In this document: positions 1 to 64,000 of the stretch, piece after piece
Numbering within the stretch: position 1 is the stretch's first letter
How the letters are laid out: every line of letters starts with the position of its first letter
Origin: an uncultured Myxococcales bacterium
GTDB taxonomy: Bacteria > Myxococcota > B64-G9
Assembly (NCBI GenBank): GCA_964513625.1
Contig: CAZENH010000001.1
Span: 241,642-305,641, forward strand
DNA: 64,000 nucleotides
Direction of reading: 5' to 3'
Notes under the pieces: generated by a model
What the model was told of the DNA's origin: nothing
Seen by the model: the letters and a program-made list of their open reading frames with translations, nothing else
Database searches by the model: none
Translations under genes and position numbers: made by a program

Positions 1-957
1 GCCAGGCCAATCAGGTGAACGATCTTGGGATCGTTGAGATCGCGGACCTCGGCGGGTTCGAGCAATGGTTTGAATCTCTCGGACGCCAATGGCGGCAGAA
101 ACTTCCCCAGCCAGGATACGAACTCGTTTGTGGGTAGCACTCGCCGCATGAGATCTGCCTCGGCCAGGCATGGAGAGATAAAGTCCTCGCCGGAAGGCTC
201 GTAGTCTGTGGGACAGTTTCTGTCGTGCAGGTAGAAATCCTTGGCACGTTTATTGATCGTCTTCTCAAGCTCGGCATCGCCCACGATTCGGGCATAGTCC
301 AACATGTGCATCATGGCAAATGCAGTGTTGGGATGAGTGCCTGCGCGAATCGGAACGCTCAACGTTCGCAGGTAGTTGATACTGCGTCTCGAAAGCAGAT
401 GAGCCAGGGGCACAAGGTTGTGTTTCCAGCGCCTGGCTTCCGCGTCGTCGAAAGTGGCAAGCTCGGCGGACAGCCTCAGCAGCCAACCCCAGCCATAGGG
501 ACGTTCGAAGGTCTTGTTGCGTTCCATGTTCAGGTAGGCAAGCTCCTTCTCTAGTGCCTCCGCGCTGAGGTGTCTGTCCAGCTTCTTGCGGATGATGGCC
601 GCTTCCGGAATATCTGGAAATGTCTTGAGTAGTCGTACCAGAGCCCAGTGACCGTGCACGGCAGAGTGCCAGTCGAAACACCCATAAAAGGTCGGGGTAA
701 GTACAGCAGGTGGCTGAAGCGTGTCCAATCCGTCCAGGATGTTGCCAGGTTTGTTTGGATATTCCTTGTCCAGGCAGGCCAAAGAAAGCGCCGCGAACCC
801 GGAAGCTTGCCCGACAGTCAGGGCAAGTTCGGGTCTGTCGGGGATGGACGCTAGCAGTTTTGGTAGTGATTGATCTTCCTGGCAAGACTGGACTAACAGG
901 CAGGACGCGGTGATGAGGACTACCGGGACACAGATGGTTGTGCTGATAAGTTTCACG
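1..957 (-). CDS. DUF2891-like secreted protein, partial. The C-terminus lies beyond the window start. GTG start at 957 and a signal-peptide-like N-terminus (VKLISTTICVPVVLITASC).
   Basis: Manual minus-strand translation gives an uninterrupted frame from 957 to 1: ...FYGCFDWHSAVHGHWALVRLL...ERPYGWGWLLRLSAEL...NTAFAMMHMLDYARI... The ORF track omits it because it runs off the window. Confidence 0.5.
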
Positions 958-1069
958 AAATCAGGCTATCAAAAACTACACGGGTTTGCCAGACAACTCA
1001 CGCGTTGTTCTTGACCGGGGACCTATGGCGGGTTAGCATTTCAGCGCTTGTTCACTGATACGGAGAGGA

Positions 1070-1276
1070 TTGATGAATCTGGCTGGTGACCCTGACGGCT
1101 TGGTCGAACTCAAGCGGATCAAGGAAGAACGTAAGGATTTCTTGCGATTCCTGATTACTGAGGCCAAGACGAGCTTTGCGAGAGAGGCGATCTTCAAAGG
1201 TTCCGACGGCAGGCACTGGAAACTCGTCTTTCACGGCCAGCGCGACGAACTCGAGGTGACCCTGGCCGATAGCTGA
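1070..1276 (+). CDS. small hypothetical protein (68 aa)
   Basis: ORF sitting in an intergenic gap, basic/acidic and helical-looking. No recognisable motif. Confidence 0.25.
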   Translation: MMNLAGDPDGLVELKRIKEERKDFLRFLITEAKTSFAREAIFKGSDGRHWKLVFHGQRDELEVTLADS

Positions 1277-1303
1277 CAAGGTCGACTTTAAGGAGATCGA
1301 GAG

Positions 1304-1774
1304 ATGCCTGTTTGTCCTGTTTGTCTTTGTGAGTTCAGAGAGGGATTCACCCATTGTAACACCTGCGATGTCGAGCTCGTAGACCATCTGGAAAAGGAGA
1401 TGGAACTCAGCGAAGAGAATATTCGCGAGGCCCTTGAGGGTAAAGAACTGGTGCTCGTCACCCGTGGCGAATTGGAAGTAGTCAAGGAGACGCGTGACCT
1501 TTTGTCATCGCGTCGAATAGCCTCGATCGTGGTCGATGACGAGGAGGCCAAGCTGCCTCCGGGTGCGCCCCCGAGGGTCATGCTGGCAGTGAACAAGGAC
1601 GATGTCGAGGCCGCTGCCAGAGTTCTGGGCGACAAGTTTCAGCAGATGGTTGCCGAAGAAGGGCAGGAGCTTGCCGCCGAGCTGAACTACGACTCGTGTC
1701 CCGCCTGTGGCACGAAGATCCCGGATAAAACGGAGGAGTGCCCCGAATGCGGGCTCTTCGTAGGGAAGGCCTGA
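1304..1774 (+). CDS. double zinc-ribbon protein (156 aa)
   Basis: N-terminal CPVC...CNTC and C-terminal CPAC...CPEC cysteine pairs flank an acidic linker. GGAG-like Shine-Dalgarno sequence (SD) upstream. Confidence 0.5.
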   Translation: MPVCPVCLCEFREGFTHCNTCDVELVDHLEKEMELSEENIREALEGKELVLVTRGELEVVKETRDLLSSRRIASIVVDDEEAKLPPGAPPRVMLAVNKDDVEAAARVLGDKFQQMVAEEGQELAAELNYDSCPACGTKIPDKTEECPECGLFVGKA

Positions 1775-3849
1775 TATTTCTTATCACCTTGGCCGGACTA
1801 GCGACTGCTCCTGTGGTGCGGGCCGGGCAGGGTCTGAGCATTCTGCCTCCGCCTGGTTGTATTCCGGCGGACGGTGGGCCTGCTTTCAATGTTTTCATAT
1901 ATGTCTGGGGAAGATCAGGCCGGGGTGAGCTAGTGCTGAAGGCAGAGCACGGCTCGTTTGACGAAAGCCGCGAGATCATGGGCGGTCTGTACAGCGCGAC
2001 CTATCATCCCGCACAGATTGCAAATAACAAAAAGACCGTATGGAGAGCTTTATGGAAAGAAGAGGGCACCAAGGACACTCAGCGTGCCATTGTCGGGAAG
2101 CGCGAGGTTGAGCTTTGCCCATTACCGGTAGGCAAGGTGGAAGTGCAGTCCAAACCACGGAAATTGCTTGCCGGTGAGGGACAGCAGGCATTCTTGAGCA
2201 TCCGGGTAAGCGATTCGGCCGGACAGCCGGCCGCCGGGCTGCCGTTGGAGATCACGACCAACGTCGGCCGAATCAAGAATTTTTCCGATCTCGGTGATGG
2301 AAATTACGAGGCGATTTTCCTGCCGCCTGGCGATCCCTATCCTCAGGTGGCGATCATCATGGTGGCGAATCCACAGGGTGCTCGCCTCGACCGCGTTGCC
2401 GTCGCCCGAGCAGTGATTCCAATAACGGCCCGCATTGAGCTTCCCGGCAAGACGGCGCCTGGCACCAGAATGGAGATGACGATCGCCGGGCGCAGGTTCG
2501 GTCCGGACATTGCCGACGAGAAAGGAAATTTCAAGATTCCGATCCTGGTACCGCCGGGTTACGGCAAAGGCCGGGCCATGTCGGTTGACAGGGTTGGCAA
2601 CAGGCGTAGTCGCTTGGTAAATCTTTTCTTGCCCGAAACCAACCAACTCGGCCTATGGGCCTACCCGCGCAGACTGCCGGCCGACAGCCGTTCGCGGGCC
2701 AGGCTGCTAGTCACCACCATCGACCCCTACGGAGTTCCGACCAGCATTGGCGGCGTGCGAATCAAGGCCGGGCAAGGCAGAGTCGGCAAGATCGAAATGA
2801 TAGGGAAAGGTCTTTACGAGGCGTATTACACAGCACCTGCCGAAGTCGGCAACGGTACAGATCTGATCGAGGTTCACTTTCCCACTGGGGGTCATAAGAG
2901 CAGGGCCACGGTTGAGATGAGCGTGCTTCCGGGACAGCTTGCAGGGGTGTCGCTGGAGGCACCTAGTTCAATGCCGGCCGACGGTAAAACGACTGGCGAA
3001 GTGATTGTCAAGGTTCGCGACGCCCGAGGAAACCCGGTAGCGGGAAAAACCGTAACCATTCAGGCGCAGATCGCCAAAATTTCAGACGTAGTTGAAAGCG
3101 CGCCCGGTTTACATAGGGCGACATTCAGTATCCCTACTGGCCCGCGGGCCTGGACCGATAGACTTAACGTGGAAGTGCGCGAGACGCCTGGAGGCGAGCC
3201 GGACAGGCTGCTGGTTGCGCCTGACAGCCTGAGTTCTTCCGGGGACGGAAGTCTTACAATTCGAGCGGCTCTTGTCGACGGCCTTGGAAGGCCCGTTGAG
3301 GGTCAATCTGTTGTTCTAGAGGGACTATCATCAAGACTTACAGCAAAAAGTGACGAATTCGGGCTGCTCGAATTCCCTCTCGGAAGAATTCACATGGGCG
3401 ATGGAGTAATACCGCTCAATCTCGAATGTGCGGGAGGCCGCGTAGGCCGGATGGTCTACCTTGTGTCAGGAAAGGGCGGCACAGTTTTGTTGCCTATAGA
3501 CCTCGATGCAGCTTTGTTGCCCGACAAACCGTTTTCCAGTCAGGCCGAGTTGCAGATCTACCCGGCTGCTCCGCTGGAACTGCGGCTGGACGCAAAACCT
3601 AAAGGTAGAAAATGGATAGTCTCGGCGCACTTGGTTCCCGAATCGGCCGTAAAAGACAGAAAGACGCAGGTTGTCTTTGCGACATCGGCCGGCAAAATCA
3701 CAAAGACACGTAAGCTATCGCCGGCAAGTTTCGAGACCACGCTGGATCCGGGCCAAGGTGGCTGGCACAGCATTTTCATATCCGCCACTGAAAGCGAGAG
3801 TCATATAGGAGCCGTGCTGAAGATAGTCGAGGGTGGGCCAAGACCTTGA
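1747..3849 (+). CDS. secreted bacterial Ig-like (Big_1/invasin-type) repeat protein
   Basis: Signal peptide MRALRREGLIFLITLAGLATAPVVRA. Repeated motifs of the form ...GKTTGEVIVKVRDARGNPVAGKTVTIQAQ... / ...SLTIRAALVDGLGRPVEGQSVVLEG... I chose ATG 1747 (GGAGGAG SD 8 nt upstream) over the track's GTG 1738. Confidence 0.55.
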   Translation: MRALRREGLIFLITLAGLATAPVVRAGQGLSILPPPGCIPADGGPAFNVFIYVWGRSGRGELVLKAEHGSFDESREIMGGLYSATYHPAQIANNKKTVWRALWKEEGTKDTQRAIVGKREVELCPLPVGKVEVQSKPRKLLAGEGQQAFLSIRVSDSAGQPAAGLPLEITTNVGRIKNFSDLGDGNYEAIFLPPGDPYPQVAIIMVANPQGARLDRVAVARAVIPITARIELPGKTAPGTRMEMTIAGRRFGPDIADEKGNFKIPILVPPGYGKGRAMSVDRVGNRRSRLVNLFLPETNQLGLWAYPRRLPADSRSRARLLVTTIDPYGVPTSIGGVRIKAGQGRVGKIEMIGKGLYEAYYTAPAEVGNGTDLIEVHFPTGGHKSRATVEMSVLPGQLAGVSLEAPSSMPADGKTTGEVIVKVRDARGNPVAGKTVTIQAQIAKISDVVESAPGLHRATFSIPTGPRAWTDRLNVEVRETPGGEPDRLLVAPDSLSSSGDGSLTIRAALVDGLGRPVEGQSVVLEGLSSRLTAKSDEFGLLEFPLGRIHMGDGVIPLNLECAGGRVGRMVYLVSGKGGTVLLPIDLDAALLPDKPFSSQAELQIYPAAPLELRLDAKPKGRKWIVSAHLVPESAVKDRKTQVVFATSAGKITKTRKLSPASFETTLDPGQGGWHSIFISATESESHIGAVLKIVEGGPRP

Positions 3850-6800
3850 AGCTGCGCGCGACAGCTTGCCTGCTGTGCCTGGTTGTTGCGATGCAGCTGT
3901 CAAGGGCTGCGGATGCCGGAATTTCGACGATTGGGCAAGGGGCAGTACTAGGCAGAGTATTTCTGGATCTCGATGGCGATGGAAAGTGGTCCTCAGGCGA
4001 CGCCGGCCTGATTGGTATCCGCGTGTTTGCTGACAGCGGCGAAGAGGCATACACCGATTTCGATGGGCGCTATCACCTGGTGCTTCTGAAATCCGGATAC
4101 GAGGTCTTGGGCGGGCACGTGCTGAAAGTGGATATTTCGACTATCCCGGCGGGCACAAGCGTCTTTCCCTCGAACAGGCGACTGGTTCATCTCACACCTG
4201 CCCTGGTCGAGAGGGTTGACTTTTCGGTAAGACAGAAGAAGGACAGACCGGGCTCGGAAAAGCCGCCCGTGGTCGAACCTGCCGGTCGCAGGGCGCCTGC
4301 CTTGCTGATACCTGGTTCCGGGACACTTACCACCAACCTGAGCGGGATGGTTCCCGAAGGTTGCCGGGTTAATGTAGATGGCAGACCTGTCGCGACCGAT
4401 CCTGCAGGGATGTACCTGATCAACGTGCCTGTTCGACCGGGCCTCAACCCCCACTTGGTCATTTTGCAATGTGACGACGGCCGATTACAGATGTTCGTCT
4501 CTGAAATTCACTGGGTTAGGCGTAGGGAGGGCGGAGACCTGATTGTGCCTGCCAGGCCGCGTCTGTTGGCCTCATGCAATGGCCCCCCAGCGAGTGGCGT
4601 ACCGCGTTGTTCGTCAATTGCTATTAGTTGCAGGCCTCATGCAGATGTGAGCCTGGATATTGGCAAAGGTCGCGTCTATGTGGTTCCAGCGGAAAGCCGG
4701 GCAGTTACATTCATGCTGCCAGTAGAGCCCGGAGCCAACGACTTTCCTGTCGAGTTGCAAAGCTCTAGGGAAGGAGTTGCCGCGCTTCACGGCTTGGTTA
4801 GCTGGCATGTGGGTCATGTACGTCTGAGTGGTGCCTTGCTCGGCAACCTATCATTTTCGTATGGGGACGGAGTAGCTATTTTGGGCAGCCGGTTGAGCGG
4901 CCAGATGCGTGCTGATCTTCCTGCAGACCTGAAGTTGACTCTCACAGGTGGCATGGAACTAGCTGATAATAGAGATTATTCTGTTTTAGATCTCATCGGC
5001 CCAGCCTGGAACCCGTGGATTTTCGAGCGCAACCCCGATCCCGAAACCAGCTTTCCCGAGCTTGCCGATCAGTCACTGGTTTCAGATTCGAGCCCGGCCT
5101 CCGGGCGCTATTCGCTTCGCCTTAGCAGAAAAAGTTCTTTTCTTGGCTGGGGTACGTTTCAGACGGGGGCCGGTAGCAATAGTGAAACGGGAACTTTCAC
5201 TCGCTCTCTTGTTGGCGCTTACGCTTCGCTAAAGCCTTTTCAGGATGTCTTTGACGGTTCTGAGCCGGTTTTTGATATGACGCTTGAGGGGTTTTTTGCC
5301 CAGCCACAGCGCGCGCACTCGCAAACGATAAGTAGTCTTAGCCCACAGCAAGCTTCCGAATTGGCAAGCCTTCCATCCCACGAGGAATTCTTGGCCACTG
5401 GAGGCAGCCTGTACTTTTTGGGCCACCAGTGGGTTGTCGAAGGAAGCGCCCGGATCGAGGTTGTCAGGCGAGACGCCCGAACTGGACTGAGCCTGGATAG
5501 AAAGACCTTACGCCGGGATATCGACTACCAGGTAGACTGGATCTCCGGCAGGCTGCTGCTGACACGGCCGGTTGATTACGGATTTACCAGTCAAGTCATC
5601 CGTCTCGTGCCGACGGGAGCGAACAATACAATTTTGACGGTCGATTACGAGTATCTCGACCTGCCTGCCGACGAAGTCGATTACAACCTGGCGGGAGGCA
5701 GTTCGACTCTGACGTTACGCCCGGGAGGCGGCGTGGCTGTTTCAGGTACCTTCACCGGAGTCGCCCAGGGATTCGACAACTCGACCTACCGTCTCTACAG
5801 TGGCAAGGCCAGCGCCACTTTCGGCCGGGCGGGGGAAATCTGGGCCGGCTACAGCCGCAGCAGTGGCCTTATGACCAAGCCGGCCTACTCGATTGACGGC
5901 GGGCTGAGCTTCTCTTTTGCTCCGCCTTCGGGGCAGGATAGAGACTCGGGCGAGGCCTACGAGGCCGGCGGCAGGCTTTCGCTCTCATGGCTTCGGGCAC
6001 GGGCGCTTTGGCGCAGGGTCCTTTCGGGTTACGCCGATACCAGTCTGCTTGTCGGCCAGGACCTTTCGCAGGGACTTATTTTGCTAGAGGCATCACCCCT
6101 GCAATCGTTCGACATCCAGGGACGTTTTTCGGGGACGGAGACCGTGATTGGCCAGCAGGGCGGGCATCTCTATGACGGGATGCTGGGTGCCAGCTACCGC
6201 GTGCTAGACGATCTGGTACTTTCTGTTCAGGGTGCGGTCGACTATGGGGACGGAGGTTTCGGGGAAGGCCACCGGGCACTGGCAGGTGTCCGCGCGAGTT
6301 ACCGGGTGTCGCGCTTCTTGACTATGGTGGCAGGTCATCAGCAGACTTTGTTGGCCGAAGGCTCGGGTCCGTCTTCAAAAGATGCAACCCTCAGTACCTT
6401 AGGATGTGAGTTCGGCGCCTTTGGATACCGACTCGGAGTCGAGGGAGGATATGGCCACGAGCTGGGCAACCTGGTGTCGCTGTATGTCAACAACGACGAT
6501 AAGGATGGACACCAGGTTTTCGCCAATACGACTTTCGCCGTCGATCACGGCGCAGTCAGGGCTGGCGGCCTGACCACCGGTCAGACAGCCCGGGCCGGCG
6601 AGGGGCTGCTCGTGAGCACCAGCCAGACATTCGGCATGGACCGCGACAGGACTGCGCGCGGCCAAAGAGTCGGCCTGGAAGTTCCGATCGGCACGGTCTG
6701 GCATTTGCATTTGGCCTACGAGAGAGCCGAACTAGAGCAGGGGGGCAGCCAGGAGTTTATACGCGATAGTCTCTACAGTCCTTTCTTCGACCGGGGACTG

Positions 6801-7649
6801 TGGAATCTGACAGGTCCTGGAAGGCGCAACGCCCTCTTCAGCCGATTGTCTTACATCAAAAAGCGACTGGCCTTGTCGGCAAGCGGCGAGTACCGTGTCG
6901 ACGAGTACCTGCCCCTTGCCGGTGCAATGGGCCTCGGAGGCCCCGACCCGACCACTCACCGTCAGACTGTTCTGACGCTGGCCGGGCGCTATAACCTGGC
7001 CGAGGGACTGGCACTGGGTTCTCGTGTAGCCTGGGCCGAGACATTCGGCTCTGCCAACGGAGCTGACGGACCTGGCGTGCCGGAGGGAGGCATGCTTGAG
7101 GCGTCTTTTGGGCTGGCCTACCGTCCACCGAAAATCGACTGGCTTCGCCTACTGCTCAGGGCTTCGGCCGGACGCGATGATCGGCCCGAGGTGTATGCTT
7201 CAACCGCGATTCCCGTCCAGCTCGTGACCTGGTACACGGGCTCTGTCGCCGTCATGATGCGACCCATCAAGTACTTCCAGCCGACTCTGGTGGTCGCTCC
7301 CTGGTACAAGGAATCGCGCAGTACGGGGCAAGCGCCTGGAAAGTCTACTGAAACTGGTGTGTTAGGACTCGTACGGCTAGGTTCCGAGATCGCCTGGGGA
7401 CTAGGACTATCAGGAGAGATCCGGCTGGGTTGGGTTGAGCGTGATCTGCAGGCAATGCCGCCTCTGGGAGAAGGTTTCGAGATCGGCTACGGCGCGGAGA
7501 TATTCTACCTGCTGGAAGGTCCCGATGTCGGGGCCTTGCGCCTGGGGGTCGGCTACAGCTTCTCGGATTTGCCGGATCCGTTGCTGGGGCTGCCGGATTT
7601 GGGAACCGGTCGCAAGGGAGTTTTTGTGCGCCTGGAAGGAATGCTCTGA
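3846..7649 (+). CDS. large secreted protein (1267 aa), possibly outer-membrane or surface associated
   Basis: TTG start whose stop/start overlaps the upstream gene, giving a canonical signal peptide MKLRATACLLCLVVAMQLSRAADA. The C-terminal third is Gly/Tyr/Ser-rich and beta-rich. Confidence 0.5.
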   Translation: MKLRATACLLCLVVAMQLSRAADAGISTIGQGAVLGRVFLDLDGDGKWSSGDAGLIGIRVFADSGEEAYTDFDGRYHLVLLKSGYEVLGGHVLKVDISTIPAGTSVFPSNRRLVHLTPALVERVDFSVRQKKDRPGSEKPPVVEPAGRRAPALLIPGSGTLTTNLSGMVPEGCRVNVDGRPVATDPAGMYLINVPVRPGLNPHLVILQCDDGRLQMFVSEIHWVRRREGGDLIVPARPRLLASCNGPPASGVPRCSSIAISCRPHADVSLDIGKGRVYVVPAESRAVTFMLPVEPGANDFPVELQSSREGVAALHGLVSWHVGHVRLSGALLGNLSFSYGDGVAILGSRLSGQMRADLPADLKLTLTGGMELADNRDYSVLDLIGPAWNPWIFERNPDPETSFPELADQSLVSDSSPASGRYSLRLSRKSSFLGWGTFQTGAGSNSETGTFTRSLVGAYASLKPFQDVFDGSEPVFDMTLEGFFAQPQRAHSQTISSLSPQQASELASLPSHEEFLATGGSLYFLGHQWVVEGSARIEVVRRDARTGLSLDRKTLRRDIDYQVDWISGRLLLTRPVDYGFTSQVIRLVPTGANNTILTVDYEYLDLPADEVDYNLAGGSSTLTLRPGGGVAVSGTFTGVAQGFDNSTYRLYSGKASATFGRAGEIWAGYSRSSGLMTKPAYSIDGGLSFSFAPPSGQDRDSGEAYEAGGRLSLSWLRARALWRRVLSGYADTSLLVGQDLSQGLILLEASPLQSFDIQGRFSGTETVIGQQGGHLYDGMLGASYRVLDDLVLSVQGAVDYGDGGFGEGHRALAGVRASYRVSRFLTMVAGHQQTLLAEGSGPSSKDATLSTLGCEFGAFGYRLGVEGGYGHELGNLVSLYVNNDDKDGHQVFANTTFAVDHGAVRAGGLTTGQTARAGEGLLVSTSQTFGMDRDRTARGQRVGLEVPIGTVWHLHLAYERAELEQGGSQEFIRDSLYSPFFDRGLWNLTGPGRRNALFSRLSYIKKRLALSASGEYRVDEYLPLAGAMGLGGPDPTTHRQTVLTLAGRYNLAEGLALGSRVAWAETFGSANGADGPGVPEGGMLEASFGLAYRPPKIDWLRLLLRASAGRDDRPEVYASTAIPVQLVTWYTGSVAVMMRPIKYFQPTLVVAPWYKESRSTGQAPGKSTETGVLGLVRLGSEIAWGLGLSGEIRLGWVERDLQAMPPLGEGFEIGYGAEIFYLLEGPDVGALRLGVGYSFSDLPDPLLGLPDLGTGRKGVFVRLEGML

Positions 7650-7682
7650 GTTCGTTGCCTGAAGGCTACAGAAGCGGCTACA

Positions 7683-10600
7683 ATGAAAGCAGATATGTTT
7701 CCCAAGAGAATCACAACCTGCTCGGCATTAGTGCTGGCTATTCTTATGGTTGCCGCACGGGCGGGCGCCGCGGGCTGGATAGAACTGAGCGGCACCCCGG
7801 CGACAGCGACCTATCATGATGTCTACTTCATTGACGCGAATAACGGTTTCATTGTCGGTGAAGACGGCAGCGGCAATGGAGTGATCCTGAGAACGACAAA
7901 CGGGGGCAATGCCTTTACCGATTGGGTTGCACCAACAGTGACAGGTGCAACTTTGAACGGCGCTCCGTTGTGGAATATCTTCTTTCTCGATAGTAACAAT
8001 GGCTGGGTTGTTGGCGAACATGGCACTATAAAGTATACCAGCGATAGTGGAGCCAACTGGGATGACTACTCGACTTCCGGGTTGACCGGCACCGAGCCAC
8101 TGCACGCGGTTTTTTTCTCGAGCGTCGACAAGGGCTGGGTGGCTACTTACAACGAGACTATTGGCGGCGCAGTCTACGTTAAGCCCGATGCTCTTACAGA
8201 TTGGTCAGCGGCTATTATGAATGATCAAGTCGGCATTCGCGACCTAGTGTTCCTGGATTCGAATCATGGTTTCGCATCTGGATACGCAATAACTAGTACC
8301 AGCCTGCTGGAATCAACTGACGGCGGCAATATCTGGAATCTGGCCAATATTGGTGCGCTCAGCATGAACTATGTATACAAGATGGCCATGGTCAACTCGA
8401 ATGAGTTGTGGGTGACCGGCGTCTGGGTCCCTGCGAATTTTTCGAGTTTACTTTTGTACAATGGATCCGCCTGGAGTGCTCCAGGAAGTGTCACATCACT
8501 GAATCTCAGCGACATCGACTTCGTGGGAAGTACGAGTGACGATGGTTGGGCGGTCGGACCCGGCAGTACCATTCAAATCCGCTCCGGCGGGGCGGCCTGG
8601 GTCACAGAGTCGACGACGGCCACGTCCGATCTCGAGGGCGTCGCAGCCATAGACACGCTGAATGCCTTTGCCGTGGGAACCAATGGAGTCATCCTGCGCA
8701 GAGGCTGCAGCGGCGATCCGGAATGCGACGACGGTCTTTACTGCACTGGCATGGAAACCTGTTCCAGCGGCGTCTGTACGCATGCGGGCGATCCGTGCCT
8801 TACTGGCTCCGAGTGCGACAATGTCTGCAACGAGGGCGCCGGCAATTGCAACGTCGTGTCCGGCACGGCCTGTACCGACGACGGCAACGTGTGTACCGAT
8901 GATCAATGCGACGGGACCGGGAGCTGTGGACACCCTGCAAACAGCGCTTCTTGCGACGACGGACTTTATTGCAACGGCTCGGATACTTGCTCCGGGGGTG
9001 TCTGCAATCATTCAGGCGATCCGTGTCTTACTGGCTCCGAGTGCGACAATGTTTGCGACGATATGGTCGACAACTGCCACGCAGCGATCGGTACCGGCTG
9101 TACCGACGACGGCAACCTGTGTACCGACGACCAGTGCGACGGGGCGGGAGCTTGTGGGCACCCGGCAAACAGTGCTTCTTGTGACGACGGGCTTTTCTGC
9201 AACGGGACCGATAGTTGTTCGGGAGGTACCTGCAGCGTCCATGTGGGCGATCCCTGCCTGACTGGCCCCGAGTGCGCCAATGTCTGCAACGAGGGCGCGG
9301 GCAATTGCAACGTCGTTTCCGGCACGGCCTGTGCCGACGACGGCAACGTGTGTACCGATGATCAATGCGACGGGACGGGGACGTGTGGACACCCGGCGAA
9401 CAGCGCTTCTTGTGACGACGGGCTATACTGTACCGGTGTGGACAGCTGTTCCGGGGGAGTCTGCAATCACACGGGCGATCCGTGTTTGGGCGGCCCCGAG
9501 TGCGATAACGTCTGCGACGACGTGGCCGATAACTGTAACGCAGCGATCGGCACCGGCTGCACCGACGACGGCAATGTGTGCACCGACGATCAGTGCGACG
9601 GTGCGGGGACGTGTGGACACCCGGCAAACAGCGCTTCTTGTGACGACGGGTTGTACTGTACCGGTGTGGACAGCTGTTCAGGGGGCGTCTGCAATCACAC
9701 GGGCGATCCGTGTTTGGGCGGCCCCGAGTGCGATAACGTCTGCGACGACGTGGCCGATAACTGTAACGCAGCGATCGGCACCGGCTGTACCGACGACGGC
9801 AACCTGTGTACCGACGACCAGTGCGACGGGGCGGGAGCTTGTGGGCATTCTGCAAACAGCTTGCCTTGTGACGACGGGCTATTCTGCAACGGAACTGATA
9901 GTTGTTCGGCAGGTGCCTGCAGCGTGCATGTGGGCGATCCCTGCCTGACTGGTCCCGAGTGCGCCAACGTCTGTAACGAGGGCGCGGGCAATTGCAACGT
10001 CATATCCGGCACGGCTTGCACCGACGACGGCAACCTGTGTACCGACGACCAGTGCGACGGGACAGGAGCTTGTGGACACCCGGCGAACAGCGCAAATTGC
10101 GACGACGGGCTTTATTGCAACGGTGTGGACGCCTGTTCCGGGGGCGTCTGCAACCACACCGGAGACCCGTGTTTGGGCGGCCCCGAGTGTGACAATGTCT
10201 GCGACGACGTGGCCGATAACTGCCATGTTTCTATCGGCACCGGCTGTACCGACGACGGCAACGTGTGTACCGACGACCAGTGCGACGGGGCGGGAGCTTG
10301 TGGACACCCGGCAAACAGCGCTTCTTGCGACGACGGGTTGTATTGCAACGGTGTGGACAGCTGCTCCGGAGGCGTCTGTAACCACACCGGCGACCCGTGT
10401 TCAGGCGGCCCAGAGTGCGACAATGTCTGCGATGATATGGCCGACAACTGTCATGTTGCGGCTGGCACCAGCTGCACCGACGACGGCAACGTGTGCACGG
10501 ACGATCAATGTGATGGGGCGGGAGCTTGTGGACACCCGGTAAACAGCGCTTCTTGCGACGACGGGTTGTATTGCACCGTGAACGACAGGTGCTCTGGCGG

Positions 10601-11576
10601 TCTCTGCTCGGGCGATGATAATGACTGTTCTTCTGCTGCGGGGCCCTGTCGCTATGGATATTGCCACGAGGACACGGATTCTTGCTCCGTCGGCGATAAC
10701 AAACCGCCAGGTACCGATTGCGAGCCTTGCGGACAGTGCGACGGGCTGGGTACCTGCACAGGCTCTGCGGCCAGGGACGGCGACGAGTGCGACGACGGCG
10801 ACACCTGCACTGGGACGGGCACCTGTCTGCTCGCCGGCACTTGCCAGATCGAGGGCTGGTGCGACGTGATCGTCGATCCGGACAGTTGCGACGCTCCGGC
10901 GGCTGTATACGCGCCCGACTCTCCCGATTGCCGCTTTGCGGACGACAAGGTCGAACTTACTGTCGAGGTGGGCTCAAACATCCCGCAACAGGGCGGCTTC
11001 ATCCCTGTCAGGATTTGGCTTAGCAACTCGCCTACCTACAGTCTCACCGGTGAGCGCTGGAGCAAACCGCTCGGGGATCTATCCGTTGTGCTTACTTTGA
11101 ACTCTGTCCGCACCGACGAAAAGCAACGCCGCTCGATCCTTTCATACCTGCTGGGTTCGGCAGTCCTGCAGGCAGGTGAGTTGGCACTGGAAGAACAACC
11201 CGATCCGAGCACTGGTCAGGTCAGATTTTTATTGGCGACGGACGATGCACTGCTGCCAAATTCCGCCGGATGGATGCTCGATTTAACCCTGGTCTACGAC
11301 GGGCTGTCCGGTTCGGACGCGACCTTCGACGTGACGGTCACAACGCCTTGCGGGGCCGAGCCCGATATGATCGGTTGCCACTCGGACAGCGGTTGGCAGC
11401 CGGTATCCAAGACGATCATGGTTGGATCCAGCGGCGGAGATTACCAAAAAGACAGTCTCGAGTTGAAAGAGACGCCCAGACTGGGTTGCGAGTGCGGTTC
11501 GACAAGAGGCACCGGTCAATACTGGCTCCTGTTGCTGCTGGTCTTGTTAATCTGGCCGCGGAGACACCCCCGATGA
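7683..11576 (+). CDS. secreted beta-propeller plus cysteine-rich repeat surface protein with a MYXO-CTERM-like C-terminal sorting tail
   Basis: Signal peptide. BNR/Ycf48-like repeats (TTNGGNAFTDW, TSDSGANWDD, STDGGNIWNL). About 8.5 tandem 77-aa Cys-rich units (CDDGLYCNGxDxCSGGVCxHxGDPCLxGxECDNVC...CTDDGNxCTDDQCDGxGxCGHPANSAS). The terminal segment is [31 protein letters not shown]. Confidence 0.65.
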   Translation: MKADMFPKRITTCSALVLAILMVAARAGAAGWIELSGTPATATYHDVYFIDANNGFIVGEDGSGNGVILRTTNGGNAFTDWVAPTVTGATLNGAPLWNIFFLDSNNGWVVGEHGTIKYTSDSGANWDDYSTSGLTGTEPLHAVFFSSVDKGWVATYNETIGGAVYVKPDALTDWSAAIMNDQVGIRDLVFLDSNHGFASGYAITSTSLLESTDGGNIWNLANIGALSMNYVYKMAMVNSNELWVTGVWVPANFSSLLLYNGSAWSAPGSVTSLNLSDIDFVGSTSDDGWAVGPGSTIQIRSGGAAWVTESTTATSDLEGVAAIDTLNAFAVGTNGVILRRGCSGDPECDDGLYCTGMETCSSGVCTHAGDPCLTGSECDNVCNEGAGNCNVVSGTACTDDGNVCTDDQCDGTGSCGHPANSASCDDGLYCNGSDTCSGGVCNHSGDPCLTGSECDNVCDDMVDNCHAAIGTGCTDDGNLCTDDQCDGAGACGHPANSASCDDGLFCNGTDSCSGGTCSVHVGDPCLTGPECANVCNEGAGNCNVVSGTACADDGNVCTDDQCDGTGTCGHPANSASCDDGLYCTGVDSCSGGVCNHTGDPCLGGPECDNVCDDVADNCNAAIGTGCTDDGNVCTDDQCDGAGTCGHPANSASCDDGLYCTGVDSCSGGVCNHTGDPCLGGPECDNVCDDVADNCNAAIGTGCTDDGNLCTDDQCDGAGACGHSANSLPCDDGLFCNGTDSCSAGACSVHVGDPCLTGPECANVCNEGAGNCNVISGTACTDDGNLCTDDQCDGTGACGHPANSANCDDGLYCNGVDACSGGVCNHTGDPCLGGPECDNVCDDVADNCHVSIGTGCTDDGNVCTDDQCDGAGACGHPANSASCDDGLYCNGVDSCSGGVCNHTGDPCSGGPECDNVCDDMADNCHVAAGTSCTDDGNVCTDDQCDGAGACGHPVNSASCDDGLYCTVNDRCSGGLCSGDDNDCSSAAGPCRYGYCHEDTDSCSVGDNKPPGTDCEPCGQCDGLGTCTGSAARDGDECDDGDTCTGTGTCLLAGTCQIEGWCDVIVDPDSCDAPAAVYAPDSPDCRFADDKVELTVEVGSNIPQQGGFIPVRIWLSNSPTYSLTGERWSKPLGDLSVVLTLNSVRTDEKQRRSILSYLLGSAVLQAGELALEEQPDPSTGQVRFLLATDDALLPNSAGWMLDLTLVYDGLSGSDATFDVTVTTPCGAEPDMIGCHSDSGWQPVSKTIMVGSSGGDYQKDSLELKETPRLGCECGSTRGTGQYWLLLLLVLLIWPRRHPR
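8700..10630 (+). repeat. in-frame tandem DNA repeat of ~229-231 nt, ~8.5 copies, inside the cysteine-rich repeat gene
   Basis: The CTTGYGACGACGGG...CCGGCAAACAGCGCTTCT unit recurs at about 8722, 8951, 9180, 9411, 9641, 9870, 10098, 10327 and 10556. Copies 9411-9640 and 9641-9870 are nearly identical at the nucleotide level. Confidence 0.85.
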
Positions 11577-13072
11577 AGATCGGGATAGTGTCGGCATCGT
11601 TAGCGGCGGTTGCGTTATTTTCCTGTCGCCCGCCAGAGCGTCGAGTCGTCGAGTTGGCCGCCCGGCCGGACATCAGCAGCCAGCGGCGGATCGAGGCCAA
11701 GCGACATTTCGATAAGGGTTCAGTCTTTTTCGACAGGGGTGATGTCGGCGGCGCTCAGATCGAGTACATGAAAGCCCTTCGCGCGGATCCAGGCTTGTAC
11801 AAGGCACATCTCGGGCTGGGGGAGGTATATGAATTAGAGGGCGACAGGGTGGCGGCCCTGGCCGAGCACGTGGCGCATACAGAGACGGCGCGAAGATCCC
11901 GGGAATATCTGGATTACATGTATCAGTACGTATTCGACAAGATGTCGCGTGACCCTGCCGGACCCCGAGAGTCGGACAGAAAGTCGCGGGCCGAGGCGAT
12001 GCTCGATCTGAGCGAAGCAGTCGCCCTCTATCGACAGGGGAAGTACGCAGTGGTGCCCGGAAAGCTCGCTTCGGCTCAACGGCATTTGCCGAGGGCCGGC
12101 ATCTTCGACTACCTCGAAGCATATGCACGCTTGCAGAATGGAGAAACAGCCGCGGCGATCGAGGCATTCGAGCGGGCGGCCGGCAGTAACCCGTTCTTTG
12201 CCCGTTGGCTGCTGTCAGCTCGTGACAAGCTTTTGCCGTTGGAACTCAACCAGGGTTTTGCTGGAATTTTACGCACTGCTTTGGAGAAACATCCAGCGGA
12301 CGTGGAGACGGCCTTTTTGCTGTCTGCAATTTTACTGCGCGCAGGCAAGCCAGCGGAAAGTCTCGATGTCGTTCGCCGCTCGCTGGCATGGTCTCATGCC
12401 GACTGGAAGCTTTTTTTGATCAAGGCGGTCGCGCACCGCGAGCTGGGTCAGAAGATCCAGGTGCAACAATCCATAAGCGACCTGATCGCGGCCAAGCCCG
12501 ATTTTTCAGATCAGTTCGGCAGGCGTGAGCCGAGTGTTTTTCGCGGATTGTTGGCCGGCCGGGCCGACGAATTTGCCACCGGCGAGCTCGCCGGAGCGAT
12601 GCCCGAGCCTGCCCGCTCGTACTTCTTGTGGCGCCTGTTGCAAGAACGAGGAGATCCAGCCGCGGACGCGAACAGAAAGGCTTTTTTGAAATTGATGCAG
12701 GCCAGCTTTCCGGCGGATGAGTTTTCCAGTCTTCCTTGCACCAAGCCGCCGAAGGATGCGCCGGGCAGTCTTCAGGAGTTCATGGGAACCGTTCAGGAGC
12801 GAATAAACACAGCCATGGATGCACTTCTGCACTGTGACCATACGCTGCGGCCGCGAAGGGACAATCCGTCCGGACGCGTCTTGGTGCGAGTGCTTCTGGG
12901 CCGCGACGGAAGCGTGGCGCAAGCGGGAGTGCTTGAAAACACGACTCGTGACGATTGGCTGGCATACTGTATGCTCAATAAGATCCTGAAAATGCGTTTC
13001 CCGGCGCCGTTACGCGCCAACGAGTCGTTCAAGCTGCCGGTGATGGTCGGACCCGAAACGGACATCAAATGA
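11573..13072 (+). CDS. TPR-repeat lipoprotein with a C-terminal TonB-C-like domain
   Basis: ATGA stop/start overlap with the upstream gene. Lipobox [21 protein letters not shown]-like helices ([32 protein letters not shown]). The C-terminus [24 protein letters not shown]...FPAP is TonB_C-like. The track's 11270 start lies inside the upstream gene. Confidence 0.5.
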
Positions 13073-15087
13073 TGCAAGGAGCAAGTGAAATGATAGCCGA
13101 TTCTGATGGCCCAACTGGAAAGGTCGAACTGCTTTATGATCTGTTGCGGGACGCGACGCGGCGCTCCGATTTGAAAGGTGTTTTTCACGTCTTGTTTCGC
13201 GGCGGGCGTGAGGGACTCGGGGCAGAGGAAGGCATGATTCTTCAGCACAATCCGGAAAAAGGCGCGCTCGATGTCAAGGTGAGAACAAAGGGCAAACTAC
13301 TCGATAGTGAAAATCTTTTCTCGACCGAACGCGAACAGGTGGCGGCGCTATTGCAATTGGAAGAGCCTAGCTTGCGCGAGAAGGACGAGGACGTTTTTTT
13401 CAAAAGCTCAAAAAGCCAGCTGGTGGCGCCGGTTCCGGTAGACGCACGCGAACAGGGTTTGCTGGTGCTCGAGTCTTCTTTTCCGATTGCTTTCGGATCC
13501 GAGCAACGTGATTTTATAAGTAGCTTGCTTGAACAGACTTCGGCCGTCATCCGCACTCGGGGCAACGTCGAATCGTCACGCCGCGAGCTGGATTGTCTAT
13601 GGGATGTCAAGCGCCGTATTATCAGCCCGACTGAACTGGACAGCAGTGAGCTAAACTCGCTACTGGGCAAGATCTTACAGTTGGCCATGGCCCGGACCAA
13701 GACCAGTAACGGGATCATATTGATGGCCGACGAAGAGACGGGGGATCTGGTAACCAGTTCGAAGGCGGTCATGGGCGACCTGGCCTACGAAGTGCCCGAG
13801 AAGTTCATGCGCCGCAAGCGCGGCCGAGCCTCCGGAATCGCCTTCTGGGTACTCGACAACAACAAGCCCTATATCAGCGGCAATACCGACGAGGATCCCA
13901 ACTACATTCCATTCTTCAAGGGTGTCAAGAGCAACATCTCCGTGCCGATTTCGTTTCAGGACCGCTGCATTGGCGTAATTGTTGTAGAGAACCGCAAGCC
14001 AAACGCCTTCAGCCTGGAAGACCAGCAAGTGCTCGAGGAGCTGTCGCGCAACGTGACAATTCTGGTACGTAGAGCCCAACTCTACGAGGCTACTCGAGAT
14101 GCCGACCAGGCCGGGCGGGGAGTTCTGATCCGCGGGCAGGGTGACAAGTGGAAGGAGGTCGAGCGGCGAGTCGAGAGGGCCTCGGCGACAAACGCCATAG
14201 TCATGTTGCGGGGCGAGAGCGGCACCGGCAAGGAGTTGATGGCTCGATCGATTCACTTCAATTCGAGGCGCAAGGACAAACCGATGGTGGTGGTCAATAG
14301 TGCCGCTATTCCTGATCAGCTTCTCGAATCAACGCTCTTTGGTCACGTCAAGGGCGCCTTCACCGGAGCGACCTACGACAGGGTGGGAGAATTCGAGAAG
14401 GCCGACGGGGGCACGATCTTTCTCGATGAGATCGGCGATCTGGGATTACCGTTGCAAGCAAAGTTGCTTAGGGTCCTCGAGAGCGGTGAAATCCAGAAAC
14501 TGGGCTCTAACGAGGGATCGAGCAAGGTCGATGTCAGAGTGATAGCGGCCACCAGCCAGAACCTCGAGCAGATGATGGAGCGCAGGGAGTTTCGCGAAGA
14601 TTTATATTTTCGCCTGCACGTGGTGCCCATCTGGCTGCCGCCGCTTCGGGAGTACAAGAAATCAATTACCGGCATGGTAAAGGCGTTTGTGCGCGAAGCG
14701 GCAGTGGAACACGAGAGACCGGTCGAGGGCATTACTGATGAAGCAATGGAACTGCTCTTGCGCCACGACTATCCGGGTAATGTACGTGAGCTAAGAAATA
14801 TCATCGAGCAGTCGGTGATCTTGGCGCGCGATAAGACGATCAGCGCGGCAGATTTGCCTTCCCGGCTGCTGAAGTCGATCGAGAAACAACCGGCTGGCGC
14901 GAAGAGCCGCGATTTCAAGAGCATGAAGAAGCAAGTGTTGGACAAGTTCGAACGCGATTACCTGGGCAGTGTTCTGTCGGAATCGGCCGGTAACATTTCC
15001 AAGGCATCCGAGATTTCGGGCATCAACAGGGTAAACTTCTACAAATTGCTGAAGCGTCACGAGATTGATCCGCGCAGCTTCCGCTGA
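13069..15087 (+). CDS. sigma-54-dependent transcriptional activator (bacterial enhancer-binding protein) with N-terminal GAF-type sensor domains and a C-terminal Fis-type HTH
   Basis: Walker [21 protein letters not shown], the GAFTGA motif ([15 protein letters not shown]) and [15 protein letters not shown] is [29 protein letters not shown] overlaps the upstream stop. Confidence 0.85.
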
Positions 15088-15105
15088 CGAAACTTCAAAG
15101 TTTCG
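15088..15105. promoter_or_regulatory. perfect 18-nt palindrome CGAAACTTCAAAGTTTCG immediately after the activator stop codon. It could be a terminator-like hairpin or a dimeric binding site.
   Basis: Seen directly in the sequence, no poly-T tail. An AT-rich stretch and a GGAGG SD at 15133-15137 lie before ATG 15157. Confidence 0.3.
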
Positions 15106-15156
15106 CAGGTTGGTGATAGTATTGAAGAATAATGTATTACCCGGAGGCGTAAGACC

Positions 15157-18100
15157 ATGAAACTCCGCTTTTTTCTGTTTTTGGCTTCAGTTTGGTATTT
15201 CTCGGCGGTATTTTCCGCCTGCGGTGGCGACACTGTGGGCGACGGCGATACCGGTGTTGTACTTTGCACGACGAACGATCAGTGCCCCGTCGGCATGTTC
15301 TGCAACGACGGAATCTGTGACGCATTATCGGACGGCGGCGGCTGCCAGAGCAACGAGGATTGCGAGGCAGGATATCACTGTGACATTCTCAACAAGCGCT
15401 GTGTTGCCGACTCTGACGGGGGAGGTGAGCCTGCCGATGGTTCTGACGGAGGTGTGTTCGACGGCGGTGATGGCGGCGGCGACCAGGAGGCCGAGTGCGA
15501 GCCTGACGAAGTACGCGAATGCGGTCCGGGAACAAAAGTGGGCGAGTGCGACATTGGCGTCGAGCACTGCGTCGCGGGCAAGTGGAGTGGAGTTTGCGAA
15601 GGCGCTGTCTACCCCGAGAACGAGAAGTGCGACGGGCTGGACAACGATTGCGATGGAAATACCCCGGCGGATGAGATCGACCAGGACGGCGACGGGATAT
15701 CCGCCTGCCAGGGAGATTGCGACGAGAGCAACGCCGATGTGCATCCCGGCGCTGGCGAGATCTACTGCAACCAGAAGGACGACGACTGCGATCCTGCAAC
15801 TTCCGACGATGTAGACGCCGACGGTGACGGTTTCTCCGTCTGCCTAGGCGATTGCGACGACTCCCGGGACGACGTTCATCCCGGCCTGGTCGAGGTGCCT
15901 TGCGACGGAGCGGACAACGATTGCGATCCGGAGACTTCTGACGGGCCGGACGAGGACGGAGACGGTGTCAGCGGATGCGGAGGCGACTGCGATGACCACG
16001 ATGCCGGTCGTTTTCCCGGTAATACCGAGATCAACTGCAATTCAGTCGACGACGATTGCGATCCGGGCACCCTGGACGACCCCGATCCGACAGACGCTGA
16101 TGGTGACGGCTACTCGTTGGGCTGTGGTGCCGATTGCGACGACGGTGCCGCGGCCGTAAACCCCGGGGCCGTCGAAGTTCAGTGCGACGGGATCGACAAC
16201 GACTGCGATCCGTCGAGCGCCGACGATCCCGACCCGACCGACGCCGACGGAGACCACTACACCCGCGGCTGCGGCGGCGATTGCAACGACACCAATCAAA
16301 CAATCAATCCCGGTGCCACGGAAATTGACTGCGACTGGATAGACAACGACTGCAACTCGCAGACTGCGGATGACCCGGACCCGACCGACGCCGACGCGGA
16401 TAATCACACTATCGGCTGCGGCGGCGATTGCGACGACACCAACCCGAATGTTCACCCTGATGCCATCGAAGTGCAGTGCGACGGCATCGACAATGATTGC
16501 TTTGCCCAGACCTTCGATGATCCCGATCCGACCGACGCCGACGGAGATAACTACACCCGCGGCTGCGGCCATGATTGCAACGATACCAATCCGGCCGTCA
16601 ACCCCGGGGCGAACGAAGTTCAGTGCGACGGCACTGACAACGACTGCAATGCCGCAACACCCGACGATCTGAATCCTGCGGACAACGACGGCGACAACTA
16701 TTCCGTAGGTTGCGGCCATGATTGCAACGACGGCAACCAGAACGTCCATCCCGGCGCGGCCGAGATACAGTGCGACCTGATTGACAACGATTGCAACCCC
16801 GGCACACCCGATGATCCCGATCCGACCGATGCCGACGGCGACAATCACACTGTCGGTTGCGGTGGAGATTGCAACGACACCGACCCGGCCATTCATCCCG
16901 GTGTTGCGGAAGTGCCGTGCGACGGCATCGATAACGACTGCAACGCGGTGACGCCGGACGATTCCGACCCGACCGACGCCGACTCGGACAACTACACGCG
17001 CGGCTGCGGCGCCGACTGCGACGACACCGACCCGTCCGTCAATCCCGGTGCGGGCGAGACGCCATGCGACGGCCTGAACAACGATTGCAATGCCGCAACG
17101 CCCGACGACTCAAATCCCGCCGATAGCGACGGGGACAGCTACACTGTAGGCTGCGGTAATGACTGCAACGACGGCAACCCGGCCATTCATCCCGGGGCCA
17201 ACGAGGCAACATGCGACGGTGTTGACAACGATTGCAATCCCGCCACTCAGGACGACAGCGATCCGACCGATGCCGACGGAGACTTCTACACCCGCGGCTG
17301 CGGCCAGGACTGTGACGACACAAATCCCAACGTGCATCCCGGCGCCTCCGAGATCCAGTGTGACGGGCTGGATAACGATTGCAATCCGAGCACGCTTGAC
17401 GACCCGAACACAACCGACGGGGACGGGGACAACTGGACGATCGGTTGCGGTGACTGTAACGACTTCAACCCGGCCATCCATCCAGGCGCCGCTGAAACGC
17501 AGTGCGACGGCGTGGACAACGACTGCAACGCGGCAACACCTGACGATAGCAATCCACAGGACAACGACGGCGACAACTTTACCCAGGGGTGCGGCGCCGA
17601 CTGTAACGATAATGACGGTGATATTAACCCAGGACACTCAGAGGTCTGCGACGACAAGGACAACGATTGCGACGGGCGCACCGACCGTGACGACTTCGGC
17701 GGCATCTGCGATCTGGGCGAAGCCTGCGAACTGAGTCTGCCCGCCGACCAGGAACACTGCTCGGGCGAACTTTACTGTCAGCACAACAATACAGACAGCC
17801 GCAACTTGTGCGTCCACTGGTGCAACAACTCGCACGAAGTGCCGGGAGGCACCGACGGAGTGCACGAGTGCCCGCTGGGCTACAAGTGCGAATTGTACTC
17901 CAACACCGATTCTTCGGGCTTCTGCTGGCCGGTCCAATCCGGCAACGGCGGCAAGGACGTCGGGGCCGCCTGCGGCTCGGATAGCGAGTGCCGCAGCGAG
18001 TGGTGTTCTACTGATGGATACTGTATCAGCGGTTGTTCCAGCCGCACCGGTTGCCAGCACGTCTCTAACTGGAGCTGCGTGCTCAATAGTATCTCGAGCG

Positions 18101-18528
18101 CCAACGGAAACATGCACCACGGACTGTGCATGCAGGCCCCGGGCACGCTCAACACCGGGGAAGTGTGCTGGGCGAATTCAGATTGTCGTGACGGCTTCTG
18201 CGATTTCTATGCCGGTAGCTACGGTGAGTGTGAGAATTTCTGCTGCGTGGTAAATGATTGCCCGCCAAGCTACTATTGTGCCATCTGGTATGGCCAGGAG
18301 TCTTCGATCATCAAAGCCTGTGACTGGGGCGCCCGTGGCGCGGGTGCCTTCGGCGATGCCTGCACGGATGACTCCGACTGCGCCAGCATGGTTTGTCTCG
18401 GAGGCCAGTGTAACTCATTCTGTTGCCGTAACGGAGACTGTCCCGGCGGCTACAAGTGTGACTTCGCCTTTTCGGTGGACATGTCACCGTATGACGACGC
18501 CCAGGGACGCGCCTGCGTGCCCGAGTAG
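15157..18528 (+). CDS. secreted Asp/Cys-rich repeat protein ('putative metal-binding motif' MopE-like repeats) with a Cys-rich C-terminal domain
   Basis: Signal peptide MKLRFFLFLASVWYFSAVFSACGG. About 17 tandem ~41-aa units of the form DxDGDxYxxGCGxDCxDxNPxxxPGAxExxCDGxDNDC(D/N). Confidence 0.65.
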   Translation: MKLRFFLFLASVWYFSAVFSACGGDTVGDGDTGVVLCTTNDQCPVGMFCNDGICDALSDGGGCQSNEDCEAGYHCDILNKRCVADSDGGGEPADGSDGGVFDGGDGGGDQEAECEPDEVRECGPGTKVGECDIGVEHCVAGKWSGVCEGAVYPENEKCDGLDNDCDGNTPADEIDQDGDGISACQGDCDESNADVHPGAGEIYCNQKDDDCDPATSDDVDADGDGFSVCLGDCDDSRDDVHPGLVEVPCDGADNDCDPETSDGPDEDGDGVSGCGGDCDDHDAGRFPGNTEINCNSVDDDCDPGTLDDPDPTDADGDGYSLGCGADCDDGAAAVNPGAVEVQCDGIDNDCDPSSADDPDPTDADGDHYTRGCGGDCNDTNQTINPGATEIDCDWIDNDCNSQTADDPDPTDADADNHTIGCGGDCDDTNPNVHPDAIEVQCDGIDNDCFAQTFDDPDPTDADGDNYTRGCGHDCNDTNPAVNPGANEVQCDGTDNDCNAATPDDLNPADNDGDNYSVGCGHDCNDGNQNVHPGAAEIQCDLIDNDCNPGTPDDPDPTDADGDNHTVGCGGDCNDTDPAIHPGVAEVPCDGIDNDCNAVTPDDSDPTDADSDNYTRGCGADCDDTDPSVNPGAGETPCDGLNNDCNAATPDDSNPADSDGDSYTVGCGNDCNDGNPAIHPGANEATCDGVDNDCNPATQDDSDPTDADGDFYTRGCGQDCDDTNPNVHPGASEIQCDGLDNDCNPSTLDDPNTTDGDGDNWTIGCGDCNDFNPAIHPGAAETQCDGVDNDCNAATPDDSNPQDNDGDNFTQGCGADCNDNDGDINPGHSEVCDDKDNDCDGRTDRDDFGGICDLGEACELSLPADQEHCSGELYCQHNNTDSRNLCVHWCNNSHEVPGGTDGVHECPLGYKCELYSNTDSSGFCWPVQSGNGGKDVGAACGSDSECRSEWCSTDGYCISGCSSRTGCQHVSNWSCVLNSISSANGNMHHGLCMQAPGTLNTGEVCWANSDCRDGFCDFYAGSYGECENFCCVVNDCPPSYYCAIWYGQESSIIKACDWGARGAGAFGDACTDDSDCASMVCLGGQCNSFCCRNGDCPGGYKCDFAFSVDMSPYDDAQGRACVPE
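15630..17700 (+). repeat. in-frame tandem ~123-nt repeat array (~17 copies) encoding the Asp/Cys metal-binding-motif units
   Basis: Recurring GACGGnnTnGACAACGAnTGCnAnnCC / CCCGGnGC(n) blocks. Translation gives the periodic DNDC...PGA...CDG pattern. Confidence 0.8.
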
Positions 18529-18558
18529 AACGACCCAATATTGCGGGAGGTTTGAGCG

Positions 18559-19161
18559 ATGATCGACAAGATATTCAGAATTAACCACGACTGCTTCAGG
18601 CTCGAGGGTGAGGTCACGGTATACACAGATCCTTTCAATCTGCCCGACGGTTTGCCCAAGGCGGACATCGTGATGATCTCGCACGAGCACTACGATCACT
18701 GCTCGCCGGATGACCTGGCAAAGATCGCGAAAGACGATACGGTTTTTTTAGCGACGAGAGAATGCCGTGACAAGATCACGGGTGACCTGCGCGTGGTAAA
18801 GCCGGGAGACACGCTCGAGGTCAAGGGTGTGGCCATCGAGGTGGTTCCGGCCTACAACACCGACAAGCAGTTTCACCCCAAAAAGGCCGGCCACGTGGGC
18901 TATGTCTTCACTCTGGGCGGCAAGCGGATATATTTTGCCGGGGACACCGATCGCATACCCGAAATGAAGGATATTTCCGCCGATATTGCCCTGCTGCCGG
19001 TATCAGGCACATATGTGATGACTGCCGAGCAGGCAGTAGAGGCCGCCCGGGATGTCGCTGCCAGTGTAACAATACCCATGCATTACGGGGATATAGTTGG
19101 CAGCCTGGATGATGCCGAACGTTTTGCGAGACTATACGAAGGTAAGTCGATCATAAAATAA
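18559..19161 (+). CDS. MBL-fold metallo-hydrolase
   Basis: HxHxDH motif (ISHEHYDHC) and downstream metal ligands. GGGAGG SD upstream. Confidence 0.7.
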   Translation: MIDKIFRINHDCFRLEGEVTVYTDPFNLPDGLPKADIVMISHEHYDHCSPDDLAKIAKDDTVFLATRECRDKITGDLRVVKPGDTLEVKGVAIEVVPAYNTDKQFHPKKAGHVGYVFTLGGKRIYFAGDTDRIPEMKDISADIALLPVSGTYVMTAEQAVEAARDVAASVTIPMHYGDIVGSLDDAERFARLYEGKSIIK

Positions 19162-19182
19162 TCCAGCCATTCGGCCAAAAAC

Positions 19183-19211
19183 TTGACGTGTGTGATGATG
19201 TAGGATATAGG
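19183..19211 (+). promoter_or_regulatory. candidate sigma-70-like promoter (TTGACG-17-TATAGG) for the PilZ gene
   Basis: Hexamers read directly. The leader is very short and has no SD, so this is weak. Confidence 0.25.
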
Positions 19212-19218
19212 TATACCT

Positions 19219-19587
19219 ATGAATACAATTCACGACACATTCAAGGAGGCCGTCATGGAAGCACGCGAGTTCGAAAACCGTTGTGAGCCAAGGAGGCCGC
19301 TGGATGTCTACCTGAACAAGTTCATGGACGAAGAGCCCTACATGGTTCGTTCGTCGGACATCTCCAGTACCGGGATCTACCTGCACAAGCTGATCGAGCC
19401 GGAAGTCCCGGACGGCACCATGGTCAGCCTGGAGTTCAGACTTCCCAATAGCCAGGAAGTCATCTGGGCCCGAGGCACGGTAATGCGCGAAGGGCAATTT
19501 TGGGGTGCCCAGGGAGTAGGGATCTGGTTCACCATTCTTCCCCGAAAGTATCGCGAATTGATCGAAGACTACATCGGCCTGAATTGA
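19219..19587 (+). CDS. PilZ-domain protein (c-di-GMP receptor-like)
   Basis: RxxxR-like EPRRPLDV followed by D-x-S-x-x-G (DISSTGIYL), typical of PilZ. Confidence 0.5.
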   Translation: MNTIHDTFKEAVMEAREFENRCEPRRPLDVYLNKFMDEEPYMVRSSDISSTGIYLHKLIEPEVPDGTMVSLEFRLPNSQEVIWARGTVMREGQFWGAQGVGIWFTILPRKYRELIEDYIGLN

Positions 19588-19609
19588 ATGGACGCCAAAT
19601 TCTGAACGG

Positions 19610-20857
19610 TTATTCTTCCAGATACACGTGCGCGAAGACCTTCGCGTCCTGAAGCATGTTGTCAATAACGCAATATTCGTTGGGCTGGTGTGCCAGATCG
19701 TCCATTGTCGACCACACCACGGCCGGAATTCCGTGCATGCGGAAGATAGCTGCCACTGTGCCTCCGCCTATACCCATTGGCTGAGGCTCGATCTTTCTGA
19801 CTTTCCTGATGGCGTCCGATACTAGCTTGACCACCGGCGCGTCTATCGAGGTGGCGGGGGCCGCTTTAGCAAGCATCGGCTGACTGATACCGATCTGCAC
19901 CCCGAAATCCTTCTCGATGCCGCGAGCCACGTTCTGCATGGTTGCAATGACGTCGTCTACCTCGTAGTCGGGCAGGATGCGGCAGTCGAAATAGAGCACT
20001 TCCTTGCCCGGAATGGTATTGACATTGGGCACGTTGGCGTCTCGCTGGGTGGGCTCGAAGGTCGATTCTGGGGGATCGAAGACCGGATCTTTGCGCGCAT
20101 ATTTCTCGTGCAGTTCGGTGTCGAGCCTGACAATCAAGTTCGCACCCGCCCTGGCTGCGTTTATACCCTCGTTGGGCGTAGAGGCATGCACTTGCTTGCC
20201 ACGAACCTCGAAGCGCGCCCAAAGAATGGATTTCTCGGCCACCTCGACCATGGTACCGTCGTGGTTGCCCGAGTCGGGAACGATGACGATATCGTCCGGC
20301 TTCACAAGTCCCGGGTTCTTTTCCAGGACGAAGTCGATTCCGTACTTGTTGCCGGTCTCCTCGTCCGAAACCATCAGCAGACAGACGTCATGACCCGGGT
20401 CGATTCCCTCGTCTAAAAAGGCTCGTAAAGCGAACAGTGCGCTTACCAGGCCCTGTTGATTGTCCTCGGTTCCGCGGCCGAAAATCTTGCCGTCCTTGAC
20501 CACGGCTGCGTGCGGGCTGGTATCCCACAGCTGTTCGTCACCGGGCGGCACGATGTCCATGTGGGCCATAACCCAGGTAACCGGCCGGGCCTGCTTGCCG
20601 CTCAAGCGGACAACCAGGTTGGGACGATTGCCCTCCGGCACGCGCTCGTCCGGGGCGTTGAACTCGGAAATATCGGTCAGGCCGAAGGATTTGATTTTCT
20701 CGATCAGAAACCTTGCCCGCTCCCATTCGCCCTGGCCGCTGTTATCCGGCCCCAGAGCTATCTTGGCCGTCAACTCCTTCTGGAACTCGATCATTTCGTT
20801 GTAGTAGCCGTCGATGCGCCTGGATAGTCTTTCGAAATCATCCTTGGATATCGACAT
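19610..20857 (-). CDS. M20-family metallopeptidase / ArgE-DapE-like deacylase
   Basis: AHMDIVPPGD and GRGTEDNQQG motifs, ~415 aa. Confidence 0.75.
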   Translation of the reverse strand: MSISKDDFERLSRRIDGYYNEMIEFQKELTAKIALGPDNSGQGEWERARFLIEKIKSFGLTDISEFNAPDERVPEGNRPNLVVRLSGKQARPVTWVMAHMDIVPPGDEQLWDTSPHAAVVKDGKIFGRGTEDNQQGLVSALFALRAFLDEGIDPGHDVCLLMVSDEETGNKYGIDFVLEKNPGLVKPDDIVIVPDSGNHDGTMVEVAEKSILWARFEVRGKQVHASTPNEGINAARAGANLIVRLDTELHEKYARKDPVFDPPESTFEPTQRDANVPNVNTIPGKEVLYFDCRILPDYEVDDVIATMQNVARGIEKDFGVQIGISQPMLAKAAPATSIDAPVVKLVSDAIRKVRKIEPQPMGIGGGTVAAIFRMHGIPAVVWSTMDDLAHQPNEYCVIDNMLQDAKVFAHVYLEE

Positions 20858-20878
20858 GTTGCACTCCTTATAGAGAAA

Positions 20879-21742
20879 ATGGTTTATCGTTTAGATCCTT
20901 GTCTTGACAATATCCAACTCCGCTGTCAAGAGTCAACCATATTGATGGCAATTGACTGTTGCAACAAGCCTTGGCAAACTTCAAACGTGAGCGAGCATAC
21001 TAACAGGCCCAAGCTATATCTGATCGCAGCTCCGATTGGTGATTTCTTCGGCGATCTCAGTGTCAATGCTTTACAGACTCTTCGAAGGATCCGAGTGGTC
21101 TTCGTGGAGGACACGGGTTTCGATGTCGAGGATCTGCTGGTGGAAAAGCTGCGCTCAAGGGGCATACTGACCGAAGAACATGAATTGTTCCCGATAGCCG
21201 GGCCAGAGGACTCCCGCAGGCAGCTTCCGTTTGTGGACGAAATGATCCGCAAAGGCACGTCGTTCGCCATTCTTGCCGATAGGGGACTGCCGTGCTTCAT
21301 CGATCCCGGCACCGAGATAATAAACCACATCATAGAGAAACACACAGGCAGCATTGATCTGGTTCCCATCGGTGCTTCCTCGGCCATGGATGCGGCCATT
21401 GCCATGTCGGGTGTGAATTGCACCAGATTCATATTTTTAGGCCACTACCCGCAAGATCACGGGCTGAACCTCGATTTCCATCTGTTGGGCGTGCCGGTTG
21501 TAGTCTACGTTAGGGGAGATTCCCTCTTGAGCTTCATCGAAAAACTGCGTTCACGGCTCGGCCGCAAGGCAGGCTCGTTTTATCTGACGGTCTTTTCAAA
21601 CATTCGCCAGCGCCTGCACAGCGCCCTGCGGCGCTTCAAACTGTCCGAACCGATCGAGAGCTTCGCGGGATTCACACCTGCAGACGATTCAACTCCGGAC
21701 GGAATATGCCAGAACAATTTCACGGTGATATTGCATCACTAG
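20879..21742 (+). CDS. RsmI-like tetrapyrrole-methylase-fold SAM methyltransferase (rRNA 2'-O-methyltransferase family)
   Basis: KLYLIAAPIGDFFGDLSVNALQTLRRIRVVFVEDT parallels the RsmI N-terminal motif (LYIVxTPIGNLxDIT...AEDT). ILADRGLPCFIDPG parallels SDAGTPxIxDPG. The start may be internal ATG 20945. Confidence 0.55.
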   Translation: MVYRLDPCLDNIQLRCQESTILMAIDCCNKPWQTSNVSEHTNRPKLYLIAAPIGDFFGDLSVNALQTLRRIRVVFVEDTGFDVEDLLVEKLRSRGILTEEHELFPIAGPEDSRRQLPFVDEMIRKGTSFAILADRGLPCFIDPGTEIINHIIEKHTGSIDLVPIGASSAMDAAIAMSGVNCTRFIFLGHYPQDHGLNLDFHLLGVPVVVYVRGDSLLSFIEKLRSRLGRKAGSFYLTVFSNIRQRLHSALRRFKLSEPIESFAGFTPADDSTPDGICQNNFTVILHH

Positions 21743-23756
21743 CTGCTGTTTTAGGCAGCAGGCGATAGAAGCCTACCGGGACGGGATCGATCCGGTAGTT
21801 GTCGCAGAATTCGGGCCGGGACGGTAAACCAGTTGTGGCTATGGGATCGAGTCGAAAAGCTGATTCGATAGCCAGGCACTCCGGCATGACTGCCCAGGTT
21901 GCAGACTTCAGGGATTGTGACCAGGCCCGGCAAGAGGCCGGTTGCCAATAGGCGAGGCATCCCTTGGAAGGATCGAGCTCGGCCGATGGTTCGACCCATG
22001 AAAGGTCGAGCCCCAGCAATCGGGTCAGGTATGTAGGCACTCGTAAGCCGATGTCGCCATATGGCCATGAGATACGCACTATTCGGCAGCCGGCAGGAAC
22101 CTTGCCTATGTTTTCCCTGAAGAAGCGGTATTCGAGCTTGAAAGTCGGCTCGAGCGGACGAAAAACCAGCGGCTTAGCTGCGATAACCGCCGCCGCCGAG
22201 GCGGCAAGTATTACAAGAAAGCTACCGAAGCGCGGTCGGATTCTCAGCATGGCTTCCCATAGCCAGGCGACGCACATGCCTGCCAGAGTGGCTCCCAATG
22301 GTACGAGCTGTAGCTGATAACGGGCTGTAACGATATCGGTTCTCGAAAAACAGGCGGTCGGCAAGGCCGGTAGCAGACCAATGCAAAGCCACAGGATGGT
22401 CCGGCCGCGTGTGCGGAACAGGGAGACAACTAATCCTGCAAGAAACAGCACGGTAAAAGGCCAGGGTGTCCTCGGGGGCGCCAGTATAGAGCGGCCCCCG
22501 AACAGGTCGAAAAGACCACGGGCCTCACTGTTGGTGGCGCAGAAAAGGGGCGAAAAGCCTCCCGACATGGCCTCGATGCTAGCGGTATAGACAGCCATGC
22601 AGGTCAGCAAGCCAAGCAGAATGGTCGGAGCGAGCACCAGCGGCCGGAATTGGATCTTGCGAATGGAGGGTGTGATCAGCACGATGACTCCCAGTGGGAG
22701 AAGCGCCAAGGACATCTCCGGCCTGGTCGTTGCCGCCAGGCAGCCTGCCAGCCAACCTAAGAAAAGTAAACTGCCCGATTTGAAGCGTCCGGAGGAAATC
22801 ACCAGGGCAAGAGAGGAGATCAGCAGGAGCGCAATCAGCCCGCCGGCGTCGTCGGTTGGTGAGAGCCGGGCGTGGATTGGCCACAGCGCCATAGCCGCAC
22901 CGGCGGCCAGTCCGGCCCAGCGACTCCCGCTGCCGAACCAGGCCAGGAAGTACACCGGAATCACAGTCAGCGCCCCGGCTACAGCTCCGGCCATGAAGGC
23001 GATCTTATCGTCAGATCCGAAAATCCAGAACCAGCCGAGGATCCAGCCCCCGAAGCCGCAGCCGAACTGGGGATATCCCGAAGGCGGGGCGGACGGTTCG
23101 GGCAGGCGCGAGACCATCTGGCCGGGCCCCGGTATCATCAGCCACTGCCGGATGATAAAAGCTGCGATCGTCAAAACAGCAATCTCAATCAGAATGCGGC
23201 GCTGTTCGGGCTCTTTCCACGGCTTTCGGCGTAAGGCGAACACTAACCCAAGAATGAGAAGACTCCAGAAAGCCGCCATCCAAGCAAGCGTGGCAAGCGC
23301 GCCTAGCGAGGAAAACCAGGGGTTGGGTCTCGACGGGGACAAGTTGGCTGCTGGAGATGCGATCAGGTGCCAGAATTCGCCATCATCTTTGTTGGCGATA
23401 GCTTGTGCTACGTTTCTGACTAGCAGCGTTCGGGCTTGGTCATCCAGGCCGTGGCTGCTTACAACGAACAACTCGAAGGAGGGAGTAGATCCGGCGGCAT
23501 CCTTACGGCCCTGATTGTCACGCAACTCGATGACCAGCTTTTCGCCGTGTGGCCCGCTCAAGTGAGCCCGAATACGGTCCTTGGGGATCTCGATGTCGGG
23601 AACCTGCCAGCCGGCAGTGTTCCCCTGGCCGATGCCGCTAAAGAGCGATTCGATCTCGGCTTCGCGCCCGGCCTCGATGATATGCGTTCCGGACGAGATC
23701 GCAACTGATGGCAGCGGCGTAAGAAATGTCAGTATGGTGCAAAGCTCGATGATCAT
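21720..23756 (-). CDS. polytopic membrane protein, GT-C-type glycosyltransferase-like (PMT_2/ArnT-like), with a ~140-aa N-terminal soluble region
   Basis: At least 10 hydrophobic helices. An acidic loop FGSDDKIAF follows the first transmembrane (TM) pair, as in PMT/ArnT-type enzymes. The family assignment is tentative. Confidence 0.4.
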   Translation of the reverse strand: MIIELCTILTFLTPLPSVAISSGTHIIEAGREAEIESLFSGIGQGNTAGWQVPDIEIPKDRIRAHLSGPHGEKLVIELRDNQGRKDAAGSTPSFELFVVSSHGLDDQARTLLVRNVAQAIANKDDGEFWHLIASPAANLSPSRPNPWFSSLGALATLAWMAAFWSLLILGLVFALRRKPWKEPEQRRILIEIAVLTIAAFIIRQWLMIPGPGQMVSRLPEPSAPPSGYPQFGCGFGGWILGWFWIFGSDDKIAFMAGAVAGALTVIPVYFLAWFGSGSRWAGLAAGAAMALWPIHARLSPTDDAGGLIALLLISSLALVISSGRFKSGSLLFLGWLAGCLAATTRPEMSLALLPLGVIVLITPSIRKIQFRPLVLAPTILLGLLTCMAVYTASIEAMSGGFSPLFCATNSEARGLFDLFGGRSILAPPRTPWPFTVLFLAGLVVSLFRTRGRTILWLCIGLLPALPTACFSRTDIVTARYQLQLVPLGATLAGMCVAWLWEAMLRIRPRFGSFLVILAASAAAVIAAKPLVFRPLEPTFKLEYRFFRENIGKVPAGCRIVRISWPYGDIGLRVPTYLTRLLGLDLSWVEPSAELDPSKGCLAYWQPASCRAWSQSLKSATWAVMPECLAIESAFRLDPIATTGLPSRPEFCDNYRIDPVPVGFYRLLPKTAASDAISP

Positions 23757-23934
23757 GGGCTACTATTCTCGCCGAAGTTGTAGTAAAAGCAAGCCGGGAG
23801 AGAAATTGAGACAAATATCCGCAATGAGCCCGAGGCAGTTCATCTCGCACCTACGCTTCCTGCGATCGAGACCGCTCGTTGCCGCCAGATTGGCCGCTAA
23901 CGTCTTCCACGCCTTTCTTTTGAAACGGCCACGG

Positions 23935-24894
23935 ATGAAAAACATGGAACTGGCCGTGACCTATCGCTGTAACCAGAAGTGCGAGATGTGCTCGGCAACG
24001 ACTTTGGCGCGCAAACACGCCCGGGTTCTATCCGTGGATGAAATCGTGGATCTGGTCGATCAATGCAAGCTTCTGGGCCTCGTGCATGTCGACCTGACTG
24101 GGGGAGAACCCTTGCTCAGGCCATGGGACGAGCTGGTAACCATTGTAGAGGGGCTTTCGAGGAACAAAGACATTATCGTGGCCATGGCAACGAACGGCCT
24201 GCTGGTAAACGCTGACAGGCTTGCAAGATTACGGCAGGCCGGCCTGACACAGATTCTTTTCAACATACAAAGCGCGGATGCCGACAACCACGATCAAATC
24301 GTGGGCGTGAGCGGAAGTTTTTCAAGAGCTGTTTCCGGAGTCGTGCAAGCCAAGAAATTGGGGTACAGCGTTTGTATCAATACGGTCATCGGCAGGCACA
24401 ATTTCGATGACATAGTCCGGCTGGGTGAAAAGTGCAAGACATGGGGTGCTTTTCTGGCCCTCAACCTGGCGGCCAGCGCCGGCGAATGGCGCACTGAACA
24501 CGAGCACAAGCTCACCGAAGATTGGTATGCCCGCTACAGCGCTCTGCTCAGGCAGCCACATGTCCGCTCTGACAACATAATCAACTTCAAGACGTTTGGT
24601 TGGGGCTGCCCCGGGGGAATCGAGAAAGTCTACGTCACAGAGTACGGCGAGGTTTTGCAGTGTCCTTTCGTCCAGGTTTCCTACGGGAATGTACGACAAG
24701 AACCGATAGATCGGATTTTCAGAAGAATGTCCAGCTCGCACTTCATCTCGAAGTATTCCGAGCGCTGCAAGCACGTCTTCTCAGAAGAGTTTCGAAAGGA
24801 ATGGCTGGACCCGTTGGATGACTTTCCTGTCTTGCCCATCAGGTACAACCAGCATCCATATTTGAAACGCAAGCCTGATTGCGAGGGCGAGTGA
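23935..24894 (+). CDS. radical SAM protein with a C-terminal SPASM/twitch-like Cys cluster
   Basis: VTYRCNQKCEMCS (CxxxCxxC). C-terminal GWGCPGG...QCPF. The track's 23581 start overlaps the convergent upstream gene, so I used the internal ATG 23935 (MKNMELAV). Confidence 0.7.
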   Translation: MKNMELAVTYRCNQKCEMCSATTLARKHARVLSVDEIVDLVDQCKLLGLVHVDLTGGEPLLRPWDELVTIVEGLSRNKDIIVAMATNGLLVNADRLARLRQAGLTQILFNIQSADADNHDQIVGVSGSFSRAVSGVVQAKKLGYSVCINTVIGRHNFDDIVRLGEKCKTWGAFLALNLAASAGEWRTEHEHKLTEDWYARYSALLRQPHVRSDNIINFKTFGWGCPGGIEKVYVTEYGEVLQCPFVQVSYGNVRQEPIDRIFRRMSSSHFISKYSERCKHVFSEEFRKEWLDPLDDFPVLPIRYNQHPYLKRKPDCEGE

Positions 24895-25757
24895 TGGAAA
24901 GCTCTGCCGGATGCCTGTTCGGTTGCGACGCTAAGGCCGTGTCTCTTGCAGGAAGTGGAGCAGCGGCTCACTACCTTTGCTGTCAGAAATGCGGGTTGGT
25001 ATTTGAAGCGCATCCGGCATCGACTGAGGAGATAGAAAAGCAGTACCGTGACGATCTGAGTTCACCGAGCAAATACTATACAAGGAGCACGGACGAGGAC
25101 CGGACTACGTTTCGACGCAGGTTGCGACTGTTGACCGCTTTCAGGCCCAAGCGCGGCAGGTTGCTCGATATCGGATGCAGCGTGGGCACCTTGATGGACG
25201 AAGCACGGCGCCTGGGTTGGGAAGCCACTGGAGTCGAACCCAATCCACTGGCGGCTGGTATTGCCCGTCGATTGAATCTGCCGGTGATCGAGGAATTCTT
25301 CGGACCGGGCGTAGTTGAGAAGATCGGTGGTGACTTTGACTGTGTAGTGTTAAATGATGTTCTGGAACATCTTCGCGATCCTGCCCGGACGCTGAGACTA
25401 GTGCACAGCGTTCTCGTTCCAGGCGGCCTGGTAATGGCCAGCACACCAAACATGCAAAGTATATTATGCCGCACCTTCCAGATGAAACCAGGTGAGCACC
25501 TTTTCCTTTTCAATGATGGCAATTTCAGGAGCATCTTCGAACGCATGGGTTTCACGATTTGTTGTCTTGCGAGCACTTCGAGAAGGCGAGCACTTTCGCA
25601 TCTCGAATTGTCGACTACAAGGCTGCCAGCCTTCCTGAAGGCCGTACTCACTGTATTGGGTCGCCTCCGGCTTGACAGACCACTGTCCTGGCTTATGGAA
25701 GAACTTCTTCGCGACGAACTACTGATAATCGCACGTAAAACCAAGCGGTTAGAGTAA
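24894..25757 (+). CDS. class I SAM-dependent methyltransferase with an N-terminal Cys4 zinc ribbon
   Basis: LLDIGCSVGTLMDEA (motif I), VLNDVLEHLRDP, and CLFGC...CCQKCG. TGATG overlaps the upstream stop. Confidence 0.7.
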   Translation: MESSAGCLFGCDAKAVSLAGSGAAAHYLCCQKCGLVFEAHPASTEEIEKQYRDDLSSPSKYYTRSTDEDRTTFRRRLRLLTAFRPKRGRLLDIGCSVGTLMDEARRLGWEATGVEPNPLAAGIARRLNLPVIEEFFGPGVVEKIGGDFDCVVLNDVLEHLRDPARTLRLVHSVLVPGGLVMASTPNMQSILCRTFQMKPGEHLFLFNDGNFRSIFERMGFTICCLASTSRRRALSHLELSTTRLPAFLKAVLTVLGRLRLDRPLSWLMEELLRDELLIIARKTKRLE

Positions 25758-27122
25758 ACGTCTGAGCTTGTTTAGTGTTTTTTCGGGGTGACCGGAAAAA
25801 AACAGGTGGCGGGCAATGGTTCGAAGCCGTTTCGACGACAAGTAGAAGTTCAGGTACGCCTCTCGTCTCAACTTGTTGAGTTGCTCGGGCGCAATGGCCG
25901 CATCTTTGCTGTAGACTGGTTTTCCGTAATAGTCGAAATCGACGATGCCTGGACGAATCAATCCCTGGGTTTTTTCGTACAGAATTGTTCCTGGCAACGG
26001 GGTGGTGATGGAAAAGGTCGCATCGTCGAGGGCTAACTCACGGGCCAGGCGGATGGTCTGTCTGATTTCGTCAGCACTTTCTCCCGGGGCTCCCAGCATG
26101 AAGTAGCCCTGAATCGAGAGTTCGAACTGCTTGGCCAGGTTCACGGCGCGTCGGATCTGCTGATGGCTAATGTGCTTGTTGTATACATCATTCAGGATGC
26201 GAGCGGAGGCCGATTCGATGCCGATGTTGATCTTGCGCAGTCCGCATCGCCGCAGTTCCGCAATGAGCTTTTCATCGAGCGTGTCTGCCCTGGCATTGCA
26301 GGCCCAGATGACCTCCGGCCGAGCCTGATGAATGGCCCGGCCGGTGGCCCGGGCCCAGTCTGCATCGATAGTGAAAGTATCATCCTGGATCATGAAGCCG
26401 CGGATTGAGAAATCACTCGCAAGTTTGGAAATCTCATCGGCTATACCCGCCGGCGATCGCTTTCTGACCGTCGAGCCGAAGAGTTTACGCAGTGTCGGCT
26501 GGCAATAGCTGCAGTTGAACGAGCAGCCGCGCGAAGCGATAATCGACGTTCCGGGATTGGCACCTGGCACAGAGTCCATCTGAAACCAGTTGCGCAGGTA
26601 GGCCCGCATCGGGAGAAGGTGCCAGGCAGGCAACGGCAGCCTGTCGAGATCCTCGATTGGTTTGCGAGGGGTGGTTCTTATCAATTTGCCTGCGCGCATG
26701 AAAGCGATACCGGCGATGTGTTCGAGGTTCCCCGGCTGACTGACGATTTCCGGCAGGGTAGTATCAGCTTCTCCGATACAAACCGCGTCGGCTCCAGTTT
26801 GTCGCAACGCCATTTCTGGTACAACCGTGGGATGTGGACCGCCAAGAATCACTTGGGTACCTGAACAGATGCTTCGGGCCATGTCGGTCACTTGCGCGGA
26901 AGTGCTCAGCATTGACGCCATGACCGAGATGCCTACCAGGTCATAGCGCTTTTTCCTGAAAGCATCGAGCAGGTAGCCAAATGGATTGGATTCAAAAGTA
27001 GTATCGAGGATATCAACCTGTACACCCTGGATACGCTCCAACTGGGCGGCCAGCAGCGCGACTCCCAGTGGAGGATCTCCCGAGCGATAGATCATGCGCG
27101 GAAATACCAGCGCGACTTTCAT
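25749..27122 (-). CDS. B12-binding (class B) radical SAM protein
   Basis: N-terminal B12-binding-like MKVALVFPRM...DILDT. SRGCSFNCSYCQPT. ATGA overlap with the upstream GT2. Confidence 0.8.
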   Translation of the reverse strand: MKVALVFPRMIYRSGDPPLGVALLAAQLERIQGVQVDILDTTFESNPFGYLLDAFRKKRYDLVGISVMASMLSTSAQVTDMARSICSGTQVILGGPHPTVVPEMALRQTGADAVCIGEADTTLPEIVSQPGNLEHIAGIAFMRAGKLIRTTPRKPIEDLDRLPLPAWHLLPMRAYLRNWFQMDSVPGANPGTSIIASRGCSFNCSYCQPTLRKLFGSTVRKRSPAGIADEISKLASDFSIRGFMIQDDTFTIDADWARATGRAIHQARPEVIWACNARADTLDEKLIAELRRCGLRKINIGIESASARILNDVYNKHISHQQIRRAVNLAKQFELSIQGYFMLGAPGESADEIRQTIRLARELALDDATFSITTPLPGTILYEKTQGLIRPGIVDFDYYGKPVYSKDAAIAPEQLNKLRREAYLNFYLSSKRLRTIARHLFFSGHPEKTLNKLRRLL

Positions 27123-27898
27123 GCTTGCCGATCCCCGTCGTATATCCCCTGGCGATCACGCCGGCGGATCTCCAGCAGGCCCCAAAACATCTTGAGCGAG
27201 TCTCGCAGAGTGTTCAGCTTGCTGTCCGGATCGTTGGTCCAGACGACCGGGACCTCGGCGATTCTGAAGCCCAGCCTGCGGGCTATAAACAACGTCTCGA
27301 CGTCGAAGACGAATCCGTCGGCCTGCACCTTGGTGAAGATTTCTTCGGCAGCCTTGGCGCGGAAACACTTGAAGCCGCACTGAGTGTCTTTTATGCCGCC
27401 AATGACAAGTGCCCGGCGCAACGGTCGAAACACCATCCCGGCGGCGTAGCGCAGGTTGGTTTGGCGGCGGGTGACGATCGAGTCTCTGAGTGCCCGCGAG
27501 CCAATCACGATGTCGGAACCGGCCGCGAAATGGGCCCAGAACTTGTCTATTTCCTCGATAGCGGTCGATGAATCGGCATCCATGAAAAGCCTGAAGTCGC
27601 CTCGCGCTGCTAGCATACCGCTACGTACCGCGAAACCCTTGCCTCGGTTGGTGTCCAGACGTAAAACACGGCCTACCGGGGGTGCTTGCAAAGTCCTTGC
27701 GTTTTGCAGGAACCAGCGTTCAGCCCAGCGGGCCGTGCGATCGCGGCTGCCGTCGTCAACGACCAGGATCTCATAGGCGTAGTCCTTATTCGACAGGTGT
27801 TCATGGATCTTCTGCAAAGTGCTCAAAATGAGCATCTCCTCGTCGAAGGCCGGTACAACGACCGAGAGCAGATCGGGTTTTTCTTTCCTGGCAATCAT
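27119..27898 (-). CDS. GT2 polyprenyl-phosphate sugar synthase (DPM1/ArnC/GtrB-like), soluble, ~259 aa
   Basis: LSVVVPAFDEE, ILVVDDGSRDRT, FMDADSS, QCGFKCF. Confidence 0.75.
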   Translation of the reverse strand: MIARKEKPDLLSVVVPAFDEEMLILSTLQKIHEHLSNKDYAYEILVVDDGSRDRTARWAERWFLQNARTLQAPPVGRVLRLDTNRGKGFAVRSGMLAARGDFRLFMDADSSTAIEEIDKFWAHFAAGSDIVIGSRALRDSIVTRRQTNLRYAAGMVFRPLRRALVIGGIKDTQCGFKCFRAKAAEEIFTKVQADGFVFDVETLFIARRLGFRIAEVPVVWTNDPDSKLNTLRDSLKMFWGLLEIRRRDRQGIYDGDRQA

Positions 27899-27909
27899 CC
27901 TGGTGCATC

Positions 27910-27938
27910 AATATATCCGTCCACGGAGCCTGTGGCAA
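27910..27938 (-). promoter_or_regulatory. candidate sigma-70-like promoter on the minus strand (TTGCCA-17-TATATT) for the GT2 to B12-rSAM operon
   Basis: The reverse complement of 27910-27938 reads TTGCCA cagg...acgga TATATT, 11 nt before ATG 27898. Confidence 0.35.
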
Positions 27939-28029
27939 CCGGACCCGGTGTGTGCTATTGATACGCCTAGCGCCGCAGACTTCGCGGCACAAGGCCGACA
28001 AATGTTGCATTTGCAGTCTTCGGTGAAAC

Positions 28030-29679
28030 TTGGCTCAATTGCAACGCGTTTGCATCTTTCAATGGTCTTGGAGGGCAGCCAGATTGGTCGAGATCATCGT
28101 CGATCGTAAGCGGGCGGTGCACGAGAAGAGACGCTGGGTCAGGCTGACCCGCACCTGTAACAACCACTGCCTCTTCTGTCTCGATTCCGGAATTGTCGGC
28201 GAGAAAATACGGGCAGTCGACGAGATCCGCGCCGAGATCGACGAGGGACGCAGAGATGGTTGCGAACGCCTGATTTTGTCCGGTGGAGAACCCACGCTGC
28301 ACCCGGATTACCTGGATCTGGTTGCCTATGGCGCCGGGCTGGGTTACAGCTGGGTGCAGACAGTGTCCAATGGCCGCATGTTTTCATATTCTTCGTTTGC
28401 CGCTCGCGCAGTCAAATCAGGGCTTTGTGAAGCCACTTTCTCCATGCATGGACACGAAGCGAAACTGCACGACCGCCTAGTGGGAGTAAAAGGTGCTTTC
28501 GATCAAGCCATCAAGGGAATGGACAACCTCAGGAATCTCGGGATCGTTGTCAACGTCGATATTGTTCTGACCGGCCTGAATGCTGAGCAACTACCAGAAA
28601 TAGTCGAGTATTTCATGCAATCCGGGGTGCGCGAATTCGACTTGCTGTGGATGGTGCCTTTCGGCTCGGCCTGGCGGAACAGGCACGAACTGTTTCTGGA
28701 ACCGGAATCGGCCTTGCCGCGCTTACATGAAGCCATACGGCGTGCCAGGGCCGCCGGCGCCGTGGTCTGGACGAATCGCCTGCCGCCGCCGTTGCTGGAA
28801 GGACACGAGGATCTCATACAGGATCCCCACAAGCTTCACGATGAAGTTCGCGGTCGGTTGCCCGAATACATGGAATTGATCTCGAGCGGGGAGCCCTTGA
28901 GATGCAATCAACCCGAGAGGTGCCGTCAGTGTCCCATGGAGGGGTTCTGCCGGTCCCTCGAGAGCCTATTGTGCGAGACTGCCGAAGGCGGGCCGACTTC
29001 ACTAAGCGTCAATGCTGACTGCCAGATTGAATCCGGGATGAAAAAACTACTTGCCGGTTCCTCACGACTGCGAATCCACGCCCGGGATCAAAAAAGACTC
29101 GCTGAATTCATCGGATCCCTGGAATTGGACGGACAAGCTCTCATACTGGTTCTCGATTTCATACCGGATAGCGATGGGCTGGATTTCATTGCTGGATTGG
29201 GAGAAAATGTAGTCAGGATGGCCTCCGGTGTTCCAGATGTGTTGGAGGCGATACTGGCCGGGTGGCCGGGTGAAGTCGAGGTCATGCTGAACCGGGCGAC
29301 TGAAGACTGGGTTGCCGAGAGAATAGATTTTATTTGCTTACAGACAGATCGCTTGCTGTTTTCTGCGGAACCCATTGCAACTAATCCTGCTGAAGCTCTA
29401 AGGCCACTTGCAAGATACGGCATACGCTTACTGAATCTTCCGCGATGCCTCCTTGCCGGTGCAGTGTCAGTTGACGAGACCGAGCCTGTGGCTGTCGAGG
29501 CTGTAATGGGGCTTGCCGCGGGAGAGTTGGCAGCCTTCACCGAACATTACATCAGTCATTGCCACAGGACATACTCTTTGCGGTGCAAAAACTGTCAGTG
29601 GTGTGCGTCATGTAAGGGTCTACCCGTGAATATGATTCGCGCCCATGGTTTTGACGCTCTGTGTCATCCATCCACCTGA
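28030..29679 (+). CDS. radical SAM protein with C-terminal Cys-rich segments
   Basis: RLTRTCNNHCLFCLDSG. C-terminal CNQPERCRQCPMEGFC and CKNCQWCASC. The start could instead be TTG 28084, which is preceded by GGAGGG. Confidence 0.7.
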   Translation: MAQLQRVCIFQWSWRAARLVEIIVDRKRAVHEKRRWVRLTRTCNNHCLFCLDSGIVGEKIRAVDEIRAEIDEGRRDGCERLILSGGEPTLHPDYLDLVAYGAGLGYSWVQTVSNGRMFSYSSFAARAVKSGLCEATFSMHGHEAKLHDRLVGVKGAFDQAIKGMDNLRNLGIVVNVDIVLTGLNAEQLPEIVEYFMQSGVREFDLLWMVPFGSAWRNRHELFLEPESALPRLHEAIRRARAAGAVVWTNRLPPPLLEGHEDLIQDPHKLHDEVRGRLPEYMELISSGEPLRCNQPERCRQCPMEGFCRSLESLLCETAEGGPTSLSVNADCQIESGMKKLLAGSSRLRIHARDQKRLAEFIGSLELDGQALILVLDFIPDSDGLDFIAGLGENVVRMASGVPDVLEAILAGWPGEVEVMLNRATEDWVAERIDFICLQTDRLLFSAEPIATNPAEALRPLARYGIRLLNLPRCLLAGAVSVDETEPVAVEAVMGLAAGELAAFTEHYISHCHRTYSLRCKNCQWCASCKGLPVNMIRAHGFDALCHPST

Positions 29680-29718
29680 ATTATTTTTTGCCTGTATCTG
29701 TCAACCATATGAGATCCT

Positions 29719-32700
29719 GTGCTAGAATTGCTGAAACAAGGTCAGGAGCAAAAATTCATGAAAGCCAAGAATGTCACGCTGGTTTTAGCCGGAGTTCTTG
29801 TTCTTGGGTCGTTTGTGGGATGCTCCAGCGATACTACTCCCCCCGACGACGGGAGCATCTTGTGCTCGGAGGACAATGATTGTCCCTACGGAACGTTTTG
29901 TTCGGACGGAGTCTGCCGGACGACTTCGGTGCCATGCGACGAGGCTGATTCGTGCCCCCCAGGCTCGGTTTGCCGTAACGGTGCTTGTGTGGTGGAGGGG
30001 ACCGATGGAGGAATAGACGGCGACGGGGGAGATGGTGGCGAAGGCGAACAGTCGCCCAAGCCTGATATAGTAGTGCTGAGCCCTCCGCTAAGCGGAGATC
30101 CTCCAGTATACCAGGTTAACTTCGGCAACGTCCTGGTAGGGGAGACGGTTGGCAAGCAGATCGAACTCAGCAACGACGGTGACGCCGATCTGCAGATCAT
30201 CCAACTCAACTTCGAGGCGGGATCAGACGCCGATGATTTCAGTATTGATGAGGACCAGCTGAACTCACTGCCGATCGTGGTACCGCCCGGCGAAAGCACG
30301 ATCCTCGATGTGCTCTATACGGCAACGGATGGGCTTACCGATCATGCCGTTTTGGATATCATTTCCAACGACCCGGACGAGCCGTTAGTACAGATCCACC
30401 TGCTTTCTGAATTCAAGGGCGAGGCCTTCGCGTCGGTCAATCCGACCTCGTTGGAGTTTGGTGATATTCCCGTCGGGGACAGCAGCCAGCCGCTTTCTTT
30501 CCTGGTCTCGAACCAAGGAACGGGCAACGCCGTCCTGCAGGTTGAGGACATACGATTCGGCATAATGTCCAACCCCGATTTCGATTTGCAGGTTACGGAT
30601 GCCGCAAGTCAAGGGGTTGTGCCGCCGGTCTTCGTCAACAACGGAGAATTCTTACAAGTTGATGTCACCTATCACCCGCAACTTCGTGAAGACGATGCAG
30701 ACGAGGTTATCGTGGTGAGCGACGATGTTGTCCATCCATCGCTTTCTGTGGCGATTGCGGGCCGCGGAGTGCTGGGAGACCTGAATGTCCAGCCCAGTCC
30801 GGTAGACGTCGGCAAGGTACGCGTAGGCCAACATGGCGAGCTGATCGTGACGCTGTCCAATTCGGGAGGTGCGCCTTTTTCGATTAGCGGCGTCAATATT
30901 GCAGACGTAAGTCAGGAATGGACTCTTTCGAGCAGCGATCTCGATCTGGCCGACCTGGGAAACAATCCCAAACAACTGGCGCCCGCCGAGTCGGTGACGG
31001 TATTGCTGGGCTTCGACCCGGAAGACGTCGGACAAGAGCTTGGCACTCTGGTGATAGATAACACGACCGAAGAGCCTCAGCGCCAGGTCGCCATGCAGGC
31101 AAACGGCTTCATCCCGCCCTCCGTCCAGACGACACCCGATCCGGCCGTGCTGCTGTTCGGTAACGTCCAGATGGATTTTGGCAGTGGCGCGAAGGAGATC
31201 GCTCAACTGGACGTGCTAATCAAGAACGTGGGAGGGGAAGACCTCATCATCTCCAATATCCAGCGTGCAGGAACCACCAGCCCTGAGTACACGTTCGAGC
31301 CGGACCAATTCGGGTCGATTGCACCCGACGTCGAGTTGCCCTTGCGAGTGACTTTCACGCCGATGGATCTTGGCTCGGAGAACGGCGCCTTGATACTCGA
31401 TACGAATGATCCCGATATCGAACTGGATGGCGTGACCGGGCGCTTCAAGATTGACTTGTTGGCTAACGGCATCGATCCAAACATTTTCGTGTCTCCCGCG
31501 GCGGCCTATAATTTCGGCGATGTGTACGTCGGTCGACAGGCTTTGAAAGATATTTCCATTCGCAACGCGGGAACGGGGCCACTCGAGGTGACGGCCATAG
31601 ATCTTACCGCGGGTAGCTCACCGGACTTCGAGCTCTTCAACCTGCCCGCGCTGCCGATGGTGCTTTCGAACACATCGATAGAGGTCATCTTTCAGGTCGG
31701 CTACACGCCCGACCTATTGGGGCCGGACAGCGGCGCCATCCAGATCGAGTCTTCGGACATCGGTCGTCCCGACGGTGTGACAATCGACCTGGCGGGCAAC
31801 GGTGCCGGTTGCCCGGCCGGGGCCATCGACTGCGACGGCGACCCGCAGAACGGCTGTGAGCGCCCTTGTGTACCGAGCGGCGTCGAACAGTGCAACTACA
31901 TAGACGACGACTGCGACTGCGACACAGACGAAGATTTCGACACGCAAAACGATCCCCAGAACTGCGGCAACTGCGGGAACGTCTGTAGCTATCCCTATGG
32001 AGTGCCGGCCTGCAACGGCGGTAGTTGCGAACTGCTGCATTGCCTCGATGGTTACGATGACTGCAACGGATTCGACCTGGACGGCTGCGAAAAAAATACC
32101 GACACTGACGTGCAAAACTGCGGATCATGCGATAACGCCTGCCAGTTCGACCATGCGGGTGCAAGTTGCCTGGCCGGGACCTGCGTCATGGGTAGTTGTA
32201 ATACAGGTTATCTAGACTGCAACTCGAGCGACGTGGACGGCTGCGAGGCTGACATATTCTTTGATGAGTTGAACTGCAGCGGGTGCGGTGTCCGATGCAC
32301 TTTTGCCAACGGCAACGGTATTTGTTCAGGAGGTAACTGTTTCCTGGATTCGTGCATAGCCGGCTATGATGACTGTGACAACCAGGACGGCAACGGCTGC
32401 GAGGTAGACTTGTTGACCGATCCCAACAACTGCAGCTTCTGTAACAATGTTTGCCCGGGAAGCGTGGGGACGCCCGTATGTAACAATGGCAGCTGTGATG
32501 TTTCTTCATGCAATCCCGGGCTGGCGGAGTGTATATCGGGAGACGGCCAGCCTTGCGAGACGAACATCTGGGCCGATCCAAACAATTGCAACGGCTGCGA
32601 CATAGTCTGCTCTCTGGATCACGCTACGGCAGACTGCTCGAATGGAAGCTGCATTGTGGACACGTGCGATTCGGGTTATGGCGATTGCGACAGCCTGGAC

Positions 32701-33375
32701 GGCAACGGCTGCGAGACGGAACTTACAATCGATCCAATAAACTGCGGTTTTTGCGGCAATGTTTGCACCTATGACAATGCTCAGGCGGGCTGCGCCAGTT
32801 CGTTATGCTTCATGGGAGCTTGCGACGCAGGATACTACAACATAGACAACAACCCGGGAAACGGATGCGAGTGTGCCGAAGATGGATTTGCAGATATTTG
32901 CGACGACGCGCTGATTACAGACCTGGGTTCGCTGGCCAGCGGCTCATCGGTTCAGATCACCGGCAACCTGATCCCGGCGCCTGCCGACGAGGACTGGTTC
33001 ACTTTCAGTGCGGCTGATAACAACAGCTCCGACCTTGTAAACGGATTTGACAACTACCACTTGCACATTTACTTCGACTCGGTCGGTGGAAATCCATCAA
33101 ACCAGTATGTTTTTCAGGTCTATCGCAACACGAACGTCAGTGCTCAATGCGCCCAGAAAGGAAATCCGGTTTGCTCCGGCGAGTATCTCGAGTATGACCA
33201 TGACTACTACAACGAGTGTTCGGTTGGCACCGCCCATCAGTGTCGCTCCACGGCCAGCGGCCCAGGAGCATGTTATTGTGTCAACAATACTGCCCGTTAC
33301 TGGCTGCGCGTAGAGCGGGCAGGTTCTACCGTAACCTGCGCTCCATACCTGATTAACATCGACTTCACTCAGTAG
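29719..33375 (+). CDS. giant lipoprotein (1218 aa) with repeated beta-sandwich (choice-of-anchor/HYDIN-like) modules, Myxococcus-type Cys-rich repeats and a C-terminal pre-peptidase-like module
   Basis: Lipobox MKAKNVTLVLAGVLVLGSFVGCSS. Repeated ...FGxVxVGxxxxxxxxLSNxGxAxLxI... modules. CNGGSCELLHCLDGYDDCNGFDLDGCE...NCGSCDNAC repeats. Confidence 0.6.
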   Translation: MLELLKQGQEQKFMKAKNVTLVLAGVLVLGSFVGCSSDTTPPDDGSILCSEDNDCPYGTFCSDGVCRTTSVPCDEADSCPPGSVCRNGACVVEGTDGGIDGDGGDGGEGEQSPKPDIVVLSPPLSGDPPVYQVNFGNVLVGETVGKQIELSNDGDADLQIIQLNFEAGSDADDFSIDEDQLNSLPIVVPPGESTILDVLYTATDGLTDHAVLDIISNDPDEPLVQIHLLSEFKGEAFASVNPTSLEFGDIPVGDSSQPLSFLVSNQGTGNAVLQVEDIRFGIMSNPDFDLQVTDAASQGVVPPVFVNNGEFLQVDVTYHPQLREDDADEVIVVSDDVVHPSLSVAIAGRGVLGDLNVQPSPVDVGKVRVGQHGELIVTLSNSGGAPFSISGVNIADVSQEWTLSSSDLDLADLGNNPKQLAPAESVTVLLGFDPEDVGQELGTLVIDNTTEEPQRQVAMQANGFIPPSVQTTPDPAVLLFGNVQMDFGSGAKEIAQLDVLIKNVGGEDLIISNIQRAGTTSPEYTFEPDQFGSIAPDVELPLRVTFTPMDLGSENGALILDTNDPDIELDGVTGRFKIDLLANGIDPNIFVSPAAAYNFGDVYVGRQALKDISIRNAGTGPLEVTAIDLTAGSSPDFELFNLPALPMVLSNTSIEVIFQVGYTPDLLGPDSGAIQIESSDIGRPDGVTIDLAGNGAGCPAGAIDCDGDPQNGCERPCVPSGVEQCNYIDDDCDCDTDEDFDTQNDPQNCGNCGNVCSYPYGVPACNGGSCELLHCLDGYDDCNGFDLDGCEKNTDTDVQNCGSCDNACQFDHAGASCLAGTCVMGSCNTGYLDCNSSDVDGCEADIFFDELNCSGCGVRCTFANGNGICSGGNCFLDSCIAGYDDCDNQDGNGCEVDLLTDPNNCSFCNNVCPGSVGTPVCNNGSCDVSSCNPGLAECISGDGQPCETNIWADPNNCNGCDIVCSLDHATADCSNGSCIVDTCDSGYGDCDSLDGNGCETELTIDPINCGFCGNVCTYDNAQAGCASSLCFMGACDAGYYNIDNNPGNGCECAEDGFADICDDALITDLGSLASGSSVQITGNLIPAPADEDWFTFSAADNNSSDLVNGFDNYHLHIYFDSVGGNPSNQYVFQVYRNTNVSAQCAQKGNPVCSGEYLEYDHDYYNECSVGTAHQCRSTASGPGACYCVNNTARYWLRVERAGSTVTCAPYLINIDFTQ

Positions 33376-33387
33376 TAACACCATCCC

Positions 33388-33416
33388 TTGACAGGCGACT
33401 TCCGACAAACTAGGTT
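33388..33416 (+). promoter_or_regulatory. candidate sigma-70-like promoter TTGACA-17-TAGGTT upstream of the hxs-like operon
   Basis: Hexamers read directly. An AAGGGAG SD at 33441-33447 precedes ATG 33458. Confidence 0.4.
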
Positions 33417-33457
33417 TGAGCGGTTGTCGCCATGCCAAGCAAGGGAGTGCCTGTACC

Positions 33458-33883
33458 ATGGACACGAGAATAGAGGCCGTAAAAAATCGCGTTTTATGTG
33501 AAATTGACGAGAAGGTTTTCCCCCGCGGGGTTGTGGTCAGCACCGCCTACCTGTTTTTAGAACGCTGCTACGTGCGTCTTGAGTCGGCGCCCAAGGGACG
33601 CATAGTCGTCCAATTAAAGGGCAAACGTAAGACAGCCAAGGCACGGCTGCAGACCCTGGCTGATGAGTTCGGCAACGAGTTGATGCACCAGTTGATGCGC
33701 GACCAAGTCGCCGAGAAAACCAACGGGTTGCGGGAAATCCTGGTTGGGCGGGCGCTGCTTTCGGCCGTGCCGGCAGGGGAAGAGGGTTCTTTAGCTGAAT
33801 CCGAGGAAGAGCAGGATTACCTCGACGATCCCCTGGGGATCGCCGTTCCCTGGGAAGAGAAATATGGCGACGAAGAACAATAG
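33458..33883 (+). CDS. small HxsD-like protein, paralog 1 (141 aa from ATG 33458), with an acidic C-terminal tail
   Basis: It aligns to the next ORF: FPRGVV...VRLESAPKGRIVVQL...TAKA...LADEFGNEL against YPRQAL...IEFSKEGSKTIVNF...VAAKVPDEFTNFAL. SD-supported start. The track's 33416 start adds 14 unlikely residues. Confidence 0.4.
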   Translation: MDTRIEAVKNRVLCEIDEKVFPRGVVVSTAYLFLERCYVRLESAPKGRIVVQLKGKRKTAKARLQTLADEFGNELMHQLMRDQVAEKTNGLREILVGRALLSAVPAGEEGSLAESEEEQDYLDDPLGIAVPWEEKYGDEEQ

Positions 33884-34112
33884 CCGCCTTGCAGGAGAAG
33901 CCAAGGCTACACTCAGGCTCGATTTGGCTTTCTACCCCCGGCAGGCGCTTGACAGGGCCAGGGAAGCCTTCTCCAAACTTGCTGACATCGAGTTTAGCAA
34001 GGAAGGATCGAAAACGATTGTCAACTTCAGCCATATGCGGACCGGTGTCGCGGCGAAGGTGCCCGACGAATTTACGAATTTCGCGTTGGCCTGCACGGTG
34101 TCCGGACAATGA
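33864..34112 (+). CDS. small HxsD-like protein, paralog 2 (82 aa)
   Basis: Paralogous to 33458..33883. ATGA translational coupling into the downstream rSAM. Its position and size fit the small partner protein of His-Xaa-Ser systems as I remember it. Confidence 0.45.
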   Translation: MATKNNSRLAGEAKATLRLDLAFYPRQALDRAREAFSKLADIEFSKEGSKTIVNFSHMRTGVAAKVPDEFTNFALACTVSGQ

Positions 34113-35590
34113 AGGCGTTTCGCATTCCCGAGGTTCATAGCCAGAAACTCATGCCGCTACGCTTTCGTGAACTCGATGGGCGAGTGTTGCTGACCAACGA
34201 CGCCGGAGAGCACGTCTGGCTCGAACGCGACGAGTTCGGAGATTTCCTGGCCGGAACACTCGCCGAAGACGGTCCAATATTCGGCAAGCTTCAGAAGAAC
34301 AATTTCGTTCGCCAGCCGGACAGCGAGAAGGCGGTTATGGATAAGCTGCACCGGCGCAGCGACCACCTCTTGCAGGGTCCCAACTTGCATATCGTCATCT
34401 TGACACTGCGCTGCAACCAGAACTGCGTATACTGCCATGCCAGTCGCAAGCCGCAGAAAAGCAAGGGCTTCGATATGAGTATCGAGACGGCCGCGCGTGT
34501 TCTGGACGTGATTTTTCAAAGTCCCTCGGATGAGTTGACCATCGAGTTCCAGGGAGGGGAGCCGGCCTTGAACTTCGATGTATTGAGATATTTCGTCGAA
34601 GAAGCCTATCGCAGGAACAAGGACGTAGGGCGACAGCTATACTTCAGCCTGGTAAGCAACCTGAGCGCGTTGAATCAAGAGCAGATTGACTTCCTGGTAG
34701 ACAACGGGGTGATGGTCTGTACCTCTATTGACGGGCCTCAGGAGCTTCACGATCACAATCGGCGTTTTTCCAAGAAGAGCAGCTACCTGGAAGCACTGGG
34801 AAGGATCGAGCAGTTCAACGAAGCCTATCGCAAGCGTGAACTCGACCCCGAGTTGGCCTACGTCAACGCCTTGGCCACCGTTTCGCGCTCTGCGCTTGCC
34901 GACCCTAAAGCACTGGTCGACGAGTACGTGCGCTTGGGCCACAAGGTTGTTCACCTGCGGCCGCTAAACCCTTTCGGAATGGGACTCAAAATATGGTCTC
35001 GCGAGGGCTACACGGCTGGGGAGTTTCTGAAGTTCTACGAGCAGGCGCTGGATTACATAATCGAGCTTAACAAGCAGGGCGTCGAGATCATGGAGAAGAT
35101 GGCGTCGATCATGTTGACTCGCATTTTGACCGACGAGAACCCCAACTACATGGATCTGCGTTCTCCTTGCGGGGCCGGCCTGGGCCAGCTTGCTTACAAC
35201 CACGACGGTCGGGTGTATACCTGTGACGAGGGGCGAATGGTTGGGGCCATGGGAGATGACCTCTTTTGCATCGGGGACGTCCACCAGGATGGTTATTCGG
35301 ATATTATCCAGCACCAGGGAGTGCGCACATTGTGTGTGGCCTCTTGCATCGAGGGACTGCCTGGCTGTTCGGATTGCGCCTACGTTCCTTATTGCGGCGT
35401 CTGCCCGGTCTACAACTACATAATGGAAGGCGACCTGGTTGCGCGAAGCTCCTCAAATGATCGTTGCCGCATCCAGAAGGGTATGCTCGACATGCTTTTC
35501 TTGCGTCTGCGCGAGCCCGGCCTTCATGATCTTCTGAGCCGCTGGACCGAAACCAAGGACCGTTCAAGCGTCTACAGCAGGAAAACCTGA
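34109..35590 (+). CDS. radical SAM/SPASM maturase (HxsB/HxsC-like), ~100-aa N-terminal extension
   Basis: LRCNQNCVYCHA. C-terminal SPASM-like CGAGLGQ...TCDEG...CVASC...CSDCAYVPYCGVCP. Confidence 0.8.
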   Translation: MKAFRIPEVHSQKLMPLRFRELDGRVLLTNDAGEHVWLERDEFGDFLAGTLAEDGPIFGKLQKNNFVRQPDSEKAVMDKLHRRSDHLLQGPNLHIVILTLRCNQNCVYCHASRKPQKSKGFDMSIETAARVLDVIFQSPSDELTIEFQGGEPALNFDVLRYFVEEAYRRNKDVGRQLYFSLVSNLSALNQEQIDFLVDNGVMVCTSIDGPQELHDHNRRFSKKSSYLEALGRIEQFNEAYRKRELDPELAYVNALATVSRSALADPKALVDEYVRLGHKVVHLRPLNPFGMGLKIWSREGYTAGEFLKFYEQALDYIIELNKQGVEIMEKMASIMLTRILTDENPNYMDLRSPCGAGLGQLAYNHDGRVYTCDEGRMVGAMGDDLFCIGDVHQDGYSDIIQHQGVRTLCVASCIEGLPGCSDCAYVPYCGVCPVYNYIMEGDLVARSSSNDRCRIQKGMLDMLFLRLREPGLHDLLSRWTETKDRSSVYSRKT

Positions 35591-35614
35591 GTTCATTAAA
35601 CCAGGAGACGGCGT

Positions 35615-37054
35615 ATGCCGAAAACCGGGGACGATATCCGCGCATTGTTCTCGGCGACCTCGGGTGAATGGGAGATCGCAGAGCTTCAGCGCGGACTTGC
35701 CAGTTTGCTGCTTTGTATCCGCGCCTCCAGCCCGCCCGATCGTGAGGTCACACTTTGGATAACGCCCCGTAACGATTCCGAGCCTGCTTTCGGACGCACC
35801 AAGCGCTTCAATATTGCCCTGCGTGGCGAGGGATATTCACAAGCCGAATGCGATCTGGCGGCGGCGGTCATCAAGCAGATCTCAGCACAAGAAATGGATT
35901 TTCCCGAGATTAGTCTGAGCATGCCACCTGCACTCGGCCTGCATTCACTGGTGCTCAACGTTTCTAATCGTTGCAACCTCAAGTGTCGCTTCTGTTTCGA
36001 AGACAAATCGAGGCGCACGGCCCCAATGCCGAGCCTTCAGGAGATACGCAGGACGTTTGAAAATGACGATCCATCGAAAGTAAGAAATGTGATGTTCATG
36101 TCCGGTGAGACCGTGCTGAGAAAGGATGCGCTTGCCCTGGTTGGAATGGCCCACGAGATGGGATACGCGAATATAGGGTTGGCTACCAACGGCACTTATT
36201 TCACGAGCAAGGAAAGGCTTGAGCCATTTCTGCAAGCGGGCCTGAATGGCCTGGAGCTTTCGATTCATTCAATGAGCCCGGAACATGCCAGCTATCTCTC
36301 GGGCAGGTCATTTACACCCCTGAAGCAGCGCCAGTGCCTGGAGGTAGTCGACACACTAACTGGTGAATACCCGCTGCATAGCACGATCAACACGGTCATC
36401 AACTCGGTGAATGTCGGAGATTTTCTCGATCTGGTGGGCATCATTGAACGGGATTTTCCCAGGATAAGACCGACCTATCATGTCAAATACACAGAGGCGA
36501 TTGAGAAGATCAGAGACAGAATCAAGATTGCCAGTTGGCCGGAAATCCGGAAAGCCGGTATTGTACGCGAGTTGCCTGAAGAAATTCACCCTCGTATTAA
36601 TTTCGAGAATTTTCCGCTTTGCACCATTTCGCCTTGCTACTACCTCAGCTCAAACCTTATTAGCTTCCTTGTTTCCGATGCCTACAGCTACTTCAATCCG
36701 GGTGACAATGAGAATTTGGTCACCGCCGATGCATTCAGATCCAGAAAAACCTGTTTCGCCGACGAGTGCGCTAGCTGCAACCTCCAGTTTCTCTGTTGTG
36801 GAATGAGTAAAGCCTATTTGGATTTATTTGGTAGTTTGGGGCATTGTGCCCCTCAAGATGCCGAAGCGCATCAGGTGCTCAAACGAGCCATCGAATTTCG
36901 CAAAGAGAACAAGCTGGACTATTCGAGCGAGATCGAACAGAAAATTGGAGATACCATCGGTCTCCTGCGGCGGATTTTACGCGCCAGAATGCAGTCTGGT
37001 CTCGGCCGATCATCAGTTGGGGAGGATGCAATTTTGCGTCAAATACTACCTTGA
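35615..37054 (+). CDS. second radical SAM/SPASM-twitch maturase (HxsB/HxsC-like), ~118-aa N-terminal extension
   Basis: SNRCNLKCRFCFEDK. C-terminal CFADECASCNLQFLCCG. AGGAGA SD. Confidence 0.75.
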   Translation: MPKTGDDIRALFSATSGEWEIAELQRGLASLLLCIRASSPPDREVTLWITPRNDSEPAFGRTKRFNIALRGEGYSQAECDLAAAVIKQISAQEMDFPEISLSMPPALGLHSLVLNVSNRCNLKCRFCFEDKSRRTAPMPSLQEIRRTFENDDPSKVRNVMFMSGETVLRKDALALVGMAHEMGYANIGLATNGTYFTSKERLEPFLQAGLNGLELSIHSMSPEHASYLSGRSFTPLKQRQCLEVVDTLTGEYPLHSTINTVINSVNVGDFLDLVGIIERDFPRIRPTYHVKYTEAIEKIRDRIKIASWPEIRKAGIVRELPEEIHPRINFENFPLCTISPCYYLSSNLISFLVSDAYSYFNPGDNENLVTADAFRSRKTCFADECASCNLQFLCCGMSKAYLDLFGSLGHCAPQDAEAHQVLKRAIEFRKENKLDYSSEIEQKIGDTIGLLRRILRARMQSGLGRSSVGEDAILRQILP

Positions 37055-37080
37055 CATTGTTAGGAAACAGCAGCTAGAAT
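37051..37080 (+). promoter_or_regulatory. candidate strong sigma-70-like promoter TTGACA-18-TAGAAT in front of the precursor gene
   Basis: TTGACAttgttaggaaacagcagcTAGAAT overlaps the stop of the upstream rSAM gene. A GGAGG SD at 37097-37101 sits 7 nt before ATG 37109. Confidence 0.45.
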
Positions 37081-37108
37081 AAGAAAGTGAATCGGCGGAG
37101 GGCTTTAC

Positions 37109-37507
37109 ATGTCCAAGGATAAATTTCCGAAGGCGGAGAAGAGCACACAGGCTTTTCTCACCAAGGACGAAAAGAAGCTGACTCGTCGAGACCTGCTCTC
37201 GACTTCCAGCGTGGCTCTGCTCGCGGCCGCCGGTACAGCGATGATCCCTGGTAAGGCTGGGGCATCGACTGTTTCAAAGGCGCTAAAGCTACGCAAGAAG
37301 GCGCCAGGCGTCGGTGGGATATCGGGCAAGGATCTGTCGCACTGCTCGCACGGCTCGCACGGGTCCCACGGCTCACACGGGTCCCACGGCTCTCACGGGT
37401 CCCACGGCTCACACGGGTCCCACGGCTCACACGGGTCCCACGGCTCACACGGTTCGCACGGGTCCCACGGTTCGCACGGATCTCACGGATCTCACGGGTC
37501 CTGGTAG
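37109..37507 (+). CDS. hxsA: His-Xaa-Ser repeat precursor protein (HxsA-like). It has a twin-arginine-type signal peptide followed by SHC(SHG)17SW.
   Basis: [52 protein letters not shown]|[24 protein letters not shown] then 18 consecutive Ser-His-Xaa triplets. Strong SD. It lies immediately downstream of two rSAM-SPASM genes. Confidence 0.8.
37337..37504 (+). repeat. perfect in-frame 9-nt (18-nt super-unit) tandem repeat TCN-CAC-GGN x18 encoding (Ser-His-Gly)n
   Basis: tcccacggctcacacggg is repeated with only synonymous third-position changes. Confidence 0.95.
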
Positions 37508-37511
37508 CCCT

Positions 37512-39311
37512 TCAGTCCTTTGGTTTTCTGCAAACCAATATCCAAAGCGTGCTTTTTGTTTCATCGGTTGTGAATTTCTGTTCGGTAGCCAACCCGCATT
37601 TTTCACAAAGCTCTTGAACTTCCTCCAGGTGGAGGTTTGTAAGATGCCCGAAAGGCAATCCAGATTGTGACTCTACCCGCTGTGTGACTTGAGCTTTTCT
37701 CAGCACTCCGAAAACCTCGTCCTCGGCCAGGATAATGCGGCCGCCGGGAACAGTCAGGGCTGCCATTTTCGAGACGGCGGTTTTGATTGATGGCAGATGA
37801 TTCAAGCTTCTCAGCGCACAGACTGTGTCATAATTAGGCTCGCTTCCGTGAAAATCATCGAAAGTCGTTTTTTCGAAGAAGATGTTTTCCCCCTGTTCGA
37901 TGCTATCAATATCAGGGTCAATACCGAGATAGACCAGGCTTCCTTCGTCGATTGCCGGAAGAATGGCATCCAGATAAGGACTCTGGCCGCAGCCGACATC
38001 CAATAACGTCCCCCGCGCTGTCGCAAGAACACTTCGGAGAATCTCCACGGCTCGCTCGAAAGAAGGCTCTGCTGTTTGCTCAAAAACTCCGCCGCATAAT
38101 GAGCGTATTGGGCACACCGAACAATTCTTTGAAAGAACCAGTCGCTTGAGATCGCGGCCTAGGTCATCCGAAAGCAACTTGTCACTTGTATCCAGGTAGA
38201 CCTGTCCAAGGTCGCGAATTGCGTGTCCGATGGTCTGGTCTGAAAAATCCCGGCTGGACGTATGAAAGACCTGGATACGCTCATCGCCCAGGTAGACGGC
38301 CATGCCCCGCACGGGATCGGGAGGAGGCAGACTGCCGGACTGGATGGGGCAACTTCGAGGCGAAAACGGCACGGGCACCGAGGGCGGCTTGAGGTTGAAC
38401 GAATTTGAAATATTCTGTGTGAGCGGATGCAACTCACCGTCGCCGCGGTTTGCAAGATATTGTTCGAATACCCCCCGACAGCGCCTGCGCAGGCTGCATT
38501 GCGAACAGAGAGATCCGAAGCCACGGTTGAGATCGTCGATTGGGTGCCAGTCGTCCTCGAATGCTTCGGACATGATGAAGAATCCATCCTCGCGCAAACC
38601 CGACTCGAGAGGATGGATGTTGTCGGGTAGCAGACACAGGGGAAAACCGTCGACTGCGTACCTTACTCCTTCAAAATCAGGTAGTTGTTCGATGATTCCT
38701 GCTATCGTCTCCGATGCGAGCTTCAAGGATGGCACCAGATCCTCGAAGTTGTCTAGAGCGTTGCCCTCCGGCTCGATCATCGAAAACTTCAAGCGCACCG
38801 GTGCAAGTTTGGCTGCAAGAGCGGGCATTCTTTCGAGGCTATCGATGTTCCAGGCAGTGACCACAATGTTAATAGTTAAATCGTCTATTTTTCCCGAGAG
38901 ATATCTCAATCCCTTGATGGTTTGGTTGAAAGATTTAACTTGCGTATGGCGGTCATGAAGCCCCGCCTCGGGAGCGCAAAGCGAAACGTAGACATACTCG
39001 AGTCGGCGCTCGATCAACTGTTCGGCAAGACTCCCATATGCCAGCATGCGACCGTTGCTAACCAGTCCTAGAGCCATATCCGCATTGCGTATTATGTTTG
39101 TGATATCAAGCAGATCAATCCGGATAGTGGGTTCACCCCCGGAGAGCACCAGCATGTCGGCGCCAAGGGAGGCTGCCCGCTGGATCTTTTTTTCAAGCTG
39201 CTCGATGCTAGAATCGATTCCCCGGTGCGGGGATGAGTGGCAGAAGACGCAGTTATTATTGCAGCTGTAACCGATCTTCAACAACGCCTTTCGCGATTGA
39301 CTCTTGAACAT
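37512..39311 (-). CDS. radical SAM (SPASM-like) and class I SAM methyltransferase fusion protein
   Basis: N-terminal half has [14 protein letters not shown] plus [12 protein letters not shown].../[12 protein letters not shown] Cys clusters. C-terminal half has [13 protein letters not shown] (methyltransferase motif I). I chose start ATG 39311 (MFKSQSRK) to avoid a 110-nt overlap with the upstream gene. It is convergent with hxsA, 4 nt apart. Confidence 0.7.
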
Positions 39312-39315
39312 GATG

Positions 39316-40314
39316 TCAGAGTCTGCCCGAAAGCCTGGGCCAAAACTGCGATCGAAGCGAGAAACGCATGTTTGAGCGTCTGTCATATTCGTCGAGCGCC
39401 GATGACAGGCAATCTTGCTTGCCAAACATCGCTCGCAGCATCAGCAAGCGGGAACTGTTCGGATAGATTTTTTCAAACTGCGTGATGGTTTCTTTTCCCT
39501 TTATTGTCTCGAACACGTGCAGGTCCTTTACGCATTCTCCGGAGATCTTCTCGGAAAGCTGCCCTGAACGGCAAGCCGACTCATCGCCGTTGCAAAGCGC
39601 CAGGCAAAAAGGTTCGAATTCACCGAACTCCTTGCACCTTGAAGCTTGTCGCTTTGACAGGATCTCGCATGTTGCGTGCATTTTTTCAGGGCTCATACCA
39701 AGAATGTCGGCTGCCTGATCGGCGAGTTTGCCGTGACAGTTTCCTCCATAGAGAACCAACATACGTGCCATGTCTAGGCGACAGCCCTTTCGCAGTCTGG
39801 GATCAATCCCACCCAATAGATCACATACGTTCGGGTTCCGGGAAACCAATGATTGGCAATTAGACCAGTTTGTGACTATGTCCCTGAGTGTATCGTCGCA
39901 AGCGCTCTCTGGATTGCTTGGCATCTGTCTTAATGTACTCGAGATGGAAGCTGTCTTGCTCCATAAAGGCTTAATAGTTGCCAGCAAGTCTTCGTAGGAT
40001 GGTTGCTTTGCGGTTCGCTCGCTGGCGACCTCTGTCAGAATCTTAGACAGACTTGCACGGGCCTGGAGATGAAGGTTCCAGAGCGCAAAATCGACTGGAA
40101 ATTCGCTGTATTCGTCCAGGTACATCTCGAGATCGAAGAACGAATCAAGGACTCGTTTCTCGATACTTCGGCCCAAGTACTCAACATACAATCGAATTCC
40201 TTCACGCCTGCCTTGACAAAAGCCTGCCTCGGCCCCGCGTGAGCCGGCCAACGCCAGGAAGGCAAATGTCAGGGTCCCGGCGGCCACCAGATTCGAACGA
40301 AAACGAGGTCTCAC
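39316..40314 (-). CDS. secreted cysteine-rich hypothetical protein (332 aa, ~20 Cys)
   Basis: Signal peptide MRPRFRSNLVAAGTLTFAFLALAGSRGAEA. No recognisable enzymatic motif. Confidence 0.45.
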   Translation of the reverse strand: MRPRFRSNLVAAGTLTFAFLALAGSRGAEAGFCQGRREGIRLYVEYLGRSIEKRVLDSFFDLEMYLDEYSEFPVDFALWNLHLQARASLSKILTEVASERTAKQPSYEDLLATIKPLWSKTASISSTLRQMPSNPESACDDTLRDIVTNWSNCQSLVSRNPNVCDLLGGIDPRLRKGCRLDMARMLVLYGGNCHGKLADQAADILGMSPEKMHATCEILSKRQASRCKEFGEFEPFCLALCNGDESACRSGQLSEKISGECVKDLHVFETIKGKETITQFEKIYPNSSRLLMLRAMFGKQDCLSSALDEYDRRSNMRFSLRSQFWPRLSGRL

Positions 40315-40383
40315 ACGTTTTTCCTCCTGGATCGATAGTTACCACACGTACCCGGTGCTAACAAGGCCGGCAACAGCTTTGGC

Positions 40384-40412
40384 TTGACCGGCACGCAATC
40401 GGATTCTAACCT
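40384..40412 (+). promoter_or_regulatory. candidate promoter TTGACC-17-TAACCT upstream of the dual rSAM gene
   Basis: Read directly. GGGAAGGGA lies before ATG 40458. Confidence 0.3.
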
Positions 40413-40457
40413 GCAAGTGGGCTGACTATTCGGGCAGGTCGGGAAGGGACTTTTTAA

Positions 40458-42707
40458 ATGCCGGAGGCCGTCATCATACAGCCGCCGTTGCTTCTCTCGA
40501 AGGAGTTCATCGACTATCCTTACTTCTCGAACCTAGGCGTCTACCAGGCGGCTTCCATTCTGAGAGGTTGTGGCTTTCAGGTCGCAGTAGTCGATGGCTT
40601 GATCGACGATGATGGCCTGCGCGAGATTGGAAAGCGGGCTTGGCTGGGAGAACCAAGAGACACCTTTCTTGAAAAGCTGGCTGGTATTCGCGCCGATTTG
40701 ATTGTCGTGCATGCATCCTCTTTTTCACGTACCGATCCCGGCAGAGACTGGCTTGTTGAAATAATGAACGGGCTGCAGGCGACAAGGCACGATTTGCTGG
40801 TCATGGCAGAAATGGTCACGGGCGGGATGCACTATCTCGAGACTGATCCACGTGACTGGCTGAACGAGATTCCCGGCCTGGATCTGTACCTGCGCTATGA
40901 GGGGGACAGACTGCTCGCCAGGCTCGCCAGCGAGCTTGCGGACGACCTGAGGCCGGAGCGTGAAATCTGGGAGGAACGACTTTCCTTTCCTCTGGATGAC
41001 TTGCCAGCTCCAGCCTTCGATCTGCTCGATTTCGAGGGCTACTTTTCGTTTCTGCAGCGGGCGCTGCAGACCCCCTGGCGGCCCGGACCGATTCCCGCCG
41101 AGCCGGCGCGGACTCTGCCAATAGTCACCGCGCGCGGTTGCCCATATGGATGCGTCTTCTGTTCATCCGGACCAGGCCTGGAAGGCGGCGACAGTCGCCG
41201 CTATCGACCCTTACCCTGGCCCATGGTTGAGTCTTGGATCCGAAGCTGGGTAAGTGAGTTCGGGCTGGAGCGCATCGTGGTGCTCGACGACGTAGCCAAT
41301 CTGGACAGACGACGTTTCAGCGCTCTTTTGGACGTGCTCGAAGAGCTTAAACTGCGCGTCGAATTTCCCAACGGCCTGCGCGCCGATCGCCTTGCAGAAG
41401 ACGACATCCGACGCCTTGCCGGTCTCACCTCGAGTCTCAAGGTGTCGCTGGAAAGCGCGAGTGTACGTGTCCAAAACGAAGTTCTCGGAAAGCGGCTCGA
41501 TCCGCAATCAGTTGAGAGAGTTGCAGAATGGTGCAAGCGGCACGGTCTCGGTTTGCAGGTGCACTACCTGGTGGGCATTCCGGGTGAGAACAGGAGCGAG
41601 ATTGTCCATACACTGCGCACGGCCCGAAGGTATCTCGACAGCTACGGAGCGAGTCCGCTCGTGCAATTCGCGGTTCCGCTGCCGGGCACCGAATTGGACA
41701 AGGTCTGCAGGGAGAAAGGGTACATGCAGGATCAACCCGAAGACTGGCTGGCCTGTTTTCAGCACCATCCCGTCATCAAGACTGCGGAATTCGATCAGCG
41801 ATTTCTCAGGCAGGCAGTTGATGCCTTTCGGCTGGTGACGGCTCCAAGTACGATGCGCAAAGTGATTGTCAACCTGACATATCTTTGCAACAACCACTGT
41901 ATCTTCTGTGCCGTGGGCGATCGAGCCCGCAGGCAGGCCGATACTGACAATGTGAAAGAGGCTTTACTCCGCTACAGAAGCGAGGGATTCGAACTGCTGG
42001 ATATCGACGGGGGAGAGCCAACGCTGCACCCCGGACTTTTCGAAGTAATAGCGCATGGACGTTCTCTGGGTTTCCAGCGCATAACTCTTGTGACCAACGG
42101 GAGGCGACTCAGCTACCGTGCCTATGCGGAGAGACTTGCCAGAAGCGGAGTGGACGAGGTGCTCGTGTCGTTGCATGCGCCTGACGCTGACGGCCAAGAA
42201 CGGATTACGGGCGTTTTCGAGAGCTTCGGCCAGACAGTAGCGGGAATACAGAACATCTTTGCCTGTCTTGGTTCTCCTGATCGTGTCGCCGTGAACACTA
42301 CGCTGGTGGCTGATAATCTGGCCTCTGTGCCGCAATTGGGGCGCTTGCTTACCGAGTTGGGTGTGCGGCGCTGGAACCTGCAGGTTGTCACTCCGTTTGG
42401 CCGGGCAGGGTACGAGCAATTACCGAGCCAGGAAAACCTGCGGCGCATCCTGGGCGATCTGCTGCAAAATCCACCCGGCCGGATGCATATTCAGATCGTC
42501 AATTGCCCCCCTTGCCTGTTGCCGGGCCACGAAGACGCGGCGGCCGCGGATTTCGGCAAGTCATCGCGGGACATGGTCTTTGTGGGCGAAAGTGGTGAGA
42601 ATTTGCAGGCATTCCTGGCTCACAGGAGAAAACAAGATGAACGCTGCCTGATCTGTACCTGGGCTACTTGTTGTCCGGGCATATATGTGTTCGATGACGC
42701 TGGTTGA
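40458..42707 (+). CDS. dual-domain radical SAM protein: an N-terminal B12-binding class B rSAM fused to a second rSAM domain with a C-terminal Cys-rich (SPASM-like) tail
   Basis: First core TARGCPYGCVFCSS (aa ~220). Second core NLTYLCNNHCIFCAVGD (aa ~480). Tail NCPPCLLPGHE...CLICTWATCCPG. Confidence 0.75.
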   Translation: MPEAVIIQPPLLLSKEFIDYPYFSNLGVYQAASILRGCGFQVAVVDGLIDDDGLREIGKRAWLGEPRDTFLEKLAGIRADLIVVHASSFSRTDPGRDWLVEIMNGLQATRHDLLVMAEMVTGGMHYLETDPRDWLNEIPGLDLYLRYEGDRLLARLASELADDLRPEREIWEERLSFPLDDLPAPAFDLLDFEGYFSFLQRALQTPWRPGPIPAEPARTLPIVTARGCPYGCVFCSSGPGLEGGDSRRYRPLPWPMVESWIRSWVSEFGLERIVVLDDVANLDRRRFSALLDVLEELKLRVEFPNGLRADRLAEDDIRRLAGLTSSLKVSLESASVRVQNEVLGKRLDPQSVERVAEWCKRHGLGLQVHYLVGIPGENRSEIVHTLRTARRYLDSYGASPLVQFAVPLPGTELDKVCREKGYMQDQPEDWLACFQHHPVIKTAEFDQRFLRQAVDAFRLVTAPSTMRKVIVNLTYLCNNHCIFCAVGDRARRQADTDNVKEALLRYRSEGFELLDIDGGEPTLHPGLFEVIAHGRSLGFQRITLVTNGRRLSYRAYAERLARSGVDEVLVSLHAPDADGQERITGVFESFGQTVAGIQNIFACLGSPDRVAVNTTLVADNLASVPQLGRLLTELGVRRWNLQVVTPFGRAGYEQLPSQENLRRILGDLLQNPPGRMHIQIVNCPPCLLPGHEDAAAADFGKSSRDMVFVGESGENLQAFLAHRRKQDERCLICTWATCCPGIYVFDDAG

Positions 42708-42720
42708 GATCTTATCTGTT

Positions 42721-42749
42721 TTGACAGCAATGCAGTGAAAACATAGGAT
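42721..42749 (+). promoter_or_regulatory. candidate sigma-70-like promoter TTGACA-17-TAGGAT upstream of the nucleotidyltransferase gene
   Basis: Hexamers read directly, 10 nt before ATG 42760. Confidence 0.35.
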
Positions 42750-42759
42750 AAAAAACGGA

Positions 42760-43497
42760 ATGCTCGAAGCCCCTTTCAAATGGCGCGTGCCCATGGTTGT
42801 TCTCGGGGCGGGAAAAGGGCGCCGACTGGGAACTGCTTCGGGTGGAATTCCGAAAATTCTTCTTCCCATTGTCCCGGCCTCGAATGAAATGCAACAACAC
42901 ACACTTCTCGATCTGTTGGTCCGGTCCTGGAAACCCTGGGCGAGCCGGTTGTACGTGGTGGCGTCTGCAGATACTGGTTTGATTCGTGCTGCCTTGAAAC
43001 GTCAGCCGCTGCCTGGCGAGATACACCTGCAACCAGAGCCTGATGGAACAGTGAATGCCTTGCTGTCTCTTGTACGGCATCTCCCCGAACGTTTCATTGT
43101 CGTTCTGGGTGACTGCCTGTTAGGTGGTCGCTTCGATGACCCCATTGGAGGCCCTTTCCCGGGTGTCGGCGTTTGGCAAGAGGCGGATCCAGACTCGATA
43201 AGGGCAAACTTTGCGGTTAGCTTGGATGCTGAGCGCATCAAGGCGGTTGAGGAGAAACCCGGCAAAGTAGATGGCCGACAGTGCGGTATGGGCGTTTATT
43301 TCCTGGACCGTGGTTTTCTAGAGAGCATTGCAGATTTACCTTTAAACGCCCACGGTCGTCGCGAGCTTACCGACGCACTTGAATATTTTCTTGCCAACGG
43401 CGGCGAACTGAGGGCATCGAATTTTTCAGGCAGCTACATAAACATAAACACTCCGGCAGACCTTCAAAGGGCCCGACAGCTTTTTGGCAATTCATGA
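42760..43497 (+). CDS. sugar-phosphate nucleotidyltransferase-family protein
   Basis: MVVLGAGKGRRLGTASGGIPKILLPIV N-terminal NTP-transferase signature. Confidence 0.6.
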   Translation: MLEAPFKWRVPMVVLGAGKGRRLGTASGGIPKILLPIVPASNEMQQHTLLDLLVRSWKPWASRLYVVASADTGLIRAALKRQPLPGEIHLQPEPDGTVNALLSLVRHLPERFIVVLGDCLLGGRFDDPIGGPFPGVGVWQEADPDSIRANFAVSLDAERIKAVEEKPGKVDGRQCGMGVYFLDRGFLESIADLPLNAHGRRELTDALEYFLANGGELRASNFSGSYININTPADLQRARQLFGNS

Positions 43498-45098
43498 TCT
43501 CGGTATTAATCATTCCAAGTCGGCTGGAAGGCCTGGCAGAGAGCATGGCCGGCATCACGGCCCAACTGGGTCCGGACGACGAACTGCTGGTGGCGCCTCT
43601 CTCTCGCTCAGTGAAGTTTAGGGCTGTCGTCGCCAATCTGGTCTCCGGTATATCCGGCCGGCGTGCGAAACTGATACACACAACGGATTACCTTCCAGAT
43701 GTTATGCATGGGAGTTTTTTACTGCCTTTTCGGGAAGGGGAAGTGCTGCTTCCCGGGGCGCTTTCCAGGCTGAGCGATTTCATAAGACAAGATCCGGAAC
43801 AAGACTGTGTAAGGGTGTGGCCACCGGGGGTTGCGCCCAACAATGCCCGTCGCCGGCTCTTTGGAGTGCCCTTGGCGCTGAAACTCGGCAGGCCATACCT
43901 GTTGCACAAGACTCTGTTGCAGCGCCTGAGTCGCCGAGGTCTTCTGCGGACGTTGCGCGATGATTCAGCGGACATCATCCTGGCTATGGAGAATGCCGGA
44001 GGTGGAATCTGGTTTTCAGGAGACCTGCTGGAGTCACAAACCAGCGCGAGTCTGAGCAATCTTGATCGAGATCAAACACTAGCCCTGGTGAAAAAGTATG
44101 TTAAACAGCGCAAACTCGAGGTTTCCGTTGGCGGTATGGATACTGCCGTCGAGGTTCAGGCCGACCGCCCTCGCGGGATCGACATAGAACTGACTAACCG
44201 CTGTAACGCGCGCTGTATTTTCTGTCCCCAGCGCAGCATGGCAAGCTACGGAAATATGTCTGAAGATGTGTTTGATAGAATACTGCAAACGATCCGCGAA
44301 GAGCCGATCGGCACGATCTATTTCATTGGTCGGGGCGAGCCACTGGTGCATCCAAAGTTTATCGATTATATCAGGAAGATCCGCGACTTGACGGGAATCG
44401 AGTTCGAGTTGTTTACAAACGGCCTCGCCCTGGTTCCCGAAGTGGTCGATAATCTTGCCGAGCTGAACGACTCGTTTTTGAATATTACCATCAATGTCAG
44501 TCTGCATTCACTCAAGGAGGAAACTCATCGAGCGCTGACCGGCACTGATTTGGTGGTAATTGCCCAGAACCTGCGCTATCTCCAGAGTCGGGCAGACAAA
44601 CTTGATGTCAGCTACGCTTTCGTCACGAACAAGATCAACGAAGAAGAAATGGCGTCACTGCGCCGCTACCTCGACCGAACGGGAAACCGTAAGTGGGACG
44701 TGTCCCTGGTTTACAACAAGGGCGGGCTGATCGAAGAGGGGCCCCTGTTCGACTGGGATTTCTATCGTCGACAACTTACTCTTGAAGATTCTGCCTCCGG
44801 TTTGACGGGTCCGTGCTGGTACTCGTACTGCGGAGCATACTATTTCGTGAACTATCGCGGCCAGTTCACTCTGTGTCATGACGATTTTCGCGAGGAAACA
44901 ATCCTGGGTGAGGTAGGCAAGGACAGCCTCGATACCATCGATTCCCGCGTGGCAGAGCTGCACCGACAGGGTGGCGCACCTCGTTGCCGACGTTGCAACA
45001 AGAGACAACGCGAGCTATTTCATGGAGAAAACATCGACTCCGAGTCTCAGGTCAAGGGGCGTTTCACTATCGAGGCCAGGGAGTCATCGAGAGTATGA
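43494..45098 (+). CDS. radical SAM/SPASM protein with a ~220-aa N-terminal non-rSAM domain
   Basis: IELTNRCNARCIFCPQRS. C-terminal CWYSYCGAYYFVNYRGQFTLCHDDF...CRRC. ATGA overlap with the upstream gene. Confidence 0.7.
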   Translation: MISVLIIPSRLEGLAESMAGITAQLGPDDELLVAPLSRSVKFRAVVANLVSGISGRRAKLIHTTDYLPDVMHGSFLLPFREGEVLLPGALSRLSDFIRQDPEQDCVRVWPPGVAPNNARRRLFGVPLALKLGRPYLLHKTLLQRLSRRGLLRTLRDDSADIILAMENAGGGIWFSGDLLESQTSASLSNLDRDQTLALVKKYVKQRKLEVSVGGMDTAVEVQADRPRGIDIELTNRCNARCIFCPQRSMASYGNMSEDVFDRILQTIREEPIGTIYFIGRGEPLVHPKFIDYIRKIRDLTGIEFELFTNGLALVPEVVDNLAELNDSFLNITINVSLHSLKEETHRALTGTDLVVIAQNLRYLQSRADKLDVSYAFVTNKINEEEMASLRRYLDRTGNRKWDVSLVYNKGGLIEEGPLFDWDFYRRQLTLEDSASGLTGPCWYSYCGAYYFVNYRGQFTLCHDDFREETILGEVGKDSLDTIDSRVAELHRQGGAPRCRRCNKRQRELFHGENIDSESQVKGRFTIEARESSRV

Positions 45099-46168
45099 GT
45101 CGACTGCGAATATACGCCCTGTTTGGAGACGATGGAAGATACGCGGGCCGGGTGTCGTCGGATGAGAAGCATGAGATGCACTTCAGCTCTTACTCGTTCG
45201 ACAACCTCGTCGAACGCGCGGGCACAGACAGTATTCGTGTCCGGCGCTCGCGGATCGATCGGGTTCTCGATGAAATGGAAGAGTTCGACGCCGTCTTTTC
45301 CGACAGCCCCGACCTGATGCTGCTGCACTATGTGCGCAGGAAACGAAAGATGCGCCCCATGCCCTGGCTGGTCAACGAGGTTGACCGATTCAAGACGGCA
45401 GGCTTGGTGCGCCGCTTTGTAGAAGATCACTACGGGGAAGACCCTTTGGCCGGGGTCCTACAAGCAGGCGAAGTTCTCTGGTTCACTATTGTGAGTGGCC
45501 TTGACGGCTACTATCGGAAAATGGGAATTCCCGCGGAAAACATCTTCTACCTTCCCATGGCGCGATCGTCCATCGGTTTTTTCCTGCCCGAACTGATCGG
45601 CACCCAAGATCGAGATACGACCGAATCGCCGGTCAGCCGGATCGATTGCCCAATATCTCCCGGCGCCATCCTGGCAATCGGCTCGCATGAGCGCGACTAT
45701 GCTTGCCTGGCTGAGGCTCTCTCGGGAACAGAGAAGACAGCAGAGATTGTTTGCAACTTGTCTCTATATAGGGACCGACCCGCGGGGCCCTTGATTTGGC
45801 ATGACTCAATGCCCGCCGAAGAGTATCTGGAGGGAATAAGGCGAGCCTCGATGGTGATCTTGCCGCTTAGGCCAGTCGATCGCGCTCTGGGACAGATGTC
45901 CTGCGCTCTGCCCATGAGACTTGGAAAGGCGATTATTGCAACGCAGATGCCTTCTTTGAGTGCTCATTTGCAAAACGGCGAAAGCGGCCTGACTTACCCT
46001 GCAGGTGATGCCGAGGCTCTCAGGGTATGCATACTCAGGTTGGCAGCAGACGGGGAAGAGCGCTCACGGCTCGGCGCGGCTGCGGCACACCGCGAGAGGG
46101 AGCTTTCGGAAATGGCCGAGGAAGCAATTGATAAAATTCTCGAGCGCCTGACAGGCTTGAAGGCCTGA
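45095..46168 (+). CDS. GT4-like (GT-B fold, glycosyl transferase group 1) glycosyltransferase
   Basis: C-terminal ...GESGLTYPAGDAEALRVCILRLAADGEERSRLGAAA... (E-x7-E-like region). ATGA overlap places the start at 45095 (MSRLRIY). Confidence 0.6.
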   Translation: MSRLRIYALFGDDGRYAGRVSSDEKHEMHFSSYSFDNLVERAGTDSIRVRRSRIDRVLDEMEEFDAVFSDSPDLMLLHYVRRKRKMRPMPWLVNEVDRFKTAGLVRRFVEDHYGEDPLAGVLQAGEVLWFTIVSGLDGYYRKMGIPAENIFYLPMARSSIGFFLPELIGTQDRDTTESPVSRIDCPISPGAILAIGSHERDYACLAEALSGTEKTAEIVCNLSLYRDRPAGPLIWHDSMPAEEYLEGIRRASMVILPLRPVDRALGQMSCALPMRLGKAIIATQMPSLSAHLQNGESGLTYPAGDAEALRVCILRLAADGEERSRLGAAAAHRERELSEMAEEAIDKILERLTGLKA

Positions 46169-46195
46169 GAGGTATATGGAGCGATTTGACGCACG

Positions 46196-47590
46196 ATGAG
46201 GACGGCAGGAAAACGAGTGATGCTTGTCTCCCCGCCCGGCCGTTGCACGCCGCATGGCTCATTTCATGCCGTGCCTCCGGAGGGGCTGGCCAGGCTGTCT
46301 GCTTGGTTAAGAAGAGAGGGATTCTACGTCGCGACGCTCGATGTACTGATCGAGGGCTACGATCTACGGCAAGTCGAGGGAAAGACCGTCAGATACGGTA
46401 TCTCCGCAGATCAAGCTGCTTCCAGAATAGCCGAGTGGTCACCGGATTTGATTGGATTCAGTTGTCCTTTTACCTGCACTGAACCGGACCTCATCCAGAT
46501 TGCGGGAGCCTGCAAGTCGCTGCTGCCTGATGCGCCTATCGTTTTTGGAGGAGCTCACGCGGCCGCCGATGCTCTGGCCTTGCTCGAGAAGGAACCGGCG
46601 GTGGATCTCGTTGCCCTGAGCGAAGGAGAACTGGCGCTTGCTTCCCTGCTTTCAGCTATGCAAGCTGGCGGCAACCCGAACGAAGTGGACGGTTTCGCCT
46701 CGCGAAAAAGTGATGGGGGCATTCAGAAGCGACCGCTGAAGCAGTTTCTCGATCTCAACAGGCTTCCCGAGCCCGCCTGGGATCTTTTTCCCATCGACGC
46801 TTATGCCAGGGCAAACGCTCCACACGTTGGAGCGGGTTTGGGCAGACGCTATCTGCCGACCACCTGGAGCCGTGGTTGCGTCAATGCCTGCACATACTGC
46901 CTGACACCACGTCTTTGGGGTAGAGGCAACCATCGAAGGCGCCCGATAGAGAATGTACTCGATGAGGCCAGGCATTTAAGATCCGAATACGAAATCGAGG
47001 AACTGCATGTCGAGGACGACTGTCTCTTAGCGGACAAGGCCTGGTTTCATGCGATCCTGGAGGCATTATCGAGTGAAAATCTCGGCCTGCTCCTTGATTT
47101 TCCCAACGGCCTGGATGTAACAAATCTAGACAGATCAACAGCAGTCAAGTTGGCGCGGGCGGGCACGATCAGAGCCTGCCTCGTGTTCGACGCCGGCGAG
47201 CCCGAAGCTCCCTTGAAATGGGTCGGGAAGCAAGTGTCACAGGAGCAAGGCAGCGAGGCTGTGGCCATGCTGCACGATGGGGGCATCTCGTTGCTTGGTT
47301 TTTTCATGCTTGGCTTTCCGGGACAGACCATCGACGATATGCGCGCTACCGTCGACTATGCGCTCTCACTGGATCTCGATGCATTGTCCATTTTTATCGC
47401 CACTCCATTTCCCGGAACACCCCTGCATACCTATTGCGAGCGCAAGGGCCTGCTGGTGCCAGATCGTGATCTCAGGGACTATCGTTTCTCCACTGGTCAT
47501 ATTCGCACTGCTGAATTCGGCCCCGAGGACACAGAGCGGTTTCGACACGAGGGTTGGCTAGAGTTTATGAATCGGAAGAGAGCTCCTTAG
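46196..47590 (+). CDS. B12-binding (class B) radical SAM protein
   Basis: RVMLVSPPG...ATLDVL B12-domain-like N-terminus. SRGCVNACTYCLTP. Alternative start 46220. Confidence 0.8.
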   Translation: MRTAGKRVMLVSPPGRCTPHGSFHAVPPEGLARLSAWLRREGFYVATLDVLIEGYDLRQVEGKTVRYGISADQAASRIAEWSPDLIGFSCPFTCTEPDLIQIAGACKSLLPDAPIVFGGAHAAADALALLEKEPAVDLVALSEGELALASLLSAMQAGGNPNEVDGFASRKSDGGIQKRPLKQFLDLNRLPEPAWDLFPIDAYARANAPHVGAGLGRRYLPTTWSRGCVNACTYCLTPRLWGRGNHRRRPIENVLDEARHLRSEYEIEELHVEDDCLLADKAWFHAILEALSSENLGLLLDFPNGLDVTNLDRSTAVKLARAGTIRACLVFDAGEPEAPLKWVGKQVSQEQGSEAVAMLHDGGISLLGFFMLGFPGQTIDDMRATVDYALSLDLDALSIFIATPFPGTPLHTYCERKGLLVPDRDLRDYRFSTGHIRTAEFGPEDTERFRHEGWLEFMNRKRAP

Positions 47591-48468
47591 CGAGCGTCCC
47601 AACACGCCTGCAGTCCGATATCAACATCGTATTCAGGTGACCAACCCAGCGCCGCCAGCCTGGCGCAGTCTGCGCGCTCCTCACTCGGTTCATTGGGACG
47701 CATCAGATGTGGATCCTGAGTGATGTCGAGATGTTTGCCGGTAATTGCAGACAGCATCTTTGCAAGTTCGCCCGGCGATGCAGATCTGCCGCTGCCGACG
47801 TTTAGTGGACTGAAAGATCCAGAAGGCGGTGGATTCGACAGGCTTATAATAAAAGCGCTACAGACGTCATCGACGTGTATCCAGTCGCGCCGCCGATCCA
47901 GCTCTCCCAGGCGAAGGGGACCGCCTTCGCAGAAGCCCTCGATCAGGGTCGGCACGAAAAACTCATGTGAGCCTCCGGGGCCGTAAACATTGAACAAGCG
48001 CAGGCTGGTCGCTGCAATCGAAGTGTCGGCCACGGCAGTCTCGACGATTTTTTCCTGGATCAGTTTCAGCCTGCCCAGGAAAGTTGTCGGATCCAATAGA
48101 TGGTCTTCACCGATCGGCAACCTACTCGGCCTACCGTAGATTTTCCCACTAGAGGCCAGAATAACGTGCTTCACAGCGCAACTGTTTGCCAACAGCATGA
48201 CATTGGCCGTTCCAACGGCCGCGGTTTGCAGGGCTTTCAAGGGGTAGCGACTACGAAACCCGGGCGAGGCTGGAAAGGCAAGATGTACTAGCGCATCGGC
48301 CGGTGTCGAGCGGGCAAGCAGGGAGTCCAGGTCGTTAATGTCCGCCTTGATCCTGTCAAGTTCGAGCGGTTCGTGACCCGCTCTCGACAGCGCTGTCACA
48401 AGATGTCGGCCGATGAAGCCCTTCGATCCGCTGACCAGAACCCGCATCTTATGGCTACCTTTGCTCAA
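47587..48468 (-). CDS. NAD-dependent epimerase/dehydratase/reductase (extended SDR)
   Basis: MRVLVSGSKGFIGRHLV Rossmann motif, ~293 aa. Confidence 0.75.
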   Translation of the reverse strand: MSKGSHKMRVLVSGSKGFIGRHLVTALSRAGHEPLELDRIKADINDLDSLLARSTPADALVHLAFPASPGFRSRYPLKALQTAAVGTANVMLLANSCAVKHVILASSGKIYGRPSRLPIGEDHLLDPTTFLGRLKLIQEKIVETAVADTSIAATSLRLFNVYGPGGSHEFFVPTLIEGFCEGGPLRLGELDRRRDWIHVDDVCSAFIISLSNPPPSGSFSPLNVGSGRSASPGELAKMLSAITGKHLDITQDPHLMRPNEPSEERADCARLAALGWSPEYDVDIGLQACWDAR

Positions 48469-49441
48469 GGGTTACTATTGAGCGCCAGTATTCCAATACA
48501 TCCCGTAATGTCTGTTCGAAGGAGATCTCGGGTCTCCAGCCTGTCAAATCGCTGAAAGGTTCGGTATCAGCCTCAAGACGCATTGGTTCAGTGAGTCTGA
48601 CCAGCGCCGGGTCAGTCTCGATGCTAATCACCTCTTTCTTCGGCGACAAGGACAACATTTTTTCGAGGCATTCCCTTACAGTGAGGACTTGTCGGCTGCC
48701 AATCAGGAAAAGTTCGCCCGGGGGGCACTTCTCCAGGGCAAGCCAGTAGGCCCTAACCATGTCTCTGACGTCGGTCCAGTTCCGGCGGGCGTCAAGGTTG
48801 CCAACCGTTACCACGGGTGGCGCCAGGCCGGCCTCGATCCGGGCTATCTGGAAGGCAAATGAAGGCAACGCGAAAACGCGGTCGCGGCGCGGGCCTTCGT
48901 GGTTGAATGCCCTGATGCGCACAACATGCAGGCCGTAGCTCCTGAAGTGCTCGTAGCCGAGCAGATCCTGGGCGACCTTGCTTACCGCGTAGGGATTTAC
49001 CGGACGGAGCTGAGTCTCGGGGCGGATGGGCAGTTCGGCTTCCGGGACATCGCCGTATTCCTCGCCGGAGCCGGGCAGCAGAACCCGCGTATCGACCAGT
49101 TCACACCGTCGCAGCGACTCCAACAGGTTCAAAGTACCTGTTACATTGGTGCTGAAGCACGTTTGCGGGGCTCCCCAGGACGGAGACACGAAACTCTGGG
49201 CTCCCAGGTGGAAGATCCGATCGGGTTTAACGGCAGACACAACACCATCCACAGAGAATGGATCTCCCAACTCACACAAGTGCCAGTGGATACGCGTCTC
49301 AACGTCAGTGATGTGTTCCAAAAGCGTCATTCTGGACGCCCAACGCCTGGTGGCGTGAATTTCGATCTGCGGCTTCGCAAGCAACAAATCCAGCAGGTGA
49401 CTGCCCACGAATCCGGTCGCGCCGGTAACAAGTACTTTCAT
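48455..49441 (-). CDS. GDP-sugar 4,6-dehydratase-like extended SDR (Gmd/DmhA-like)
   Basis: MKVLVTGATGFVGSHLLDLL, NPYAVSK (YxxxK). I chose start 49441, the ATGA overlap with the upstream GT2. The track's 70-aa N-terminal extension is rejected. Confidence 0.7.
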   Translation of the reverse strand: MKVLVTGATGFVGSHLLDLLLAKPQIEIHATRRWASRMTLLEHITDVETRIHWHLCELGDPFSVDGVVSAVKPDRIFHLGAQSFVSPSWGAPQTCFSTNVTGTLNLLESLRRCELVDTRVLLPGSGEEYGDVPEAELPIRPETQLRPVNPYAVSKVAQDLLGYEHFRSYGLHVVRIRAFNHEGPRRDRVFALPSFAFQIARIEAGLAPPVVTVGNLDARRNWTDVRDMVRAYWLALEKCPPGELFLIGSRQVLTVRECLEKMLSLSPKKEVISIETDPALVRLTEPMRLEADTEPFSDLTGWRPEISFEQTLRDVLEYWRSIVTLEQR

Positions 49442-50181
49442 GACCGTCTTCCCATCAGCATCATGAGATCCATGAAAATTGCAGCCACCTCGGCCGGGTG
49501 CGGCAGGTGGCCGAACGGGCCAAGTCCGATTTCGAAACGGGTTGTTCCACCCGGGCGCGTGAGGTGGGTAACGGGAATTTCGACCAGTTTGGCTCGTTTC
49601 GAAATGGCCCGCATGAGAATCTCCGCGTTGATCACGCCCGTTCGACATTGTAACGGAGTGGTTCCGATAACATCACTATGCACCAACTTGAAGGCACAGT
49701 CGAGATCCCTTACTCCGCGAATACCCAAAAGCCGCGTCGCCAGGCTGGAGTAAAGATTTCCGGCCAGCCTGCGCGCCAGCGGATCGCTCCGCACACGCCT
49801 GTACCCGACGATTAGGTCGGCCCCATTGGTTTCGGCGGCCAGCCTGGATAGTTCAGCATGATCGAATTGTCCGTCGGCGTCGGTGAGCAGCAGCCAGGGA
49901 TATCGTGCCGCGGCGATGCCCAGGGCAAGCGCGCGTCCATATCCGGGATCGTCAACGGGTTGCCAGATTGTGCGCACCTTGCTGTGACCAGCTGCCATTT
50001 CTCTTGCCACCTCGGGCGTTCCATCTTCGGCCGCCAGGCTTGAAACCAGTAGTATCTCCCAGTCCTCGGAAGCGCAGCCTGTCAAGGCTTCTTCCAGGTC
50101 TTCCGTAACACTCGAAAGGTCGCGAGCTTCCTCGAAACACGGCAATACCGCGCTGACCTGGATGTCATCTCTCTTCGACAT
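49438..50181 (-). CDS. GT2 polyprenyl-phosphate sugar synthase-like (DPM1/ArnC-like), second copy
   Basis: VSAVLPCFEEARDL, LLTDADGQFD, DCAFKLV. Confidence 0.7.
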   Translation of the reverse strand: MSKRDDIQVSAVLPCFEEARDLSSVTEDLEEALTGCASEDWEILLVSSLAAEDGTPEVAREMAAGHSKVRTIWQPVDDPGYGRALALGIAAARYPWLLLTDADGQFDHAELSRLAAETNGADLIVGYRRVRSDPLARRLAGNLYSSLATRLLGIRGVRDLDCAFKLVHSDVIGTTPLQCRTGVINAEILMRAISKRAKLVEIPVTHLTRPGGTTRFEIGLGPFGHLPHPAEVAAIFMDLMMLMGRRS

Positions 50182-51712
50182 TGATCAGCGGCTTGGATCT
50201 TGGGCGATACAGGAAGATGACGTCCGGACGGTCTGCAAAGGGCGCGAAGTAGTGTTCGATGCCCTTCTCGCTCAGATCTGCATGGATATTGCCGCCTTCC
50301 TCGGCAATAAAGAGCCTGCCTTCACCGGCGCGCCAGCGCTCGTTGGACATCTCATACACCAGGTCAACCAGTCTGCCAGATGCCTTGGCCGACAGATCGT
50401 TGAAGTATAGGTTGAGAAGCCATGCGTAAAGGGCTTCCGTTTTTTCGATGAACACCTTCTCATGTTCCGGCACCTTCAAGACGGTGGTGGTCGAGTAATC
50501 GGGAGGAACCAGTGAATCATCCATTAGCCCCTGGGACACGCAGGTACGGTACAGTTGAGTTCCTGGAAAAGGATACATGATGGACGGGCGAACCGAGTCG
50601 AAACCCAGATCGGCACATAGTCGAACAGTGGCCAGGATCTCTTCGCGAGTCTCAGTCGGCATGCCCAACATTACATATGCACGTGTGTTGACTCCAAGCT
50701 TGCGCAGCAATGCAACTGCCTTTCGTAATCGGTTTTCTGACAGTTCCCGGGCCAGGATTTGTTTACGAACTCTTTCTGATCCGCTTTCCACGCCGAATTT
50801 TACCATGTAGCACCCAGCCTCCGAGAGCAGGCGAGCCATTTTCTCGTCCAGGTGTCCGGCAATGGCGTTGCAGACGAAAGGTAGTCCAATCTTTTCGGTA
50901 TAGGCTGAGGAAAACTCAGTCAGCCACTCGTGACTGGATGCAAATCGATCGTCCCCGAAGTTGAAGGCCTTGAGAACATCGGGATATCTCTCCTTGAATA
51001 CCTCGAGTTCACCAATCACGTCCTCTACCGAGCGTTGCCGACAGTAGGCCGATGCACTGAGCTTGCCCGGTGTAAGTCTGCGCAGCGTATCGAGGATTGC
51101 CGCGTTGTGGCAATAGTTGCACTTCATCGGGCAGCCGCGGCCCACGATGGTCTCGGCGAAGCCGCGGTTGGCCCGGATGATGGCGGAATAGTCGATGCCG
51201 TCGAAGAATGGCCATGATTGTCTTGTAATATCGGGCAAGAAGGCCATGGGGTTTCGATGAATTATACCGTTTTCCTTGACCCAGAAGTTCGGCACCGAAA
51301 GATGGTCGTGACCGCCTTGCAGCGAAGAGACGAATCGCGCGAGCAGTCCATCTACTTCTCCCAGTCCGACGAAATCAACGGACGGGTGTGAAAGAACCGC
51401 CTCCGCGTTCAACGTCGTGTGCACGCCGCCGCAGAGCACCTTGCAGGTCGAATCCAGCCTCTTGACCAGCGAGGCCATCTTCATGGCCGCGGGATAGTGG
51501 TTTTGCCCGAAGGAAAGAGCGTGCAGTTCGAATGATCCCTTCTCGAAGAAGGCGCGCAAGCGTTCTTCTTCAAATGGCATCCCAACGGTTTCGTTCAGGT
51601 GAAGTAAGGTGACGTCATGCCCCGCCTCGGCCAATTCGCGGGCCAGCAGGGACGCCCCAACGCTCATACCGGGGGGCGCTGACAGATTGAACCAGTGAAA
51701 GCAGATCTTCAT
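50165..51712 (-). CDS. B12-binding radical SAM protein, paralog 1 of 3 in tandem
   Basis: MKICFHWFNLS...LLARELAEAGHDVTLLHLNE. GRGCPMKCNYCHN. Confidence 0.8.
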   Translation of the reverse strand: MKICFHWFNLSAPPGMSVGASLLARELAEAGHDVTLLHLNETVGMPFEEERLRAFFEKGSFELHALSFGQNHYPAAMKMASLVKRLDSTCKVLCGGVHTTLNAEAVLSHPSVDFVGLGEVDGLLARFVSSLQGGHDHLSVPNFWVKENGIIHRNPMAFLPDITRQSWPFFDGIDYSAIIRANRGFAETIVGRGCPMKCNYCHNAAILDTLRRLTPGKLSASAYCRQRSVEDVIGELEVFKERYPDVLKAFNFGDDRFASSHEWLTEFSSAYTEKIGLPFVCNAIAGHLDEKMARLLSEAGCYMVKFGVESGSERVRKQILARELSENRLRKAVALLRKLGVNTRAYVMLGMPTETREEILATVRLCADLGFDSVRPSIMYPFPGTQLYRTCVSQGLMDDSLVPPDYSTTTVLKVPEHEKVFIEKTEALYAWLLNLYFNDLSAKASGRLVDLVYEMSNERWRAGEGRLFIAEEGGNIHADLSEKGIEHYFAPFADRPDVIFLYRPRSKPLINVEER

Positions 51713-53265
51713 GACTCACCCGGTTCCATGTCTGCATTCGGAAGACCGACCGGTTCGCCTGTGTACAAGAAGGTCACGTCGGGTCTCTCGGGAAAGGGAT
51801 TGAAGTAGTGCTCGATCTCTTGGGTACGCAGCTTTCTGGTCAGAGCGAGCGAAGACGAGCGGATCCAGTTGCGTGTCTCTTGGGTTGCCCACTCGCTTTC
51901 CGGCATGGCCAAAGCTCGGCCAAGCAGAGGCCCGTATTCCCGGCCGCAGTTCTCGCTCAAATAGACGTTCTGCATCCAGGGGTGTAAAAGGTGTACTTTG
52001 TCGATCAGCAGGGCCATCTCTGCATTCCAGCGCAGAACGGACAGGTCGTCGTAATTTTCATACTCACGACCGGTCAGCAGAGAATCCCGAACACAACGCT
52101 CGTAGATCGGAGTTCCCTCGACCGGATAGAAGATACACAGCCGGGTGGAAGTCGCCTTCAGCCTGGCGGCGAAGCGGAAAGTGGACAGGATCTCGTCGCG
52201 GGTCTCGGTTGGATTGCCCACCATAAGGTAGATACGTGTCGGCACGTTGTGGGCCTTGAGGCGCGCAATGGCATGCTCGATCGTCGCCTGGTCGAAAGAC
52301 TTGCCAAGAATCGTGGTACGGATACGCTCGCTGCCGGATTCCACTCCGATCTTGGTAATTGCCCCAGAGCGCGCCAGCGCCGCAGCCAGTTCATCGTCGA
52401 CGCCGTCGACCAGGAGGTTGCAAGTGTAGGGCAAGTCGAAGCGCTCGGCGTATCCGCGGCAAAAGTTCAGCATCCACTCGCGGTCGAAATTGACCGCGTC
52501 GTCCGCCAGCGAGAACATCTTTACTTGTTCCCCGAAGCGCTCAAGGATCATCTGCATCTCACCGAAGAGATTTTCCAGGCCCCGCTTGCGGCAATAGGGC
52601 ATGCTCTTGCCGCCCGCGGGCAACCTGCACCTGTATGTGTCCCGCAGGACCTGGTTGAAACAGAAGCTGCATCGATTGGGACAGCCTCGTCCGGTAATCA
52701 CCTCGAACATCCCCCGGTTGAGCGCAAGTGAAGGACCGTAATCGACGTGATCCAGGTCGATCCAGGTTTGCTCGCGGATGTCGGGCAAAGGCGCCATTGA
52801 ATTGCGCCAGATGCGACCGGCGCGCTTTCCCCAGAATCCGGGAAGACTCGATACGTCCAGGCCCTGCTCAAGTCTGGCGACGAAGTCCGCCAGCAGACCG
52901 TCGACCTCGCCGATGAAGAGATAGTCGACTCCATCCAGCTCAAGGACCTGCTCTGGAAACAACGTTGGATGTACCCCGCCACACAAAAAGGGGACTTCGG
53001 GCAGCGAGTTTCTCAACTTCGGCAAGAGCGCCTCGACATGGGGAAGGTGATTACGCCCGAAAGACAGGGCGACGAGCCCGGGATCGAATTGACGGATACT
53101 ATCGATAATCTCATTCGGCTCGAAGGACATGCCTACCTGCTCGTTCAGGTGCAGGACCGATACCTGGTGGCCCGCCTCGCTCAGCTCCCGTGCTAGAAGT
53201 GACACGCCTATGTTCATCTTGGGCGTGCAGTTCAGGTTGAACCATACAAGCTGGACGCGCATCAC
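51709..53265 (-). CDS. B12-binding radical SAM protein, paralog 2 of 3
   Basis: MMRVQLVWFNLN...LLARELSEAGHQVSVLHLNE. GRGCPNRCSFCFN. ATGA overlap with paralog 1. Confidence 0.8.
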   Translation of the reverse strand: MMRVQLVWFNLNCTPKMNIGVSLLARELSEAGHQVSVLHLNEQVGMSFEPNEIIDSIRQFDPGLVALSFGRNHLPHVEALLPKLRNSLPEVPFLCGGVHPTLFPEQVLELDGVDYLFIGEVDGLLADFVARLEQGLDVSSLPGFWGKRAGRIWRNSMAPLPDIREQTWIDLDHVDYGPSLALNRGMFEVITGRGCPNRCSFCFNQVLRDTYRCRLPAGGKSMPYCRKRGLENLFGEMQMILERFGEQVKMFSLADDAVNFDREWMLNFCRGYAERFDLPYTCNLLVDGVDDELAAALARSGAITKIGVESGSERIRTTILGKSFDQATIEHAIARLKAHNVPTRIYLMVGNPTETRDEILSTFRFAARLKATSTRLCIFYPVEGTPIYERCVRDSLLTGREYENYDDLSVLRWNAEMALLIDKVHLLHPWMQNVYLSENCGREYGPLLGRALAMPESEWATQETRNWIRSSSLALTRKLRTQEIEHYFNPFPERPDVTFLYTGEPVGLPNADMEPGES

Positions 53266-53275
53266 AGCCGACCCT

Positions 53276-54835
53276 TCATGATTCCACCCGTTGGTCGTCG
53301 ACGTTGATCAGGTGGCGGCGCCTATCGATTCTCAGAAAGGCCCAGTCCGGACGCTCCGGGAAGGGCGCAAAATAGTGGGGTTGACCCTCGCGTGTCAGGC
53401 TCTTTTGAAGAACGCGGACGCGGTTGAAGAGCGTTTCTTTATACAGCGGATCATGCGCGCTACCCGAGGCGGGCGAGAGGGCCCAGGCGAGCAGATCGCT
53501 GGTCCGAGATCCAACCGGCTCGTCCAGGTGCTGGTTCACCAGCCATGGATACACAAGAAGAGTCTTGTCGAGGAAGACGCGCATTTCATCGGGCCATTTC
53601 AGAACCGACTGCTCGAGAAAACCGTACACGGCCTCAGTCTGCACAACAAGGCCGCTCCGGGCAAGCTCTGTGTATATCTCGGTGCCAGGGAAGGGGCAGA
53701 ACATGGCAACACGCACTGCATCAGGTCTAAGATCGGCGCAAAAATGGAAGGTAGCCAGTACATCGTCTTGCGTTTCGGTGGGAATGCCCACCATCAGGTA
53801 GGCCATGGTGTTGATTCCGTGCATCTTCAGGTGCCCGAAAGCTCTGCGTATGGTCACCTCGTCGAAGGGACGCCCCAGAACCTGCTTGCGGATCCGCCCC
53901 GGTGCGCACTCCACGCCCAGCTTGATCATGTTGCAGCCAGCCTTGTCGAGTAAAGCGGCGCTCTCGGCGTCTATTCGATCCGCCGTAGCGTTGGCAATGA
54001 ACGGCAAACCGATCTCGGCCGGGTAACGCTCGGCAAACTCGGCCAGCCAAGCCTTGTCGAACGCCAGGCGATCGTCACCGAACATGATCGCCTTTAGAGA
54101 CGGCGCGCGGGAGCGCATTTCCTTCAACTCGGTCAGCAGGTTGTCGATCGATCGCAGGCGGACATAGGGCCATGATGCAGGGCTGCCGCCCAGGCTTTCC
54201 CTGTAGCGTTTTACAAGGGCATGATTTTGGCAAAAGCGGCAATGGAAAGGGCAGCCACGGCCGGCGATGATCTCTCCGAAGCCGCGCTTGGCTATAACGA
54301 ACCGCTCGAAATCAATCGCTTCAAAAAGGGGCAGCGCTTGGTTCTCGATGCAGGGCAGGGGAGCCAGGTGGTTGCGATGCTCTCCACGTTCGTCCTTGAC
54401 CCAGAAGCCTCCGACCGAGGCCGTGTCGTCGCCCCGCTCCATACGGCTTACGAACTCTACGAACTGGCCCCCGTCCAACTCGCCAATCCCCACAGCATCG
54501 ACTTCCTCCCAGCCAAATATTTCATCCGGGTTGAGCGTGGCATGGATGCCGCCACAAACAATGGCGGCCTCGGGCAGGGCGGATCGCGCCTCGCTGACCA
54601 GTCGGTGGGCCAGGGCTGCGTGTGAGCTGAGAAACGAAAACGCTACCAGCCCGGGAGAAAGATTTGCCAGTTCGCAGGCCAAACGGCCGGGATCCGCGGG
54701 AAAGCCAAGATCCTCGTTGAGATGAAGAACATCGACCTCGTGGCCGGCCGCCTGCAACTCGCGCGCCAGGATCAATACTCCATGGCTGATTCCCGCCTGG
54801 CCGGCGGTGTTGATCCAAACAAAAGCGATTTTCAT
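53276..54835 (-). CDS. B12-binding radical SAM protein, paralog 3 of 3
   Basis: MKIAFVWINTAG...ILARELQAAGHEVDVLHLNE. GRGCPFHCRFCQNH. Confidence 0.8.
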   Translation of the reverse strand: MKIAFVWINTAGQAGISHGVLILARELQAAGHEVDVLHLNEDLGFPADPGRLACELANLSPGLVAFSFLSSHAALAHRLVSEARSALPEAAIVCGGIHATLNPDEIFGWEEVDAVGIGELDGGQFVEFVSRMERGDDTASVGGFWVKDERGEHRNHLAPLPCIENQALPLFEAIDFERFVIAKRGFGEIIAGRGCPFHCRFCQNHALVKRYRESLGGSPASWPYVRLRSIDNLLTELKEMRSRAPSLKAIMFGDDRLAFDKAWLAEFAERYPAEIGLPFIANATADRIDAESAALLDKAGCNMIKLGVECAPGRIRKQVLGRPFDEVTIRRAFGHLKMHGINTMAYLMVGIPTETQDDVLATFHFCADLRPDAVRVAMFCPFPGTEIYTELARSGLVVQTEAVYGFLEQSVLKWPDEMRVFLDKTLLVYPWLVNQHLDEPVGSRTSDLLAWALSPASGSAHDPLYKETLFNRVRVLQKSLTREGQPHYFAPFPERPDWAFLRIDRRRHLINVDDQRVES

Positions 54836-54964
54836 CTGCCCCTGCTTCGATGTTGTGGACGCATGTAATGTACTTTGACATCCATACTCTAGTCATGGCA
54901 AGCACCTTGCAATTAAATCAATTTTGACCAAGATTACCAGACATCGGTTGTCTAACATGCGGCT

Positions 54965-56419
54965 GTGTTTTCTTTAGGTGCGATCATGGGCAAGGAACTC
55001 ATGGATATTCTGATCCTCAGTCCTCCGGATTTTCTCTATCGACGGCAGGATGAGCCGGTACCCATGTATGGCGAGGAACGTAACATTCCCTACGGCGCGA
55101 TGACCGTGGCCAGTTATCTTGTGCACCACGGTTTGCGAGCCATGGTGGCCCCCCTGCGGGAGTACTACCAGGAAACCGATTCGTACACCTATTTTGATGA
55201 CGACACAGAAGAATCCGCTCAGGCATTCAGGAAGAAGACCGAACAGGTACTGGGTTATCTGCTCAAACGGCTGCACCCCAGAACGGTTGGATTGGCTGTC
55301 AACTACGCCATTCATCACCAGGCCACGGAAACTCTGGTTGATTTGCTTCGCGAGTTGGCGCCGGAGCTGCCGGTGCTGATCGGGGGTAATCACGCCACTC
55401 ATACAGCCGAACACTGGCTTTCCAGAAAGAATCCAGTAGACTTCGTAATCCTGGGCGAAGGGGAGCACACCTGCCTCAAACTGCTGAAATCAGGCTTGAG
55501 TCCGGGGGAAATCCCGGGAGTGGGCCTGCGCCGGGTGAATGGGTCGATCGAGATCAGGGACCGCCCCCGTCCGCTTTCTGAAGAACAGATATCCATCCCG
55601 GTCAACCTGTCATTGTTGGCTCTGCCGCGCTGGGCTCCCCTGACCACCCAGCGTCACTGGATCAGCTTGAGCCGGGGATGCAACTGGCGCTGCAATTTCT
55701 GCACGACACCGTCCATGTGGGGACGGCAGCGCTATCGCAATTCGGAGGCGGTAGCCGCCGAGATCGAGTTGGTAACGCGTACGGGTGTGAACGACATGTT
55801 CTTTGCCGAGGACATGCTGAATCCGACATCGCCTCGATTCAGAAACCAAGCCGATGTGCTACGCCAGTTTTCAGAATGCCATTTTTCCACCATGACCCGT
55901 CTGGACTTGATGGACAGGGCCGAGCCGAAGCGCGTACGTGCGGCAAACATCGAACACGTTTTTCTGGGCATGGAGAGTTTTTCCAAGGAACTGACCGATG
56001 CGATGGGAAAGAGAGTTCGACTTAAAAAGGGAAGAGATGTTGCTCTGGTGCTTGAAAGATTGAGGTCCGCCGGCCTGCAGGTGACGTTGTTCATGCTCGT
56101 CGGCCATCCCGAGAGCAGCTATAGAGCAGACATGCATTCGGCGGAAAGCTGCTTGCAGCTCGCCAGACGCGGTCTGGTGAACAACATCCTGCCGTTCTTT
56201 TTCATTCCCATCCCGGGGACGGCGGCCGCTGCTATGATGCGCCGGGGAAGATTCAAATTGCTGGAGCCAAAAATGAACCACTGGACGACCTGGCAGCCGG
56301 TCATCGAAATCCTGGGACCGTCGGGTGCAGTAACCTACTCTGCCGCAGAAATGCAACGGGTCATGAAAAGCTACCATGATATCTGGCGCAGTTGCCGACT
56401 GGGAGTTTTTGCAAGGTAA
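54965..56419 (+). CDS. B12-binding radical SAM protein, paralogous to 59895..61385
   Basis: ILILSPPDF...ERNIPYGAMTV...MVAPLREYYQ. SRGCNWRCNFCTT. The real start is probably 54986 or 55001 (AAGGAA SD). Confidence 0.8.
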   Translation: MFSLGAIMGKELMDILILSPPDFLYRRQDEPVPMYGEERNIPYGAMTVASYLVHHGLRAMVAPLREYYQETDSYTYFDDDTEESAQAFRKKTEQVLGYLLKRLHPRTVGLAVNYAIHHQATETLVDLLRELAPELPVLIGGNHATHTAEHWLSRKNPVDFVILGEGEHTCLKLLKSGLSPGEIPGVGLRRVNGSIEIRDRPRPLSEEQISIPVNLSLLALPRWAPLTTQRHWISLSRGCNWRCNFCTTPSMWGRQRYRNSEAVAAEIELVTRTGVNDMFFAEDMLNPTSPRFRNQADVLRQFSECHFSTMTRLDLMDRAEPKRVRAANIEHVFLGMESFSKELTDAMGKRVRLKKGRDVALVLERLRSAGLQVTLFMLVGHPESSYRADMHSAESCLQLARRGLVNNILPFFFIPIPGTAAAAMMRRGRFKLLEPKMNHWTTWQPVIEILGPSGAVTYSAAEMQRVMKSYHDIWRSCRLGVFAR

Positions 56420-56471
56420 CGCCAAATACGCAACTGAACTGTTAATCACCTTGTAGGTGGCTATTCCTGGT

Positions 56472-56501
56472 TTGACAGTCGGCGCGTGTGCCCGATATTA
56501 T
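56472..56501 (+). promoter_or_regulatory. candidate promoter TTGACA-18-TATTAT upstream of the gmhA-like gene
   Basis: Read directly. A GGAGG SD at 56516-56520 precedes GTG 56531. Confidence 0.3.
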
Positions 56502-56530
56502 CCATAATCAAAACCCGGAGGATTTCTGAA

Positions 56531-57133
56531 GTGATAGAGCAGTTTGCAAGTGATTTCCTAGCTCGGATAAGCAATGCGCTGGCCGAGGTTCAACTAGCTG
56601 ATATCAACGACATCGTTCAGACGATTATTCGGGCTTTTCGGGACGGAAACGCGGTTTATATCATGGGTAACGGCGGGAGTTCCGCGACCGCGTCTCACCT
56701 GGCCTGCGATCTTTGCTATGCCGAATGCAGGACAAACAGTTTTAGCGTGGCATGCCTGAGCGACAATGTGCCACTGCTCACGGCCCTAGGAAACGATCTT
56801 GGATATTACGATGTATTCAGTGGCCAACTAGATCGACTGCTCGGTGCCGGTGATGTCGTGATCGTTCTTTCTGTTTCGGGAGATTCGGAGAATATTCTGA
56901 GAGCGGCGACAACCGCGCGCAAACACGGCGCAGCGTCTATCGGCTTTCTGGGGTCGAACGGCGGGAGGGCACGAGCATTGCTCGACCACAGCATAGTGCT
57001 GACAAGTGCAGATTTCCCGGTTGTGGAAAGTGTGCACTGTGTGCTGATGCAAATGGTGGCAAACGTGTTCCGACGTTGCATCGTGGATAGGCCCGATTAT
57101 TTTCCCGGCGGCGATCTCGATGCTCAAAATTGA
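56531..57133 (+). CDS. gmhA: SIS-domain sedoheptulose-7-phosphate isomerase-like (GmhA-like)
   Basis: VYIMGNGGSSATASHLACDL and GDVVIVLSVSGDSENILRAA are SIS signatures. I chose GTG 56531 (SD 9 nt upstream) over the track's 56486 start, which would run through the promoter. Confidence 0.7.
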   Translation: MIEQFASDFLARISNALAEVQLADINDIVQTIIRAFRDGNAVYIMGNGGSSATASHLACDLCYAECRTNSFSVACLSDNVPLLTALGNDLGYYDVFSGQLDRLLGAGDVVIVLSVSGDSENILRAATTARKHGAASIGFLGSNGGRARALLDHSIVLTSADFPVVESVHCVLMQMVANVFRRCIVDRPDYFPGGDLDAQN

Positions 57134-57149
57134 TTCCGCGAGGTGATAC

Positions 57150-58820
57150 GTGCCGGTGGTCCTGGGACTCCACGCTTTCGGTCATGAGGCCGGAGCTTGC
57201 CTGGTGGCGCCCGATGGACTCCGGGCGCTAAGCGAGGAACGCCTGAGCCGCGTCAAGTATGACGGTGCATTTCCGAAAAAAGCCATTGAATGGGTGCTTG
57301 AGGCGTCTGGAGTAGGCGATCTCGAAAAAGTAGACCTAGTAGTCTATGATTTGCTCGAGCGAGCAGGTCCCAGGGTTATAGAGAATTTGAGGCAACTGGG
57401 ATACCTGGGAGAGATAAGGGCTCTTCGACACCACGAGGCTCACGCCGCCTCTGCTTTTTTTGTAAGCCCGTTTGAAGAAGCCACGGTGTTTACTATTGAT
57501 GCCGGCGGAACTCGCGAGGGCGAGGAGGGGCCCGGAGTTCAACCTTCAGCCCGACAACTGGATCACCCGATGCGACGCGAGGTTCAGGCCGTCTTCTACG
57601 GTCAGGGGCACGATATACGGACGCTAAGACGAACTGTCGTGGCTCCTCCGTGGACAATAAACCCCGGCGTTTTCTATGGACTTGCCTCTGAGTTTCTGGG
57701 TTTCGGTCAGATGGGAGCTGGAAAAGTCATGGGCTTATCCGCCTTCGGCGGAAAGGACGTTCATTTCAGAAAACCGTTTTTCGAAGATATCGCTGAAGAT
57801 CCTCTGGCACGCTGTCCCACGAAAGACCCTCTCCAGGAGTCCGTACTGCATTCATATCTTCCCACTGTTTTCGGCGGAACACCGCCGAGGAAAAGGCACG
57901 AACAAATCGACGCCCGGTACCGGGACATCGCAGCTTACGTTCAGGCCGAATGTCAGCGGGCAGTTGTTTCTTTTCTTCGAAATCTGGCATCTTCTGCGCC
58001 TTCTACAAATCTTTGCATGGCCGGAGGATTCGCACTTAATGCCATCAGCAATACAGCGATTCTCGGACAAACGCCGTTTAAGAGTCTTTTCGTCCAACCG
58101 GCGGCAACCGACGCCGGGATCCCACTCGGCTGTGCCCTGTGGGGTTACCATGTCGTTCTGGGACAGGAACGCCGATTCGAAATGCGTACCGCCGATCTTG
58201 GGGGCGCATATACGATCCACGAGATCCAGAGAGCCATCGGCGAGCGTTCTGGAATAATCGTCAGGCGCATCGATGCCATTGAGCACAAGGCGGCCGAGGA
58301 ACTGGCTGCAGGAAAAATCATCGGCTGGTTGCAGGGGCGCAGCGAGTTTGGACCCAGAGCGCTCGGCCACCGCAGCATTTTCGCCGATCCGCGCAATGTT
58401 CGATCAGTGTCCAGGCTCAATGAAGAGATAAAATTCCGGGAATCGTTCCGGCCCTACGCACCGATGGTATTGGAGGAGGCGGCAAAGAAATACTTTGATC
58501 TTCCGGAAAGCAGTCCATTTATGTTGCTGATTGCCCCGGTTAGGCAGGAGTGGCGCTCGAAGCTTCCCGCTGTCACCCATGTGGACGGGACGGCCCGGAT
58601 TCAAACAGTCTCCGAGGGAGACGAACCCGGGCTGTTCAGATTGCTGAAAGAGTTCGAACGACAATCCGGATGCCCCGTGCTGCTGAATACGAGTTTCAAC
58701 CGGGCAGGGGAACCCATCATCGAGAGCCCAACCGATGCCTTGGACGTTTTCCTGGCAACGGATTTGGAAGCGTTGGTTATGGAGGACTTTTGGATAGAAA
58801 AAGAGCACGTATACGAATAG
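57150..58820 (+). CDS. NodU/CmcH-family O-carbamoyltransferase
   Basis: N-terminal VVLGLHAFGHEAGACLVAPDG (ASKHA/Carbam_trans_N-like). C-terminal domain with PVLLNTSFNRAGEPI. ~556 aa. GAGGTGA SD. Confidence 0.8.
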   Translation: MPVVLGLHAFGHEAGACLVAPDGLRALSEERLSRVKYDGAFPKKAIEWVLEASGVGDLEKVDLVVYDLLERAGPRVIENLRQLGYLGEIRALRHHEAHAASAFFVSPFEEATVFTIDAGGTREGEEGPGVQPSARQLDHPMRREVQAVFYGQGHDIRTLRRTVVAPPWTINPGVFYGLASEFLGFGQMGAGKVMGLSAFGGKDVHFRKPFFEDIAEDPLARCPTKDPLQESVLHSYLPTVFGGTPPRKRHEQIDARYRDIAAYVQAECQRAVVSFLRNLASSAPSTNLCMAGGFALNAISNTAILGQTPFKSLFVQPAATDAGIPLGCALWGYHVVLGQERRFEMRTADLGGAYTIHEIQRAIGERSGIIVRRIDAIEHKAAEELAAGKIIGWLQGRSEFGPRALGHRSIFADPRNVRSVSRLNEEIKFRESFRPYAPMVLEEAAKKYFDLPESSPFMLLIAPVRQEWRSKLPAVTHVDGTARIQTVSEGDEPGLFRLLKEFERQSGCPVLLNTSFNRAGEPIIESPTDALDVFLATDLEALVMEDFWIEKEHVYE

Positions 58821-58827
58821 AATTGCG

Positions 58828-59958
58828 TTGTTTGGCTATTGGGAGAGTTGCAGCATGCGTGTTCTGTTAGTCGGAGGCATACCCATGCGGCTCCATCGGG
58901 GGCCGGTAGACTGGGCTGGACACCACTTCGAGGCTATCAGGCACGTTTTTGATCGCATCGTAGTTATGGAGCACATGGAAGCATGCGAAAGGGTCACGCT
59001 GGATCAGAAGGCTCTGAGTGACTTTGTCGAATCCACTCGCGACTACGATGCCGTATTTTGCGAGACGCCAGAAGCCTTACTGCTATTTCAGGAATGGAAG
59101 AAACGGGGTGATTCTCCCATTGCACTGCTCGCCCTGGAGGTACACGGGCTTACACGGGTGGCGGCAATGCGCGAGTGGTATCTCGAACACGAAGGCCATG
59201 ACCCCTGGCCGGGGATGGCTCGAGCTCCCTGGATCGCCTGGATAGCGGCCAGTTCGGTCCAGGGCGATATCCTGCTTAAAGCCGGAGTACCCCCTGAGAG
59301 CATCAGGCGTATCAATGCGGGCACTATTGCATATTCCACCTTCTTGCCGAATGCAGATGCCTTACTCGACGGTGGCACACAAGTGGACGGAGAAGCTGCG
59401 TTCGGATTACCGGCTGATGGGGTTGTCGTGCCTGGATCGGGTCGGCGTGACCGGGAGTGTAGCCTCAAGGCTGCCAGGGCGTTGCCCGGTCTTCCCTTCG
59501 CGATCGTTGACGAACAGGCAGCCGGTCAACGCCGGCGTCTGGCCGGGACCGGGCTGCTTGAACTTCCCAACGTGCGCTGGCTGAAGGCACTTGCGCTGGA
59601 GAGATATATCGCTCTGATCAAGCGTGCCAGACTGGTGGTCGTGGCTCTACAACCCGGCACCGGTGACGGCGGGCACACGACCGTCGCGTTGGCCCACAGG
59701 CTGGGAGCGACTGTTATTTGCAGCGATGTGCCGGGAATCGCAGATTATGTTGAAGATGGATACAACGCAAGGCTCGTGAAGGCTGCAGATCCCGACAGTT
59801 TGGCCGAAGCGATAAGTAATTTATGGAAGGATAGCGATGAGCGCAACCGCCTCGCACAAAACGGACGCCTTACCGAGGTTGCGCGCGCCCGGGAGTGCCA
59901 GCACGAATTCTTGCAAACACTGGAATCAGTGGCGGCGGTTCTAAGAAAGGAATTTTAG
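58828..59958 (+). CDS. GT4-like glycosyltransferase (low similarity). Probable start at MRVLLVGG, 58855.
   Basis: GT-B-like C-terminal half (...GATVICSDVPGIADYVEDGYNARLV...ERNRLAQNGR...). Confidence 0.45.
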   Translation: MFGYWESCSMRVLLVGGIPMRLHRGPVDWAGHHFEAIRHVFDRIVVMEHMEACERVTLDQKALSDFVESTRDYDAVFCETPEALLLFQEWKKRGDSPIALLALEVHGLTRVAAMREWYLEHEGHDPWPGMARAPWIAWIAASSVQGDILLKAGVPPESIRRINAGTIAYSTFLPNADALLDGGTQVDGEAAFGLPADGVVVPGSGRRDRECSLKAARALPGLPFAIVDEQAAGQRRRLAGTGLLELPNVRWLKALALERYIALIKRARLVVVALQPGTGDGGHTTVALAHRLGATVICSDVPGIADYVEDGYNARLVKAADPDSLAEAISNLWKDSDERNRLAQNGRLTEVARARECQHEFLQTLESVAAVLRKEF

Positions 59959-61385
59959 TTGTGGAGCTACTTGTTCTCACGCCCCCCGATTTTATTTTCA
60001 GAAAAGCAGACGAGGTTACGCCCACTTATAGTGAAGAACGCAACATTCCCTACGGTGCACTGACTTTAGTGAGCTTTCTAAGAGAGCATGGAATTCGGGC
60101 CATGGTGGCTCCCCTGCGGGAGTTCTATCAGGAGACTGGTTGTTTCACGCATTTTGATGAAGGTACGCCTGAATCGAGGAAAGTCTTCGAGCAAAAGACT
60201 TCGCAGATCCTGGGCAACTTGCTGCGTCGCTTGCATCCTGGGGCAATAGGTTTGTCGGTAAACTTTGCCATTCACCAATTGGCTGCGGAAATCATTATCG
60301 ATCAGATCCGTGCACTGGCTCCAAATCTACCGGTGATCATCGGTGGAAATCATGCAACCCACACAGCAGAACACTGGCTGACACGTGAGAACCCGGTGGA
60401 TTTTGTTGTCCTCGGTGAAGGTGAGCAGACTTGTCTGAAACTGCTTCAGTCGGAATTCAAGCCGGGCGATCTTTCCGGATTAGCCAGGCGACGTGATGAT
60501 GGAAGCGTAGAAATAGGTGAACGACCGAAACGCCTCACTGTGGCGCAAATCTCGGTGCCGCTGAACCTTGAACTCGTCGCTTTACCGCGCTGGGCTCCTC
60601 TGAGCAGTCAGAAACACTGGGTTGGACTTAGTCGGGGATGTAACTGGAACTGTGCCTTTTGCACTAGTCATTCGATGTGGGGCCGGCAGCGTTACCGAAA
60701 ACCGGAAGCTGTTGCCTCCGAGATCGATCGCGTCGTTACAGCGGGTGCAAAACGAATCATTTTCAGCGACGACATGCTCAACCCGGGTTCACGCAGGTTC
60801 CAGGGTCTGCTTGAGGTGCTGCAGGGTTTTCGCGATTGCAGCTTCTCCACCATGATCCGCATGGACCTGTTGGAACGCACAGACCTCAAGGCGCTTGCTG
60901 GAGCCAATATTGATTACGTATACCTCGGTGTGGAGAGTTTCTCCGTGCCGGTACTTGAAGCGATGAACAAGAAGGCCCGCCTTGTCGATAAGAGTGCCGT
61001 CGAATCACTGATGAAGAGAATCAAGGCTGCTGGCATGAAGACAATCATGTTCATGTTGATCGGCCACCCGGGCAGCAACTTCGAGCAGGACATGAACTCA
61101 GCCCGCTTTTGCCGCAAGCTGGTCGACCTGGGCTTGGTATCCGTGGTGTTTCCTGCCCACATCGCTCCTTTTCCGGGCACGGCGATAGCGGCCATGGAGC
61201 AGAAAGGAGCCTTCAGAGTAGTCGAAACACGGATGAATCGCTGGACTCTCTGGCGTCCGAATATCGAGCTTCTGGATTCGTCCGGTCGAGTGAATTATTC
61301 GGCCGAGGAAATGCAGACAGTCTTCGATGAGTATCTCGATTGCTGGTACGAACATGGGCTCGGAAATTCCGGTGTAACAGGGTAG
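59895..61385 (+). CDS. B12-binding radical SAM protein, paralog of 54965..56419
   Basis: LVLTPPDF...ERNIPYGALTL...MVAPLREFYQ. SRGCNWNCAFCTS. The likely real start is GTG 59961, just after the upstream TAG. Confidence 0.8.
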   Translation: MPARILANTGISGGGSKKGILVVELLVLTPPDFIFRKADEVTPTYSEERNIPYGALTLVSFLREHGIRAMVAPLREFYQETGCFTHFDEGTPESRKVFEQKTSQILGNLLRRLHPGAIGLSVNFAIHQLAAEIIIDQIRALAPNLPVIIGGNHATHTAEHWLTRENPVDFVVLGEGEQTCLKLLQSEFKPGDLSGLARRRDDGSVEIGERPKRLTVAQISVPLNLELVALPRWAPLSSQKHWVGLSRGCNWNCAFCTSHSMWGRQRYRKPEAVASEIDRVVTAGAKRIIFSDDMLNPGSRRFQGLLEVLQGFRDCSFSTMIRMDLLERTDLKALAGANIDYVYLGVESFSVPVLEAMNKKARLVDKSAVESLMKRIKAAGMKTIMFMLIGHPGSNFEQDMNSARFCRKLVDLGLVSVVFPAHIAPFPGTAIAAMEQKGAFRVVETRMNRWTLWRPNIELLDSSGRVNYSAEEMQTVFDEYLDCWYEHGLGNSGVTG

Positions 61386-61405
61386 CCTGAACTCAAGTCT
61401 AATCA

Positions 61406-62716
61406 ATGATTGCTAGAAGCCAACTGCAAAACGATTTGGAACCTATTCTACTGGAGTCGGGCCTGCCCCCGGCGGGAGTCGAAATCCTGATCAATTTGGC
61501 CCTTGGCTCGGCCCGCATGGAAGATCTCAAAAACAATGCCAAGTTGCTGCCGTCGGAAGATCTGGGTGAATACGTTTCGATGCTGGAAAAAAGAAAATTG
61601 ATCAGTTCAAGCGTGGACGACGATGGACGGTTTAAGCTGGTCGAATCAGAAGAGCTGTTCGCAAGACTGCCGGGTCCGGCCGGGGCTCGACTTGTGTTGT
61701 TGGCCACCCAGGCACAGCGAGAGTTCGTTGGAGGCATGACGATCAACCCGGCCATGCCGATAGGTGACACACGACTCTTGAGTCCTTTCGAAGCATACAG
61801 AAATACACTTGATGCTCGCCTGCCGCAGGTGGAAATCAAGGTACAGACTTCGTGCAATATCGGCTGCCTCTATTGCTTCATCCGCAAAGATCCAAGAGAT
61901 ACGCTCGACACGGTAGTGGCTCGGACCGGGATAGAACGCGCCAGAAGCGGAGGCGTCGAGCGTCTGATCCTGACAGGGGGCGAACCAACGTTGCGCAAGG
62001 ACTTGCCAGAACTAATACGGCATGCCCGCGAACGTGGTTTCGTAGATGTGCAGTTGTTTACAAATGGTCTGATTTTTGCGTACGCCGATCGGCTGGACGC
62101 CTGCATACGGGCCGGACTGACTTCAGTGGTTCTGCATGTATCTTCCGTCGACCGGAATATATATGCTCGTCTGACGGGCAGAGACCACCTGGAGACGGTC
62201 AAGCAAGCGATGCACAACCTGGCTCGCTACCCGCAACTCGAGATGGCGATAGTAACAGTCATTAACCGTCTCAACATACATAACTTGGCAGAGACCATCG
62301 ATTTCTTCCGGGACTGGCAGGAAAAAACCCACTTTGCATGGTTTGCCAATGAGATTCCATTTTGCTGCGTGTATTCCCGTGCCTGGGATAACAGGGACAA
62401 GGTTCTCATGCCGATAGAACAAGCATTGGGAGTCCTTGAAGCAATTGTTAGAGAGCACGACGGCGAGACATGGCCCTTGCTATTTTATGGAATTCCATAT
62501 TGTCTGTTGCCGGGGCTGGAGAGCAATAGTTATGATCTCTACTTCACCATGGCTCGTCAGTTACTACCCGAAAAAAACTTTGACTACACTTTTCTAGATG
62601 CCATGTTTCTCAAGTCTGATAAATGTCGAAGGTGCAGGCACGAACCGTATTGCCTGGGGATCTCGCGCGGTTACGCTCGTCTGTACGGCAGCGATATCTT
62701 ACAGCCCGTCATTTGA
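61406..62716 (+). CDS. radical SAM protein with a ~140-aa N-terminal non-catalytic domain and a C-terminal Cys-rich tail
   Basis: QTSCNIGCLYCFI. C-terminal CCVYSRAW...CLLPG...KCRRCRHEPYC. Confidence 0.7.
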   Translation: MIARSQLQNDLEPILLESGLPPAGVEILINLALGSARMEDLKNNAKLLPSEDLGEYVSMLEKRKLISSSVDDDGRFKLVESEELFARLPGPAGARLVLLATQAQREFVGGMTINPAMPIGDTRLLSPFEAYRNTLDARLPQVEIKVQTSCNIGCLYCFIRKDPRDTLDTVVARTGIERARSGGVERLILTGGEPTLRKDLPELIRHARERGFVDVQLFTNGLIFAYADRLDACIRAGLTSVVLHVSSVDRNIYARLTGRDHLETVKQAMHNLARYPQLEMAIVTVINRLNIHNLAETIDFFRDWQEKTHFAWFANEIPFCCVYSRAWDNRDKVLMPIEQALGVLEAIVREHDGETWPLLFYGIPYCLLPGLESNSYDLYFTMARQLLPEKNFDYTFLDAMFLKSDKCRRCRHEPYCLGISRGYARLYGSDILQPVI

Positions 62717-64000
62717 GCGTGAATCAGGTTCGCCTGCACAGAGCCAGCGGGCGGCACTGAGCATGTCTGTAAAGCTCCATACCGGCCGGGACGGAAAGCG
62801 CTCGTCGCGGCAGCCCGCGCCGGTCTCCAGGCCGATCGCGGCCAGCCCTGCGTTGTGGGCCAGTTGCATATCCACCGAACGATCTCCGATGACAACCGTC
62901 CTCCAGGCCGGCACTCCCAGGTCGGCCAGGGCCGAGCGCGCCATCCCGACCGCCGGCTTTCGGCACTTGCACGGACCACGCAGGTCGGAATCACCTTCCG
63001 GATGATCTGTCTCCGGGTGGTGCGGGCAGAAATAAATCCTGTCGAGATGCGCGTCTTCGAGCGCAAGCAATTCATCCAGACGCTCGTGGATCAAGCCCAA
63101 CTCGTGCAAAGAACACAATCCCCTGGCCACTACGGGCTGATTCGTAGTCAAGGCGACCTTGATACCCGCTTGGTTCAGCAGACGAAGACCCTTCGCGGCC
63201 CCGGGAAGCAGGCTCAACTTGTCGACTTCGTGCAGCAGGCCTACGTCCTCGATCAGCGTACCGTCACGATCCAACAGCACCATCTCTGCCCTGAGCTTTG
63301 TCTTTCCGCTCGCAACGTCATGAACAATTGAGTTTAACCGTGCGGGTGTGCCTATGTCCCGGACGTATTCAGATGACCTATAGCCGAAGATCGGTTCGCG
63401 CGCTTCGATCATGGCGGGCAGTATCTCGCCAAATAAATCACTTGGACGCCCGCGCGGAACACGTCGCAGAATATCTTTGTGAAACACCGCTACGGCCGAG
63501 TTGGTCAGCGTACTGTCCGTTACTACTTCGCCCTTGTGCCCGCCATTTCTGCCGATCCAGCCGATGACTCGGTTTCCATCGTCCAAGGACAGCCGATCGC
63601 TGTCCTGCGGGTGGCTGGAGCGATGCACCAGCAAGGTGGCCAGGCCCAGGTTGGCCTCGGCCGCCTGTGAGAGGCGCTTCCAGTCGAGACAGGTAAAGAT
63701 ATCTCCGAATACCAACATGAATCGTTCAGCTAACCTGTCGGCGACACCTTGCAAAGCCCCGGCGGTACCACGCGGCTGAGGCTCGATAATTGTCTCGACA
63801 TCCATGCCGGGAGGGGCGAGATGGCGTGCCTCGGCGGACACCTGCTCGCCCCCCAGGCCGGCAAGCAGCAAAGCCTGCTTGGCGCCCGCCGTGTGCAACT
63901 CGTTCAGCAGATGCGCAAGCAAGGGCCGTCCATCAATGGGTGTCAGCACCTTGGGCAGATCGCCTGTTTTAGGCTTAAGGCGCAGCCCTGGTCCACCGCA
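62699..64000 (-). CDS. bifunctional sugar-1-phosphate nucleotidyltransferase (HddC-like) and HAD-IIIA heptose bisphosphate phosphatase (GmhB-like). The N-terminus lies beyond the window end.
   Basis: The frame continues upstream of the track's GTG start as CGGPGLRLKPKTGDLPKVLTPIDGRPLL (G-x-G-x-R-L-x-P-x-T nucleotidyltransferase motif). C-terminal half has VLLDRDGTLIEDV and FCPHHPE (GmhB/HisB-N HAD motifs). Confidence 0.7.
   Translation of the reverse strand, partial: CGGPGLRLKPKTGDLPKVLTPIDGRPLLAHLLNELHTAGAKQALLLAGLGGEQVSAEARHLAPPGMDVETIIEPQPRGTAGALQGVADRLAERFMLVFGDIFTCLDWKRLSQAAEANLGLATLLVHRSSHPQDSDRLSLDDGNRVIGWIGRNGGHKGEVVTDSTLTNSAVAVFHKDILRRVPRGRPSDLFGEILPAMIEAREPIFGYRSSEYVRDIGTPARLNSIVHDVASGKTKLRAEMVLLDRDGTLIEDVGLLHEVDKLSLLPGAAKGLRLLNQAGIKVALTTNQPVVARGLCSLHELGLIHERLDELLALEDAHLDRIYFCPHHPETDHPEGDSDLRGPCKCRKPAVGMARSALADLGVPAWRTVVIGDRSVDMQLAHNAGLAAIGLETGAGCRDERFPSRPVWSFTDMLSAARWLCAGEPDSRSNDGL

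Follow-up and report, generated by a model that had tools for sequence, protein, structure and literature searches.

The window, that is, the whole stretch of 64,000 nucleotides analysed from an uncultured Myxococcales bacterium, carries on its forward strand a gene encoding a protein with two radical SAM (rSAM) domains. The Shine-Dalgarno-like element GGGAAGGGA is followed after 9 nt by the ATG start of this open reading frame. The tRNA scan of the window returned none, and the composition of the window is unremarkable. The gene, hereafter referred to as the double rSAM gene, is organised as follows:

40458..42707, + strand, double rSAM gene, a single ORF of 749 codons plus stop
40458..40982, + strand, N-terminal Rossmann-like domain, cobalamin-binding-like (about residues 1-175), preceding the rSAM barrel
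41100..41837, + strand, rSAM core 1, class-B type (about residues 215-460), with NCBIfam class-B matches and AprD4 as PDB match (E 8e-29)
41139-41162, + strand, CX3CX2C motif of core 1, CPYGCVFC, residues 228-235 (C228/C232/C235)
41850..42407, + strand, rSAM core 2, HxsC-like (about residues 465-650), with GGEP at residues 518-521
41886-41909, + strand, CX3CX2C motif of core 2, CNNHCIFC, residues 477-484 (C477/C481/C484)
42408..42704, + strand, putative C-terminal auxiliary-cluster domain (about residues 651-749), with C686 and Cx2Cx5C (C730/C733/C739)

As originally predicted, two complete rSAM cores are present in one polypeptide. Specifically, the 749-aa frame is uninterrupted, and Pfam Radical_SAM (PF04055) matches the protein in two separate stretches with 114.8 bits (E 5.9e-33) against a gathering threshold of 29.5 bits, a match far beyond chance. 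The same model matches 52 of 52 aligned relatives, and the NCBIfam matches are likewise split, between residues 179-454 (class-B) and residues 467-684. The two motifs, correctly placed by the original prediction near residues 220 and 480, are found at residues 228-235 and 477-484, and both triads are invariant in an alignment of 52 homologues that reaches down to 28% identity. In the AlphaFold (AF2) model, which is confident overall (pLDDT 93.9, pTM 0.90) and also at the junction, a short linker connects the class-B half, an AprD4-like Rossmann-like domain plus barrel, with a further barrel similar to those of BlsE, SkfB and viperin. A partial or full TIM-barrel fold surrounds both triads, including the second one, whose structural context had been a point of doubt.

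The fusion could in principle derive from an assembly or frameshift error joining two adjacent genes, a concern raised together with the prediction itself. Nothing was found in favour of such an artefact, whose probability is negligible and which was ruled out. In particular, GC1/GC2/GC3 periodicity is even over the whole ORF with no signal of a hidden frameshift, and the junction, modelled with confidence, is in the 52 family members a short linker nearly devoid of indels, with a spacing between the motifs of 241-253 aa in 51 members and of 232 in the remaining one. Moreover, full-length copies of the gene are present in at least 80 species-representative Myxococcota genomes, and the identical junction recurs in independent assemblies (NCBI, JGI, ENA and Logan). 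Overall, about 80 protein clusters, with 29-100% identity, display the full-length architecture.

When adjacent genes for the two halves were looked for among the relatives, no such split pair was found; the relatives retain the fusion. Each half can nevertheless be encountered alone. A standalone N-half (P0071, 53% identity) ends at the junction and lies in an unrelated AMP-ligase/KAS III/ACP neighbourhood where the C-half is absent nearby, while a true standalone C-half (P0135, 45% identity) has as its neighbour a protein with two HxsC-like domains and not the N-half. A further candidate split-gene relative, P0083, was discarded, as the 351-aa gene that follows it does not encode the C-half.

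The N-half had been labelled class B, and this label is appropriate for the fold only. A Rossmann-like domain does precede the barrel, but the double rSAM protein gave no match to the Pfam B12-binding domain (PF02310), not even at E<=1, and AprD4 is not known to use cobalamin. Among the 52 relatives, 20 show weak PF02310 matches, with a best E of 1e-4. Cobalamin-dependent class B methylases such as TsrM, TokK, CysS, MgmA and Mmp10 share the two-domain architecture of the N-half, yet differ in that the window protein is devoid of even a weak match of this kind. The closest solved homologue, the class-B-like radical SAM 1,2-diol dehydratase AprD4 (PDB 6FD2), differs in turn from the double rSAM protein in its low identity (about 20%), its single core with no second rSAM domain, and its aminoglycoside substrate. 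Besides the cysteine triad, the residues N305, G306, R308, A309, D310, S330 and E332 of core 1 are invariant in the 52 aligned sequences. The cluster in the window also includes eight ordinary B12-rSAM paralogues, seven of which align with the N-half.

The C-half, judged from its sequence, is an HxsC-like paralogue. Its best NCBIfam match is HxsC4 (NF038332), with 101.7 bits against a cutoff of 500, and the score for HxsC (TIGR03977) is 60.6 bits against 267.9; neither cutoff is passed, the match covers no more than the C-half, and a further difference from both families is that the C-half is fused to a whole class-B enzyme. A signature composed of CNN[HN]CxFC, GGEPT and Cx2Cx5C is common to the C-half and to two HxsC-like proteins encoded in the same locus, and the triad and GGEP of core 2 are invariant in the 52 homologues. 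The predicted cysteine-rich tail is present, with C683, C686, C730, C733, C738 and C739, four of which (C686, C730, C733 and C739) are invariant in the same set. Its description as SPASM-like holds only in part: the conserved cysteine extension is there, but no match to Pfam SPASM (PF13186) was obtained, and the seven-cysteine SPASM motif is absent. The tail is probably a twitch-like or partial SPASM domain, four cysteines being sufficient for one predicted auxiliary cluster. In this respect the C-half resembles BlsE, SkfB, SuiB, PqqE and MoaA, several of which are peptide maturases, in combining a barrel with a Cys-rich C-terminal extension; it is distinguished from them by the arrangement of its four invariant cysteines (C...Cx2Cx5C), by the missing Pfam SPASM match and by the extra core carried by the protein.

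The surroundings of the gene contain components of an HXS system, listed here in order of position along with further neighbouring genes:

28030..29679, + strand, HxsC-like rSAM protein of 549 aa (HxsC 111 bits, HxsC4 103.8 bits)
33416..33883, + strand, HxsD (TIGR03976, 56 bits against a cutoff of 50)
33864..34112, + strand, HxsD-related small protein, HxsD_rel (NF038315, 54.6 bits against a cutoff of 41)
34109..35590, + strand, HxsB radical SAM/SPASM maturase (TIGR03978, 519.7 bits against 370)
35615..37054, + strand, rSAM protein in the positional HxsC slot (no HxsC match; HxsC4 45.8 bits), found in close relatives only (3 of 46 loci)
37109..37507, + strand, HxsA4 precursor, the candidate substrate, with a Tat signal (TRRDLL) followed by HCS-(HGS)17-W (NF038313, 101.4 bits against 55)
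37512..39425, - strand, HxsC-like rSAM fused to a SAM-dependent methyltransferase (Pfam Radical_SAM and Methyltransf_23; HxsC 113.5 bits, under the cutoff)
42760-43497, + strand, NTP-transferase (Pfam)
43494-45098, + strand, rSAM/SPASM protein (Pfam)

HxsA4, HxsB, HxsD and HxsD_rel lie 3-7 kb upstream of the double rSAM gene and all pass their curated cutoffs; the HxsA4 precursor gene, about 3 kb upstream, had gone unnoticed in the original prediction. Of the HxsD-HxsB-HxsC-HxsA set, no protein of the window passes the HxsC cutoff; three HxsC-like domains stand in for it, and the genes retain the order D-B-(rSAM)-A. With PADLOC defence models, only weak generic viperin-type rSAM matches and no HXS model were obtained.

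The association with HXS components is not confined to this contig, as can be seen in the 46 double rSAM loci with full 10-kb flanks. Within 10 kb of the gene, HxsB and HxsD are each encoded in 24 loci, the 28030-type rSAM in 23, an ORF of the leader-HCS-(HGS)n-W design (n about 8-59) in 21, and the rSAM-methyltransferase fusion in 20; at least one of these five is found in 37 of the 46. The rSAM-methyltransferase gene, transcribed divergently from the double rSAM gene, is its most constant neighbour. Even members of the family with 29-34% identity still adjoin it, and one of them also adjoins HxsD. On the other hand, any HXS marker or HxsC-like accessory is absent within 10 kb in 9 of the 46 loci, which counts against a role in HXS maturation. 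The downstream genes at 42760..45098 are tied to the double rSAM gene only in the closest lineage (4 of 46).

The system studied so far consists of four genes with antiphage function and is distributed for 99.7% in Pseudomonadota (PMC13128918). In E. coli, HxsB, HxsC and HxsD are needed to mature the HxS-repeat protein HxsA, and an HxS repeat of mature HxsA is modified by +8 Da (PMC13128918). In contrast with these four genes, the myxobacterial loci encode several HxsC-like paralogues and up to 15 rSAM genes. HxsA4 is also very different from E. coli HxsA, as it lacks a peptidoglycan-binding domain and displays at least 17 uniform HGS repeats instead of 5 basic HxS repeats.

Natural fusions of rSAM domains were originally considered uncommon, and this remains true in general but not in this clade. 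When the 150 representatives closest to the C-half domain are considered, 119 carry 2-4 CX3CX2C motifs, so that tandem cores are here the rule, in combinations that include class-B with HxsC-like domains, two or three HxsC-like domains, and methyltransferase fusions. In terms of sequence, multi-core enzymes are the usual form in the large, overlooked group that includes the double rSAM protein. A literature search on dual or tandem rSAM domains, poly-HGS, HxsA4 and HxsC4 yielded nothing relevant except FbiC. This FO synthase, a natural CofG-CofH fusion, employs two rSAM domains and two 5'-deoxyadenosyl radicals in one pathway, and its counterpart in other organisms is encoded by two separate genes (PMC11917521). 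FbiC is therefore a precedent for two rSAM domains in one polypeptide; it differs in that its domains are of unrelated type, with no class-B or HxsC-like halves, in that its substrate is a small molecule, and in that a split form exists. MJ0619, considered as a 'two-motif' rSAM protein, was dropped as a precedent, since those of the searched papers that mention it deal with archaeal tetraether (GDGT/GMGT) lipid synthesis.

Taken together, these data suggest, with a probability of roughly 0.6, that the double rSAM protein is a genuine ancient fusion and a predicted three-cluster maturase within an expanded myxobacterial 'type 4' HXS system acting on HxsA4. In other words, the protein most likely helps to modify the His-Gly-Ser repeat protein encoded nearby; the C-half, located as it is with bona fide HxsA4, HxsB and HxsD, presumably acts on HxS repeats. 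Three [4Fe-4S] clusters are predicted, held by C228/C232/C235, by C477/C481/C484 and, as auxiliary cluster, by C686/C730/C733/C739. The class-B barrel is joined to the HxsC-like barrel, with GGEP as its SAM-binding motif, through a rigid linker of 5-8 residues. At each core, reductive cleavage of SAM would generate a 5'-deoxyadenosyl radical, which would abstract a hydrogen atom from the repeat unit. On the His/Ser motif, the reaction of the HxsC-like core may be of the kind put forward for HxsC of E. coli, namely an HxsC-type cross-link or modification of a side chain, and the class-B core may operate a second transformation on the same HGS unit, either a C-methylation if cobalamin is bound or another radical rearrangement if, as in AprD4, it is not. 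The fusion would allow both steps to reach each of the many identical repeats. Two consecutive radical steps on one substrate, as initially proposed, are plausible.

Some observations argue against this interpretation, among them the marked differences between HxsA4 and E. coli HxsA described above. The C-half scores under the curated HxsC and HxsC4 cutoffs, and the closest solved homologues of both halves act on sugars: AprD4, an aminoglycoside 1,2-diol dehydratase, for the N-half, and BlsE, a cytosylglucuronate decarboxylase, for the C-half. In addition, the gene heads in the window a same-strand string with an NTP-transferase, the rSAM/SPASM protein, GT1 and a B12-rSAM, in a cluster that also includes GDP-mannose-dehydratase-like, epimerase, SIS, HAD-NTP-transferase, carbamoyltransferase and GT2 genes. 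The double rSAM protein might instead act on a sugar or sugar nucleotide, performing two radical steps toward an unusual glycan, for example a dehydration or deoxygenation followed by a decarboxylation or epimerisation. This alternative is unlikely, and it is down-weighted since no more than 1-4 of the 46 full-flank loci include sugar genes, against 20-24 for HXS components. Identity to AprD4 and BlsE is low (about 20-27%), all NCBIfam scores are far under their cutoffs, and the nearest paralogues of the C-half are HxsC-like proteins.

Two further possibilities, each somewhat less probable than a sugar substrate, concern the division of labour between the cores. Only one core might be catalytic, for a single radical step, with the other serving as a structural, cluster-carrying or substrate-docking module. 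The existence of standalone versions of each half is in line with this, as is the 28030 protein, which has a single CX3CX2C motif and a second, degenerate HxsC-like domain (residues 372-533, matching the C-half) that has lost it; degenerate copies are accordingly tolerated in the clade. In the double rSAM family, by contrast, both triads, GGEP of core 2 and the seven further residues of core 1 are invariant, and conservation down to 28% identity argues for a function of both cores. Similarly doubtful is that the cores act on different substrates, HxsA4 and, for instance, an Ig-like/ASH lipoprotein or a partner enzyme, and are fused merely for co-expression or stoichiometry. The free shuffling of domains in the clade suggests modular parts, and a conserved Ig-like/ASH giant protein recurs near HxsD. 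However, by the criteria applied this protein is present in only 3 of 46 loci, the pTM of the model points to a predicted inter-domain arrangement that is confidently fixed, and the indel-free junction is easier to reconcile with a co-operating unit than with beads on a string.

To our knowledge, radical SAM enzymes have nearly always been studied as single-core catalysts. Here, in contrast, a two-core enzyme is conserved across the Myxococcota genomes counted above, and its candidate substrate is a very unusual ribosomal poly-His-Gly-Ser chain. Sequential action of the cores on every repeat, if it takes place, would represent a compact example of assembly-line logic in radical enzymology. More tentatively, it is possible that the large unrecognised clade of 2-4-core enzymes evolved to work processively along poly-(His-Gly-Ser) precursors of 8-59 repeats, leading to a new class of ribosomal products. 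If so, the product might be a periodic, heavily cross-linked or methylated polymer, possibly glycosylated in this lineage, or a small molecule derived from His/Ser and released in many copies, and the number of fused cores would mirror the steps per repeat, a new enzyme logic. Owing to their uniform repeats and separable fused catalytic modules, the myxobacterial systems would offer a cleaner handle on the chemistry of HXS maturation, to which the +8 Da modification in E. coli also belongs. The loci described here also suggest that HXS-type systems reach well beyond the four-gene Proteobacterial antiphage system.

The gene at 40458..42707 (forward strand) is a single uninterrupted reading frame (749 codons and a stop), whose ATG lies 9 nt 3′ of GGGAAGGGA, a ribosome-binding-like element. 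The encoded radical SAM protein, hereafter the double rSAM, carries the motifs CPYGCVFC (core 1, residues 228-235) and CNNHCIFC (core 2, residues 477-484) and is matched by Pfam Radical_SAM twice, in distinct stretches (E 5.9e-33; 114.8 bits, threshold 29.5). NCBIfam models divide it into two halves: residues ~179-454 match class-B models (Sden_1168 P-methyltransferase, AprD4, HpnJ, BzaD, PhpK) and residues ~467-684 match HxsC4, MoaA, BlsE, PqqE and NirJ-type models, all of them far under the family cutoffs. The two cores in one polypeptide that the original prediction had proposed are thus borne out. In addition, codon-position GC is even along the whole frame and therefore gives no sign of a frame change; the linker between the cores is almost free of indels in a 52-sequence alignment, and no hidden frameshift was seen. 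The product is almost certainly a genuine two-core enzyme.

The fusion is kept in relatives. Among 5.8 billion proteins searched, ~80 clusters (740-835 aa) align with 98-100% of the double rSAM at 29-100% identity; they stem from independent NCBI, JGI, ENA and Logan assemblies, and those with a source name bear the label Myxococcota or Deltaproteobacteria. When one genome per GTDB species was scanned, relatives were encoded in 258 stretches; the top 80 of these are almost all full length (residues ~1-747), and most have myxobacterial labels (Polyangiaceae, Sandaracinaceae, Archangium, Kofleriaceae and others). Both CX3CX2C motifs are present in every full-length member. In particular, both Cys triads, GGEP in core 2 (residues 518-521), the core 1 residues N305, G306, R308, A309, D310, S330 and E332, and the tail cysteines C686, C730, C733 and C739 are invariant in all 52 aligned sequences (identity down to 28%), and the two motifs lie 241-253 residues apart in 51 of them and 232 in the remaining one. 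On the grounds of these independent full-length copies, retained motifs and fixed spacing, an artefactual fusion was rejected.

The AlphaFold2 model, built with the same alignment as input, has a pLDDT of 93.9, a pTM of 0.90 and no disordered segments, the high pTM implying a predicted fixed arrangement of the domains; the second motif sits in a TIM-barrel context, contrary to the structural outcome that would have refuted the original prediction. By sequence profile, the closest solved relatives are AprD4 for the N-half (E 8e-29) and BlsE for the C-half (E 2e-26). The proposed class B domain holds as a fold: Pfam finds no B12-binding match in the double rSAM and weak ones in only 20 of the 52 relatives, and therefore 'class B' designates a fold and not a demonstrated cofactor. 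Likewise, the expected Cys-rich tail is real but has no Pfam SPASM match; its C...Cx2Cx5C pattern suggests one predicted auxiliary cluster.

The original prediction had not noticed that the gene lies in a His-Xaa-Ser (HXS) context, which comprises the following features:

37109..37507, forward strand: HxsA4 precursor, 132 aa, twin-arginine signal (TRRDLL), C-terminus HCS-(HGS)17-W
28030..29679, forward strand: HxsC-like rSAM (28030 rSAM), 549 aa
37512..39425, reverse strand: divergently transcribed HxsC-like rSAM fused to a SAM-dependent methyltransferase (rSAM+MT)

The precursor scores 101.4 against the curated HxsA4 cutoff of 55, and 5′ of it HxsD (56 against 50), an HxsD-related protein (54.6 against 41) and HxsB (519.7 against 370) pass their models. 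No window protein reaches the HxsC or HxsC4 cutoff. HxsC-like domains of ~100-113 bits occur in the 28030 rSAM, in rSAM+MT and in the C-half of the double rSAM, which have in common the signature CNN[HN]CxFC, GGEPT, Cx2Cx5C and are mutual best paralogues (C-half against 28030 rSAM, 33% identity, E 5e-34; against rSAM+MT, 29%, E 8e-25). The N-half is nearest to the ordinary B12-rSAMs of the window (28% with the 46196 protein over residues 27-445).

Residues 372-533 of the 28030 rSAM resemble its own HxsC-like domain without CX3CX2C and, as judged from sequence, look like a degenerate tandem copy. The rSAM at 35615-37054 fills the positional 'HxsC slot' (order D-B-x-A) and is not HxsC-like by score (best matches TrsS, Tes and MoaA); its type is found only in close relatives (3 of 46 loci). 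Directly 5′ of HxsD, 29719-33375 encodes a predicted lipoprotein of 1218 aa that combines Cys-rich repeats with Ig-like domains of the ASH/HYDIN type, and similar giant ASH proteins also adjoin HxsD in the relatives' loci L003, L006, L007 and L087. Between rSAM+MT and the double rSAM, 39316-40314 (reverse strand) encodes a Cys-containing protein of 332 aa that matches no family and whose N-terminus resembles a signal peptide; its homologues occupy the equivalent position in L003, L005, L006 and L007. As listed, this ORF shares 110 nt with the 5′ end of the rSAM+MT ORF, so that one start codon is probably further in.

Genes near the double rSAM were counted, by best match to window components, in the 46 related loci whose 10-kb flanks are complete:

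HxsB: 24 of 46 loci
HxsD: 24 of 46 loci
HGS-repeat ORF: 21 of 46 loci
28030-type rSAM: 23 of 46 loci
rSAM+MT: 20 of 46 loci
At least one of these five: 37 of 46 loci

Even the members that have diverged furthest (29-34% identity) adjoin an rSAM+MT gene, and one of them also lies close to HxsD and a giant Ig-like/ASH protein. The precursor design is very uniform among loci (leader, H-C-S, (H-G-S)n, W, with n from ~8 to 59). Precursors with 34-59 consecutive HGS repeats occur at L030:16080-17471 and L082:2-541, L030 carrying two long precursor genes in tandem. Next to the HXS-type cluster of L005, whose relative is 59% identical, lies a nitrogenase-like trio (18232-22238; two Oxidored_nitro subunits and a NifH-like ATPase).

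The best explanation of the double rSAM is that it serves as a maturase in an expanded HXS-type system of myxobacteria, and we put the probability that it acts on HxsA4 at roughly 60%. Beyond the cores, fold, conservation and genomic linkage, which are shown, we infer the substrate, the chemistry and the order of steps as follows: the His/Ser repeat would be the target of the HxsC-like core, the class-B core would carry out a second radical reaction (a methylation, should cobalamin bind), and each of the many identical repeats would undergo both. The E. coli HXS system, which has four genes (HxsD-B-C-A), acts against phages and is modelled with an HxsC-HxsD complex at the core of the modification of its repeat protein; Pseudomonadota account for 99.7% of these systems, and more than 99.8% of the systems consist of only four genes (PMC13128918). 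Unlike the E. coli precursor, HxsA4 has no peptidoglycan-binding domain and a very different repeat array, and the E. coli role is therefore not transferable.

A sugar substrate is unlikely: sugar-nucleotide genes surround the double rSAM in its closest lineage only (window, L005, L006, L007), and each sugar-pathway gene occurs in 1-4 of the 46 loci. Still less probable, and equally so, are two other readings: that the two cores serve different substrates, and that one core is vestigial, the triads being retained in both. Standalone relatives exist for each half, namely P0071 (N-half, 53% identity, stopping exactly at the junction, in another gene context) and P0135 (C-half, 45% over residues 467-746); the two halves were never found as adjacent separate genes among the relatives' loci examined. 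The neighbours of P0071 (L001:951-7461) are an AMP-dependent ligase, KAS III, a 78-aa ACP-sized ORF and an alpha/beta hydrolase, a lipid or polyketide-like setting unrelated to HXS.

Multi-core architectures recur around this enzyme. P0064 has three rSAM stretches, P0065 an extra N-terminal methyltransferase, L003 encodes an 891-aa protein ordered rSAM, B12-binding, rSAM, and L005 a 796-aa homologue of the 28030 rSAM with two Pfam rSAM stretches. When the C-half alone was searched against 1.84 billion cluster representatives (179 matches at E<=1e-30), 119 of the best 150 matches had at least two CX3CX2C motifs (two in 101, three in 16, four in 2), in the architectures HxsC-like x2, HxsC-like x3, classB-HxsC-like, classB-HxsC-like x2 and MT-fused forms. 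Two-core fusions, the textbook natural example being FbiC (PMC11917521), are uncommon in general, as had been stated, but are the rule in the C-half clade.

The family has no curated model and is labelled only 'radical SAM protein' by the sources; a literature search turned up no paper dealing with the family, with poly-HGS precursors or with tandem HxsC-like enzymes. It is not wholly new, since NCBI has already curated HxsA4 and HxsC4 models, and both its place in the rSAM superfamily and the concept of HXS systems are known.

The region 23581-63949 is an exceptionally dense cluster of 15 rSAM genes with 16 rSAM domains, eight of the genes with Pfam B12-binding domains, interspersed with sugar-nucleotide genes:

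rSAM genes, window positions: 23581, 25749, 28030, 34109, 35615, 37512, 40458, 43494, 46196, 50165, 51709, 53276, 54965, 59895, 61406
Sugar-pathway genes: 42760-43497, 44984-46168, 47587-50181, 56486-59958, 62699-63949

The sugar set (SIS isomerase, NTP-transferase+HAD fusion, GDP-mannose-dehydratase-like gene, epimerase, two GT1, one GT2, carbamoyltransferase and a second NTP-transferase) looks like a GDP-heptose or 6-deoxyheptose-type pathway; it is linked to HXS-type genes only in the closest lineage (L005-L007) and may glycosylate the matured product. Upstream, the genes at 1738-18528 include several for very large repeat proteins, namely Invasin/Big_1 and BNR/YCF48-like ones and one of 1123 aa that has 13 metal-binding motifs of the MopE type, and a sigma-54 activator lies at 13069-15087.

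Follow-up and report, generated by a model that had tools for sequence, protein, structure and literature searches.

The window, the 64-kb stretch of myxobacterial DNA analyzed here, carries four genes that are a non-standard variant of the nucleotide-heptose pathway and co-occur in many myxobacterial genomes. On balance, we slightly favor reading these genes and their neighbors as a module by which myxobacteria activate and tailor a sugar along the lines of that pathway. The module product is probably handed to a polyprenyl-phosphate lipid carrier, as judged from the encoded glycosyltransferases. The module is linked to an HXS-type (His-Xaa-Ser) system.

Gene content and conservation of the module

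The four products are a GmhA-like SIS_2 isomerase of 200 aa (56531..57133, plus strand), a fusion of a sugar-1-phosphate nucleotidyltransferase with a GmhB-type HAD-IIIA phosphatase (62699..64000, minus strand, running past the window), a GDP-sugar 4,6-dehydratase-like extended SDR of 328 aa (48455..49441, minus strand), and an RMD-related SDR of 286 aa (47587..48447, minus strand). All four are present at the coordinates given in an earlier sequence-only reading of the window and are syntenic across Myxococcota. Gene starts agree with independent calls on two other assemblies, except that the second SDR, first listed as 47587-48468, starts at 48447.

The same sugar genes form syntenic blocks in at least nine independent Myxococcota loci; chance co-occurrence was therefore dismissed. 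Fixed gene blocks recur among Myxococcota/Polyangia genomes. The block SIS-GT2-dehydratase-SDR was found in loci L012, L014, L019, L020, L021, and L025, and a GT2 gene is paired with the fusion gene in 13 of the 19 scored full-length loci. The SIS gene is syntenic with the fusion and dehydratase genes; it comes directly after the fusion gene in L009, and in L012 the fusion, a B12-domain radical SAM (rSAM), SIS, GT2, dehydratase, and SDR genes form a single same-strand run. Fusions occur among the closest relatives of the SIS protein at the level of 50%-identity representatives: three carry HAD (P0129, P0142, and P0176), P0145 carries a GHMP-kinase C-terminal domain, and two carry NTP_transferase (P0174 and P0206). 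The recurring blocks, the single-strand run, and these domain fusions together argue that the SIS protein, the fusion protein, and the SDRs act together. All four proteins score below the NCBIfam equivalog cut-offs of GmhA, GmhB, HddC, and Gmd.

The SIS isomerase

The SIS protein was assigned by family and structure matches and by residue analysis. It matches Pfam SIS_2 (PF13580) with 57 bits, and its top NCBIfam model is gmhA (TIGR00441; 97.9 bits, equivalog cut-off 209). All 15 PDB matches are phosphoheptose isomerases or DiaA, with Burkholderia pseudomallei GmhA at the top (approximately 96 bits). The GmhA-like assignment of the earlier reading thus holds; no KpsF/GutQ model, the affiliation which that reading had named as contrary to it, is in the family match list.

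The active site is different. In B. pseudomallei numbering, the canonical metal and catalytic positions of GmhA are H64, E68, Q175, and H183, of which E68, Q175, and H183 are the proposed catalytic base, catalytic acid, and zinc ligand, respectively (PMC7705670). The window protein reads H/D/E/Q at these positions, where canonical GmhA has H/E/Q/H, and its catalytic and zinc positions are unlike those of every characterized GmhA. It belongs to an H-D-E-H subfamily: of the 114 nearest representatives, 111 carry the Asp, 112 the Glu, and 109 the last His. All representatives fused to HAD, GHMP_C, or NTP_transferase carry the H-D-E-H-H pattern. Gln at the fourth position is common to the window, L006, and P0121, and this His-to-Gln change is a conserved trait of the clade to which the window belongs.

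The nucleotidyltransferase-HAD fusion protein

The fusion protein was defined by domain matches and by a full-length copy of 443 aa on a 100% identical contig (L002); ten N-terminal residues lie beyond the window. Its N-terminal domain is NTP_transferase, and its C-terminal domain is HAD-IIIA. Within the window, the frame opens with CGGPGLRLKPKT, which is the GGxGxRLxPxT motif noticed earlier. The catalytic motifs of both domains are intact. The nucleotidyltransferase motifs GGxGxRL, Lys, and DxGTP are present as CGGPGLRLKPKT, K27, and VRDIGTP and are invariant in the family. The HAD domain carries motifs I-IV of the HAD-IIIA histidinol-phosphatase-like group as LLDRDGT, TTNQ, CRKP, and GDRSVD, and its zinc loop CxH...CxC, here FCPHH...PCKC, is invariant in 26 homologues. 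The invariant residues of the fusion in these homologues are GG..R, K27, DRDG, NQ, C-x-H...C-x-C-R-K-P, and GD...D. More than 1,500 proteins share this fusion to a GmhB-type phosphatase.

The HAD domain exceeds the cut-offs of TIGR01656 (114 bits, cut-off 84) and TIGR01662 (97 bits, cut-off 45). It scores 127.6 (PRK08942) and 91 bits with GmhB models, below their respective cut-offs of 178 and 149.6, and 56-61 bits with HisB models (hisB_Nterm, 56). Structure matches agree, with 86.8 bits for Escherichia coli GmhB and 54 bits for HisB. The domain thus appears GmhB-like rather than HisB-like, as had been suggested, and scores closer to GmhB than to the histidinol phosphatases. For the nucleotidyltransferase, described earlier as HddC-like, the outcome was mixed. 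The motifs and the GDP-type matches stand; its top family is Man-1-P guanylyltransferase (103 bits), and the best structures are HddC (5xhw/6jq8), with coverage of residues 6-130 only. However, the score with the HddC equivalog NF049965 (36 bits) is far below the cut-off of 300.

The two SDRs

The first SDR was assigned from its match to PF16363 GDP_Man_Dehyd (3e-70, 237.7 bits) and by motif comparison. No other gene of the module is as well conserved (70-76% identity across Myxococcota). Its dehydratase motifs are intact: GSGEEYG, NPYAVSK, RRWASRM, and NHEGPRR include the S/E and YxxxK catalytic residues and the RRWxSRM loop. GMD (1db3) and the Campylobacter jejuni heptose dehydratase (7us5) share these motifs, which the RMDs 2pk3 and 6x3b lack; this pattern bears out the Gmd/DmhA-like assignment. 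The score with TIGR01472 is 138 bits (equivalog cut-off 415). The best solved match overall is a reductase, RMD 2pk3 (199 bits). The protein scores 162 bits with the C. jejuni GDP-heptose 4,6-dehydratase and approximately 129 bits with GMDs (E. coli GMD, 129); this higher score is the only hint, from sequence comparison, that heptose may be preferred over mannose.

The second SDR matches the extended-SDR epimerase family and keeps GxxGxxG and Ser/Lys. In the orthologue alignment, Leu replaces the Tyr of YxxxK (T-F-L-G-R-L-K) in all seven sequences, the window and six others. Because the catalytic Tyr is replaced in every orthologue, the C4-reductase role proposed for this protein is doubtful.

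Absence of a kinase gene

The pathway requires a heptose kinase, and the earlier reading had seen no GHMP kinase in the window. A Pfam search with large ORFs from across the window and a six-frame motif scan of the whole window confirmed that observation. Its suggestion that the gene may lie outside was not borne out for the adjoining sequence. No kinase was found in the 1.9 kb beyond the window in L002 or in the 10 kb beyond it in an 86% relative (L006/L008). Neither the 64-kb window nor L002 contains a GHMP/PfkB kinase motif, and the Myxococcota loci examined show none up to 10 kb from the fusion gene, so one obligatory pathway step has no candidate. Of all sequences scanned for motifs (the window, L002, and the 19 related loci), only the Acidobacteriota locus L015 gave a match; the P0080 locus also has a kinase, listed in its gene table. 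In these two more distant loci, the fusion gene adjoins the GHMP kinase gene.

Glycosyltransferases and a probable lipid carrier

There are two ArnC/DPMS-like GT2s per module. The nearest solved structures of both are ArnC, DPMS, and GtrB (residues 2-215). Both proteins lack C-terminal TM helices, since they end at 236 and 247 aa. The 247-aa protein (49438..50181, minus strand), assigned by structure matches and synteny, is always encoded between SIS and dehydratase in related loci. The gene of one GT2 shows translational coupling with the fusion gene. A PMT_2 GT-C is encoded just past the window, adjoining one GT2, and was seen in no lineage other than that of the window (L002, L006/L008, and L009). 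The two ArnC/DPMS-like GT2s and the PMT_2 GT-C suggest a polyprenyl-phosphate-linked sugar. A GT4/GT1-family glycosyltransferase of 357 aa (58885..59958, plus strand) was recognized by gene call and family match.

Known polyprenyl-phosphate sugar relays are ArnC/ArnT, which delivers Und-P-Ara4FN to lipid A, GtrB/GtrC, and mycobacterial PpgS/Rv3779. The module resembles them in its short GT2s, which have ArnC, DPMS, and GtrB as nearest solved structures, and in the adjoining multi-pass GT-C. It differs in having two GT2s, both without C-terminal membrane helices, and in a GT-C confined to one lineage, and its donor would be a heptose-type NDP-sugar.

Radical SAM proteins and the carbamoyltransferase

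Family and structure matches identified three paralogous B12-binding-domain radical SAMs of 515, 517, and 519 aa (50165..54835, minus strand), which are co-directional with, overlap, and are presumably co-transcribed with the GT2-dehydratase-SDR genes. In other loci, one member of this family adjoins the SIS or fusion gene. Their top family is HpnJ (111 bits, cut-off 577), and their top solved structure is AprD4 (64 bits, over the rSAM core). AprD4 is an aminoglycoside C3' (sugar) diol dehydratase, and HpnJ performs hopanoid sugar ring contraction; the sugar ring is the target in both cases, and methylation is the reaction of neither. The idea from the earlier reading that the B12-domain rSAMs methylate the heptose is hypothetical. 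These similarities are low, and a reaction type for the trio does not follow from them.

The plus strand carries further genes of this kind. A B12-binding radical SAM of 477 aa (54986..56419) is the first gene of the SIS-containing operon, and its paralogue of 474 aa is encoded at 59961..61385. A radical SAM of 436 aa with a MoaA/TrsS-like core (61406..62716) is convergent with and overlaps the fusion gene. A NodU/TobZ-type carbamoyltransferase of 556 aa (57150..58820, plus strand) is accessory: five related loci have it, and the 86% relative lacks it.

Proposed pathway and alternatives

In the proposed order of steps, the SIS protein would convert sedoheptulose-7-P, or a close ketose phosphate, to an aldose 7-phosphate. 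A kinase supplied in trans, from elsewhere than the module, would form the 1,7-bisphosphate. The HAD domain of the fusion would remove the distal phosphate, and the nucleotidyltransferase domain would yield an NDP-sugar, most likely a GDP-sugar. The GMD-like SDR may then catalyze 4,6-dehydration. Tailoring could involve the Tyr-less SDR and the B12-domain rSAMs resembling HpnJ/AprD4, joined in some lineages by the carbamoyltransferase. The ArnC/DPMS-like GT2s would transfer the sugar to polyprenyl phosphate, from which the PMT_2 GT-C may pass it to an extracytoplasmic acceptor.

The DmhA/DmhB-type pathway suggested in the sequence-only reading is retained in part. Like that pathway, the module has a GmhA-type SIS protein, a GmhB-type HAD-IIIA domain with a zinc loop, a GDP-type sugar-1-phosphate nucleotidyltransferase, and a GMD-family SDR with the dehydratase motifs of 7us5. 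Unlike it, the module has HddA in no myxobacterial locus, a single fused protein for phosphatase and nucleotidyltransferase, changed SIS catalytic and zinc residues, and a "reductase" without the catalytic Tyr. It also lies amid B12-domain rSAMs and polyprenyl-phosphate GT2s rather than in a capsule or O-antigen locus, and its proteins fall short of the equivalog cut-offs. No cupin-type C3/C5 epimerase was found among the large ORFs scanned.

The altered SIS site leaves some room for a different sugar made by the same logic. The H/D/E/Q enzyme might act on another ketose phosphate or yield a different C2 epimer, and the fusion protein would activate the product, another higher-carbon or unusual sugar; the lincomycin GDP-octose route (LmbN/LmbP/LmbK/LmbO) is an analogue. 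The clade-wide His-to-Gln change and the sub-cut-off scores of all four proteins are consistent with this alternative. We nevertheless consider it unlikely; a transaldolase or transketolase to build a longer ketose was not found in the module, and a large H-D-E-H subfamily fused to standard partners fits a common substrate such as sedoheptulose-7-P. A comparably low probability is given to a GDP-mannose-derived 6-deoxyhexose route (GDP-rhamnose, 6-deoxytalose, or fucose type) run by the SDR pair, with the nucleotidyltransferase as a Man-1-P guanylyltransferase and with SIS and HAD serving another purpose. The top nucleotidyltransferase family points in this direction, as does the first SDR, whose best solved match is the RMD structure, a GDP-rhamnose pathway reductase; a kinase is not required. 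However, such a route leaves unexplained both the obligate fusion to a GmhB-type phosphatase and the fixed position of SIS beside GT2-dehydratase-SDR, and the first SDR is nearer to the heptose 4,6-dehydratase than to the GMDs.

The lack of a kinase in all myxobacterial loci would also suit a kinase-free synthase-phosphatase logic, as in the glucosyl-3-phosphoglycerate and trehalose-6-P systems. A GT2 would glycosylate heptose-7-phosphate produced by the SIS protein, or another phosphorylated acceptor, with an NDP-sugar supplied by the nucleotidyltransferase domain, and the HAD domain would then dephosphorylate the product. Translational coupling of a GT2 to the fusion gene accords with such a sequence, and both GT2s weakly match glucosyl-3-phosphoglycerate synthase. 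We hold this to be quite improbable. The GT2s fit ArnC/DPMS/GtrB far better (74 vs 29 bits, NCBIfam), the top of their PDB list holds polyprenyl-phosphate enzymes only, the adjoining GT-C of the window's lineage uses lipid-linked donors, and the fusion is paired with a GHMP kinase in more distant loci.

Association with an HXS-type system

An HxsD-like protein, HxsC-like rSAMs, and a His-Xaa-Ser repeat precursor are encoded 10 kb upstream of the two SDRs, and HxsB exceeds its equivalog cut-off. HXS (HxsA-D) is an antiphage system in which an rSAM-matured periplasmic effector blocks phage DNA entry (PMC13128918). The window resembles this system in having these components near the module. It differs in its precursor: HxsA as described carries five repeats together with a peptidoglycan-binding domain (PMC13128918), whereas the precursor here is a short serine-rich (HGS)n peptide with approximately 19 HGS repeats and a twin-arginine-like signal. 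An association with sugar genes has not been described previously for HXS. It is conceivable, as a very speculative extension of the heptose-type reading, that the PMT_2 GT-C places an rSAM-tailored, lipid-carried heptose-type sugar on the (HGS)n peptide or another envelope target extracytoplasmically. If so, a new sugar pathway would be coupled to a periplasmic effector that is matured by an rSAM and is of the type recently found to block phage DNA entry. In L019 and L020, the same peptides are encoded beside the fusion gene.

Organization of the gene module

Three transcription units were found across 47.6-64 kb of the window, with functions assigned by Pfam and NCBIfam. The minus-strand unit holds six genes whose ends overlap or abut: three paralogous B12-domain radical SAM (rSAM) genes, hereafter the rSAM trio (54835 down to 50165), a GT2 of 247 aa (50181-49438), a GMD-family SDR (first SDR, 49441-48455), and a second SDR (48447-47587). 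A plus-strand unit, also of six genes, diverges from this run and encodes a B12-domain rSAM (54986-56419), the SIS protein (56531-57133), a carbamoyltransferase (57150-58820), a GT4 (58885-59958), another B12-domain rSAM (59961-61385), and a last rSAM (61406-62716). The nucleotidyltransferase-HAD fusion is convergent on the minus strand, from 62699 to beyond 64000. The coordinates of the sequence-only reading matched the gene calls on a further two assemblies from this organism.

The fusion ORF extends past the window end. Its frame starts CGGPGLRLKPKT, which is the nucleotidyltransferase motif picked out in that reading. The ten missing residues were supplied by L002, a contig 100% identical to the window, giving a full length of 443 aa. 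L002 extended the window's own contig by 1.9 kb only; further context was taken from relatives at 85-86% identity. Beyond window position 64000 (L002, 4079-5869 region), a 236-aa ArnC-like GT2 gene overlaps the fusion start and is translationally coupled to it, and a divergent gene for a PMT_2 GT-C glycosyltransferase, a multi-pass membrane protein, adjoins this GT2. The nearest genomes are Myxococcota/Myxococcales MAGs at 85-86% identity, followed by Polyangia, Acidobacteriota, and Bradymonadales.

Nineteen genome loci carrying the fusion were scored against the window proteins. A block of SIS, 247-type GT2, GMD-like SDR, and second SDR was present in L012, L014, L019, L020, L021, and L025. 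The 236-type GT2 was paired with the fusion in 13 of the 19 scored loci, i.e., in most full-length ones. In L012, the fusion, a B12-rSAM, SIS, GT2, a dehydratase-like SDR, and the second SDR form a single same-strand run; in L009, the fusion is directly followed by SIS. In L010, L012, and L018, SIS or the fusion has a member of the rSAM trio family as its neighbor. The first SDR is the most conserved module member (70-76% identity across Myxococcota). The carbamoyltransferase is accessory, occurring in five related loci and missing from the 86% relative (L006/L008). The view that these genes form one heptose-type nucleotide-sugar pathway thus gained strong support from recurrent synteny blocks and from SIS domain fusions.

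In most Polyangia-type loci, the GT2-fusion pair is immediately preceded by a gene for a 650-aa B12-domain rSAM; it was seen in L010 (about 7.3-9.3 kb), L014, L017, L019, L020, L024, and L025. This position is held by the GT-C gene in the window's lineage.

Isomerase, phosphatase, and nucleotidyltransferase domains

The SIS protein was GmhA-like, as proposed: its top family match was gmhA (97.9 bits), and its solved relatives were all phosphoheptose isomerases or DiaA. No KpsF/GutQ-type arabinose-5-phosphate isomerase model or structure appeared among the matches, and this assignment was rejected. DiaA was rejected on the sugar-operon context and the fusions. In GmhA, E68 is proposed to serve as the base and Q175 as the acid on zinc; an earlier proposal named E68 and H183 (PMC7705670). 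In the alignment, the zinc and catalytic residues H64/E68/Q175/H183 of Burkholderia pseudomallei GmhA correspond to H/D/E/Q in the window SIS, which places it outside canonical GmhA. The D was found in 111 and the E in 112 of 114 subfamily representatives, and the last His is retained in 109 of 114. The window shares the Gln with the 86% relative and with a relative at 55%; hence, the residue is conserved in this clade and does not reflect an error. The isomerase chemistry may persist with a different set of ligands. Among the nearest 50%-identity representatives of the SIS are fusions to HAD, a GHMP-kinase C-terminal domain, NTP_transferase, and GT4; the active-site pattern of all of them matches that of stand-alone SIS proteins.

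For the HAD domain, a GmhB-like nature was favored by the scores. GmhB models outscored HisB-N (127.6 versus 56 bits), as did the E. coli GmhB structure (86.8 versus 54 bits), and a histidinol phosphatase was rejected on these scores. HAD motifs I-IV are complete and a CxH...CxC zinc loop is present; both are invariant in 26 homologues. In the nucleotidyltransferase domain, the catalytic motifs are intact and the top matches are GDP-type enzymes. HddC structures are among the best matches, but the domain falls far short of the HddC equivalog model (36 bits, cut-off 300). Proteins with this fusion are common, and at least 1,597 matched at an E-value of 1e-10 or better. Literature searches returned no description of the fusion protein or of an rSAM-rich heptose cluster.

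The two SDRs

The top solved match of the first SDR overall was the reductase RMD (2pk3, 199 bits). Its RRWxSRM loop and NHEGPRR motif are common to GMD (1db3) and the Campylobacter jejuni GDP-heptose 4,6-dehydratase (7us5) and are lacking in RMDs, and it scored higher against the C. jejuni heptose enzyme than against GMDs. On these motifs and scores, a dehydratase role is reasonable.

The second SDR had been cast as the reductase of a DmhA/DmhB scheme. Leu replaces the YxxxK tyrosine in all seven orthologues (window 47587-48447, minus strand; L012, L014, L019, L020, L021, and L025), with the family consensus T-x-L-G-x-L-K. The NAD-binding glycines, Ser, and Lys are retained. With the catalytic Tyr replaced throughout, a standard C4 reductase is unlikely.

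Kinase genes

No GHMP or PfkB kinase was found in the window by Pfam on the large ORFs scanned or by six-frame motif scans; these signature scans are crude, and a divergent kinase could escape them. No kinase was found in L002, in the 10 kb past the fusion gene in the 86% relative, or in any Myxococcota locus examined. The module thus lacks the kinase throughout, and the idea that it merely lies outside the window was not upheld. The fusion is paired with a GHMP kinase only in more distant Acidobacteriota-type loci. All-against-all ORF clustering of 15 loci yielded no recurrent unassigned family as a new kinase. A 332-aa ORF (39316-40314, minus strand) with no Pfam/NCBIfam match was considered as a candidate. 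It carries an N-terminal signal peptide and many cysteines, which point to a secreted protein, and was rejected. It has no homologue among the related loci, and its single-sequence AlphaFold model was unusable (mean pLDDT 37).

A second, stand-alone sugar-1-phosphate nucleotidyltransferase of 245 aa (42760-43497, plus strand) lies between two rSAM genes, outside the conserved module. A protein of this size adjoins a GHMP kinase in the distant P0080 locus.

Carrier and radical SAM enzymes

Both GT2s (236 and 247 aa) are closest to ArnC, DPMS, and GtrB, and a GT-C adjoins the 236-aa one in the window's lineage. This combination points to a sugar that is linked to polyprenyl phosphate and handed on outside the cytoplasm, rather than to a repeat unit of a classical capsule or O antigen. 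The rSAM trio had HpnJ as its top family match and AprD4 as its top solved structure. Neither of these sugar-ring enzymes is a methyltransferase, so the class B methylation of a heptose suggested earlier is one possibility only.

About 15 radical SAM genes lie between 23.5 and 62.7 kb (23581-62716), an unusually dense set, and at least seven of them have B12-binding domains. A 749-aa protein (40458-42707) contains two rSAM stretches.

Proposed route and alternatives

The following route is built on observed domain identities, intact motifs, synteny, and fusions. SIS would isomerise sedoheptulose-7-phosphate, and a host kinase acting in trans would convert the product to a 1,7-bisphosphate. The HAD domain would take off the distal phosphate, and the nucleotidyltransferase domain would form an NDP-heptose, probably GDP-heptose. 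After 4,6-dehydration by the GMD-like SDR, the Tyr-less SDR and the rSAMs would tailor the sugar, joined in some lineages by the carbamoyltransferase. The GT2s would load it onto polyprenyl phosphate, and the GT-C would pass it to an extracytoplasmic acceptor. The whole route, from SIS through GT-C, is judged somewhat probable. The observations of the sequence-only reading were confirmed, and its interpretation was partly supported.

Substrate, nucleotide, step order, trans-acting kinase, and carrier are the predicted parts of this route. With an altered SIS active site, the substrate could be another ketose phosphate or a different epimer, which we consider unlikely. An ordinary GDP-mannose 6-deoxyhexose route is held equally unlikely; beside it stand an RMD match and GDP-type relatives on one side, and GmhA- and GmhB-like domains on the other. 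A kinase-free synthase-phosphatase scheme would agree with the missing kinase gene and is more improbable still; the distant loci with a GHMP kinase stand on the other side.

If the sedoheptulose-7-phosphate model is true, the nucleotide-heptose pathway operates in a rearranged form in a sizeable group of Myxococcota; Acidobacteriota and Bradymonadales carry related loci as well. This form departs from the known pathway in the fusion of phosphatase to nucleotidyltransferase, in the metal and catalytic residues of the isomerase, and in having no dedicated kinase. The pathway appears to feed a lipid-carrier branch and radical SAM enzymes of sugar type, which are unusually dense here. Its value beyond pathway prediction lies in the altered enzymes, the missing kinase, and the neighboring genes. 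The enzyme set could be used to probe the tolerance of GmhA chemistry for an E-to-D/Q-to-E/H-to-Q active site, and the role of a Tyr-less RMD-like SDR and the action of AprD4/HpnJ-like rSAMs on a heptose could be learned from the module.

Neighboring HXS-type system

A His-Xaa-Ser (HXS) type system is located at 33416-39311. It comprises an HxsD-like gene (33416-33883), HxsB (34109-35590; 519.7 bits, equivalog cut-off 370), an rSAM gene (35615-37054), and a 132-aa precursor gene (37109-37507), all on the plus strand, and an HxsC-like rSAM fused to a methyltransferase (37512-39311, minus strand). The precursor combines a twin-arginine-like signal with an uninterrupted run of about 19 HGS repeats ending in W. 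HXS was reported in 2026 as an antiphage system in which an rSAM-matured periplasmic effector blocks phage DNA entry (PMC13128918).

In L019 (~17429, minus strand) and L020 (~17501, minus strand), near-identical (HGS)n-W peptides are encoded some 6 kb away from the fusion gene, and an HxsD-like gene lies near the fusion gene in L010 (17593-18396, minus strand). All three are Polyangiaceae-type MAGs. Hence, at least two gene arrangements link the sugar module to an HXS-like one. This repeated co-location gives the testable idea that envelope glycans and HXS defence cooperate; that the module's sugar ends up on the HGS-repeat peptide is speculation.

Elsewhere in the window, a gene for a sigma-54 activator that has a GAF domain (13069-15087) precedes one for a 1123-aa protein (15157-18528) with 13 MopE-type metal-binding repeats. 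In the related locus L007, a MopE-like protein adjoins HxsD.

Follow-up and report, generated by a model that had tools for sequence, protein, structure and literature searches.

Few large enzyme groups are as poorly characterized as the class B radical SAM enzymes, and no function has been assigned to most of their sequence clusters (PMC12931638). In a similarity network, every group with a characterized member includes C-methyltransferases, and non-methylating members are indistinguishable from methylases by sequence (PMC12931638). Class B enzymes that C-methylate sugars include GenK, GenD1, MoeK5, and Fms7 (PMC12931638), which belong to natural-product pathways such as aminoglycoside or phosphoglycolipid antibiotic clusters. 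TokK and CysS, each a single iterating enzyme acting on a carbapenam or pantetheinylated carbapenam, show that one scaffold can be methylated several times in a row. AprD4, a radical SAM 1,2-diol dehydratase of the apramycin pathway (PDB 6fd2), binds no cobalamin. In lipid-carrier systems such as ArnC/ArnT and GtrB/GtrC, a DPM1-like GT2 for the polyprenyl-phosphate sugar shares a locus with a GT-C enzyme. A full-text literature search returned no radical SAM enzyme in these systems, and to our knowledge none is known there.

Here, we describe a 64,000-nt stretch of DNA (the window) from an uncultured Myxococcales bacterium (Myxococcota; B64-G9; assembly GCA_964513625.1, contig CAZENH010000001.1, positions 241,642-305,641 of the forward strand). 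Its minus strand carries three tandem class B radical SAM genes at 50165-54835 (rS1, rS2, and rS3), which are real and intact, encoding proteins of 515-519 aa. With their partner genes (Table 1), they form a conserved cassette that is probably involved in decorating an unusual cell-surface sugar. The family is uncharacterized; the kind of enzyme is already known.

Table 1. Genes of the cassette and its surroundings, in window coordinates.
Feature	Position	Strand	Details
Putative GT-C fold membrane glycosyltransferase (GT39/ArnT/PMT-like)	21720..23756	-	678 aa, at least 9 TM helices
Second GT2/class B radical SAM pair	25749..27898	-	DPM1-like GT2 27119-27898 and radical SAM 25749-27122, ATGA overlap
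Fourth class B radical SAM gene	46196..47590	+	464 aa; Pfam; convergent here
SDR2, extended SDR epimerase/reductase	47587..48447	-	286 aa; start 48447; matches MoeE5 6kv9, GDP-6-deoxy-D-mannose reductase 6x3b
SDR1, extended SDR of the GDP-sugar 4,6-dehydratase/4-reductase clade	48455..49441	-	328 aa; true start 49441 (MKVLVTG)
GT2, DPM1/ArnC-like, probable polyprenyl-phosphate glycosyltransferase	49438..50181	-	247 aa; Pfam PF00535 58 bits
rS3, class B radical SAM paralogue 3	50165..51712	-	515 aa; AF2 model pLDDT 94.7
rS2, class B radical SAM paralogue 2	51709..53265	-	518 aa from GTG; 517 aa from ATG 53262
rS1, class B radical SAM paralogue 1	53276..54835	-	519 aa; B12-binding domain 8-119, radical SAM domain 189-366, CxxxCxxC at residue 195
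Class B radical SAM gene, divergently transcribed	54965..56419	+	55% identical to 59895-61385
GmhA-like SIS sugar-phosphate isomerase	56486..57133	+	gmhA 98 bits, below 209 cutoff; adjoins rS1 in relatives
NodU/CmcH-type carbamoyltransferase	57150..58820	+	co-conserved in relatives
Sugar-1-phosphate nucleotidyltransferase fused to GmhB-like HAD-IIIA phosphatase	62699..63949	-	passes TIGR01656 and TIGR01662 domain cutoffs

The radical SAM genes are tightly coupled to sugar genes. The minus strand reads as an earlier note on this DNA had described it, with a 10-nt gap between rS1 and rS2, an ATGA overlap between rS2 and rS3, and coupling to a DPM1-like GT2 and two extended SDRs. The rS2 start is a GTG with an ATG 3 nt downstream. 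rS3 and GT2 overlap by 17 nt (or by ATGA if an alternative start is used), GT2 and SDR1 by ATGA, and a 7-nt gap separates SDR1 from SDR2. The same note had called the radical SAM genes triplicated. The three genes are there, but the set is really one of four or more, since the conserved cassette also includes the convergent gene at 46196-47590. In relatives, this fourth gene occupies one of two places, between rS1 and rS2 or immediately ahead of rS2 (L007/L030, L008, L009/L029, L026). The minimal cassette comprises a GmhA-like SIS, four class B radical SAM genes, GT2, and two SDRs. In locus L030, the order SIS-rS1-B12rS-rS2-rS3-GT2-SDR1-SDR2 forms a single overlapping run, and the same genes are also present in L005-L009, L026, and L029. 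All relatives are uncultured.

The three paralogues are separate, old orthogroups, and are neither pseudogenes nor redundant copies. They share 38-40% identity pairwise over their full length (BLAST 377-387 bits, far beyond chance). Identity to their own orthologues is 54-84%, vs 37-42% across paralogues. Orthologues of rS1 (54-83% identity) occur in L006-L010 and P0027/29/31, those of rS2 (63-81%) in P0023/P0026 and L005-L009, and those of rS3 (46-83%) in P0002-P0019. rS1, rS2, and rS3 fall into separate clades of a neighbor-joining tree, and each orthogroup is retained in Myxococcota, Bradymonadales, and Polyangia MAGs. All are under purifying selection (dN/dS 0.14 for rS1, 0.11 for rS2 and rS3, and 0.13 for the fourth gene), with no internal stops. 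Thirty alignment columns are conserved within each group and differ between groups, such as position 202 directly after the cluster motif (Q/F/H). The clade is small, with about 16 of 1.84 billion representatives scoring above 300 bits, and is confined to uncultured Myxococcota-related lineages. Some rS3-like genes lie in clusters without sugar genes (L027, L028), in L028 with an MMPL transporter.

All three proteins have class B architecture. An HMM search for the B12-binding domain, proposed in the earlier note as a check, was positive: PF02310 scores 55, 67, and 45 bits in rS1, rS2, and rS3 (gathering cutoff 32.1), and PF04055 (Radical_SAM) 66, 51, and 77 bits. Each carries the CxxxCxxC motif for the [4Fe-4S] cluster, and C194, C198, and C201 (rS3 numbering) are invariant across 74 homologues. 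The N-terminal motifs that had been read from the sequence, W[FI]N, (L/I)LAREL..AGH.V..LHLNE, and GRGCPxxCx(F/Y)C, are found, except that rS3 has Y rather than F in the last of them. The AF2 model of rS3 shows the class I B12-radical SAM fold, a B12 domain followed by a radical SAM barrel.

The N-terminal domain keeps cobalamin fingerprints by alignment. Its profile aligns with the canonical AdoCbl mutase B12 domain 2yxb, with S67 on SxL and G95-G96 on GG, and with the cobalamin domains of TokK, CysS, OxsB, TsrM, and 4q37. TokK (7kdx) and CysS (9n1b) are its best matches, scoring 69 and 63 bits over the aligned part, and have the same class I fold, although the radical SAM cores are weakly similar, and separate paralogues stand here in place of one iterating enzyme. 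The DxHxxG histidine is absent from all three proteins (Met16 in rS3, Met17 in rS2, and Ile16 in rS1), and only the final Gly is kept. Its presence had been suggested as a test of cobalamin binding, but it is no valid guide: the loss is expected, because class B enzymes with solved structures bind cobalamin base-off and His-off, without this histidine (PMC12931638). Conversely, a Rossmann-like domain alone is no proof of cobalamin binding, as AprD4 and ArsL exemplify (PMC12931638). We regard rS1-rS3 as putative cobalamin enzymes.

The sugar context that had been claimed for these genes is borne out by the GDP-sugar-type SDRs, the ArnC/DPM1-like GT2, and the cassette-conserved GmhA-like SIS. 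SDR1 is closest among PDB entries to Rmd (2pk3, 199 bits) and GDP-heptose 4,6-dehydratase (7us5, 162 bits), with Rmd, DdahA, and GMD as its top set. It keeps S-x-E and YxxxK (GSGEEYG and PYAVSK, aligned with T133-x-E135 and YxxxK of GMD), and scores 137 bits against NCBIfam gmd, below the 415 cutoff. The fused gene at 62699-63949 reaches 128 bits for GmhB, below the 178 cutoff. The set resembles the GDP-6-deoxy-heptose and GDP-D-rhamnose pathways (GmhA, GmhB, HddC, DdahA/DmhA, Rmd) in its GmhA-like SIS, its GmhB-like HAD-nucleotidyltransferase, and its Rmd/GDP-heptose-dehydratase-like SDR, but differs in that all matches lie below equivalog cutoffs. No heptose kinase, flippase, cobalamin gene, or riboswitch was found within the window.

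GT2 matches ArnC (9bhc, 1e-10) and Dol-P-Man synthase (5mlz, 5e-7) and has a DAD motif within TDADGQ; all NCBIfam equivalogs score below cutoff. Its acceptor is, judging by these matches, probably polyprenyl phosphate. A TM scan detected no TM helix in GT2, which could, as human DPM1 does, sit peripherally on the membrane. A second pair of a DPM1-like GT2 and a class B radical SAM gene, joined by an ATGA overlap (25749-27898), also favors a lipid carrier. Outgroup homologues of the radical SAM genes lie directly beside Bac_transf genes (initiating phosphoglycosyltransferases) in Wzx/Wzy or Poly_export polysaccharide clusters (L011, L022-L025). Because of this neighborhood, and because the window holds a putative GT-C gene, we infer that the tailored sugar is a 6-deoxy-hexose or heptose on a lipid carrier; a lipid-linked substrate for rS1-rS3 is nonetheless a tentative reading, with less than an even chance.

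The putative GT-C enzyme at 21720-23756 has no Pfam match itself, while 10 of its 15 homologues (34-82% identity) match PF13231. The top 37 Foldseek matches of its AF2 model (pLDDT 82.7) are all GT-C enzymes, but with TM-scores of 0.3-0.43. Its donor would be a polyprenyl-phosphate-linked sugar. The combination of GT2 and GT-C recalls ArnC/ArnT and GtrB/GtrC, with the difference that no flippase was identified and that the GT-C gene lies 26 kb from the cassette GT2; its conservation beside the cassette was seen in one close relative only. The window as a whole is rich in radical SAM genes, with 15 between 23.6 and 62.7 kb, 7 of which encode a B12-binding domain. A complete Hxs (His-Xaa-Ser) system lies 13 kb away, and the same island encodes a Ser-rich, Tat-exported repeat peptide.

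We propose a route in which the four cassette enzymes (rS1, rS2, rS3, and the product of 46196-47590) would each catalyze a distinct radical modification of a single sugar. The GmhA-like isomerase, the GmhB-like phosphatase/nucleotidyltransferase, and the pair of GDP-sugar-type SDRs would supply this sugar as a GDP-activated 6-deoxy-hexose or 6-deoxy-heptose. GT2 would load it onto polyprenyl phosphate. The radical SAM enzymes would most likely work after this transfer, on the carrier-bound sugar, or else immediately ahead of it, on the GDP-sugar. They would add C-methyl (alkyl) groups, either to different positions or one after another. GT-C would then pass the finished sugar to an extracytoplasmic acceptor. 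Distinct glycan-tailoring roles for rS1-rS3 are likely. The whole explanation, in which non-redundant class B enzymes each perform a different radical step on one GDP-sugar-derived substrate, has about an even chance of being right. Against it weigh the window's lack of a heptose kinase, flippase, cobalamin gene, or riboswitch, the distance of the GT-C gene, and the rS3-like genes in sugar-free clusters.

The kind of chemistry is where the readings diverge. Radical methylation, as the earlier note proposed, is favored by the spread of C-methyltransferases over the similarity network and by the sugar C-methylases GenK, GenD1, MoeK5, and Fms7, which combine B12-binding and radical SAM domains with a glycosyltransferase or nucleotide-sugar context and can occur as several class B genes per cluster (PMC12931638); this likeness is one of description, not sequence, and the cassette differs in its cell-surface glycan/lipid-carrier context and its four co-operonic paralogues. 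On the other side, cobalamin-independent AprD4 ties with true methylases. AprD4, MgmA, TsrM, CysS, and TokK score about equally as structural neighbors, and therefore structural matches single out no chemistry. Nor does any curated NCBIfam class B model come near its cutoff (HpnJ, at 111 bits vs 578, is the best; BchE, HpnR, PhpK, TsrM, MgmA, BzaD, KedN5, ApyD, Sden_1168, and ladderane-lipid families are also below theirs). In class B enzymes that perform radical methylation, the lower side of the corrin faces a hydrophobic residue (Trp76 in TokK, Leu in Mmp10 and DUF512 proteins), and a polar lower face has been linked to enzymes without radical methylation, a rule drawn from few structures (PMC12931638). 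In a loop alignment, read from sequence only, TokK Trp76 aligns with Asn71 (rS2, rS3) or Ser71 (rS1), followed by a conserved His72. Overall, we take C-methylation to be the likeliest chemistry, at slightly below an even chance. In the main rival, AprD4-like cobalamin-independent dehydration, each paralogue would take one hydroxyl off a vicinal diol of the sugar and the SDRs would reduce the resulting ketones, as AprD3 does for AprD4, giving a polydeoxy sugar. We consider this rather unlikely. AprD4 is about 20% identical, its alignment to the family begins only at position 157 and so leaves the N-domain unaligned, and its model NF033070 scores 46-65 bits against a cutoff of 500, in the C-terminal part only. 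Cobalamin-dependent ring contraction, cyclization, or C-C rearrangement, as in HpnJ, OxsB, or BchE, would agree with the best NCBIfam matches (HpnJ for rS3, BchE for rS1, though far below cutoff), with an Asn that recalls the polar Asn186-plus-water lower face of OxsB, and with the failure of sequence to separate such members from methylases (PMC12931638). We nevertheless consider it unlikely, since the scores are superfamily-level only, four separate rearrangements of one sugar are unprecedented, and the prior for a methylase is higher.

Alternatively, the target could be a peptide or protein (RiPP-like, such as the Hxs repeat peptide) or a lipid, with the sugar genes as mere neighbors. The nearby Hxs system, the match of rS2 to the RiPP enzyme ApyD (77 bits, its best in NCBIfam), and the rS3-like genes without sugar genes fit this reading. 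We judge it improbable, given that GT2/SDR translational coupling is conserved in L005, L006, and L007/L030, that the L030 cassette is flanked by unrelated aromatic amino-acid genes and has no peptide or Hxs genes, and that outgroup homologues sit in polysaccharide clusters. Recent redundant duplication or decay, for which nothing speaks beyond the tandem arrangement, is ruled out by the separate orthogroups and clades, the low dN/dS without stops, and the group-specific residues.

A bolder version of the proposed glycan route is a long shot. Four dedicated cobalamin radical SAM enzymes might repeatedly alkylate or rearrange a polyprenyl-phosphate sugar, which the GT39-like GT-C would then place on a secreted target, possibly the Hxs repeat peptide. 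If true, radical SAM chemistry would for the first time be known on sugars bound to a lipid carrier, and an orphan Hxs system would be tied to glycosylation.

The rS1-rS3 clade and its outgroups are consistently tied to glycan assembly genes. The compact nine-gene version of the cassette in L030 is tractable for heterologous expression. If C-alkylation of a carrier-linked 6-deoxy sugar is true, the family would supply regio-specific C-H alkylating catalysts, and radical SAM sugar tailoring would reach from antibiotic pathways to cell-surface glycans.

The three class B radical SAM (rSAM) paralogues, rS1, rS2, and rS3, form one tightly packed run with the glycosyltransferase gene GT2 and the genes SDR1 and SDR2. 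Reading from sequence alone, the earlier note had placed the trio at the head of a six-gene sugar operon; its three ORFs prove exact in their coordinates, and each encodes B12-binding and radical SAM domains. On the minus strand, rS1 and rS2 are separated by a 10-nt gap and rS2 and rS3 share an ATGA overlap, in agreement with the spacing described there. The coupling continues through rS3/GT2 (17-nt overlap), GT2/SDR1 (ATGA overlap), and SDR1/SDR2 (7-nt gap), with SDR1 starting at MKVLVTG rather than at the upstream ATG of its longest ORF. Scans for sigma-70 promoters and terminators performed no better than on shuffled sequences and placed no promoter in the 129-bp stretch ahead of rS1, and Rfam at gathering thresholds gave no match in the window, cobalamin riboswitches included. 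The 129-bp divergent intergenic region contains a sigma-54-like -24/-12 element (TGGCAAGCACCTTGCA, one mismatch), some 55 nt before the class B gene at 54965. A sigma-54 activator is encoded in the window; the count of such element matches across the window is not above chance.

Features of the window discussed in the text
Feature	Position	Strand	Description
Sigma-54 activator	13069-15087
Secreted repeat protein	15157-18528	+
Putative GT-C	21720-23756	-	678 aa, at least 9 TM helices
Class B rSAM	25749-27122	-	Best match HpnJ, 168 bits, under cutoff
Second GT2	27119-27898	-	DPM1/PpgS/AglJ-like
Part of Hxs system	28030-29679	+
Secreted repeat protein	29719-33375	+
HxsD	33416-33883	+	TIGR03976, 56 bits (cutoff 50)
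HxsB	34109-35590	+	TIGR03978, 520 bits (cutoff 370)
rSAM in HxsC position	35615-37054	+
Small ORF	37109-37507	+	132 aa, Tat-like RRDLL signal, ends (HGS)x17-W
Part of Hxs system	37512-39425	-
Double radical SAM protein	40458-42707	+	749 aa, CxxxCxxC at residues 228 and 477
Fourth class B enzyme	46196-47590		Convergent in window
SDR2	47587-48447	-
SDR1	48455-49441	-
GT2	49438-50181	-	ArnC/DPM1-like
rS3	50165-51712	-	515 aa class B rSAM
rS2	51709-53265	-	518 aa class B rSAM
rS1	53276-54835	-	519 aa class B rSAM
Sigma-54-like element	54896-54911	+
Class B rSAM	54965-56419	+
SIS	56486-57133		GmhA-like
Class B rSAM	59895-61385	+
HAD-NTP	62699-63949		Nucleotidyltransferase fused to GmhB-like phosphatase

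The three paralogues are neither pseudogenised nor redundant, two of the outcomes that the earlier note had seen as fatal to its reading. Full-length identity among them is 38-40% (BLAST 377-387 bits), while each has its own orthologues in other MAGs at 54-84% identity, against 37-42% across paralogues. In a neighbour-joining tree, rS1, rS2, rS3, and a fourth group (P0020-22) are separate sister clades, with single-copy outgroups falling outside them. We found no internal stops in the orthologues, and dN/dS was 0.14, 0.11, and 0.11 for rS1, rS2, and rS3, respectively, as measured against L006, the closest relative and one with unsaturated dS. Across all three groups 81 alignment columns are identical; a further 30 are conserved within each group and different between groups, including 202 (Q/F/H, right after the cluster motif), 185-186, and 310-311. 

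The exact rS3 protein sequence is present on metagenomic contigs, and among named relatives the closest matches come from MAGs assigned to Myxococcota, 'Deltaproteobacteria', Bradymonadales, and Polyangia. No cultured organism was found among the relatives. The genome scan used the rS3 orthologue alignment. In a full HMMER search of 1.84 billion cluster representatives, 1,614 matched at E <= 1e-30, and only ~16 of them exceeded 300 bits and aligned end to end, which makes this a small clade. The bulk of class B enzymes do not share its C-terminal ~100 residues.

The conserved unit is larger than three genes. Orthologues of the fourth class B enzyme lie between rS1 and rS2 in loci L007/L030 and L008, and immediately ahead of rS2 in L009/L029 and L026. 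Locus L030 presents one overlapping run of GT1, SIS, rS1, the B12-rSAM, rS2, rS3, GT2, SDR1, and SDR2, followed by unrelated aromatic amino-acid genes. Recurrent with the cassette are a carbamoyltransferase, two GT1/GT4 enzymes, a sugar-1-phosphate nucleotidyltransferase, a nucleotidyltransferase fused to a GmhB-like phosphatase, a SPASM rSAM, and one other rSAM. In the window, a further class B pair (the genes at 54965 and 59895, 55% mutual identity) flanks the SIS, carbamoyltransferase, and GT1 genes on both sides. A related cluster, L021 (GCA_040752295.1), encodes a 1688-aa ferredoxin/carbamoyltransferase/radical SAM fusion (11622-16688), adjoining a 43%-identical rS1-3 homologue and four more class B genes. 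This fusion suggests a functional link between carbamoylation and radical SAM steps in such clusters. Peptidase_U32 genes, a family that includes O2-independent hydroxylases such as UbiU/V, occur in related clusters (L021, 17514-18962; L029, 13018-14052) and are absent from the window.

The sugar cluster (40.4-64 kb) is distinct from a neighbouring peptide system. There are 15 radical SAM genes in the window, spanning 23.6-62.7 kb, and seven encode a B12-binding domain. We rejected a reading of this whole 40-kb stretch as one pathway because 28-39.4 kb is a separate His-Xaa-Ser (Hxs) peptide system and the minimal L030 cassette stands alone. The Hxs system is complete, and is flanked by two further HxsC-like rSAMs, one fused to a methyltransferase. 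Its 132-aa ORF falls below the 150-aa limit of the ORF scan. The double radical SAM protein at 40458-42707 is class-B-like in its first half (AprD4 and Sden_1168 matches) and HxsC4/MoaA-like in its second.

The sugar genes together point to a GDP-6-deoxy-hexose or GDP-6-deoxy-heptose. SDR1 is closest to the GDP-6-deoxy-lyxo-4-hexulose reductase Rmd (199 bits), GDP-heptose 4,6-dehydratase (162 bits), and GDP-mannose dehydratases, and retains the S-x-E and YxxxK residues. SDR2 is similar to GDP-6-deoxy-mannose reductase and MoeE5. SIS resembles GmhA, and the HAD domain of HAD-NTP resembles GmhB, both under equivalog cutoffs; no heptose kinase was seen within the window. A search for sequences identical to HAD-NTP, aimed at the DNA beyond the end of the window, gave no match.

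Class B rSAM genes are paired with putative polyprenyl-phosphate sugar-loading enzymes in three independent settings. The first is rS3 with GT2, a protein with a DAD motif and with matches to the structures of ArnC and Dol-P-mannose synthase. The second is the minus-strand pair at 25749-27898, in which the stop of the second GT2 overlaps (ATGA) the class B start. In the third, outgroup homologues (33-36% identical) directly adjoin a Bac_transf initiating phosphoglycosyltransferase. Clusters L022 and L024 also encode Wzz with a flippase (MurJ or Polysacc_synt), L024 adding a Wzy polymerase, and the L011 (Nitrospina) cluster encodes Bac_transf, a Poly_export protein, and a sulfotransferase.

A candidate GT-C glycosyltransferase is encoded at 21720-23756. 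The protein itself has no Pfam, NCBIfam, or PDB sequence match. PMT_2 matches in 10 of 15 homologues, some named GT39 by their sources, and an AF2 model whose top 37 matches are all GT-C (including PglB, ALG9, STT3, ArnT, and Pmt4), at low TM-scores, identify it as a putative GT39/ArnT/PMT-like enzyme. GT-C enzymes take a lipid-carrier-linked sugar as donor. Two large secreted repeat proteins are possible glycosylation targets: one has 13 MopE-type Cys-rich metal-binding motifs; the other (1218 aa, choice-of-anchor D and ASH/HYDIN Ig-like domains) lies inside the radical-SAM-rich stretch.

We propose that the cassette makes a GDP-6-deoxy sugar, which would be loaded onto polyprenyl phosphate and tailored by four specialised class B enzymes, most probably through C-methylation, at different carbons or successively. 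The finished sugar would pass to a GT-C for transfer to an acceptor outside the cytoplasm.

The main rival to C-methylation is an AprD4-like deoxygenation, with the SDRs as reductases. For rS1-3, every NCBIfam class B model scores well under its cutoff, the highest scores being HpnJ (111 bits, cutoff 578), BchE (90), ApyD (77), and AprD4 (65). Hopanoid (HpnA/B/J-like) and ladderane-lipid assignments were rejected, with scores far under cutoff and pathway genes absent. Fold-comparison figures run from AprD4 (27.6) through MgmA (26.9), TsrM (26.3), and CysS (25.8) to TokK (20.9), and therefore do not assign the chemistry. AprD4 and ArsL have Rossmann-like domains without cobalamin (PMC12931638). 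In rS1, rS2, and rS3, Pfam detects the B12-binding domain on which the earlier reading depended (N-terminal; 55, 67, and 45 bits; cutoff 32.1) together with Radical_SAM (66, 51, and 77 bits), and each has CxxxCxxC at residue 194 or 195. The N-domain, profiled on its own, aligns with 2yxb, a canonical AdoCbl mutase B12 domain. In this alignment S67 matches the serine of SxL, and G95-G96 match the GG pair; among 74 homologues S67 is nearly invariant and both glycines are invariant. Met/Ile occupies the place of the ligating histidine of DxHxxG, the motif that the earlier note proposed to check. The histidine is not decisive, because class B enzymes of known structure bind cobalamin base-off and without a ligating histidine (PMC12931638). 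The complete family profile picks up the cobalamin domains of TokK (69 bits), CysS (63), and OxsB (58), as well as TsrM and 4q37, and its AprD4 alignment starts only at position 157. This favours, without proving, a real cobalamin domain in rS1-3 over an AprD4-like relic.

Cobalamin-dependent, non-methylating chemistry is a lesser rival. TokK's lower-axial Trp76 aligns with Asn71 (rS2, rS3) or Ser71 (rS1), followed by a conserved His72, and a polar lower face has been linked to enzymes without radical methylation (PMC12931638). This may count against methylation, as a mild caution only, since the rule comes from few structures and the alignment is in a loop. A 2026 review finds non-methylating class B members not distinguishable by sequence (PMC12931638). 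A peptide or lipid substrate, likewise a lesser rival to the proposed lipid-linked sugar, draws on the nearby Hxs system and on rS3-like genes whose clusters lack sugar genes. One of these (L028, 17081-19558; 49% identity) has an MMPL/sterol-sensing-type transporter in its cluster, which hints at possible lipid substrates for some clade members.

There are well-known clusters that encode several class B enzymes, e.g., BotRMT1-3, PctJ/N/O, PoyB/C, and GenK/GenD1 (PMC12931638), and sugar C-methylation by such enzymes is established. What is unusual here is the conserved four-paralogue cassette and its consistent link to lipid-carrier glycan assembly. The searchable full-text literature gave no precedent for that link, nor for a class B rSAM in a heptose, exopolysaccharide, O-antigen, S-layer glycan, or undecaprenyl-phosphate setting. 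A demonstration that radical SAM enzymes act on sugars linked to polyprenyl would be of high interest.
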